Below the pieces are notes generated by a model. That model was given only the letters and a program-made list of their open reading frames with translations, was not told where the DNA came from and did not search any database. Made by a program: the position numbers and the translations under genes. A stretch of 64,000 bases of DNA from the NCBI GenBank assembly GCA_965285935.1, contig OZ260662.1, positions 70,866,001-70,930,000 of the forward strand, given 5' to 3'. Positions within the stretch are counted from its first letter, which is position 1, and each line of letters begins with the position of its first letter. Of this stretch, positions 1 through 64,000 are shown one piece after another. Source of the DNA: Ophelia neglecta (lineage: Eukaryota).

Positions 1-607
1 GGTTTGGTATCTATATTTATATGTGGCAACATATAGAAAACTCTTTTAAGTTTTTGGTCAGCTAGAATATGTCATACATGTATATCTGGTCTGGATCGTT
101 TTTGAGCAGCCTTCGGAGAACAATGGGTGCCTTGCTGGTGTTTCCCATTTTGGTGGAAGCATGTCTAGCTTGATAATCAAAGACAACTGAAAACCACAAA
201 TTGAAATGCACAGTAAGCTTAAAACTAAGTATTGTGATCCCAATTATTATAAATAGGTAATCAATAATCAGGAACAAGACAGATGGACAAGTACATATTG
301 TTTTATATTCTGTGCAAAATGAACAGGTTCAAACAAGCATTTTCAAGATTTTAAAATGGTGTGGTGACCTTGCAATATGGTCAAAGTTTCAAAGTTATTC
401 TGATAGATAATGACCAAATGTACAACTACTTTAAATATTAAAATCTGTTAACTATTGACCATGGTACATGAACTGACAGCAAAAGTTTAAATTAATTATG
501 AATGTTACCATGCAGTAGGCCAATAAATAAAGAGTCACAGCCTACAGATCTGTAAGACCAGGCTTGTGTTGTGCTGTGCATCAGGGATTTTTTATTTTAT
601 TTTGTAG

Positions 608-727
608 ATGGTGTGGGAGCAGGGTAGTGTCGTGCTGGTGGACCTGACCAAACTGGCCGAGACCGGACAGGCCTTGTGTCATCGCTACTGGCCAGAAGAG
701 GGAAGCGATCTCTACCACATCTATGAG
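608..727 (+). CDS. PTPRN: IA-2/PTPRN-family receptor phosphatase-like protein, internal exon ([40 protein letters not shown])
   Basis: tttgtag acceptor and gtatga donor; 120 nt, phase 0-0; PTP motifs MVWEQ and CHRYWP followed by the IA-2-typical LYHIYE. Confidence 0.93.
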
Positions 728-1158
728 GTATGAGAAGCAGCCAACCTCCTGTACACTACCTCCACCCAGACTGGAAGCGTCTCCAGTTTACAAAAACAAG
801 TTCTCAATCTATAGCTGATATTATTACTTTTAAGTGAGAAAAACGGGGGTTCCCTTTTCTTGCATCTTATAATTTTAAATCTAGTAGTGTAATGCCCTAA
901 CATCTCTTACTTGACAAAAAAGAGTATTTATCTGTATACATATAATTTTTGTTTGTTGTTTGCACAGTTTTTTTTACTTGATTTGTATTCCTTGAGATGT
1001 CCCAAAATGCAATGCATAGTAATGTTTTCTGTCTTCATTGATCACAGTTTGCCATGGAAGAGGGAACTTCAAGACATTTTTTAAGGTCGAAGGTTCCTCA
1101 TTGACTGACCTAATTACCGAAAGGCAGCATTTATTTTGTCATCATCTATATTCAACAG

Positions 1159-1325
1159 GTTCACCTGGTGTCCGAGCATATCTGGTGTGACGATTACCTA
1201 GTTCGCAGCTTCTACCTGAAGAATCTGCAGACAAATGAGACCCGGACAGTGACCCAATTCCATTTCTTGACCTGGCCTGATTTGGGCGTGCCCAACTCAG
1301 CAAAGGGTCTGCTGGACTTCAGAAG
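1159..1325 (+). CDS. PTPRN: IA-2/PTPRN exon ([56 protein letters not shown])
   Basis: caacag acceptor, gtaatt donor; [27 protein letters not shown] is diagnostic of IA-2/phogrin. Confidence 0.95.
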
Positions 1326-1929
1326 GTAATTAGACCACAATAATTTGACCAAATTTGACTCCCAGCATGGTCAGATGTCAGTGGTGTAAACTAAATGTGA
1401 CATTGGTTATTGTATATCTAGATTGAGTTGTTATGATATTGTTTTTAAAAGGGCAATTTGATGAGGAAAGGTAACCAAAGGTATATACACTTAACTAGAT
1501 TGGATTTTCAACCAGATCATCGTAAGAACACATTTATCTCTCCCAGACTTTTAGTCTGGGGGGATGCAATGGACTTGTGTCATGAGAGGCATGGCATGAT
1601 TGCCGGGAGACATATATCATGCACATTTGGTTTCCGCATACTTATAAGGGAGAGCTTCAATATGACATTTACTATCCACTAATGGTCGTGAGCCGCATGC
1701 CTGTCCATTACATACATACTTGTAGTAGTTGGTCCCAGTCATAAATATAAAATGGCTGCATCACTGGAATATTTGGGACACCTGCAGCCATTGAAGGAGG
1801 ACTGTTTAAGCTATCAGCACCAAGCTTCACAGGGAGGTCCAGCATTAACTTACACTGCCTAGGACTGGATTTACCCCGATTGGGAAAAGGCAGTCACAGT
1901 CAAAGTCCTGAAAGAACATTCTGGGTTGT

Positions 1930-2265
1930 CATGGATAAGGAGGAAGTACTGGTCAGAATATGGACTCCAATCTGCACAGCGAGGGAATTCAGGATGTCAG
2001 GTGGCTGAGGACTTGATCAAAATCAGGGATAGGGACCTCTATGGTCATAGATATGAAGGAAGTACTAGTCAAACTATGGACTCCAATCTGCACAGCGAGG
2101 AAATACAGGATGTCAGGTGGCTGAGGACTTGATCAAAATCAGGGATAGGGACCTCTATGGTCATGGATATGAAGGAAGTACTAGTCAAACTATGGACTCC
2201 AATCTGCACAGCGAGGAAATACAGGATGTCAGGTGGCTGAGGACTTGATCTAAAACAGGGATAGG
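1930..2265. repeat. Intronic tandem repeat, 116-bp unit, about 2.8 copies
   Basis: ggaagtact recurs at 1942, 2058 and 2174 with near-identical downstream sequence. Confidence 0.9.
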
Positions 2266-5249
2266 ACTGCTACAATCAAATATTAAAATAAGGCATTATT
2301 GCAATAGCAGAATATTAGATATAAACCCAATTCTGTACGGGGAGGCAAGGTGTGAAGAAAGTCAATTTGAGAATGAATTAGTCTAGGTAGCTCCTCCGTC
2401 AGCGAAATTTCTTAGGAGGAGTCATCCTGTTTCTTTTTTACTTCGTTTATGTAAACAATAATGTATAGCACGATAGTCTAAATAAATGTTCTTGACTTGA
2501 CCTGACTTGACTAGATTGGAAAAATAATACGGCCACACTTTCACCTGCATAAAGAGCTCACGGGATGGATTTATGGATATCTGTGTAAGATTACTTCTTG
2601 AAACTGTACAGAGAAGGTAAGCTGGACAGTAGCTCATTTGAAATTGCAGTCTATCTAATTGCAAAAACAAAATGGCTATAGCACATTCATTTTTCTGAGA
2701 AAATGTGTTGGATCTCTAAATGATTACTACTAAAATAGTGTACATTCGAGACTGTTAACACCCCCGTCTCACAGAGCCATCGGTGATAGATCGTTAGTTT
2801 TCTTAGCCAGATTCGGGCGGGAACCAATGCAAACCTATTTACCACCGATATCACTTTCTGGATTCCTTTTGGTCCCCTTTGCAGAAATAAAATAGCCAGT
2901 TGATTTGTTTTATAACTGAAGATTATGGAAGGTGTCCTATTTAATGTAATGTCTCAAATAACATGTGTATAAGAATGGAATAAGATATACAGTTGCCTGG
3001 GGTGATTCACATATACAGGTATTCACCAACTGTACACCTTTGTCATCATAATTTGTAAAAGGATTCCTAAGACAAATTACTATAAAGTAAGAAATCATAT
3101 GATGTGATATCATTATGACGTTGAATAATCCTAAATGATTCAGTCAATATTATCTGAAACCTGTAAAATGGTATCTTCTGAGGTGAAATTAATTGTAGAT
3201 CATTGAAAGATGATTAAAATATGGTCTCATGTTTAATTGGCTTTGAGAAACGAAGGCTTCCTGTATGTACAGAAGAAATTAGTTTAAATATGTTTGGGTT
3301 GTGTTTTTAGTGACCAATTTTAGGTTTAAGTTGGTTATAGTATAACTTTAAATGTTACTAAAATGTCTGCGTGTTTAATCTAACTATTAACATGGATGAT
3401 TTTGTTTATATGGTGTGTTTGGCTGAAGTTTATATGTACATGAATGCATGCCAATGTGCTGTATCCTGCTGCAAACTCACTCCTTCCACCTCACTCTCCT
3501 TCCTGTACACCATTTGGTGGTTTTTGTACGAGATCGTTATTTCCTATTTATTAATTAATCCTTCTGTAACGGAGTATATCCACTGTATATTAATTCAGTA
3601 TCACCTGACATGGTCTCTACACCCAATCAAATCTAAATGTCATAAAGACTACTACCGTTACAGCGACAGCTCTCGTATATAAAACCATCATTCTGAAATT
3701 ACCACTAGGTAATTATCTGTCACTTGTCATTTTCTCCTTAAATCTTGCATCTAATATTTCCCGTTACCCTGAAGCATGTGCCAATCTTGATTCCAAGAAC
3801 CTCCTTCACATTGTGGCCTTATTAAATGTTTTTTTAATCTTTATGATGTTGTACTCCTTATCCACTACCAGTAAATATGTCCTCAGGGGCTAAATGAGTT
3901 TTATATTGTGAAATTTGTGCACAATGGGTATTCTTTGTTGGTTGGTAGATAAAGTAGAGTCCTAACCCTCAGTATAAGTTTCATTCCTTTATCATTTACA
4001 TTTAAATTCCATAGTTTCATTGTTTGTGAATTGTGGTGGTGAAAGTTGTTTCAAAATTTATATTGAAGTAGTTGTCTCCATATAGTAAATTTTGTGCCAG
4101 TTTGAAAACTGTGGTACAGAAATACACCAAGAATTTATGTAGTTTATATACTACTGGTTTGTTGTACCCAGATCAAGTTTTTTTTTCTGAAATGACAGAT
4201 AGGCGCTAGAGTATGGGGTGTAAACATAGTTGCCATACAACTCACAGTAATAAAATTCATGTCCTTTATTTATGGATAGGAAAAAAATAAAAATTGATAC
4301 TACTCATGGCATATTACCTATTTATATTAAGATATATCAGTATTTGAGACTTGGTTTGTACAGGAGCATGGAGTACAGGAGGTTCTTGGGCAACAAATCA
4401 TACAAAAATGTACATTAAAAACTCGGCCATTAAAAACTCGGCCTTCTTCAACTTTCACCTTTGATCTCTGACCTTTCACCTCACCCTGTCCTTCAACTGG
4501 CTTGCTTGGCTTTTGCCCATCTAGTGTCGGAGTCTTGACGGCTTTTGTGATTTGCAATTGTGTTTTGAACCAAATTGCATAGTCACAAAAGTGATCAGGC
4601 CTCCTGACCACGCCACTACTAACACTGCAGCGGTGCATTCAGTGCATACAGGAATGTGTCTAATGTACTACTACAACCTTCTACTACCAAGCATGGTGTT
4701 ATTTCACTCTGACAGCTCAGGTTCTCACAGCCAGGTTGGATGGCACCCTCACTCATGTAGGCACTTAAAGCGTAGTAACTGATCACTTGGACAGATGGCT
4801 CTAGTTTGCCAAGGTTCTCTCGCATCATACAAGACGAAGCATGGTATCCCTTCACTATGTCCGTTTTCTCTGGTTTGGTGAATCTAAAAAAAATGCTTCA
4901 TGTTGTCTGTGCACTTAGTCAGACTGGTCTGGTTCACCCTGCCTACATCTCACCAACAATACAGTAAACATAGTATGCATTCACTCTGCTAGACAGACCT
5001 GGATCCCCTACAAGTTTAGCTTGAGAGCTGGTCTTAGGGAGCTGGTGGTCCAACCCTTACCAGGACATCCATGGTATCTGTTCAGTCAGCTATCAGTGTG
5101 GTCACTTAAGCCCACACATGGACAAGTGTCTGAAACCAATCCTTGACCAGCACAAACAGATGTGCTATAGAACGTCTCTGACAGTCTTTGTCATCTGAAA
5201 TTGATTGGGAAAATAGGGACAGGAGATTTAAGCACTCCTTTGTCATATT

Positions 5250-6150
5250 ACAATATGTCAGGGAGAGATATGAGTCAGATATATGGGTGTGTAGGAGTGG
5301 CAATAACAAGATGTCAGGGAGGGGTATGAGGGAGAGATAGGAGCCAGCAATAACAACATGACAGGGAAGGATAGGAGCAGCAATAACAATATGTCGTGGT
5401 GAAACACGAGTCAGCAATAACAAGATATCAGGGAGAGATAGAAGCAGCAATAACAATATGTCAGGGAGAGACACCAGTCAGCAATAACAAGATATCTGGG
5501 AGAGATAGGAGCAGCAATGACAATATGTCAGGGAGAGACACCAGTCAGCAATAACAAGATATCTGGGAGAGATAGGAGCAGCAATAACAATATGTCAGGG
5601 AGAGACACCAGTCAGCAATAACAAGATATCTGGGCGAGATAGGAGCAGCAATAACAATATGTTGTGGTGAAACACGAGTCAGCAATAACAAGATATCAGG
5701 GAGAGATAGGAGCAGCAATAACAATATGTCAGGGAGAGACTCGAGTCAGCAATAACAAGATATCTGAGAGAGATAGGAGCAGCAATAACAATATGTCAGG
5801 GAGAGACTCGAGTCAGCAATAACAAGATATCTGAGAGAATAGGAGGAGCAATAAAAAATGTAAGGGAGAGACTCGAGTCAGCAATAACAAGATATCTGAG
5901 AGAGATAGGAGCAGCAATAACAATATGTCAGGTAGAGTCGAGTCAACAATAACAAGATATCTGAGAGAGATAGGAGCAGCAATAACAATATGTCAGGGAG
6001 ACTCGAGTCAACAATAACAAGATATCTGGGAGAGATAGGAGCAGCAATAGCAATATGTCAGGGAGAGTCGAGTTAACAATAACAAGATATCTGGGCGAGA
6101 TAGGAGCAGCAATAACAATATGTCAGGGAGATTGACAAGATGTCAGGGAA
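5250..6150. repeat. Intronic minisatellite, ~67-bp unit made of two related ~33-34-bp subunits, about 13 units
   Basis: tcagggagagacaccagtcagcaataacaagatatctgggagagataggagcagcaataacaatatg repeated; both halves share cagcaataacaa. Confidence 0.92.
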
Positions 6151-6458
6151 ACTGAAGACAGCAGACTTAGGTTGACAGCAATGAAGACTTCCGAGTTACC
6201 AGATGGATAGAACCCTTATTAGAATGAAGTAGCGTACACAATAAGAACTAACTCAGATACACTCTTTTCTACCAAATAAATGTTCCAGTGTACATGTAGA
6301 CATAGAGTTCTAGTTTCTTTTGTACAATAAATTGATCATCTCCCATGCCCCATATAAATATAAGGTTTGTGTTGCTATGAACAAATTTATCCTTGCATTT
6401 AGCTAGAGAGAATTCATTAACTGAGGAAGTATTGACCAATGTTTGTATCATATTGTAG

Positions 6459-6512
6459 GAAAGTTAACAAGTCGTACCGTGGCCGATCCTGTCCAATTGT
6501 AGTCCACTGCAG
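6459..6512 (+). CDS. PTPRN: IA-2/PTPRN exon (KVNKSYRGRSCPIVVHCS)
   Basis: ttgtag acceptor, gtgaga donor; phase 2-2 continuity; matches IA-2 KVNK.YRGRSCPI.VHCS. Confidence 0.95.
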
Positions 6513-6699
6513 GTGAGAACGTTTTACCCTTAAAGTGCAGAGCATTTTATTCTTACATATGTAGTTTTTAAAGTTTATCATTCTAATTCAGGGATCGAAG
6601 GAAGAAACATACCCGTACTTTCTATACAATAAACAGTGCTGTCAATATTCAGCATTCACCATTGATTAAGATTGTAGTTTAGAACCTTTGGTTTTGCAG

Positions 6700-6838
6700 T
6701 GATGGCTCTGGCAGAACTGGTACTTACTGTTTGATTGACATGGTCCTGAATCGTATGAGTAAGGGAGCCAAGGAGATAGACATTGCTGCCAGCCTGGAAC
6801 ACATCAGAGACCAGAGAATGCAGATGGTCAAGACCAAG
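6700..6838 (+). CDS. PTPRN: IA-2/PTPRN exon ([46 protein letters not shown])
   Basis: ttgcag acceptor, gtcaga donor; completes the [11 protein letters not shown]-loop. Confidence 0.95.
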
Positions 6839-6907
6839 GTCAGACATCTTTCTACATGTACATTTAAAAAAAAAAGATTTTTTTTCCTACTTGAACTAAG
6901 AGGTATA

Positions 6908-7083
6908 CAGTGGTCCCTGCGATGTATGGGAACCTCTAAACTCAAGGAAATTGTCCTTACATAGCAGGTGTTCCTTCATCAGAAGGACATTAACATAAGA
7001 AAGATAGGACATGGGCATTGAAAAATGTCCTGTGGTCAGAGGGAGTCCCTCATTAGAGGGTCCCTTCATCGCAGGGACCACTG
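6908..7083. mobile_element. MITE (Tc1/mariner/pogo-type, non-autonomous) in PTPRN intron
   Basis: 17-bp perfect TIR CAGTGGTCCCTGCGATG...CATCGCAGGGACCACTG, with TA on both sides. Confidence 0.88.
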
Positions 7084-7352
7084 TAGTTCAAATGAATATG
7101 TGCTATTTTGTGGCAAAACATTTACATCTGTTTTATGTTGAGAGCCCTTCTAATGTAATTACTGATAGCCCATTAGTGCATAAATAGTATATATAATTAT
7201 ACACAAATTATTCATTGTTATGCTTAATTTTTTTGCCATAACTAATTTTTGCATGTCCACAAGACCAAATAGATTGGAAGAAGGGTCCCACATTAAATGT
7301 TTAGTTGATGTACTGAAATGACTTTGTACATGTATATTTCTATGTGCTTCAG

Positions 7353-7424
7353 GAGCAATTTGAGTTTGCTCTGGCTTCTGTTGCTGAAGAGGTCCATGCC
7401 ATCCTGAAAGCTTTGCCGCAATGA
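7353..7424 (+). CDS. PTPRN: IA-2/PTPRN terminal coding exon (EQFEFALASVAEEVHAILKALPQ*)
   Basis: cttcag acceptor; IA-2-type C-terminus ILKALPQ, then TGA at 7422-7424. Confidence 0.95.
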   Translation, partial: EQFEFALASVAEEVHAILKALPQ

Positions 7425-7959
7425 AGTTGACAATCTGCCGACCATGACTTTCATCTGAGCTAGGGATATGTACCGATTCTATAAGTAGTAATGATGTGCA
7501 CAACTACAACATGTACGCAGAATATATGCCGTCTGTTTTGAGAACTGTGACTGCAATTTAGTCAGTTTTAGAATCGGCGGTTTCCGTAGGGCACATATTA
7601 TCCTTTCAGTTAAGCAAGCATTGCTACTGATATTCTCTCCTGGGGCTCCTGCAAAAAAAATCTTGTGAATCTCATGGCCAGCATTGTTTGAAATATTATC
7701 CCTGCTGTCTTCTCTCCAGTCATCATTTTATGCACAATAGAAATATGAGGTATCTTTATCAATTATTTAGTCAACAACCATTCTTTGAATCAACATACTA
7801 TTTGATGAATACTGTCAAAGATAAATTTGTACATCTGGTCATTTTAACAAATGGGGGAAATATGTAAATATAGGGTTTATTTGGAAAAGAAAACTGGTAT
7901 CAATTTAATGTTTATTCACTTTCTGGGATGCTAAGAAACTTGTAATGTGTTAGTTATAT

Positions 7960-7972
7960 TATATTACTATAT

Positions 7973-8002
<30 letters not shown>
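7960..8002. repeat. (TA)n microsatellite in probable PTPRN 3' UTR
   Basis: interrupted TA run. Confidence 0.8.
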
Positions 8003-8003
<1 letters not shown>

Positions 8004-10920
8004 TTAAAATATAGATAATTATATACACATTAACTTGGTGTGTTCTTGTTAGGTGTTCTAGGGTATATTTCTGAGGAATAAAACATGTCAATGCAAGTAG
8101 ATTATACTTTGTAACTGACCATAATATTGTAGACAAAGCCCAGCTCCTATTTAAACCCATAACACAAATGTATAATAGAGTTTAATGGATAGTTCCATTA
8201 CTTTTTTCTTTTAAGGTGTACTGCCGAAACACATATTCTGGCAGTGCATTCTTACTGACATACTTGGTTTCCCCTACAATTTGTGCTTAGTAAATCATTA
8301 TTATTACTATTGGGAAGAAAGTGAAGTTGTGAGGATGAAGAACTGAAAGAGAAGGGTGGACCTGCATTGTAATCAACCTCTTCAGTTAGGACATGGCTGT
8401 TTTTAGATATCGTAAGCTGCTGATATGTGTAATATAGTCAAACGAGTCCTCTTCACTTTAATTCCTTACAACCCTCTTTCCACATTTGCTCACTTCTGAT
8501 GATTGTGTTTTCCATAAAATTTAGATCACCTGTATAATAGTATGTGTCACTAAATGCCAGCAATTTGATTAGTCCAAATTTTGCATTCTTTCATTGTTAC
8601 CTCTAAGATATGGATTTTGTAATATAAATTTTGTTTTGATAAAATGTAATTATTATGGTAGAGCAAATATGGAAAAAAATGGTGCCGAAAAGGAGAAGAG
8701 AACTCGCATGGTGTATAATTATATCTTAAAAAATGGATTGAATTGTTTCCAATGAAGTCATCAGGGGTTGACACATTAGAGAATGAACAAGCTAAGCACA
8801 GGCTCTCCTCTCCATAAACATGACAATAGCCAGGGAATCAGTCTAGTCTTTGGAAATGGCAATTCAATTTTTTATTCCCTTTTGTGGAGAGCCTTTGACA
8901 ATAAGGAATCCTCAGTGTACCTGTAGCCTTTGACTCTCTGATGTATTAGCTGATTATTTAATATTCTCCGGGTTGTAAAGTGTTGCGTGTGCCTCTATTA
9001 TGTAAAAAGTATTGGGACCTACATATATTATAGATCTATATATAAACAATATCTTGTGTATTTTAGTGTATGAATTAGAAAGTTGTAATAATCTTGGCAG
9101 TATTGGTCTGGTCAACTTACATTCCATGTATAAAAATTGGGATATAAAGAAGTTTATCTTTAATGGGAAGCATGCATAAAAATAATTAAATAAAAAAACA
9201 ATTCTGTCCGTACTACTATTTAAGAAAGATATATTTTCTTTGCTACTTTACAAGCATTTGGGAACAAATTGTAGGAGGATAAGTAGCAGTGTTGTAAGTT
9301 TATTTGTTAAATCTGCCTTGACTTTTTGTGCCATTCCTCTAGTCAGAAGTGATATACTGATATGTTGATGAGTACCCTCCCCTAAACTGTTCACTTGTCA
9401 ATTTATTGATACATTATTTAGAAAATGGAGGAAATTTGTTGTACTGATGTTTTGACTGTTCAAATTCCACCTGATTTGGAGTGAACTGTGTTTGATGGGG
9501 ATCTAGATCTGGTGATCTTGTTATGTATTTAGGCACTTTATTTATGCCTGCAGAAAGCCAAACTTGAAGGAAGGAAAGAACAATTTCCTACAGTGTAGAC
9601 CTAGTTTTTCTTCACTGACCTACTGCCTATCTGCAAATTACCTTTAATGGAGATATTCAAGTTGACATCCAGTATTTAAAAGTCAAATGATAAAGGATAT
9701 TTAAAATGTTCAGGCACTTAACTAATAGGCTATTTTCTTGTCCTGATCACAATATTTGTTGTAATTAGTGGGGTCACTCTGTCCACTTAAGTATTTTCCG
9801 GAAATAAAAGTAGCCCCAGGGCAAATGTGCAATGGATTACTAGTGTTTTATTCTTTTTTCAACAGTGTCTGCGTATATCAATGTAATCACATATTCTTCT
9901 TTTAAGCAAACCTTTTTCATTCTGATCTTCCCAGCAGACATTTATTTCCTTTCGCGGCACGGCTATTGTGAATAAAAGTGTATGGTATGTTTTGCGGTTT
10001 GTGGAGCGCTGATGCCAGTGCCATTCCCCCTTGAAGAAAAAAATTGTGAGACGTATTTGGACTCGAGAGACAATGACCTACTTCTGCCAGGCACCATTTG
10101 ATTTGCCATAGAAAGCCGTGGCACATGAACTGTATTGACCGCTAATTAATTCGTATTCTCTGCTGTCGAACTTAATGTGTACCTCGACTTGGATCTCCTA
10201 CAACAGGACCGCGTCCATATTTCACTTTTCATGAACGGACATCATTTCTAGAGTGGGGAGTAATCAGGGTAGTGATCTCCAGTCACAAAATTAAAGACAC
10301 ATCACTGGGATAAAAAGGGCTAATCACAGTCTCAGAAATAAGGTGTAATCACAGGTCTCGAAAATAATAACGGGCCTTGTTTTTTACTGTTAATTATCTA
10401 GATTTTACCTGCTAGAAGGTTGAATTGAGTTTATTTGGTGTTACTTAACACATTACATCAATATGTCCAAGCCAGCAATGCGTTTTAGAAAGTAAAAGGA
10501 ACACCAGGACGCCAGTAATAGCCAAGGGCATAAGCACAGGACGCCATATAACATATATATAGATAAGAAGAATGGACATATAATTATTGAATTGCAGGTC
10601 AAGCCAAGCAAGTGCTGGATAGACGCCTGACACCAGGTAATTAACAAGCGCAAAGAAAGAGGTCAAAGTCAAGTTTATACCAATAAAAGGATCCCCTGTA
10701 TAGAAATTCCTATAAAGTTGATAAACAATGTCAGTTTATATTCCTATCTTGAACCATTTAGCCATACAGAGGTTTCTTCGAAAGACATGATTTTACCCAC
10801 AAGCAGAGAATATTTATTGACTTGTTTGCATATGTCGAATTATGCGCTCCTTGTAAATTATATTTTCTGAAAACATATTTGAAGACCAGTATTGCGAAAC
10901 TAAGTTGCAGTCGCAAGATA

Positions 10921-11156
10921 CTGTAAACCAGGAAATTTTCGCGAGCAGGAAATTTTCGCGAGTTTCGCGAATAGCAGACACCCGCGAAAATTACCTGCTC
11001 GCGAAAATTTCGTGTCTAAATACTACTAGTTAAATCAGTTGCAACGCATGACATACTTCACTTTCAATTTCAGAAGCGCGAAGTTTTCCTGGCGCGAAAA
11101 TATCCTGTGGGGATTCCCGCGAAATTTTCCTGTCGCGAAATTTTCCTGGTTTACAG
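10921..11156. mobile_element. MITE with TA target-site duplication and repeated TTTTCGCGA subterminal motifs
   Basis: 24-bp perfect TIR CTGTAAACCAGGAAATTTTCGCGA...TCGCGAAATTTTCCTGGTTTACAG; TA at 10919-10920 and 11157-11158. Confidence 0.9.
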
Positions 11157-12389
11157 TATGTAATTTCGGGGCTGCAAAAGTAGGTTCATCTCCATCGTAA
11201 TTCTAATTGCAATTCCATTATTTACACGCCTCTAGCAGTGAACACGGTACCCAGAGATTCGTATCCTTCATGGCAAGCCTATAGCAAATGACCGAAGTAG
11301 TTCCCTTGTTATTTTGCTCTTTTTAGATTACTCCTGTATTTTGCTCACATTAAGCAAACTGTTTATATTAATGTTGCAATATGCATAGCAGTGTTCTGAA
11401 CGCGATGAGAAATGTAAACATGATGCATGCACAAAATTGATCAACTTTACACTTGGAAACGGTGTGTCATCCTGACAGTAGCTATAGCTATTTCGTTTGA
11501 AGTTAACTTCTCTGTATAGAATTTGGAATAAACCGAGTGGACTTAAAATCACGAGATAAAATATGCCTGAGGAAAGACACGCACTCGGTTATACTGAAGA
11601 ATCAAGTCCATAGGTGGGCCAAATAATGGTGTTATAATTAAGTTAAATTATTGCCCGCCATGAAGCTTAGCGTATCTGCAGTTACCGTGATCAGTGGTGC
11701 CGAGTTGAATTACAGCCTGAACTATATAACAGTACATAGCGCTGTCAATTTCATCCTTTTTATCGGTATTGATTTCACATGAATCTGATGAAGCTGAAAA
11801 AAACATTTAATAATATTTTAATCGGTTTAAATTGATCCAAATTCAATGAATCCAATAAAACTGATAAGAAGCTTAATACATGTACTTTCAATTTTGTAAA
11901 CCCTGGTAAGATCATTTGAGGAACATTCGATGGACATTGCTAAGGTAACGATGTGGGTTTGATTTGGTTGTACCCAACCCTAACAAGACCCATATACTTC
12001 CTTGCAAGGGCCACACATATAAATTGCTAATAATGAAAAAACGTTGGTTACATTTATAATGACATGAATCTGACTGATCGTGGTCCATCATACCATGAGC
12101 ATGTTTACTTAGCTGTGATATGGATCACAATGTTTATCCTGCTGGGTGAATCACTTAGAAGTTGAGTGCGTATTACAGCGAGTGTTTTCACGTGGTTTGA
12201 TGTTGTTGTATCCAATAGCTGGAGCGGTTTGCTCCCTTATAAAATACAAACAATGAATTCAATCTCCCTCTTGAACCTAGAGAAACAAAAATCTCTTTGT
12301 AATGAGTAATTTTTCAGTTTTACGTTTACAAGTAGTGCACGTGACAAAGTCACCTGACATGCACTCCTAAAGATAACCGCCATAGTTCT

Positions 12390-12630
12390 AACCATTTTCA
12401 CTATCGCATATCACCGCCTACCATTTTTACCACCACCTACCATTTTTAACCATCATCTTGCTATCATCGCCTATTTTCTAGCATTCTACCAACGCCTACC
12501 ACCACATACCACGTTATACCATCGCGTACCACTGCTTATCATTTTACCATCGCCTACCATCGCCTACCCTTTTGCTACTCCTGCCTATTACCGCCTACCA
12601 TTTTTACCATCGCCTACCATCGCATACCCA
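12390..12630. repeat. Degenerate low-complexity repeat (accatcgcct / accatttt motifs)
   Basis: multiple imperfect taccatcgcc copies. Confidence 0.7.
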
Positions 12631-25876: not shown

Positions 25877-26180
25877 CTGAAATACAACATACCAACTTGG
25901 TCAGCCATATTCAAAGCATGGATCGGTTGTAGTTTGGATGCCTCACTTTAATAATGCATAATAACCAGTGAATTACTGCCAACTAGTGGGTTAGAATAAA
26001 AATGATCAAAAAAATTTAGCAAAAAAAGTGGAAGACTTTTAGCTCAACATTAAAAATATTAACATCGTTTTCGGCACAAAAACACCATATTTTGTCTACT
26101 TTATACCAGAACTTACTGACATTGTTTTAAAGAAATTTAGAAGAATTACAAGTTATGAAACCTCAAATATATAACCGTAC

Positions 26181-26381
26181 CGTGTCTGATCCCGGTATAC
26201 GGACTGTGTAGTGGTCATTGCTATCACATGAACCATGACAATATGTGACATTTATTTCCTCCGAGACACAATTCTCTGCTTCTACTTTGGTCACTTCACT
26301 AGCAAGTGTGCATGGCTTAATGGGCTCCGTGGGAGGAACGCAGTTACAGCATTCGCCCTCAGTTGGCTCATTGACATTCGG
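26181..26381 (-). CDS. VWC tail plus CTCK first half (GECCNC...PCTL...NCVS...TYCHGSCDS)
   Basis: 201 nt, phase 0-0; CxGxC knot motif. Confidence 0.92.
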
Positions 26382-26684
26382 CTGAAACACAAAGCAACAA
26401 TATGGTTAATTTACAAAGCTCAAATATTGAAACTTCAGTCACCCGATGAGCGTGAAATTAAACATGAAAACTATAGTTTAAACCCTCGACTATTTGGGTC
26501 CCTCCCTATATTAACTGCAAGGTGCATGATTAATATGTAGCAGTCTCCGGGGGGCTAAATAATAAAGGACTATTTCGTCTGTCTGAAGATACGGCGACAT
26601 GGTTGCCATTTCGTTTTCGCTGCTGCTAATACAACATAATCATGAATATTTTTCAAGAGAGTTTAAAAAGGAAATACAACTTAC

Positions 26685-26742
26685 ATATTCACAGTCGCAT
26701 GTTTCCTCCTGACAGACTATGACTCCTTCGAGGTTACACATA
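26685..26742 (-). CDS. VWC-like exon (CMCNLEGVIVCQEETCDCEY)
   Basis: cttacag acceptor, gtaagt donor, phase 2-0. Confidence 0.88.
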
Positions 26743-27130
26743 CTGTAAGAAAGATATCGATATCATACCGTGCATTGAAAAGTGGATATTTTGTTTTACA
26801 CTTTACATGCATTTGAAAATGAACTAAAGTAATATAGGCCTATTATGTACCGAAAGTTCAATGTATTTTGAAACGAAATACTTTGGCATCGACGTAGTTA
26901 AAGAATATTTATACTATTATAATAAAACACCATAATAGGTATCGTGGATTTATCTCCCGCACGATAGATATCAACTGTATAAGGTAGGATATATAATGTA
27001 TCAATACGGAGATGCACTGTCTGTCAATGCCCTTCTGCACTTCTATTGTTGTTTATAACATATTCTTTTGGATTTCTATTGTTGACACTTGTTTGCCCAG
27101 AAAGATAATATAAATTGGCCCCATCCTTAC

Positions 27131-27292
27131 CATATTTCGCACGATGTTTCGTTGATGGTGGCGGTAGGCGCGTACGTGTTTCCGAGATGGTCTGTGCATT
27201 GTGGACAAGGCTGCTCATTACAGTCTCGAGAATCAGTACTTATACCCTCACATGGTTGGCCATCATTCTGCAGTTCTGGATTGTTGGGAAAT
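27131..27292 (-). CDS. TSP1 end plus VWC-like start (RFPNNPELQNDGQPCEG...CNEQPCPQC...SCEI)
   Basis: 162 nt, phase 2-2. Confidence 0.9.
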
Positions 27293-27713
27293 CTGCAGCA
27301 AACAAGTTTATATATATCAAATATTCCCACATGGTAAGTTTCATAAAGACACACTAGTGTTGGAGCTTTAAGACAAGCACACTTTCCCACAAGAAATGAC
27401 AGCTATGTGGTCCAACATTAACATCGAGGGGCAGTGTTTAACAATCAAAGATCCTTTTTGTAAATGACCCGAAAAAAAGCGACAGGTAGTCAGTGAATGA
27501 CACTCGCACAGGAAATGTGTTAAAGGCCTATGTGGTCTCTTTATTGACAGAAAACACAAGGGCGAGCGGCGCACATTATACGCGCTGAAGCACTAAATAG
27601 GGAACTGGGTGTTAAACGCATTTGATGTGACATTGTGTAACAATACCAGTCAGTATTACCACTGAAAGCTCATCTTTTGGTCAATGACTAATTTAAATAC
27701 AGTTTCTGCCTAC

Positions 27714-27792
27714 CTGTATCTGAGCTGTACGCCGCCGTCACAGGATTGAGTACATTCTCCCCAGTTGTTCCACTCGCTCCAACCACAGTCCA
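27714..27792 (-). CDS. TSP1 repeat start (VDCGWSEWNNWGECTQSCDGGVQLRYR)
   Basis: WxxWxxW-C-C-GG-R-R motif; attttcag acceptor, gtaggc donor. Confidence 0.93.
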
Positions 27793-28356
27793 CTGAAAAT
27801 AAATAACAGTCCAAATAAATATAATTGTTTTATGTAGTTGAATTGAAAAAATATGTGACTATGTTATGATAGGACTGCTGCTGCTATATATATAAGAAAA
27901 TGACAGTTACATATTCATATTTTTTGTAACTATAAGTCAGGATTTAATGTAAGCGGATTGAAGCCTTCCTAGGCCTTTCGTGTTATCATATTATTCATTC
28001 GTTACAAGTAAGCTTGACACATATTTAAGATAATATCATAAGTGTGCACAGCAAAACAATTCACAGCAAACCTGTTGTGGGCAAACAATAACTAAACAAA
28101 AAAGGGATCCACTTTAAATTCCATCAAAAAGGCCCCGAGTTAGATAACTTGCAACTTCCTATACAAATACATATCGGTGCTGCTGGCAGATTCTTATACA
28201 AAAAAAATTCGGGGGATATTTGGTGATGAAAAGACGCTCTACTGTCCCTAGGAAATTCTTTAAATGGAACGGTTGCTTTATAGTATGAGTGCAAGCGATT
28301 CCACCAATCGGGCCGAAATACTACTGACGAATATGACAAGAAAATGGGGCACTCAC

Positions 28357-28403
28357 CATCGCATTCCTTTTCTGTACAGTTGTATATACCTTCATTGCAT
28401 TCA
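28357..28403 (-). CDS. VWC-like exon (CECNEGIYNCTEKECD)
   Basis: ttccgcag acceptor, gtgagt donor, phase 2-1. Confidence 0.88.
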
Positions 28404-28899
28404 CTGCGGAAAGAAATGATAAAAATTTAATAAATTACACAGACATTACATGCGGCTAAGATAGATTATGTTCATGCACTCAAAGTCTTCCGTGTCTTTT
28501 TTCACATTGAACACTTGTTTCAAAATATTAAAGCATTTAATAGGATTATATATGAAAACAAATAGGACGATTATGACAAACCGCATTTACGGCTTTTAAA
28601 TATATCAGCGAATCTTTAGGAGGGAAATAGCTAAAAAGAGCACAAAAATAATCTGCAGCAATGGCGGCGAAAGCCTGGTACCTGTGTTTATTCGACATAT
28701 TGGCCTTTCTAATTTTGATATAGTGTCTTAGGGTAAAAAATTCACAATGCATTGAATCAAGTATGATAAGAGATATTCGGCTGTTTACCGGGTAGACAAA
28801 GCCAGTCTTCTTTACTATAGTGATGGGCTTGTCTTCTTTACTACATGTATAGTGATGGGCTTTTTTTATGGAACAAATAAAAACCAATCGACTGCTTAC

Positions 28900-29149
28900 C
28901 ACACTGAGCATTCAGTTTCGTTTCTGAAATTAGGTGGGTAGGTGACACCGTCGACCACACAGTCACACTGGGCGGGTTGTACACACTCGCCATCCTCGTT
29001 CTCCACCGTGCCCTCCTCGCACATACAGCGGGGCTCACAGTCCACCTCTACGCACGAGTCCATGCCGGCGGCGATGTCGGCACAGCTCAATGGACAGGTC
29101 GGCATCTCATCGCAGTCTACCACCCAAACCTTGCCCGTGGTACAAGTGT
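28900..29149 (-). CDS. TIL domain plus VWC-like start (CTTGKVW...CPLSCAD...CEPRCMCEEG...GECVQPAQCDC)
   Basis: TIL cysteine spacing; phase 1-2. Confidence 0.92.
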
Positions 29150-29452
29150 CTGTGTTAACAAGCAGAATAACAATCGTTATTAAAAGCCACGGAATCGCCA
29201 TTTGTACGGGAAGGCATCCGAGCGAAAATACTTCGGACAAATGACTTGATTGATTTACATTCTAGGTCAATATTATGATTGTCTATGTAGACTTGTGCCT
29301 TCCATCGAACAAGTTCTTTAACTGGGACAGCAGCCATAAAGACATTTGGATATGGGCTTACATGTATAATCACTTGTTTATCTATGAAATGAAAATATCA
29401 AAAATACTAAGGCGTTAATCACTGTAAATAAAGTCATTTAATGTGCACGTAC

Positions 29453-29626
29453 CGTCGGCGCACGTCTGTGTGTTACATGGCTCTGTTTCCAGCGGAGTTC
29501 CATCACAGCCGTCTCCACATTGATTGGGTGAGGGGTTGTCACATGCTCTGTTACGTCGACGGACGCCGCCGCCACATTCATGGCTGCATTCGTTCCATTC
29601 TTGCCACGTGGACCATTCTCCGTCGA
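29453..29626 (-). CDS. TSP1 repeat (VDGEWSTWQEWNECSHECGGGVRRRNRACDNPSP...CNTQTC)
   Basis: canonical TSP1; 174 nt, phase 1-1. Confidence 0.95.
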
Positions 29627-29923
29627 CTGAAAGAAATCAAAGAATATTAGATGTTTATGCGGGTTCAAACAGTTAAACGAATCGCAAGGATTATTTATTT
29701 TTTCAAAAGATTATAAAATGAATAAAATGGTACATTGGGCTACATATCAGTCGCGAATCATAGTTTCAAATGTTGCCAGACAAAAAAATAATAGTATCAA
29801 TCAACAAAAGTCAGTAAGAAAATACATTTATATATATATTCCCAATGTACGCACAAGTCATCAAGTTTAGGCTTGTTTTCTAGAAAGTAAGCAATACGGA
29901 TTATCCGAAGGCGTTTTACTGAC

Positions 29924-30138
29924 CACAACATGGATCTGTGTTACACGGCTCGGTATCTTCTTCAAGGCCTGAGCAGGGTTCTCCGTTGCCAGTTGCCGGG
30001 ACGAAGCCGCGAGTTCTCTTACGGAGGCCTCCTTCGCACTCCTCGGAACAATCGCCCCAGTCGGACCAAGGTAGCCATGTACAATCCTTGTGGCACTCTT
30101 CGTTTGTACACATCAGTCCGTCTACTTCATCACAAGTA
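29924..30138 (-). CDS. VWC-like end plus TSP1 repeat (CTWLPWSDWGDCSEECEGGLRKRTR...CNTDPCC)
   Basis: canonical TSP1; phase 2-1. Confidence 0.93.
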
Positions 30139-30333
30139 CTGGAAAAAAGATCAAATCTGAGTGCAGATTGATGGGTTTATCTTGTGTACCATTAATAGTT
30201 CTGAAGTGCTACCAAGGGATTTCTACCGCAGTTACCACCTCCCTCTTGGTTCATGAGCGCTTCGACGCTGTACACACAGGCACCAAGGGCCATGGTGATC
30301 ATTACAGTCATCACCTTCCGTTTAAAAACTTAC

Positions 30334-30538
30334 CAATTGTTGCATCCGTCAATCATAAAGACGACGACGTCGTTGTCGACCTGGTCACCTAGATAGACGT
30401 TTTCGTTTTCAGTGGTAGGTCCATCAATGCCGTCAAGTTCGACGTAACCGACCGGGGTGATAGCTGGATTTGGGGTCTGTCCGTCTTCTCCAGGTACTAT
30501 GTTACCCAGCGGAATCTGCTCCATGTTGAACACGCATT
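30334..30538 (-). CDS. Acidic VWC-like start exon (ECVFNMEQ...IDGCNN)
   Basis: cttcag acceptor, gtaagt donor; phase 1-2; joins the next exon to give DGCNNCTC. Confidence 0.88.
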
Positions 30539-30904
30539 CTGAAGTAAATGAGGAAGTTGAATATACAGATAAATACAATCAGCTAGCTTGTTTCCTTTGG
30601 TAAATGTGTTATTTAAGCCTGGTTAGGAGCACGGGAAACCAATAAGCGAAATTGATTTGGGGCCATCAATTTTTATTTGCTGGCATTGGTGTATGAAAAA
30701 TGCATATCCTGATACGTTTTCAGTTCCAACCCTTTCTAGACGGTACAGATATGCAAATGTGAATTGAGGGTAGGTTTACAGCAAGAAAACGGAGGTTAGT
30801 GTTTTAGTAAAGTAGAAGTATCAGTAAAAAAAATAGCAAAGTTAATTATTAGTAAAGTAATAGAATAAGTTAAAAGTAACAAACATAGTGATTTAATGTT
30901 TTAC

Positions 30905-30991
30905 CTGGTGCGGTTGTAGTGGATATAATAGTGGTGCTGGTAGACATCGTGGACGTTGGGCTTGTACTCATAGTGACTGTGGTGGTTATTG
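30905..30991 (-). CDS. Thr/Ser-rich linker exon (ITTTVTMSTSPTSTMSTSTTIISTTTAP)
   Basis: 87 nt, phase 1-1, tttatag acceptor, gtaaaa donor. Confidence 0.85.
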
Positions 30992-31585
30992 CTATAAACA
31001 CAAAGCACGTACATTGTTTTAGGTTGGGGTACATGCACGATTATTCTGTGAAAAAGCCGCAGAAAATTTTGCGGCCATTTGTAAAATATAAACTGACTTG
31101 ATATACATTAAAGTACATGCTAAATTGTATGCTATATCGAATACCAATTGTCGCCGATGGATGATTTTGATCATAAAACGCACTACTTCCTGACACTTCT
31201 TAAGACTTGATAGTCATGGGTGAAGCCCCCACGTCATTGTGGCAGAGTTAGCCCGAAGACGGGCGGTGCAATTGACATTAAAACTGTATTAAATACAGAT
31301 GAAATATGGGCAAACGACGCACCAATGTTAGTTTTAATGAAATTGTGGTGCAATTAATTCAATTTTTCGGGTAAAAAGGCAAGGAAATTGTAAACCGAAA
31401 ATTGGTACGGTGTGCGGTATTATTTCTTCTATTGACATCCATGACTTTCATGTTCCAACAATTTTTAATACTTAGCCCGGCGTGCCACAATAACACCGGG
31501 GTCCCAATGCATTTAACATGGTGAAGCTGTAGGGTCCGGTGTTATCGCTCATAATAATGCAGCCATGCGTATTAACTTCTAATAC

Positions 31586-31727
31586 CTGTGGTTAGGTGTT
31601 CACAAAGCTCGACGGACAAATCGCTGATTTCAACATCATCTGTTCCATCTCGTCTGATGAGTATCTCCAAGTCACTGCCAACACTGCTCGTGCTTCTATC
31701 TATCGTGTCAGGGTTAGACACGGTTTC
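31586..31727 (-). CDS. Type I module exon B, copy 1 (ETVSNPDT...VEISDLSVELCEHLTT)
   Basis: 142 nt, phase 0-1, open in all three copies. Confidence 0.85.
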
Positions 31728-31849
31728 CTATGGATGACAATGGCACATGAACACGATGCAAGCAGATCCTTCGATTAATTGCTCAAGAAATTAGACATTT
31801 AAATTCATCATCACAATAATGATGTGGACAAGTAGTCAGAAAAAGTTAC

Positions 31850-32130
31850 CCATGGGTTTTCTTCCGATCCAATTCTTATTCTGACTTCAGTAGCACCAGA
31901 AACCGTGAAAGTGTATCCTACAATTTGGTATGGTCCAGGCGGTGAGACAATCTTCAGCAACACACTAACCGTGTCATCTGTGCTGGGTACCGTGTAAGAA
32001 CCACCTGGACTACCATCCAGGGCGGAGCTAGCTTCGTCGGTGATTTCTCCATCCGGGGAACTACCATAAACGACAACCTCAAGATTGGGGGTGTCAAAAT
32101 TAATGACGGTGCTCTCCAAACAGGGCGTCA
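31850..32130 (-). CDS. Type I module exon A, copy 1 (VTPCLESTVINFD...GSEENPW)
   Basis: 281 nt, phase 1-0; ttttccag acceptor, gtaact donor. Confidence 0.85.
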
Positions 32131-32239
32131 CTGGAAAAAAAAGACGGTTTTCATTATCAATTGGGCCTAGTTTGCTTTATAATTACCATATTGTGTAAAT
32201 ATTACTACTGCTTCTTCTGTTATTACTGCTATTGCTCCT

Positions 32240-32262
32240 GCTACTACTACTACTACTACTAT

Positions 32263-32318
<56 letters not shown>

Positions 32319-32325
32319 ATACTAC
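32240..32325. repeat. (CTA)n microsatellite, intronic
   Basis: long cta run, much shorter in the sister cassette near 36060. Confidence 0.9.
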
Positions 32326-32548
32326 TTAATATTTAAGAATTCCATATACATGCCTCATTTTAAATCAAATTAATGAGTTTCAAGAAACAAAGTACTGTAC
32401 AAGTACTCAGTCATAGTTTAAGCCAAGATTATCTCAAACATGGTTTATAATGTTTATTCTAACAATGTAAGCAAAAAGACTACTAAGCAAATATTGGTTT
32501 TAAATAAGTTGATCGTAAAAACTATCAAAGAATAACAGGAATACGCAC

Positions 32549-32572
32549 CTGTGGTCAATTCTGTTGTGGTTG
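32549..32572 (-). CDS. 24-nt microexon (ATTTELTT)
   Basis: tttatttcag acceptor, gtgcgt donor; phase 1-1; present in three cassettes. Confidence 0.75.
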
Positions 32573-33574
32573 CTGAAATAAAAAAATAAACAAATCATTA
32601 CTTGGTGTACTGAGGCACGCCCATGGCCATGCAAGGTTATTCATAATGTCTGGCAGAATGTCTCCAATGAAATTAACATTCTTGTACATTTATCATGATA
32701 ACGTATAACCGAATAAAAAAGGGCTTATACCGAATTTGTTTGTAGAATTTAAAACGCGGAAACTTTTTGACCCACAACATTTTGTCCGCAAAACACAATT
32801 CTAGCGCCTCAGACGTCTGACTACAAGTATTGATATTTCTTGCTGTGACCTAGGTCTCCAGGACAAATCGTCCCGCTACATTCCATCCGCACGACTTCTA
32901 AGGAGACTGTAGGAAACTGTAGTAATATTTGGCATCACAGCTTCGGAGCAATTAAAATGCCCACTTGAATAGACAATGTATGCATATTTGGAGATCCCTT
33001 GTGAGGCATTGGTATTTAAGGGTCCCCCCTTCATGGGGTCCTTTGAGCCAAAGACATTCGCTTCCCGGGTTTGTCCCTGAACAATTTCATTCCCCTTATT
33101 TCTTCCTTATTTTTCATGCATTCTAGATATACATTATTGGGCATACTAACGCCTTGACGGGTTTAATCCTTTGAAAGGGTGTTATACTAAATAATGCACA
33201 AAATGTATAATTATGATATGTTCTTAGAGCCAATAAAAAAATAACAAACAGTTACAGCAAATCTGTTCCACCTTAGCTCGGCCTTTTTTTCACGTAATGA
33301 TAAAAAATAGATTTCCAATTTAAATGTAGAATACCAACACCATCTGTTGACCTAAATGGTTAACACCTTCCATTAACAAATGTGGAAATATTTTCTAAAC
33401 ACTTCCGCGCGTTGTTTGCTTATAAAAGGGCATTATATTATAACCTTACTTTCAGAGGTTGCAAAATAGTCATCCATGGCTCTTTTAAATAACTTGTCTA
33501 CCATCCTTGGTGTAACTTATTCTTGTGAGACTTACTGTAAAGGCACGGTTTTTAAACAAGATATCGATACTTAC

Positions 33575-33763
33575 CACTGACAGTTGACACTGTCGGGCTG
33601 GGCGTTGTAGTGGGGGCTATAGTAGTTGAAGGCGCCAAACTTGGCGTAGGGGTTTGTGATGTGGTTGGTGCTGTTGTAGGCGCAATGGTAGGCGCTGTCG
33701 TTGGTGCTGTTGTCTGTATAGTTGTTGGTGGTACAGTTGTAAGTGGTTTTGTTGTCGTGGAAG
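33575..33763 (-). CDS. PTS (Thr/Pro-rich) exon, type I cassette
   Basis: 189 nt, phase 1-1; ASTTTKPLTTVPPTT...PTVSTVS. Confidence 0.85.
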
Positions 33764-34472
33764 CTGTGGTATGGAAAATGCAAATCCCAATGCATGTTCA
33801 GACTATTAAAGCTTGACTGTTTAGGCTGGAATACAAATATCGAGTACCTTCCAGAACACTTTTCAATTGGAGATAAAAGTTTTCCAAAAGATGTTCCGCT
33901 TTTTCTTGGGACAATCTGCAGTCCGTAAGGTCAAAGTGTTTGTTTACCCTTGAACAAATTCATGATCGGTGACCCGGGATACTGTTAGTATCGTTAGTAC
34001 CTAGGTATTGGCAACCGATGATTCAGTGACTCGTTGACACCCAAATTCGGACGGCGTTTCGAGCCGATTGCATTGTTCTGGTTGGAAAACAGGCCAAAGT
34101 TAATTGATTTGCACATTATTGGCGAGGCCTATTGTGACAGCTTATCTGAATTAACTTGGCATAGAAAGTCAACGAGTGCTCATGTTTGGCACCATTGTTT
34201 AACACTAGTTCTTCTGACTGTGTACCTAGTAGACCAGTTGGACATTGAAGGGTGCTGTACTTTCCACACATTCAACCTTTATACTTGCATCGTGATTGGA
34301 CGACAGTCCAGGAGTGAGACTTAATATAAAAGCTCGTGACATGGCGACCATAAGGACGAAGCGAGGAACAGCGACTAAAAAACTGTGGCTAAATGGTAAG
34401 TTTACAGTAAAAAGCCGTGGGTCAAGTTTTCAGTAAAGTCGAAGCAAACATAATTATTTAACGTTGTCTTAC

Positions 34473-34505
34473 CTGGTGGGGTGGCAGTGGAGCTAAGTGG
34501 GGTGC
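34473..34505 (-). CDS. 33-nt microexon (GTPLSSTATPP)
   Basis: ttttttcag acceptor, gtaaga donor; phase 1-1. Confidence 0.75.
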
Positions 34506-34827
34506 CTGAAAAAAGAGATCATATCTATAAGTGTAAATATCACAGGGAGAGATGAAAATAACAATTGGGTGTGTTTTATATGTACAGCTGTTTCATCAAG
34601 GCATTGATTTAATAAAGTTCCTTGTGTAATTCGCAAAGCGTGTAAACCAACTGATCTAATGTGGCCTTTCTGTCGGCGCCCTCTAGATTTCTACAGGGAC
34701 AAAAGGACTTATTTAACCCACACTTAAACCGTTCGTGTATAAAGGACTGATCTTATTCATATGCTGCATGAACAAACATACTAATGCGGACACTTATACT
34801 AACCCTAACTACCTTCAAAGTTATATA

Positions 34828-35005
34828 CAGTGAAACCTGTAAATTAAGATTACCCAAGGGACTGGAAAATACTGGTCTGATTAAGAAGGTGGTCTGTTTT
34901 GACGGGTCATTTAACGTTATGAGTGTGCAGGATGGTCTTTATATTTGTGGTCTGAATATAGAGGTGGTCTGAATATAGAGGTGGTCTTTAAGGCAGGTTT
35001 TACTG
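34828..35005. mobile_element. MITE in cassette intron
   Basis: TIR CAGTGAAACCTG...CAGGTTTTACTG (one mismatch), TA on both sides. Confidence 0.8.
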
Positions 35006-35408
35006 TAGTTAATTCAAGTCATACACGTGGATTTCTTGAAAACAAAACACGCCCATTGAATAAAGAATAAGGGATTAGTTAATACTACAAGTAGTGTAGC
35101 TTATAAGTTTTAACCCAAAGGCTAGAGCAAAAAAAACACAGTCTTCCAACATGCATATTGTTACTTCGGCCTCCAGCGTTTATAAATATGAGTACCGCAA
35201 TGAACAACTTTTACGCCAACCGAAACGTGTACGGCTTCATTGTATACCGATGAGCAAAAAACAATGCATTGCACTTATACAATCATCCTCACTGATCCGT
35301 GGCGCTCGATCTCGAGGGTGCTTATGTGCAGAGCTACCAGATAAAGCCCACAAAGAATTCAGGATTAAATCATTTTGATCACAAACAACGCTTGACACTT
35401 GACAGTAC

Positions 35409-35550
35409 CTGTGGTGACGTGCTCACAAAGTTCGACGGATAAATCGCTGATTTCAACATCATCTGTTCCATCTCGTCTGATGAGTATCTCCAAGTCACTG
35501 CCAACACTGCTCGTGCTTCTGACTTTCGTGTCAGGGTTAGACACGGTTTC
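35409..35550 (-). CDS. Type I module exon B, copy 2
   Basis: 142 nt, open, same splice positions. Confidence 0.85.
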
Positions 35551-35672
35551 CTATGGATGACAATGGCACATGAACACGATGCAAGCAGATCCTTCGATTA
35601 ATTGCTCAAGAAATTAGACATTTAAATTCATCATCACAATAATGACGTGGACAAGTAGACAGAAAAAGTTAC

Positions 35673-35953
35673 CCATGGGCTTTCCTCCGATCCAATTCTG
35701 ATCTTGACTTGAGCAGCTCCAGAAACCGTGAAAGTGTATCCTACAATTTGGTATGGTCCAGGCGGTGAGACAATCTTCAGCAACACACTAACCGTGTCAT
35801 CTGTGCTGGGTACCGTGTAAGAACCACCTGGACTACCATCCAGGGCGGAGCTAGCTTCGTCGGTGATTTCTCCATCCGGGGAACTACCATAAACGACAAC
35901 CTCAAGATTGGGGGTGTCAAAATTAATGACGGTGCTCTCCAAACAGGGCGTCA
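35673..35953 (-). CDS. Type I module exon A, copy 2
   Basis: 281 nt, open. Confidence 0.85.
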
Positions 35954-36310
35954 CTGGAAAAAAAGACGGTTTTCATTATCAATTGGGCCTAGTTTGCTTT
36001 ATAATTACCATATTGTGTAACTAGTACTACTGCTTCTTCTGTTATTACTGCTATTTCTCCTGCTACTACTACTGCTACTAATACTACTTAATATTTAAGA
36101 ATTCCTTATACATGCCTCATTTTAAATCCAATTAATGAGATTCAAGAAACAAAGTACTGTACAAGTACTCAGTCATAGTTTAAGCCAAGATTATCTCAAA
36201 CATGGTTTATAATGTTTATTCTAACAATGTAAGCAAAAAGACTACTAAGCAAATATTGGTTTTAAATAAGTTGATCGTAAAAACTATCAAAGAATAACAG
36301 GAATACGCAC

Positions 36311-36334
36311 CTGTGGTCAATTCTGTTGTGGTTG
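36311..36334 (-). CDS. 24-nt microexon (ATTTELTT), copy 2
   Basis: identical to 32549-32572. Confidence 0.75.
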
Positions 36335-36885
36335 CTGAAATAAAAAAATATACAAATCATTACTTGGTGTACTGAGGCACGCCCATGGCCATGCAAGGTT
36401 ATTCATAATGTCTGGCAGAATGTCTCCAATGAAATTAACATTCTTGTACATTTAACATGATTACATATAACCGAATTAAAAAGGTTTTATACCGAATTGT
36501 TTTTGTAGAATTTAAAACGCGGAAACTTTTTGACCCACAACATATTGTCCGCAAAACAATTCTAGCGCCTCAGACGTCTGACTACAAGTATTGATATTTC
36601 TTGCTGTGACCTAGGTCTCCAGGACAAATCGTCCCGCTACATTCCATCCGCACGACTTCTAAGGAGACTGTAGGAAACTGTAGTAATATTTGGCATCACA
36701 GCTTCGGAGCAATTAAAATGCCCACTTGAATATACAATGTATGCGTATTTGGAGATCCCTTGCGAGGCATTGGTATTTAAGGGTCCCCCCTTCATGGGGT
36801 CCTTTGAGCCAAAGACATTCGCTTCCCGGGTTTGTCCCTGAACAATTTCATTCCCCTTATTTCTTCCTAATTTTTCATGCATTCT

Positions 36886-37490
36886 AGATATACATTATTG
36901 GGCATACTAACGCCTTGACGGGTTTAATCCTTTGAAAGGGTGTTATACTAAAAAATGCACAAAATGTATAATTATGATATGTTCTTAGAGCCAATAAAAT
37001 AATAACAAACAGTTACAGCAAATCTGTTCCACCTTAGCTCGGCCTTTTTGTAACGTAATGATACAAAATATATTTCCAATTTAAATGTAAAATACCAACA
37101 CCATCTGTTGACCTAAATGGTTAACACCTTCCATTAACAAATGTGGAAATATTCTCTAAACACTTCCGCGCGTTGTTTGCTTATAAAAGATATACATTAT
37201 TGGGCATACTAACGCCTTGACGGGTTTAATCCTTTGAAAGGGTGTTATACTAAAAAATGCACAAATGTATAATTATGATATGTTCTTAGAGCCAATAAAA
37301 TAATAACAAACAGTTACAGCAAATCTGTTCCACCTTAGCTCGGCCTTTTTTTCACGTAATGATAAAAAATAGATTTCCAATTTAAATGTAAAATACCAAC
37401 ACGATCTGTTGACCTGAATGGTTAACACCTTCCATTAACAAATGTGGAAATATTTTCTAAACACTTCCGCGCGCTGTTTGCTTATAAAAG
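36886..37490. repeat. Intronic ~302-bp direct tandem duplication
   Basis: agatatacattattgggcatactaacg starts at 36886 and 37188; single copy in the sister cassette (~33125). Confidence 0.9.
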
Positions 37491-37636
37491 GGCATTATAT
37501 TATAACCTTACTTTCAGAGGTTGCAAAATAGTCACCCATGGCTCTTTTAAATAACTTGCCTACCATCCTTGGTGTAACTTATTCTTGTGAGACTTACTGT
37601 AAAGGCATGGTTTTTAAACAAGATATCGATACTCAC

Positions 37637-37825
37637 CACTGACAGTTGACACTGTCGGGCTGGGCGTTGTAGTGGGGGCTATAGTAGTTGAAGGCGCCAA
37701 AGTTGGCGTAGGGGTTTGTGATGTGGTTGGTGCTGTTGTAGGCGCTATGGTAGGCGCTGTCGTTGGTGCTGTTGTCTGTATAGTTGTTGGTGGTACAGTT
37801 GTAAGTGGTTTTGTTGTCGTGGAAG
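37637..37825 (-). CDS. PTS exon, type I cassette, copy 2
   Basis: 189 nt, phase 1-1. Confidence 0.85.
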
Positions 37826-38534
37826 CTGTGGTATGGAAAATGCAAATCCCAATGCATGTTCAGACTATTAAAGCTTGACTGTTTAGGCTGGAATACAAAT
37901 ATCGAGTACCTTCCAGAACACTTTTCAATTGGAGATAAAAGTTTTCCAAAAGATGTTCCGCTCTTTTTTGGGACAATCTGCAGTCCGTAAGGTCAAAGTG
38001 TTTGTTTACCCTTGAACAAATTCATGATCGGTGACCTGGGATACTGTTAGTGTCGTTAGTACCTAGGTATTGGCAACCGATGATTTAGTGACTCGTTGAT
38101 ACCCAAATTCGGACGGCGTTTCGAGCCGATTGCATTGTTCTGGTTGGAAAACAGGCCAAAGTTAATTGATTTGCACATTATTGGCGAGGCCTATTGTGAC
38201 AGCTTATCTGAATTAACTTGGCATAGAAAGTCAACGAGTGCTCATGTTTGGCACCATTGTTTAACACTAGTTCTTCTGACTGTGTACCTAGTAGACCAGT
38301 GGGACATTGAAGGGTGCTGTACTTTCCACACATTCAACCTTTATACTTGCATCGTGATTGGACGACAGTCCAGGAGTGAGACTTAATATAAAAGCTCGTG
38401 ACATGGCGACCATAAGGACGAAGCGAGGAACAGCGACTAAAAAACTGTGGCTAAATGGTAAGTTTACAGTAAAAAGCCGTGGGGCAAGTTTTCAGTAAAG
38501 TCGAAGCAAACATAATTATTTAACGTTGTCTTAC

Positions 38535-38567
38535 CTGGTGGGGTGGCAGTGGAGCTAAGTGGGGTGC
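38535..38567 (-). CDS. 33-nt microexon, copy 2
   Basis: identical to 34473-34505. Confidence 0.75.
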
Positions 38568-38889
38568 CTGAAAAAAGAGATCATATCTATAAGTGTAAAA
38601 ATCACACGGAGAGATGAAAATAACAATTGGGTGTGTTTTATATATACAGCTGTTTCATCAAGGCATTGATATAATAAAGTTCCTTGTGTAATTCGCAAAG
38701 CGTGTAAACCAACTGATCTAATGTGGCCTTTCTGTCGGCGCCCTCTAGATTTCTACAGGGACAAAAGGACTTATTTAACCCACACTTAAACCGTTCGTGT
38801 ATAAAGGACTGATCTTATTCATATGCTGCATGAACAAACATACTAATATGGACACTTATACTAACCCTAACTACCTTCAAAGTTATATA

Positions 38890-39067
38890 CAGTGAAACCT
38901 GTAAATTGAGATTACCCAAGGGACTGTAAAATATTGGTCTGATTAAGAAGGTGGTCTGTTTAGACGGGTCATTTAACGTTATGAGTGTGCAGGATGGTCT
39001 TTATATTTGTGGTCTAAATATAGAGGTGGTCTGAATATAGAGGTGGTCTTTAAGGCAGGTTTTACTG
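38890..39067. mobile_element. MITE in cassette intron, co-duplicated copy
   Basis: same element and same flanks as 34828-35005. Confidence 0.8.
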
Positions 39068-39469
39068 TAGTTAATTCAAGTCATACAGGTGGATTTCTTG
39101 AAAACAAAACACGCCCATTGAATAAAGAATAAGGGATTAGTTAATACTACAAGTAGTGTAGCTTATAAGTTTTAACCCAAAGGCTAGAGCAAAAACACAC
39201 AGTCTTCCAACATGCATATTTTAACTTCGGCCTCCAGCGTTTATAAATATGAGTACCGCAATGAACAACTTTTACGCCAACCGAAACGTGTACGGCTTCA
39301 TTGTATACCGATGAGCATAAAAACAATGCATGCACTTATACAATCATCCTCACTGATCCGTGGCGCTCGATCTCGAGGGTGCTTATGTGCAGAGCTACCA
39401 GATAAAGCCCACAAAGAATTCAGGATTAAATTATTTTGATCACAAACAACGCTTGACGCTTGACAGTAC

Positions 39470-39611
39470 CTGTGGTGACGTGCTCACAAAGTTCGACGGA
39501 TAAATCGCTGATTTCAACATCATCTATTCCATCTCGTCTGATGAGTATCTCCAAGTCACTGCCAACACTGCTCGTGCTTCTAACTATCGTGTCAGGGTTA
39601 GACACGGTTTC
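39470..39611 (-). CDS. Type I module exon B, copy 3
   Basis: 142 nt, open. Confidence 0.85.
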
Positions 39612-39737
39612 CTATGGATGTCAATTGCACATGAACACGATGCAAGCAGATCCTTCGATTAATTGCGCAAGAAATCAGATATTTAAAGTCATTATTATAT
39701 TAATGACGGAAGTGGACAAGTAGACAGAAAAAGTTAC

Positions 39738-40018
39738 CCATGGGCTTTCCTCCGATCCAATTCTGATCTTGACTTGAGTAGCTCCAGAAACCGTGAAAGA
39801 GTATCCTACAATTTGGTATGGTCCAGACGGTGAGACAATCTTCAGCAACACACTAACCGTGTCATCTGTGCTGGGTACCGTGTAAGAACCACCTGGACTA
39901 CCGTCCAGGGCGGAGCTAGCTTCATCGGTGATTTCTCCATCTGGGGAACTACCATAAACGGCAACCTCAAGGTTGGGGGTGTCAAAATTAATGACGGTGC
40001 TCTCCAAACAGGGGGTCA
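39738..40018 (-). CDS. Type I module exon A, copy 3
   Basis: 281 nt, open; differences from copies 1-2 include several synonymous changes. Confidence 0.85.
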
Positions 40019-40515
40019 CTGGTAACAATAGACGGTTTTAATTATCAATTGGGCTTAGTTTGCTTCACAATTATGATAAGATACTAATAGAAGTGATATT
40101 GACATAATACAAAATGCAGAGTATAAATCTAGAATTCTTTCACAATGAAATTAATAATCTTTTATAATAAAAATATCAGGATAAAGAAGATAAGTACATG
40201 GTTTATATAATATCTATGCTATTGTGACATACTTATTATATGCATTCCATATAAAATAAACATTGCATTGTTACTTCAATTGGCACTATTTGGCATTGCA
40301 CGAAGCATCCGTGTACATGCACGATCGAATGCTAAATTCAATGAGATTCACGAAGTATCAAAATTATTGTATTACAAGTGCCCATAGGTGGAATGAAGAT
40401 TACTTCAATAGATGGATAATTGATAAGAATCTTGTATCAAGATAAGCAACTTATAAATTTGGTTCAATATATATAATGATTGTAAAAATGATCGAAGAAT
40501 AACAGCAATACGCAC

Positions 40516-40539
40516 CTGTGGTCATTTCTGCTGTTGTTG
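40516..40539 (-). CDS. 24-nt microexon (ATTAEMTT), diverged copy
   Basis: same splice context as the other 24-nt microexons although the wider intron flanks have diverged. Confidence 0.72.
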
Positions 40540-42539
40540 CTGAAATAAAGAAATGTAAATATCATTACTTGATGTTCTTGGTCACGCTGGTCTCTACACA
40601 TGATTAATCTTTGTGTGAAAAATGTGTTCTTATTATCCAACACCTTTTTATGCTAAAGCTGTGTTAAACAAAACTGTGGTTTAACAATAAAAAATTGAAC
40701 GTCATTCATAAAGCCTGGATAATATTCGCAGAGACGTTGATAAGATCAGCAAGCAACTTTGTGCGTGATAACGTCTCTCTTGATTTCAATAAGGCATTTA
40801 CCATGTGCCCTTACACTGCAAATATCAAGTTCAGGGTATATCGGTATATAATGAAATCTGTGGAAAAAAATGTTCATCATGAATTAAATCATCTTATACT
40901 GATCTTTGCAACTAAGGGCTTCCAATTACGATTATTGTTTTAAAGTCGTTCAGTCAACGGCCTCTGATTATTTTGTTCTGTTCCTGACGTTATTTCTGAA
41001 ATCAGGAAACATTCGCGCGGAGGAACCGGTATCATGAATGTGTATTTGGGTTTTATTTTAATTCGATGCGATACAGAAATAATGAACCACAACGAGTTTG
41101 CATATGAAGATGTTACCATTTCTGAACATCCTCAATAATACTGCAGAACCGAAAAAGTAAAGGCGTCAATGAGCCGAGAAAAAGAGACTGCAATTGTTGT
41201 TGAGTGCAATGAAGGGCAGTGGCAATGTCTGATTTACCCAGTGACAACTAGTAGGAAACACACCTGAAACATATGCAAACATCGCACTAATGTTAGTTAT
41301 TTGGGTATAAAGTCTTTATGAGCAAATTAAAAATCCAAATTGTTACGGTGTACGGAATCATGTCTTCTATTGGAATATACGGTTTTCCAGCAATGTGCCC
41401 GGCGTGCCACACAAGCAATGGAGTCTCCATGCACTTAACATGGAGAAGCTGTAGAGTCTGGTGCTATTGCTCATAATAATGCAGCCATGTGTATTAACTC
41501 TTAACCTGATTGAAAACTGCTTATCAAGGCTTTGCTTTTTGGTTCCAAACTGGTTGCATGATGGAGTCTGCAAGGCGTTAGAATCGAGAACATTGTTATG
41601 TAACAAGCTAGAGAGTACCAGGCCCAGATTTCCTTGAGTCTTATTCACCGATTTTGTAAATGCTGAATCGAGGATGTTTGTACGTAAATCATCGTTTTCG
41701 CATCAGAAACAGGAAAAATGCGACTGGAAAAACAAATCTCCCCAATAACGTTGGGATTTTTCGAGTTGCCTTGTGCCAATGGAACAATATCTGCCGAGAA
41801 GGTAGAATGTTTGAGATTTCGGCGTTATAGTGTGGTCACTTCCAACCTAGCTCTGGTGTACTTTATGTCTATAAAGTCACAAAAAAGCTCAGGTCCACCT
41901 TAAATCTTTGAAGCTCTGTAAGGCCAACATCATCGCTAGACTTACATTCAGTATTTAAGTGAGCACTGAATAATAGAAAATACTAAGTGGAGAGCTACGT
42001 CTTAATTATTTCGGTTTTAAAACAAAGCTTTAACGAGTCAAACACATATGACCAAGAGCAGCTAACACTATATTGTGGCTACATGATTAGTTAATACTCT
42101 CCTTCATACTCCTTTATTCACTATGAACCAATACTTTAGGCCAAAGTTATATAACATATATTAACAATATATGATTATATTCCTAGTCAGCAAATATTGA
42201 TCCTTCCCCATCACTCTCATCACGGCCAAATCATTTTTTCTAGCCTCGATATGTTGATTTTCGTGGAGTAGGCTGTAGTTACTCAAGTTTATCGCATTGT
42301 TTTTATTTGTTGTTGTTCCATATTGTTTTCCTGTCTAGTAACACAAAGTTTATCGCTTTGTTTTTCTTGTATTTCTCTTGTTCCGTTAACAGGTATTATT
42401 CATTTAATATGCTTCATAACCATCATAAAAATATCTAGGTATTTCGAAATGTTACGTATGCATGTTAATAATTGATATTGTTTGTATTCATTATACATTT
42501 TTTGTAGCCATTTTATGTTTACCACATGCCTCAGTCAAA

Positions 42540-42767
42540 ATAAGTTTCGATTCAACTTATTTAATTATACGGCCTTGGCGGATTTATACCCTTGCAGATT
42601 AAACCGACCGCGTACCTTGTGCCGGCGACAGTGGATAAACGACTTAGATTTAATGCATAGCTCGGTTTATGTCATTGATAAATTGACCATCAGAAATAAG
42701 GTAAAATAGAGCGAATTCACGTTTATGGGGATGTTTTCAGAAAAGTTAATTCATAACATGGTATAAA
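42540..42767 (-). pseudogene. Decayed pseudo-exon: dead copy of module exon A
   Basis: residual PCYELT, EFALF..SDG and TVAGTRYAVGLICKGINPPRPYN*, with stops and frameshifts, ~126 nt downstream of a PTS exon as in live units. Confidence 0.8.
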
Positions 42768-42893
42768 CTATGCTTCTGCAGAATAAGACAAGCCAGTGTG
42801 TGAATTGCTTCCACGTGTGTGGATTTTGATGGGCCTTCTGTTGTGTTCCAATGGCAAAGCTGAAAGCAATGTACAAAAGCTAGTGATACTGAC

Positions 42894-43595
42894 CACTAAC
42901 AGTTGACTCTGTCGTTGGTGGTGTAGTTGTGGTTGCAGGCGGTGAAAAAGAAGATGATGCTGTAGTAAGGATAGTTGGGAGGGTCTTGATTGGTAGAGAA
43001 GTGGGTGCTGTAGTTGGATTACCCGTTGTTCCGGTTGGCGGCATAAGCGTTAATGTTGTACTTAGCATAGTTGTGGATGTTGTTGTCGGTGTATACGCGA
43101 TAGTTGTTGCCGGTAGAATAGAAATTTGGTTAGTTGGCACAGTAGGTGGCACAGTGGTTGGTTCTGTGGTCAATGAAGTAGTGTACTCTGTAGTAGGCAT
43201 GGTTGTCGGAATAGTTGTGGGTGCAGTAGTGGGACCAGTTGTAGGAGCTGTTGTCTGCACAGTTGTGGGTGCTGTAGTTTGAGCAGTTATGGGTGTTGTT
43301 GTCGTCACAGTTATTGGTGCTGTAGTTGGTGTAGCAGTAGGTGATGTTGTTGGAGCAGTTGTGGGGGCTGTTGTGGGCACAGTTGAAGGTGCTGTAGTCG
43401 ATAAAGTTGTTGGTGCTGTAGTTGGAGCAGTTGTTGGTGCTGTAGTCGGTGTAGAAGTAGGTGATGGTGTTGGACCAGTTGTGGGTGCGGTTGTGGGCAC
43501 AGTTGTGGGTCTTGTTGTCTGTGCAGCTGTGGTAACTGTGGTTGGAGCAGTTGTGGATGCTGTTGTCGGCACAGTTGTCTGTGATGTAGTTGGGC
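42894..43595 (-). CDS. Large PTS exon (234 codons, TTAP-rich)
   Basis: 702 nt, phase 1-1; atttcag acceptor, gtcagt donor. Confidence 0.88.
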
Positions 43596-44869
43596 CTGAA
43601 ATTATTTAACATGTAATCAAGTATCGCTTTCATGCCCGCAAATAGAATTCCACGTCCTACCGTAGCAAATTACTAAAGTAGACTTGATCTAATAGCTGTA
43701 GTATTTCATGGTGACGTCGGGCTTGTCTTGCTTACCATGGTTGTTACATGTGTGCCTGAGGTCAGTCTTATATCACGTTGTCTCGAATAACAATGCAAAT
43801 TGTAACTTATATGCCTTGTATTCATTCGAGGACGCAAGGGAAAGCCTCCAGAAATCAAAGAAAAAATCGATGGCTAACACGGACGAATGGAGGAGTCTAA
43901 AAAACCTTTTCGGGTAAACCCATTATAAAATCTGGAGGACACGAGACACGAGGACTCTAACCAATAGGCCTTTTTAAACTGCTAGAAAGGAGAGTGTTGT
44001 GTTTGATTCATTAACAAACAGTAAACCATTTCCAGCTTGTATGGTTCTGATTTGTCCATATGTTCAAAGTTTGCAATTACATAGTAATCGAAATCGATTC
44101 AATTAATCGAACAAATACATCATGAATATTAACTTATATGTTGTGTCTTATTGGACCTTCTGGCAACAGAGCCATGTTGGTCGGCCCCACTTGACTTTAC
44201 GGAGAGGACTGGTTGTCTTTCCTCGAATTGAAAGTCTGAGTGGATTAAGTGAAGTATATTTTGATGAAGTAAGTTTGTGTCAGAATAAAAATCCAATTCG
44301 ACGTAAGGAAGAGGAATATTCTGGCAGGGTTTCTGCAGCTGGACTGCCTTATTCTGAACCATGCTTTAGGTCGCCTTAGTTCGTTTGCGCTCTTTTTTCT
44401 GCATTGAACATACTTTTACAAGCATGGTCGTCTGTGTTTTAAATTTTGTCAACTGACAGCAAGACAATAAACAATTATATTAATCGTTCCTATCAACTTT
44501 CGTCATTGAGGAAATATGAGGAGATAAATGGCATTCAGACTGGCAAGGCAATGATTGACATAAACACCTGAAATTAGGTTTCGAACTGACATCCTATATG
44601 TAGGATGGATCTGCTGCTGTCCAGAGCTTATCAAATGGAACCGATTATATTCTCTCTAAATGCATATTATCACAATAGAAACCTAATTTCCTTGTCTTTA
44701 GCCTAACCTGATACATAATAACTCATTTCAAGCTTTACCTAAATAACCTTAATATAACGAACCCTTGTTTTCTTTGTCATGCAGAAGCATCTGTTATAAT
44801 TGGGAATAAACATTTTACGTGGTTTAAAATGGAAGACAAAAGTCAAAGTTGATTAGCAAAATCTATTAC

Positions 44870-45016
44870 CTGGTGTGAAATGTTCGCAAATTTCAACAGA
44901 TAAGTCGTTTATTATGACATCACTTGATCCATTGCGATAGAAAACAAATTCCACTTCGTTGCACTTATACCGTAAAGTTGTATTGTGTCAGTGGCATCAG
45001 GGTTATCAATCGGCTC
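44870..45016 (-). pseudogene. Type II module exon B, edge copy with 7-nt deletion (frameshift and stop)
   Basis: 147 nt versus 154 nt in six sisters; gttgc-acttat versus gttgc-ccgtttt-acttat. Confidence 0.75.
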
Positions 45017-45633
45017 CTATGCAACATGGAAAGCGGCAAGACACCATTACTAATCACCACAACTAGTATTACATACCCAAACATTGTGGTTTGAAGACAA
45101 AATAACGGCCAATAAACAATATCTGAGGAAGGATTCAAATGTTTTCTTTCAACTTGAGTCGAAAACTTAAATTTTAGCCAGAGACATATAACAACAACTG
45201 GCCAAACGAAGAACTTGAATTCCAAAAAAATGATTTCAGGAACAAACCAATCCATTCAAGGCTTAAGCGCCGACTAGGTTATATATGCGTCTAAAAGTAA
45301 AACAAGTTCCGTGCCATATACAATGACCCCAATAGACGAATAAGTCCATAGAATCTGCGCAGTTGGGTTGATTCTTCTAACTATTTATTCAAAGAATAGC
45401 TAGGTGTTAATTCCTTAGGCCTTAATTAAACGTATCTGTTAAGGGTCAAACGCATGATATCAACAGCAGCATAACACTATATTGTGTCTATAGGAAGAGA
45501 TAATGCCCTCCTCTTTCATAAACTAGGATCCTGTCCTGTTTTTGGCCCATTTTCCTCAGATTCCTAAAAATCAGACGCATAATTACATACGAATATTGCT
45601 CCTACTTGAGCGGTCAACAAATATTGCTCCTAC

Positions 45634-45914
45634 CCCATCAGACTCATCACCGCCAAATCTAACTTTGTTTCTCGATGCACCAGTGATGTTGAATGAGTAG
45701 CCTATAAAATTATACGGCCCTGGCGGATTTATCATCTTCAGTAGTAAGCCGACCGTGGTGCTTGTGCCGGGGACAGTGTAAGAGCCACTTGGACTTCCAA
45801 GCCAAGCTGGACTTGCGTCACTCGTAACTTCTCCATCAGGAGAAGTCCCAAATAGAGCGATTTCAGGGTTTCTCGTGTTGAAATCCAACACAGTTGATTC
45901 CAAACAAGGCGTAA
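45634..45914 (-). CDS. Type II module exon A, unit 1
   Basis: 281 nt, phase 1-0; its partner exon B is broken, so it may be skipped. Confidence 0.6.
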
Positions 45915-46043
45915 CTAGAATGGTGCAAAAATTAATAAGGCAGTGCACTGCAAGCTTCCTAGAAGGCAAATAGTTATATGCTAGGGGTTTTGCGAGATAT
46001 ATGGCAGAAGCACTTTTTCCACTAAAGATAATTCGATACGTAC

Positions 46044-46640
46044 CACTAACAGTTGACGACAATGTAGTTTGCGATGTTGAGGGAACAGTAGTTGTAACGG
46101 TAGAACTTGCGGTAGTTGTGGGTGCCGTGGTTGTTAAGGTAGTGGGTGCCGAAGTTGAGGCAGTAGAAGGCGCGGTAGTTGTGATAGTCGTTGGAGCTGT
46201 TGTCGGCGAAGTTATGGGTGCTGTTGTCGGAATAGTTGTGGGTGCAGTAGTGGGACCAGTTGTAGGAGCTGTTGTCTGCACAGTTGTGGGTGCTGTAGTT
46301 TGAGCAGTTGTGGGTGTTGTTGTCGTCACAGTTATTGGTGCTGTAGTTGGTGTAGCAGTAGGTGATGTTGTTGGAGCAGTTGTGGGGGCTGTTGTGGGCA
46401 CAGTTGAAGGTGCTGTAGTCGATAAAGTTGTGGGTGCTGTAGTTTGAGCAGTCGTGGGTGCTGTAGTTGGAGCAGTTGTTGGTGCTGTAGTCGGTGTAGA
46501 AGTAGGTGATGGTGTTGGACCAGTTGTGGGTGCGGTTGTGGGCGCTGTTGTGGGGCCTGTTGTCTGTGCAGCTGTGGTAGCTGTGGTTGGAGCAGTTGTG
46601 GATGCTGTTGTCGGCACAGTTGTCTGTGATGTAGTTGGTC
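46044..46640 (-). CDS. PTS exon, type II unit 1 (199 codons)
   Basis: 597 nt, phase 1-1. Confidence 0.88.
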
Positions 46641-47924
46641 CTGAAATATTTAACATGTAATCAAGTATCGCTTTCATTCCCGCAAATAGAATTCGCCGTC
46701 CTATCATAGCAAATTACTAAAGAAGACTTGATCTAATAGCTGTAGTATTTCATGGTGACGTCGGGCTAGTCTGGCATACCTCTATTGTTACATGTGTGCC
46801 CGAGGTCAGATTTATATCACGTAGTCCTGAATAACAATGCATATTTTAAAAATAAATGCCTTGTATTCTTTCAAAGCGCGAGGGAAAACCTCCAAAAAAC
46901 AAATTAGAAACCAACGGGTAACACGGACGAATGGAAGAGTTTTTAGAACATATTTTCGGGTAAACCCATTTTAAATTCTATGGGACACGAGACCACTCAA
47001 ACCAAAAAGCCTTTTAAACTGCTAAAAAGGAGAGTGTTGTGTTTGATTTAGTAACAAACAGTAAACCATTTCCAGCTTGAATGGTTCTGATTTGTCCATA
47101 TTTTCAAAGTTGACAATTACATATTAATCGAAATAGTTTCAAATAATGGAACAAATGTATGATGAATATTAACTTATTAGTGGTGTCTTGTTGGACCTTC
47201 TGGCAACAGGGTCATTTCAGTCGGCCCCACCTGATTTTACGGAGGGGAGGTGTTGGCTTTTCTCGAATTGAAAGTCTTAGCAGATTAAGGGACGTATATC
47301 TATGTACACAAGTCTTCATTAAGTATTTTTGTGTCCGAATAAAAATCCAATTCGACGTAAGGAAGAGGAATCTTCTGGCAGGGTTTCTGCCGCTGGACTG
47401 CCCTATTCTGAACCATGCTTTAGGTCGCCTTAGTTCGTTTGCGCTCTTGTGTCTGCATTCAACATACTTTTACAAGTATGGCCGTTTGATTTTTAAATTT
47501 AGTCAACTGACAGCAATGACAATAAATAATTATATTACTCGTTCCTATCAACTTTCGTCATTAAGGGAATATAAGAGGTAAATGGCATTCAGACTGGCAA
47601 GGCAATGATTGACATAAAACACCTGAAATTAGGTTTCGAACTGACATCCTATATGTAGGATGGATCTGCTGCTGTCCAGAGCTTATCAAATGGAACCGAT
47701 TATATTCTCTCTAAATGCATATTATCACAATAGAAACCTAATTTCCTTGTCTTTAGCCTAATCTGATACATATTAACTCGTTTCAAGCTTTGCCTAAATA
47801 ACCTTAATATAGCGAACTCCTGCTTTCCTTCTCATGCAGAAGCATCTGTTATAATTGGAAATAAACATTTTACGTGGTTTAAAATGGAAGTCATAAGTCA
47901 AAGTTGATTAGAAAAATCTATTAC

Positions 47925-48078
47925 CTGGTGTGAAATGTTCGCAAATTTCAACAGATAAGTCGTTTATTATGACATCACTTGATCCATTGCGATAGAAAAC
48001 AAATTCCACTTCGTTGCCCGTTTTACTTATACCGTAAAGTTGTATTGTGTCAGTGGCATCAGGGTTATCAATCGGCTC
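47925..48078 (-). CDS. Type II module exon B, unit 2 (EPIDNPDATD...DLSVEICEHFTP)
   Basis: 154 nt, phase 0-1; ttgcatag acceptor, gtaata donor. Confidence 0.85.
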
Positions 48079-48770
48079 CTATGCAACATGGAAAGCGGCA
48101 AGACACCATTACTAATCACCACAACTAGTATTACATACCCAAACATTGTGGTTTGAAGACAAAATAACGGCCAATAAACAATATCTGAGGAAGGATTCAA
48201 ATGTTTTCTTTCAACTTGAGTCGAAAACTTAAATTTTAGCCAGAGACATATAACAACAACTGGCCAAACGAAGAACTTGAATTCCAAATAATGATTTCAG
48301 GAACAAACCAATCCATTCAAGGCTTAAGCGCCCACTAGGTTATATATGCGTCTTAAAGTAAAACAAGTTCCGAGCCATTTACAATGACCCCAATAGACGA
48401 ACAAGTCCATAGAAACAGCACAGTTGGGTTGATTCTTCTGACAATTTATTCAAAGAATAGCTAGGTGTTAATTCGTTAGGCCTTATTACACGTAGCTGTT
48501 AAGGGTCAAACGCATGTTATCAACAGCAGCATAACACTAAATTGTGTCTATGGGAATAGATAATGCCCTCCTCTTTCATAAACTAGGATCCTGTCCTGTT
48601 TCCGGCCCATTTTCCTCAGATATCCTTTTATTGCTACGAACTTGAAAAGTCAGACGCATAATTACATACGAATATTTAATACATGTATATATATGTATAT
48701 ATATATATCTTATTTCAAGCAGTCAACAAATATTGCTCCTACTTGAGCGGTTAACAAATATTGCTCCTAC

Positions 48771-49051
48771 CCCATCAGACTCATCACCGCCAAATCTAAC
48801 TTTGTATCTCGATGCACCAGTGATGTTGAATGAGTAGCCTAAAAAATTATACGGCCCTGGCGGATTTATCATCTTCAGTAGTAAGCCGACCGTGGTGCTT
48901 GTGCCGGGGACAGTGTATGAGCCACTTGGACTTCCAAGCCAAGCTGGACTTGCGTCACTCGTAACTTCTCCATCAGGAGAAGTCCCAAATAGAGCCATTT
49001 CAGGGTTTCTCGTGTTGAAATCAAACACAGTTGATTCCAAACAAAGCGTAA
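48771..49051 (-). CDS. Type II module exon A, unit 2
   Basis: 281 nt; cattctag acceptor, gtagga donor. Confidence 0.82.
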
Positions 49052-49177
49052 CTAGAATGGTGCAAAAATTAATAAGGCAGTGCACTGCAAGCTTCCTAGA
49101 AGGCATAGTTATATGCTAGGGGTTTTGCGAGATATATGGCAGAAGCACTTTTCCACTAAAGCTAATTCGATACGTAC

Positions 49178-49774
49178 CACTAACAGTTGACGACAACGTA
49201 GTTTGCGATGTTGAGGGAACAGTAGTTGTAACGGTAGAACTTGCGGTAGTTGTGGGTGCCGTGGTTGTTAAGGTAGTGGGTGCCGAAGTTGAGGCAGTAG
49301 AAGGCGCGGTAGTTGTGAGAGTCGTTGGAGCTGTTGTCGGCGAAGTTATGGGTGCTGTTGTCGGAATAGTTGTGGGTGCAGTAGTGGGACCAGTTGTAGG
49401 AGCTGTTGTCTGCACAGTTGTGGGTGCTGTAGTTTGAGCAGTTGTGGGTGTTGTTGTTGTCACAGTTATTGGTGCTGTAGTTGGTGTAGCAGTAGGTGAT
49501 GTTGTTGGAGCAGTTGTGGGGGCTGTTGTGGGCACAGTTGAAGGTGCTGTAGTCGATAAAGTTGTGGGTGCTGTAGTTTGAGCAGTTGTGGGTGCTGTAG
49601 TTGGAGCAGTTGTTGGTGCTGTAGTCGGTGTAGAAGTAGGTGATGGTGTTGGACCAGTTGTGGGTGCGGTTGTGGGCGCAGTCGTGGGGCCTGTTGTCTG
49701 TGCAGCTGTGGTAGCTGTGGTTGGAGCAGTTGTGGATGCTGTTGTCGGCACAGTTGTCTGTGATGTAGTTGGTC
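49178..49774 (-). CDS. PTS exon, type II unit 2
   Basis: 597 nt, phase 1-1. Confidence 0.88.
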
Positions 49775-51058
49775 CTGAAATATTTAACATGTAATCAAGT
49801 ATCGCTTTCATGCCCGCAAATAGAATTCCACGTCCTACCGTAGCAAATTATTAAAGTAGACTTGATCTAATAGCTGTAGTGTTTCATGGTAACGTCGGGC
49901 TAGTCTGGCATACCTCTATAGTTACATGTGTGCCCGAGGTCAGATTTATATTACGTAGTCCTGAATAACAATGCATATTTTAAAAATAAATGCCTTGTAT
50001 TCATTCAAAGCGCGAGGGAAAACCTCCAAAAAACAAAGTAGAAACCAAAGGGTAACACGGACGAATGGAAGAGTTTTTAGAACATATTTTCGGGTAAACC
50101 CATTGTAAATTCTAGGGGACACGAGACCACTCAAACCAAAAAGCCTTTTAAACTGCTAAAAAGGAGAGTGTTGTGTTTGATTCAGTAACAAACAGTAAAC
50201 CATTTCCAGCTTGAATGGTTCTGATTTGTCCATATGTTCAAAGTTGACAATTACATATTTATCGAAATAGTTTCAAATAATGGAACAAATGTATGATGAA
50301 TATTAACTTATAAGTGGTGTCTTGTTGGACCTTCTGGCAACAGGGTCATGTCAGTCGGTCCCACCTGATTTTACGGAGAGGAGGTGTTGTCTTTTCTCGA
50401 ATTGAAAGTCTTAGCGGATTAAGGGACGTATATCTATATACACAAGTCTTGATTAAGTATTTTTGTGTCCGAATAAAAATCCAATTCGACGTTAGGAAGA
50501 GGAATCTTTTGGCAGGGTTTCTGCCGCTGGACTGCCCTATTCTGAACCATGCTTTAGGTCGCCTTAGTTCGTTTGCGCTCTTGTGTCTGAATTCAACATA
50601 CTTTTACAAGTATGGCCTTTAAATTTTTAAATTTAGTCAACTGACAGCAATGACAATAAACAATTATATTACTCGTTCCTATCAACTTTCGTCATTAAGG
50701 GAATATTAGGAGATAAATGGCATTCAGACTGGCAAGCAATGACTGACATAAAACACCTGAAATTAGGTTTCGAACTGACATCCTATATGTAGGATGGATC
50801 TGCTGCTGTCCAGAGCTTTTCAAATGGAACCGATTATATTCTCTCTAAATGCATATTATCACAATAGAAACCTAATTTCCTTGTCTTTAGCTTAATCTGA
50901 TACATATAAACTCGTTTCAAGCTTTGCCTAAATAACCTTAATATAGCGAACTCCTGTTTTCCTTCTCATGCAGAAGCATCTGTTATAATTGGAAATAAAC
51001 ATTTTACGTGGTTTAAAATGGAAGACATAAGTCAAAGTTGATTAGAAAAATCTATTAC

Positions 51059-51212
51059 CTGGTGTGAAATATTCGCAAATTTCAACAGATAAGTCGTTAA
51101 TTATGACATCACTTGATCCATTGCGATAGAAAACAAATTCCACTTCGTTGCCCGTTTTACTTATACCGTAAAGTTGTATTGTGTCAGTGGCATCAGGGTT
51201 ATCAATCGGCTC
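51059..51212 (-). CDS. Type II module exon B, unit 3
   Basis: 154 nt, open. Confidence 0.85.
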
Positions 51213-51904
51213 CTATGCAACATGGAAAGCGGCAAGACACCATTACTTATCACCACAACTAGTATTACATACCCAAATATTGTGGTTTGAAGACAAAATA
51301 ACGGCCAATAAACAATATCTGAGGAAGGATTCAAATGTTTTCTTTCAACTTGAGTCGAAAACTTAAATTTTAGCTAGAGACATATAACAACAACTGGCCA
51401 AACGAAGAACTTGAATTCCAAAAAATGATTTCAGGAACAAACCAATCCATTCAAGGCTTAAGCGCCCACTAGGTTATATATGCGTCTAAAAGTAAAACAA
51501 GTTACGAGCCATTTACAATGACCCCAATAGACGAATAAGTCCATAGAAACTGCACAGTTGGGTTGATTCTTCTGACAATATATTCAAAGAATAGCTAGGT
51601 GTTAATTCGTTAGGCCTTATTACACGTAGCTGTTAAGGGTCGGACGCATGTTATCAACAGCAGCATAACACTATATTGTGTCTATGGGAATAGATAATGC
51701 CCTCCTCTTTCATAAACTAGGATCCTGTCCTGTTTTCGGCCCATTTTCCTCAGATATCCTTTTATTGCTACGAACTTGAAAAGTCAGACGCATAATTACA
51801 TACGAATATTTAATACATGTATATATATGTATATATATATATCTTTTTTCAAGCAGTCAACAAATATTGCTCCTACTTGAGCGGTCAACAAATATTGCTC
51901 CTAC

Positions 51905-52185
51905 CCCATCAGACTCATCACCGCCAAATCTAACTTTGTATCTCGATGCACCAGTGATGTTGAATGAGTAGCCTATAAAATTATACGGCCCTGGCGGATT
52001 TATCATCTTCAGTAGTAAGCCGACCGTGGTGCTTGTGCCGGGGACAGTGTATGAGCCACTTGGACTTCCAAGCCAAGCTGGACTTGCGTCACTCGTAACT
52101 TCTCCATCAGGAGAAGTCCCAAATAGAGCGATTTCAGGGTTTCTCGTGTTGAAATCAAACACAGTTGATTCCAAACAAGGCGTAA
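51905..52185 (-). CDS. Type II module exon A, unit 3
   Basis: 281 nt, open. Confidence 0.85.
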
Positions 52186-52313
52186 CTAGAATGGTGCAAA
52201 AAATAATAAGGCAGTGCACTGCAAGCTTCCTAGAAGGCAAATAGTTATATGCTAGGGGTTTTGCGAGATATATGGCAGAAGCACTTTTCCACTAAAGATA
52301 ATTCGATACGTAC

Positions 52314-52910
52314 CACTAACAGTTGACGACAACGTAGTTTGCGATGTTGAGGGAACAGTAGTTGTAACGGTAGAACTTGCGGTAGTTGTGGGTGCCGTGG
52401 TTGTTAAGGTAGTGGGTGCCGAAGTTGAGGCAGTAGAAGGCGCGGTAGTTGTGATAGTCGTTGGAGCTGTTGTCGGCGAAGTTATGGGTGCTGTTGTCGG
52501 AATAGTTGTGGGTGCAGTAGTGGGACCAGTTGTAGGAGCTGTTGTCTGCACAGTTGTGGGTGCTGTAGTTTGAGCAGTTGTGGGTGTTGTTGTCGTCACA
52601 GTTATTGGTGCTGTAGTTGGTGTAGCAGTAGATGATGTTGTTGGAGCAGTTGTGGGGGCTGTTGTGGGCACAGTTGAAGGTGCTGTAGTCGATAAAGTTG
52701 TGGGTGCTGTAGTTTGAGCAGTTGTGGGTGCTGTAGTTGGAGCAGTTGTTGGTGCTGTAGTCGGTGTAGAAGTAGGTGATGGTGTTGGACCAGTTGTGGG
52801 TGCGGTTGTGGGCGCAGTTGTGGGGCCTGTTGTCTGTGCAGCTGTGGTAGCTGTGGTTGGAGCAGTTGTGGATGCTGTTGTCGGCACAGTTGTCTGTGAT
52901 GTAGTTGGTC
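52314..52910 (-). CDS. PTS exon, type II unit 3
   Basis: 597 nt, open. Confidence 0.88.
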
Positions 52911-54195
52911 CTGAAATATTTAACATGTAATCAAGTATCGCTTTCATGCCCGCAAATAGAATTCCACGTCCTACCGTTGCAAATTATTAAAGTAGACTTG
53001 ATCTAATAGCTGTAGTATTTCATGGTGACGTCGGGCTAGTCTGGCATACCTCGATAGTTACATGTGTGCCCTAGGTCTGATTTATATTACATAGTCCTGA
53101 ATAACAATGCATATTTTAAAAATAAATGCCTTGTATTCATTCAAAGCGCGAGGGAAAACCTCCAAAAAACAAAGTAGAAACCAACGGGTAACACGGACGA
53201 ATGGAAGAGTTTTTAGAACATATTTTCGGGTAAACCCATTGTAAATTCTAGGGGACACGAGACCACTCAAACCAAAAAGCCTTTTAAACTGCTAAAAAGG
53301 AAAGTGTTGTGTTTGATTCAGTAACAAACAGTAAACCATTTCCAGCTTGAATGGTTCTGATTTGTCCATATGTTCAAAGTTGACAATTACATATTTATCG
53401 AAATAGTTTCAAATAATGGAACAAATGTATGATGAATATTAACTTATAAGTGGTGTCTTGTTGGACCTTCTGGCAACAGGGTCATGTCAGTCGGCCCCAC
53501 CTGATTTTACGGAGAGGAGGTGTTGTCTTTTCTCGAATTGAAAGTCTTAGCGGATTAAGGGACGTATATCTATATACACAAGTCTTGATTAAGTATTTTT
53601 GTGTCCGAATAAAAATCCAATTCGACGTAAGGAAGAGGAATCTTTTGGCAGGGTTTCTGCCGCTGGACTGCCCTATTCTGAACCATGCTTTAGGTCGCCT
53701 TAGTTCGTTTGCGCTCTTGTGTCTGCATTCAACATACTTTTACAAGTATGGCCTTTAAATTTTTAAATTTAGTCAACTGACAGCAATGACAATAAACAAT
53801 TATATTACTCGTTCCTATCAACTTTCGTCATTAAGGGAATATTAGGAGATAAATGGCATTCAGACTGGCAAGGCAATGATTGACATAAAACACCTGAAAT
53901 TAGGTTTCGAACTGACATCCTATATGTAGGATGGATCTGCTGCTGTCCAGAGCTTTTCAAATGGAACCGATTATATTCTCTCTAAATGCATATTATCACA
54001 ATAGAAACCTAATTTCCTTGTCTTTAGCCTAATCTGATACATATTAACTCGTTTCAAGCTTTGCCTAAATAACCTTAATATAGCAAACTCCTGTTTTCCT
54101 TCTCATGCAGAAGCATCTGTTATAATTGGAAATAAACATTTTACGTGGTTTAAAATGGAAGACATAAGTCAAAGTTGATTAGAAAAATCTATTAC

Positions 54196-54349
54196 CTGGT
54201 GTGAAATATTCGCAAATTTCAACAGATAAGTCGTTAATTATGACATCACTTGATCCATTGCGATAGAAAACAAATTCCACTTCGTTGCCCGTTTTACTTA
54301 TACCGTAAAGTTGTATTGTGTCAGTGGCATCAGGGTTATCAATCGGCTC
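54196..54349 (-). CDS. Type II module exon B, unit 4
   Basis: 154 nt, open. Confidence 0.85.
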
Positions 54350-55035
54350 CTATGCAACATGGAAAGCGGCAAGACACCATTACTAATCACCACAACTAGT
54401 ATTACATACCCAAATATTGTGGTTTGAAGACAAAATAACGGCCAATAAACAATATCTGAGGAAGGATTCAAATGTTTTCTTTCAACTTGAGTCGAAAACT
54501 TAAATTTTAGCTAGAGACATATAACAACAACTGGCCAAACGAAGAACTTGAATTCCAAAAAATGATTTCAGGAACAAACCAATCCATTCAAGGCGCCCAC
54601 TAGGTTATATATGCGTCTAAAAGTAAAACAAGTTACGAGCCATTTACAATGACCCCAATAGACGAATAAGTCCATAGAAACTGCACAGTTGGGTTGATTC
54701 TTCTGACAATATATTCAAAGAATAGCTAGGTGTTAATTCGTTAGGCCTTATTACACGTAGCTGTTAAGGGTCGGACGCATGTTATCAACAGCAGCATAAC
54801 ACTATATTGTGTCTATGGGAATAGATAATGCCCTCCTCTTTCATAAACTAGGATCCTGTCCTGTTTTCGGCCCATTTTCCTCAGATATCCTTTTATTGCT
54901 ACGAACTTGAAAAGTCAGACGCATAATTACATACGAATATTTAATACATGTATATATATGTATATATATATATCTTTTTTCAAGCAGTCAACAAATATTG
55001 CTCCTACTTGAGCGGTCAACAAATATTGCTCCTAC

Positions 55036-55316
55036 CCCATCAGACTCATCACCGCCAAATCTAACTTTGTATCTCGATGCACCAGTGATGTTGAATGAGT
55101 AGCCTATAAAATTATACGGCCCTGGCGGATTTATCATCTTCAGTAGTAAGCCGACCGTGGTGCTTGTGCCGGGGACAGTGTATGAGCCACTTGGACTTCC
55201 AAGCCAAGCTGGACTTGCGTCACTCGTAACTTCTCCATCAGGAGAAGTCCCAAATAGAGCGATTTCAGGGTTTCTCGTGTTGAAATCAAACACAGTTGAT
55301 TCCAAACAAGGCGTAA
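55036..55316 (-). CDS. Type II module exon A, unit 4
   Basis: 281 nt, open. Confidence 0.85.
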
Positions 55317-55444
55317 CTAGAATGGTGCAAAAAATAATAAGGCAGTGCACTGCAAGCTTCCTAGAAGGCAAATAGTTATATGCTAGGGGTTTTGCGAGAT
55401 ATATGGCAGAAGCACTTTTCCACTAAAGATAATTCGATACGTAC

Positions 55445-56041
55445 CACTAACAGTTGACGACAACGTAGTTTGCGATGTTGAGGGAACAGTAGTTGTAACG
55501 GTAGAACTTGCGGTAGTTGTGGGTGCCGTGGTTGTTAAGGTAGTGGGTGCCGAAGTTGAGGCAGTAGAAGGCGCGGTAGTTGTGATAGTCGTTGGAGCTG
55601 TTGTCGGCGAAGTTATGGGTGCTGTTGTCGGAATAGTTGTGGGTGCAGTAGTGGGACCAGTTGTAGGAGCTGTTGTCTGCACAGTTGTGGGTGCTGTAGT
55701 TTGAGCAGTTGTGGGTGTTGTTGTCGTCACAGTTATTGGTGCTGTAGTTGGTGTAGCAGTAGATGATGTTGTTGGAGCAGTTGTGGGGGCTGTTGTGGGC
55801 ACAGTTGAAGGTGCTGTAGTCGATAAAGTTGTGGGTGCTGTAGTTTGAGCAGTTGTGGGTGCTGTAATTGGAGCAGTTGTTGGTGCTGTAGTCGGTGTAG
55901 AAGTAGGTGATGGTGTTGGACCAGTTGTGGGTGCGGTTGTGGGCGCAGTTGTGGGGCCTGTTGTCTGTGCAGCTGTGGTAGCTGTGGTTGGAGCAGTTGT
56001 GGATGCTGTTGTCGGCACAGTTGTCTGTGATGTAGTTGGTC
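55445..56041 (-). CDS. PTS exon, type II unit 4
   Basis: 597 nt, open. Confidence 0.88.
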
Positions 56042-57326
56042 CTGAAATATTTAACATGTAATCAAGTATCGCTTTCATGCCCGCAAATAGAATTCCACGT
56101 CCTACCGTTGCAAATTATTAAAGTAGACTTGATCTAATAGCTGTAGTATTTCATGGTGACGTCGGGCTAGTTTGGCATACCTCGATAGTTACATGTGTGC
56201 CCTAGGTCTGATTTATATTACATAGTCCTGAATAACAATGCATATTTTAAAAATAAATGCCTTGTATTCATTCAAAGCGCGAGGGAAAACCTCCAAAAAA
56301 CAAAGTAGAAACCAACGGGTAACACGGACGAATGGAAGAGTTTTTAGAACATATTTTCGGGTAAACCCATTGTAAATTCTAGGGGACACGAGACCACTCA
56401 AACCAAAAAGCCTTTTAAACTGCTAAAAAGGAAAGTGTTGTGTTTGATTCAGTAACAAACAGTAAACCATTTCCAGCTTGAATGGTTCTGATTTGTCCAT
56501 ATGTTCAAAGTTGACAATTACATATTTATCGAAATAGTTTCAAATAATGGAACAAATGTATGATGAATATTAACTTATAAGTGGTGTCTTGTTGGACCTT
56601 CTGGCAACAGGGTCATGTCAGTCGGCCCCACCTGATTTTACGGAGAGGAGGTGTTGTCTTTTCTCGAATTGAAAGTCTTAGCGGATTAAGGGACGTATAT
56701 CTATATACACAAGTCTTGATTAAGTATTTTTGTGTCCGAATAAAAATCCAATTCGACGTAAGGAAGAGGAATCTTTTGGCAGGGTTTCTGCCGCTGGACT
56801 GCCCTATTCTGAACCATGCTTTAGGTCGCCTTAGTTCGTTTGCGCTCTTGTGTCTGCATTCAACATACTTTTACAAGTATGGCCTTTAAATTTTTAAATT
56901 TAGTCAACTGACAGCAATGACAATAAACAATTATATTACTCGTTCCTATCAACTTTCGTCATTAAGGGAATATTAGGAGATAAATGGCATTCAGACTGGC
57001 AAGGCAATGATTGACATAAAACACCTGAAATTAGGTTTCGAACTGACATCCTATATGTAGGATGGATCTGCTGCTGTCCAGAGCTTTTCAAATGGAACCG
57101 ATTATATTCTCTCTAAATGCATATTATCACAATAGAAACCTAATTTCCTTGTCTTTAGCCTAATCTGATACATATTAACTCGTTTCAAGCTTTGCCTAAA
57201 TAACCTTAATATAGCGAACTCCTGTTTTCCTTCTCATGCAGAAGCATCTGTTATAATTGGAAATAAACATTTTACGTGGTTTAAAATGGAAGACATAAGT
57301 CAAAGTTGATTAGAAAAATCTATTAC

Positions 57327-57480
57327 CTGGTGTGAAATATTCGCAAATTTCAACAGATAAGTCGTTAATTATGACATCACTTGATCCATTGCGATAGAAA
57401 ACAAATTCCACTTCGTTGCCCGTTTTACTTATACCGTAAAGTTGTATTGTGTCAGTGGCATCAGGGTTATCAATCGGCTC
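57327..57480 (-). CDS. Type II module exon B, unit 5
   Basis: 154 nt, open. Confidence 0.85.
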
Positions 57481-58166
57481 CTATGCAACATGGAAAGCGG
57501 CAAGACACCATTACTAATCACCACAACTAGTATTACATACCCAAACATTGTGGTTTGAAGACAAAATAACGGCCAATAAACAATATCTGAGGAAGGATTC
57601 AAATGTTTTCTTTCAACTTGAGTCGAAAACTTAAATTTTAGCTAGAGACATATAACAACAACTGGCCAAACGAAGAACTTGAATTCCAAAAAATGATTTC
57701 AGGAACAAACCAATCCATTCAAGGCGCCCACTAGGTTATATATGCGTCTAAAAGTAAAACAAGTTACGAGCCATTTACAATGACCCCAATAGACAAATAA
57801 GTCCATAGAAACTGCACAGTTGGGTTGATTCTTCTGACAATATATTCAAAGAATAGCTAGGTGTTAATTCGTTAGGCCTTATTACACGTAGCTGTTAAGG
57901 GTCGGACGCATGTTATCAACAGCAGCATAACACTATATTGTGTCTATGGGAATAGATAATGCCCTCCTCTTTCATAAACTAGGATCCTGTCCTGTTTTCG
58001 GCCCATTTTCCTCAGATATCCTTTTATTGCTACGAACTTGAAAAGTCAGACGCATAATTACATACGAATATTTAATACATGTATATATATGTATATATAT
58101 ATATCTTTTTTCAAGCAGTCAACAAATATTGCTCCTACTTGAGCGGTCAACAAATATTGCTCCTAC

Positions 58167-58447
58167 CCCATCAGACTCATCACCGCCAAATCTAACTTTG
58201 TATCTCGATGCACCAGTGATGTTGAATGAGTAGCCTATAAAATTATACGGCCCTGGCGGATTTATCATCTTCAGTAGTAAGCCGACCGTGGTGCTTGTGC
58301 CGGGGACAGTGTATGAGCCACTTGGACTTCCAAGCCAAGCTGGACTTGCGTCACTCGTAACTTCTCCATCAGGAGAAGTCCCAAATAGAGCGATTTCAGG
58401 GTTTCTCGTGTTGAAATCAAACACAGTTGATTCCAAACAAGGCGTAA
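58167..58447 (-). CDS. Type II module exon A, unit 5
   Basis: 281 nt, open. Confidence 0.85.
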
Positions 58448-58575
58448 CTAGAATGGTGCAAAAAATAATAAGGCAGTGCACTGCAAGCTTCCTAGAAGGC
58501 AAATAGTTATATGCTAGGGGTTTTGCGAGATATATGACAGAAGCACTTTTCCACTAAAGATAATTCGATACGTAC

Positions 58576-59172
58576 CACTAACAGTTGACGACAACGTAGT
58601 TTGCGATGTTGAGGGAACAGTAGTTGTAACGGTAGAACTTGCGGTAGTTGTGGGTGCCGTGGTTGTTAAGGTAGTGGGTGCCGAAGTTGAGGCAGTAGAA
58701 GGCGCGGTAGTTGTGATAGTCGTTGGAGCTGTTGTCGGCGAAGTTATGGGTGCTGTTGTCGGAATAGTTGTGGGTGCAGTAGTGGGACCAGTTGTAGGAG
58801 CTGTTGTCTGCACAGTTGTGGGTGCTGTAGTTTGAGCAGTTGTGGGTGTTGTTGTCGTCACAGTTATTGGTGCTGTAGTTGGTGTAGCAGTAGATGATGT
58901 TGTTGGAGCAGTTGTGGGGGCTGTTGTGGGCACAGTTGAAGGTGCTGTAGTCGATAAAGTTGTGGGTGCTGTAGTTTGAGCAGTTGTGGGTGCTGTAATT
59001 GGAGCAGTTGTTGGTGCTGTAGTCGGTGTAGAAGTAGGTGATGGTGTTGGACCAGTTGTGGGTGCGGTTGTGGGCGCAGTTGTGGGGCCTGTTGTCTGTG
59101 CAGCTGTGGTAGCTGTGGTTGGAGCAGTTGTGGATGCTGTTGTCGGCACAGTTGTCTGTGATGTAGTTGGTC
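58576..59172 (-). CDS. PTS exon, type II unit 5
   Basis: 597 nt, open. Confidence 0.88.
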
Positions 59173-60457
59173 CTGAAATATTTAACATGTAATCAAGTAT
59201 CGCTTTCATGCCCGCAAATAGAATTCCACGTCCTACCGTTGCAAATTATTAAAGTAGACTTGATCTAATAGCTGTAGTATTTCATGGTGACGTCGGGCTA
59301 GTTTGGCATACCTCGATAGTTACATGTGTGCCCTAGGTCTGATTTATATTACATAGTCCTGAATAACAATGCATATTTTAAAAATAAATGCCTTGTATTC
59401 ATTCAAAGCGCGAGGGAAAACCTCCAAAAAACAAAGTAGAAACCAACGGGTAACACGGACGAATGGAAGAGTTTTTAGAACATATTTTCGGGTAAACCCA
59501 TTGTAAATTCTAGGGGACACGAGACCACTCAAACCAAAAAGCCTTTTAAACTGCTAAAAAGGAAAGTGTTGTGTTTGATTCAGTAACAAACAGTAAACCA
59601 TTTCCAGCTTGAATGGTTCTGATTTGTCCATATGTTCAAAGTTGACAATTACATATTTATCGAAATAGTTTCAAATAATGGAACAAATGTATGATGAATA
59701 TTAACTTATAAGTGGTGTCTTGTTGGACCTTCTGGCAACAGGGTCATGTCAGTCGGCCCCACCTGATTTTACGGAGAGGAGGTGTTGTCTTTTCTCGAAT
59801 TGAAAGTCTTAGCGGATTAAGGGACGTATATCTATATACACAAGTCTTGATTAAGTATTTTTGTGTCCGAATAAAAATCCAATTCGACGTAAGGAAGAGG
59901 AATCTTTTGGCAGGGTTTCTGCCGCTGGACTGCCCTATTCTGAACCATGCTTTAGGTCGCCTTAGTTCGTTTGCGCTCTTGTGTCTGCATTCAACATACT
60001 TTTACAAGTATGGCCTTTAAATTTTTAAATTTAGTCAACTGACAGCAATGACAATAAACAATTATATTACTCGTTCCTATCAACTTTCGTCATTAAGGGA
60101 ATATTAGGAGATAAATGGCATTCAGACTGGCAAGGCAATGATTGACATAAAACACCTGAAATTAGGTTTCGAACTGACATCCTATATGTAGGATGGATCT
60201 GCTGCTGTCCAGAGCTTTTCAAATGGAACCGATTATATTCTCTCTAAATGCATATTATCACAATAGAAACCTAATTTCCTTGTCTTTAGCCTAATCTGAT
60301 ACATATTAACTCGTTTCAAGCTTTGCCTAAATAACCTTAATATAGCGAACTCCTGTTTTCCTTCTCATGCAGAAGCATCTGTTATAATTGGAAATAAACA
60401 TTTTACGTGGTTTAAAATGGAAGACATAAGTCAAAGTTGATTAGAAAAATCTATTAC

Positions 60458-60611
60458 CTGGTGTGAAATATTCGCAAATTTCAACAGATAAGTCGTTAAT
60501 TATGACATCACTTGATCCATTGCGATAGAAAACAAATTCCACTTCGTTGCCCGTTTTACTTATACCGTAAAGTTGTATTGTGTCAGTGGCATCAGGGTTA
60601 TCAATCGGCTC
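60458..60611 (-). CDS. Type II module exon B, unit 6
   Basis: 154 nt, open. Confidence 0.85.
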
Positions 60612-61303
60612 CTATGCAACATGGAAAGCGGCAAGACACCATTACTAATCACCACAACTAGTATTACATACCCAAACATTGTGGTTTGAAGACAAAATAA
60701 CGGCCAATAAACAATATCTGAGGAAGGATTCAAATGTTTTCTTTCAACTTGAGTCGAAAACTTAAATTTTAGCCAGAGACATATAACAACAACTGGCCAA
60801 ACGAAGAACTTGAATTCCAAATAATGATTTCAGGAACAAACCAATCCATTCAAGGCTTAAGCGCCCACTAGGTTATATATGCGTCTTAAAGTAAAACAAG
60901 TTCCGAGCCATTTACAATGACCCCAATAGACGAACAAGTCCATAGAAACAGCACAGTTGGGTTGATTCTTCTGACAATTTATTCAAAGAATAGCTAGGTG
61001 TTAATTCGTTAGGCCTTATTACACGTAGCTGTTAAGGGTCAAACGCATGTTATCAACAGCAGCATAACACTATATTGTGTCTATGGGAATAGATAATGCC
61101 CTCCTCTTTCATAAACTAGGATCCTGTCCTGTTTTCGGCCCATTTTCCTCAGATATCCTTTTATTGCTACGAACTTGAAAAGTCAGACGCATAATTACAT
61201 ACGAATATTTAATACATGTATATATATGTATATATATATATCTTATTACAAGCAGTCAACAAATATTGCTCCTACTTGAGCGGTCAACAAATATTGCTCC
61301 TAC

Positions 61304-61584
61304 CCCATCAGACTCATCACCGCCAAATCTAACTTTGTATCTCGATGCACCAGTGATGTTGAATGAGTAGCCTATAAAATTATACGGCCCTGGCGGATTT
61401 ATCATCTTCAGTAGTAAGCCGACCGTGGTGCTTGTGCCGGGGACAGTGTATGAGCCACTTGGACTTCCAAGCCAAGCTGGACTTGCGTCACTCGTAACTT
61501 CTCCATCAGGAGAAGTCCCAAATAGAGCGATTTCAGGGTTTCTCGTGTTGAAATCAAACACAGTTGATTCCAAACAAGGCGTAA
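61304..61584 (-). CDS. Type II module exon A, unit 6
   Basis: 281 nt, open. Confidence 0.85.
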
Positions 61585-61712
61585 CTAGAATGGTGCAAAA
61601 AATAATAAGGCAGTGCACTGCAAGCTTCCTAGAAGGCAAATAGTTATATGCTAGGGGTTTTGCGAGATATATGGCAGAAGCACATTTCCACTAAAGATAA
61701 TTCGATACGTAC

Positions 61713-62309
61713 CACTAACAGTTGACGACAACGTAGTTTGCGATGTTGAGGGAACAGTAGTTGTAACGGTAGAACTTGCGGTAGTTGTGGGTGCCGTGGT
61801 TGTTAAGGTAGTGGGTGCCGAAGTTGAGGCAGTAGAAGGCGCGGTAGTTGTGATAGTCGTTGGAGCTGTTGTCGGCGAAGTTATGGGTGCTGTTGTCGGA
61901 ATAGTTGTGGGTGCAGTAGTGGGACCAGTTGTAGGAGCTGTTGTCTGCACAGTTGTGGGTGCTGTAGTTTGAGCAGTTGTGGGTGTTGTTGTCGTCACAG
62001 TTATTGGTGCTGTAGTTGGTGTAGCAGTAGATGATGTTGTTGGAGCAGTTGTGGGGGCTGTTGTGGGCACAGTTGAAGGTGCTGTAGTCGATAAAGTTGT
62101 GGGTGCTGTAGTTTGAGCAGTTGTGGGTGCTGTAGTTGGAGCAGTTGTTGGTGCTGTAGTCGGTGTAGAAGTAGGTGATGGTGTTGGACCAGTTGTGGGT
62201 GCGGTTGTGGGCGCAGTTGTGGGGCCTGTTGTCTGTGCAGCTGTGGTAGCTGTGGTTTGAGCAGTTGTGGATGCTGTTGTCGGCACAGTTGTCTGTGATG
62301 TAGTTGGTC
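61713..62309 (-). CDS. PTS exon, type II unit 6
   Basis: 597 nt, open. Confidence 0.88.
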
Positions 62310-63593
62310 CTGAAATATTTAACATGTAATCAAGTATCGCTTTCATGCCCGCAAATAGAATTCCACGTCCTACCGTTGCAAATTATTAAAGTAGACATGA
62401 TCTAATAGCTGTAGTATTTCATGGTGACGTCGGGCTAGTCTGGCATACCTCGATAGTTACATGTGTGCCCTAGGTCTGATTTATATTACATACTCCTGAA
62501 TAACAATGCATATTTTAAAAATAAATGCCTTGTATTCATTCAAAGCGCGAGGGAAAACCTCCAAAAAACAAAGTAGAAACCAACGGGTAACACGGACGAA
62601 TGGAAGAGTTTTTAGAACATATTTTCGGGTAAACCCATTGTAAATTCTAGGGGACACGAGACCACTCAAACCAAAAAGCCTTTTAAACTGCTAAAAAGGA
62701 AAGTGTTGTGTTTGATTCAGTAACAAACAGTAAACCATTTCCAGCTTGAATGGTTCTGATTTGTCCATATGTTCAAAGTTGACAATTACATATTTATCGA
62801 AATAGTTTCAAATAATGGATCAAATGTATGATGAATATTAACTTATAAGTGGTGTCTTGTTGGACCTTCTGGCAACAGGGTCATGTCAGTCGGCCCCACC
62901 TGATTTTACGGAGAGGAGGTGTTGTCTTTTCTCGAATTGAAAGTCTTAGCGGATTAAGGGACGTATATCTATATACACAAGTCTTGATTAAGTATTTTTG
63001 TGTCCGAATAAAAATCCAATTCGACGTAAGGAAGAGGAATCTTTTGGCAGGGTTTCTGCCGCTGGACTGCCCTATTCTGAACCATGCTTTAGGTCGCCTT
63101 AGTTCGTTTGCGCTCTTGTGTCTGCATTCAACATACTTTTACAAGTATGGCCTTTAAATTTTTAAATTTAGTCAACTGACAGCAATGACAATAAACAATT
63201 ATATTACTCGTTCCTATCAACTTTCGTCATTAAGGGAATATTAGGAGATAAATGGCATTCAGACTGGCAAGCAATGACTGACATAAAACACCTGAAATTA
63301 GGTTTCGAACTGACATCCTATATGTAGGATGGATCTGCTGCTGTCCAGAGCTTTTCAAATGGAACCGATTATATTCTCTCTAAATGCATATTATCACAAT
63401 AGAAACCTAATTTCCTTGTCTTTAGCTTAATCTGATACATATAAACTCGTTTCAAGCTTTGCCTAAATAACCTTAATATAGCGAACTCCTGTTTTCCTTC
63501 TCATGCAGAAGCATCTGTTATAATTGGAAATAAACATTTTACGTGGTTTAAAATGGAAGACATAAGTCAAAGTTGATTAGAAAAATCTATTAC

Positions 63594-63747
63594 CTGGTGT
63601 GAAATATTCGCAAATTTCAACAGATAAGTCGTTAATTATGACATCACTTGATCCATTGCGATAGAAAACAAATTCCACTTCGTTGCCCGTTTTACTTATA
63701 CCGTAAAGTTGTATTGTGTCAGTGGCATCAGGGTTATCAATCGGCTC
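63594..63747 (-). CDS. Type II module exon B, unit 7 (rest of unit outside window)
   Basis: 154 nt, open. Confidence 0.85.
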
Positions 63748-64000
63748 CTATGCAACATGGAAAGCGGCAAGACACCATTACTTATCACCACAACTAGTAT
63801 TACATACCCAAATATTGTGGTTTGAAGACAAAATAACGGCCAATAAACAATATCTGAGGAAGGATTCAAATGTTTTCTTTCAACTTGAGTCGAAAACTTA
63901 AATTTTAGCTAGAGACATATAACAACAACTGGCCAAACGAAGAACTTGAATTCCAAAAAATGATTTCAGGAACAAACCAATCCATTCAAGGCTTAAGCGC

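Follow-up and report, generated by a model that had tools for sequence, protein, structure and literature searches.

A two-exon module with a predicted discoidin-like fold between PTS blocks in a likely gel-forming mucin gene of Ophelia neglecta: a tentative CysD-like contact point

Introduction

Discoidin or F5/8C domains carry the sequence signatures W..QW.VDL and LRxELxGC. They occur in invertebrate mucins and in hemolectin. In invertebrate mucins, F5_F8 and CysD domains are described as adjoining PTS regions, and the F5/8C domains of lophotrochozoan and arthropod mucins occupy such a place (PMC4948705). F5/8C domains have also been found repeatedly in adhesive and mucus proteins of marine origin (PMC10057474). 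The CysD domain (Mucin2_WxxW) of MUC2 and MUC5, a small disulfide-bonded domain between PTS repeats, has five disulfides and has been shown to form non-covalent dimers (PMC3195396). Among sugar-binding domains with the galactose-binding-like fold, the galactose site of CBM32 is made up of H1392, Y1395, R1423, N1428 and F1483 in CBM32-5 of CpGH89, while CBM32-4 is described as binding sugar without the canonical residues (PMC3313936). F-type lectins share the fucose motif HX24RXDX4(R/K) (PMC5712786).

In this study, we analysed a 64,000-nucleotide stretch of Ophelia neglecta DNA (the window; contig OZ260662.1, positions 70,866,001 to 70,930,000), in which an original prediction had pointed to a two-cysteine module split over two exons and possibly acting as a lectin or a self-association cross-linker. 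We suggest, tentatively and at a little under an even chance, that it is a conserved extracellular domain with a loop-trimmed, discoidin-like jelly roll, which would serve as a periodic, acidic, non-covalent, CysD-like contact point in a likely gel-forming mucin, rather than as a canonical lectin.

Results

Exon structure of the module

The module was encoded on the minus strand by exons A and B, over the span originally given (the leading exon B starts at base 63747 and the final one ends at 31586). Exon A measured 281 nt in all nine copies (six of type II and three of type I), each bounded by an AG acceptor and a GT donor. Exon B measured 154 nt in six of the seven copies of type II and 142 nt in all three of type I; every border of the two exons was AG/GT. 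Exon A was of phase 1-0 and exon B of phase 0-1, making the pair a symmetric cassette. When joined by coordinates, eight of the nine pairs yielded 140 or 144 codons (141 or 145 with the split Val codon) and exactly two cysteines, at positions 3 and 135/139, confirming both the two-exon module and the single cysteine near each end that had been predicted. Each module had one Trp. The predicted sequons of type II were also found, with NIT in all six exons A and NGS in the five intact pairs, and type I had none.

The first type II element within the window was a 154-nt exon B at 63594..63747, the partner exon A of which lay outside the window edge. Five modules followed at 60458..61584 (exon A 61584-61304, exon B 60611-60458), 57327..58447 (58447-58167 and 57480-57327), 54196..55316 (55316-55036 and 54349-54196), 51059..52185 (52185-51905 and 51212-51059) and 47925..49051 (49051-48771 and 48078-47925). 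The sixth, at 44870..45914, was broken in the assembly, with an intact exon A (45914-45634) and a frameshifted exon B (45016-44870). Type I modules were located at 39470..40018 (40018-39738 and 39611-39470), 35409..35953 (35953-35673 and 35550-35409) and 31586..32130 (32130-31850 and 31727-31586). The period of the module was 344 residues in type II and 223 residues in type I.

Host gene

The modules alternated with PTS blocks upstream of a TSP1-TIL-cystine-knot C-terminus, all on the minus strand. The PTS exons consisted of 70-74% P+T+S; the type II exon at 61713..62309 (597 nt, 198 aa) had 74%, and further type II PTS exons were located at 59172-58576, 56041-55445, 52910-52314, 49774-49178 and 46640-46044. 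A divergent PTS exon (42894..43595; 702 nt, encoding 233 aa) lay at the margin of the type II array. Type I units had short Thr/Ser-rich exons within 30905..40539, of 24 nt (40539-40516, 36334-36311 and 32572-32549), 33 nt (38567-38535 and 34505-34473), 189 nt (37825-37637 and 33763-33575) and 87 nt (30991-30905). The C-terminal exons (25453..30538) encoded a VWC-like domain, two TSP1, TIL, VWC-like, TSP1-like and VWC-like domains and a cystine knot, and a stop codon ended exon 25503-25453. The VWC-like domains were called from their cysteine pattern only; the two TSP1, TIL and the cystine knot were called by Pfam, with Cys_knot matching two half-exons at E 5.8e-05 and 7.8e-06. PTS blocks together with a C-terminal cystine knot and VWC, TIL and TSP1 domains are a hallmark of gel-forming mucins and SCO-spondin-like proteins. 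As judged from its 3' part, the 5' part being beyond base 64000, the host is likely a gel-forming, SCO-spondin-type mucin.

Conservation and decay

Type I and type II modules were identical at 71 of 144 positions. Their exons B aligned with a score of 104, where shuffled sequences averaged 22 +/- 4, and as none of 2000 shuffles reached 104, the likeness was beyond chance. Exons A of the two types differed at 55-57 of their 93 third codon positions and at only 17-20 second positions, which indicated that selection acts on the protein. The module was strongly acidic: D+E numbered 19-25 and K+R 6-7 in the window copies, and the corresponding counts for full-module homologues were 22-23 and 6-12. 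Conserved columns fell mostly on predicted strands or on Gly, Ala or Cys, and the charged residues K59, R85, E115, R120 and E137 were shared by all divergent representatives in the comparison.

In this assembly, the final exon B of type II (45016-44870) carried a 7-nt deletion leading to a frameshift and stops. In read contigs from three runs of one sample, the two runs covering this exon gave the intact form at a summed depth of 130-285, which probably represents collapsed majority copies. A decayed type II exon A relic was located at 42516..42767 (minus strand), approximately 72% identical over 157 nt with several indels; a profile scan found no exon B relic beside it. Since two copies have decayed, single copies of the module appear to be dispensable.

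Homologues and profile searches

A HMMER search against 1.84 billion representatives returned seven matches, of which two were retained; P0001-P0004 and P0007 were rejected as 26-67-residue matches to repeat-rich or low-complexity proteins without module-like cysteines. The homologue P0005, which shared 34% identity with exon A of type I, was matched by exon A at E 4e-20 and by exon B at 1e-8 and 5e-6. Because homologues in other assemblies carried the sequence of both exons within one ORF and in exact register, with A ending at alignment column 97 and B starting at column 98, the predicted joining of A to B was supported at the sequence level; a profile-profile comparison supported it at 98.7%. 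The module recurred ca. 12 times along one contig of another organism, and the module-plus-PTS repeat was kept in other lineages as well.

When exon A of type I was searched against longer proteins by word index, a weak method, none of 348 candidates matched. No prokaryotic or viral relative was found by pattern scans of metagenomes, prokaryote genomes and viral contigs, the narrow patterns of which could pass over distant prokaryotic kin, and tblastn found no relative on plasmids. No description of the module was found in titles and abstract starts of the open-access literature.

The module could not be assigned to a named family by sequence, as originally stated. PF00754 and PF22633 had no match at E <= 10 in any of 15 alignment rows, four of which were whole or near-whole homologue modules, and the single exons matched neither model. 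Sequence-profile searches of the PDB gave no significant match; two matches to helicase II at E about 2 were attributed to chance. The best NCBIfam match (E 0.0034, on one of 15 rows) was rejected.

Predicted fold

The fold was predicted for the homologue P0005, rather than for the window's own spliced sequence; exon A modelled alone, with 12 intron-derived codons, reached a pLDDT of 48 and was not used. The AlphaFold model of P0005 was almost all beta (pLDDT 90.0, pTM 0.85), gave 75 Foldseek matches at E <= 0.001, and aligned 112-132 of its 141 residues with galactose-binding-like structures, at Z 10.0-13.1 for all 50 matches listed. This modelling bore out the predicted galactose-binding-like beta-sandwich, and the module is accordingly described here as a predicted jelly roll of that superfamily. 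The best scores were those of IFT25 (Z 13.1-13.4; rmsd 2.2 over 116 residues at Z 13.1), bacterial CBM32/NedA-like domains (Z 12.1-12.5, rmsd 2.5-2.7; 116 residues at rmsd 2.5 for the Z 12.5 match) and DOC-type domains of APC10, HERC2 and BIRC6 (Z 11.9-12.7). IFT25, APC10, HERC2 and BIRC6 are intracellular proteins. Animal F5/8C domains (PF00754; DDR, neuropilin b, factor V/VIII C2) scored 1-2 Z units lower (Z 10.0-11.1 over 122-130 residues), including neuropilin-1 (Z 11.1, rmsd 3.5, 127 residues) and factor V C2 (Z 10.8, rmsd 3.0, 122 residues), and F-type lectin scored Z 10.3. ESM Atlas neighbours were F5/8C and CBM32 clusters at 0.80-0.84, below 0.9 and thus leads only.

Residues 1..139 of the model spanned DDR2 26..188 (2wuh) and residues 2..138 spanned 29..188 (7azb). 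Assuming ungapped ends, Cys3 and Cys136 lay 0-2 residues from DDR2 Cys30 and Cys185, and these range ends lent model-based support to the predicted discoidin-like cysteine pair; a single N-to-C disulfide likely closes the module. The ligand-binding loops that protrude from F5/8C domains are L1-3, L4 and L6. By DSSP, strands 67-77 and 79-86 of the model were separated by a single residue, and strands 113-120 and 126-137 by five. In the model, these short gaps would correspond to DDR2 loops L4 and L6, with the 67-77/79-86 turn in the place of the CBM32 Arg/Asn and of L4, and the predicted beta3-beta4 binding loop was reduced to a Gly-Ala turn. Both type II sequons appear to map to this predicted binding end.

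Sugar-binding motifs

Motifs were examined in 13 sequences (three type I, two type II and eight homologue rows). The A..A.DG motif cited in the original prediction, examined as a candidate sign of the structural Ca2+ site of CBM32, stood in all three type I sequences and in none of the other ten. A relaxed hhDG form of the h2DGx cation motif of F-type lectins, with Leu allowed, was present in the three type I sequences and two homologue rows, and was not found in type II or the P0005 group. From residue 6 up to the last Cys, all 13 sequences were devoid of His, so the canonical CBM32 His/Tyr/Arg/Asn/Phe site was absent, and none had the fucolectin motif at spacings of 24-28. The F5/8C signatures were likewise found in none of the 13.

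Discussion

Like the F5/8C domains of invertebrate mucins, the module adjoins PTS in a mucin-like protein, with the predicted jelly roll and one cysteine per end in common. It differs in being only 6-15% identical, in its smaller size (by ca. 15 residues), in top loops that appear trimmed, in having one domain per PTS block, and in lacking their Pfam match and signatures. The compact, short-looped IFT25 and DOC domains fit better (9-15% identity), a likeness that could be due to the short loops and not to common ancestry. CBM32 alignments mostly began past Cys3. The higher scores of IFT25, CBM32 and DOC domains and the absence of the tested F5/8C signatures speak against F5/8C descent; we infer, rather than observe, that the module descended from F5/8C domains adjoining PTS in invertebrate mucins. 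Its copies would have multiplied through tandem duplication of phase-1-symmetric exon cassettes, accompanied by homogenisation and, at the array edge, by decay.

CysD occupies an equal architectural slot, the module's own disulfide being the likely one described above, although the sequences are unrelated: the module has two cysteines against ten, no WxxW and no Pfam match. Dimerisation, known from CysD, is proposed for the module by analogy only, which makes a CysD-like sticker role plausible. The modules would act as periodic, acidic, non-covalent contact points between PTS blocks, as CysD does in MUC2. The strongly acidic surface disfavours direct self-binding without cations, and cation-assisted lateral contacts between modules would set the mesh size of the gel.

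The trimming of the predicted binding end also suits a different explanation, in which the module is a spacer bead, essentially inert and resistant to proteases. It would be a degenerate discoidin domain, without its former binding loops, retained only for folding, stiffness or spacing of the glycosylated brush, with type II also carrying N-glycans. Conservation concentrated on strands and on Gly, Ala and Cys, sequons that would both lie at the binding end, the loss of copies where the array ends and strong net negative charge are all consistent with such a bead. Retention of the five charged residues argues against it, though these could be structural, as does maintenance of the module-plus-PTS repeat in other lineages, and we consider the bead unlikely, if a serious contender. 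Less probable still is a lectin that uses a non-canonical site, either to cross-link the mucin through its own O-glycans or to bind glycans of microbes; the two types would differ in specificity. CBM32 and F-type lectin were among the close fold matches, the language-model leads included CBM32, the CBM32-4 precedent (PMC3313936) points to sugar binding by other residues, and type I retains a stretch resembling the hhDG cation motif. Against these stand the missing His/Arg/Asn/Phe site and fucose motif, predicted binding-end loops with no conserved aromatic residue, only seven aromatic residues in type I, and a DG motif missing from both type II and P0005. The lectin first suggested was therefore unsupported in its canonical form, the A..A.DG motif being restricted to type I.

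The top fold matches (IFT25, DOC, neuropilin, DDR) are non-lectins, which, with the recurrence of F5/8C domains in marine adhesive and mucus proteins (PMC10057474), would fit a protein- or surface-binding module tethering the mucin to a secreted protein, the matrix or a substrate. No partner is known, the ligand loops of such domains are short in the modelled module, and many near-identical copies suit a polymer-physics role better; we regard this tether as very unlikely. An improbable proposal, rated just behind the lectin, is that the module represents a separate, undescribed animal galactose-binding-like lineage, nearer to compact CBM32, IFT25 and DOC domains than to F5/8C, independently recruited into invertebrate mucins as a CysD replacement. 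It would be a cation-switched, self-associating cross-linker, with copy number and spacing (two families, 344 vs 223 residues) tuning mesh size along one polypeptide. The CysD-like contact point with F5/8C ancestry remained our preferred, tentative reading.

The module goes unrecognised by Pfam models; its novelty is lower than originally implied, since PMC4948705 had described F5/8 domains next to PTS. We regard it as a new form of an established fold, invisible to profiles and probably not a lectin, in a setting already described, and the surprise is moderate unless self-association or an unusual ligand is demonstrated. Profile-based surveys of mucin evolution read the module region as plain PTS and so miss a folded domain with at least nine copies in this one gene and about a dozen on the contig found elsewhere. 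With CysD and recognisable F5/8C, the module brings to three the types of domain that interrupt PTS. It is small, would hold a single disulfide and should be easy to express, so that a CysD-like sticker in invertebrate mucus gels is directly testable.

Host gene and anatomy of the module

The window was found to be intron-rich animal DNA. Its minus strand carries, between base 64000 and approximately 25,450, the 3' part of one large mucin-like gene, in which 45 exons were placed, with AG/GT at every one. The module sits in two tandem arrays of this gene. The type II unit measured 3.13 kb and comprised a 597-nt Pro/Thr/Ser-rich (PTS) exon, exon A, and exon B, while the type I unit measured 3.8-4.1 kb with short PTS exons; module start-to-start spacing was 344 aa (type II) and 223 aa (type I). 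The arrays are followed on the 3' side by a VWC-like stretch, two TSP1 domains, a TIL domain, further VWC/TSP1-like pieces, and a cystine knot, an end that we take to resemble the SCO-spondin C-terminus. SCO-spondins have been described as the closest relatives of invertebrate mucin-like proteins (Lang et al. 2016, PMC4948705), and SCO-spondin-like proteins occur outside chordates (PMC5543218, which does not mention the module domain). The first exon past the arrays (30538-30334, minus strand) has a VWC-type look, a long acidic cysteine-free insertion, and no Pfam match. A ZIP zinc transporter ORF (20064-21248, minus strand; Pfam Zip, E 2e-51) lies downstream of the mucin gene in the same orientation, and a PTPRN/PTPRN2 (IA-2)-like receptor phosphatase exon (6683-6961, plus strand) lies near a minisatellite of about 12 copies of a 67-bp unit (5329-6131).

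The original prediction of a two-exon, two-cysteine module of ~141-145 aa in two families was borne out. Exon A was 281 nt in all nine copies, and exon B was 154 nt in six of seven type II copies and 142 nt in all three type I copies, with intron phases of 1-0 and 0-1, respectively. Eight of nine A+B pairs encoded 141/145 residues with two cysteines, one close to either end. The modules are strongly acidic, and the NIT and NGS sequons described for type II were present. Type I and type II modules were identical at 71 of 144 positions, and their exon B alignment scored above all 2000 shuffles. Between the exon A families, 55-57 of 93 third codon positions differed, far more than the 17-20 differing second positions, indicating that the module protein is under constraint.

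Homologues and predicted fold

With type II exon A as the query, HMMER run without filters returned seven matches, two of which were full-length homologues. A follow-up profile search kept three candidates out of 7999 and three out of 1013; the searches together gave six distinct representatives, all ENA gene calls. Five of these (P0005, P0008, P0009, P0010, and P0011) carried A-like and B-like parts in a single ORF, followed by PTS sequence; the remaining one, P0006, looks like exon A alone reading on into an intron. Exon B, which was absent from the query, matched P0005 in both families (E 1e-8 for type I, 5e-6 for type II), and the joint alignment placed the last column of exon A at 97 and the first of exon B at 98. 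Homology in exact column register thus supports well the predicted joining of the two exons. The P0005, P0008, and P0010 clusters held twelve near-identical module+PTS ORFs lacking the A/B intron, all on ENA contigs of 12,950 nt, suggesting a similar tandem array in another organism. These copies carried a third cysteine five residues ahead of the terminal one, possibly a free thiol.

Pfam searches with single exons or whole homologue modules, and NCBIfam and PDB sequence searches with the module, gave no significant match, in agreement with the earlier statement that the module could not be assigned to a named family. Exon A by itself gave a poor fold prediction. The module of P0005, a homologue of the window's own spliced protein, was modeled by AlphaFold2 with a 15-row alignment as a nearly all-beta structure (pLDDT 90.0, pTM 0.85). 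Compared with 48,161 PDB representatives, its best 50 listed matches spanned Z 10.0-13.1 at 6-15% identity and, judged from titles, nearly all were galactose-binding-like jelly rolls. They included IFT25 (Z 13.1, rmsd 2.2, 116 aligned), CBM32 (Z 12.5, rmsd 2.5, 116 aligned), BIRC6 (Z 12.4), the HERC2 DOC domain (Z 11.9), neuropilin-1 (Z 11.1, rmsd 3.5, 127 aligned), discoidin I (Z 10.9), DDR1, CASPR2, and factor V C2 (Z 10.8), and F-lectin (Z 10.3). Further structure searches with this model agreed, and the proposed galactose-binding-like beta-sandwich therefore holds at the level of the predicted structure.

Whether the module descends from discoidin-type (F5/8C) domains drew evidence in both directions. 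If the alignment ends are free of gaps, the two cysteines of the model fall within 0-2 residues of DDR2 Cys30 and Cys185. Counting back from the alignment ends in the other structures, the terminal cysteine of the model fell on neuropilin-1 424, factor V C2 156, and factor VIII 2326, presumably the terminal cysteines of those domains; this register and the mucin setting favor such descent. The higher Z of the compact IFT25, CBM32, and DOC domains, and the missing sequence signatures, do not favor it.

Array turnover

Type II units (43202-64000) were 97.8-99.8% identical over five units, introns included. Central neighbors were the most alike and identity fell to its minimum at the downstream edge, a pattern in keeping with concerted evolution or a recent expansion. 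In the last type II exon B (45016-44870, minus strand), a 7-nt deletion causes a frameshift. With all 45 exons joined, the frame stopped at codon 2099; without the frameshifted A+B pair, 3349 codons remained open, cystine knot included. Either the pair is skipped, so that the gene reaches the cystine knot, or the 7 nt are missing in one allele or through an error in the assembly. In public contigs of a single sample, where type II units are collapsed, exon B showed only the intact majority form, a result compatible with either a real or a spurious deletion. A decayed type II exon A relic (42767-42516, minus strand), past a divergent PTS exon, is an older module loss where the two arrays meet. 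Together, the deletion and the relic suggested that symmetric cassettes are born and lost at the array edge.

Type I units differed in size through a 301-bp tandem duplication within one intron (36886-37490). The intron preceding type I exon A also carries a CTA/TAG-type microsatellite (36020-36085 and 32241-32326), whose size varies strongly between copies, with approximately 29 units in one.

Sugar binding and possible role

The canonical CBM32 site has been described as His, Tyr, Arg, Asn, and Phe (PMC3313936), and F-type lectin motifs as HX24RXDX4(R/K) and h2DGx (PMC5712786). Across 13 sequences, neither the fucose motif HX24RXDX4(R/K) nor any His lying after residue 6 and before the last Cys was found, and the suggestion of a lectin is not supported in its canonical form. 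The A..A.DG motif, noted earlier as frequent in galactose-binding-like domains, was present in type I only. In the P0005 model, strands 67-77 and 79-86 are one residue apart at a conserved Gly-Ala, a turn that we infer would occupy the position of discoidin loop L4 and the CBM32 Arg/Asn loop; the last two strands are separated by a five-residue loop that lacks aromatic residues. Both sequons of type II mapped beside this turn and this loop, so glycans there would cover the usual binding end. A new sugar site is conceivable, as CBM32-4 was reported to bind sugar while lacking every canonical residue (PMC3313936), and a non-canonical lectin is on balance improbable.

In this gene the module stands where CysD stands in MUC2 and MUC5, as a small and probably disulfide-closed domain that breaks up PTS sequence. 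CysD dimerizes non-covalently, and these dimers have been proposed to determine the pore size of mucus (PMC3195396). By analogy, modules spaced along the PTS mucin may make periodic, probably cation-assisted contacts, and a role as such a contact point is the reading that we tentatively prefer, at somewhat short of an even chance. That the module is an inert spacer seems rather unlikely, yet more probable than a non-canonical lectin, and that it tethers the protein to another protein or surface is more doubtful than any of these.

The module is a real, conserved domain family missed by current profiles, with a predicted fold that is already known, and known in this mucin setting. Interest in it would rise if it were true that the module is an independently recruited, self-associating CysD analogue.
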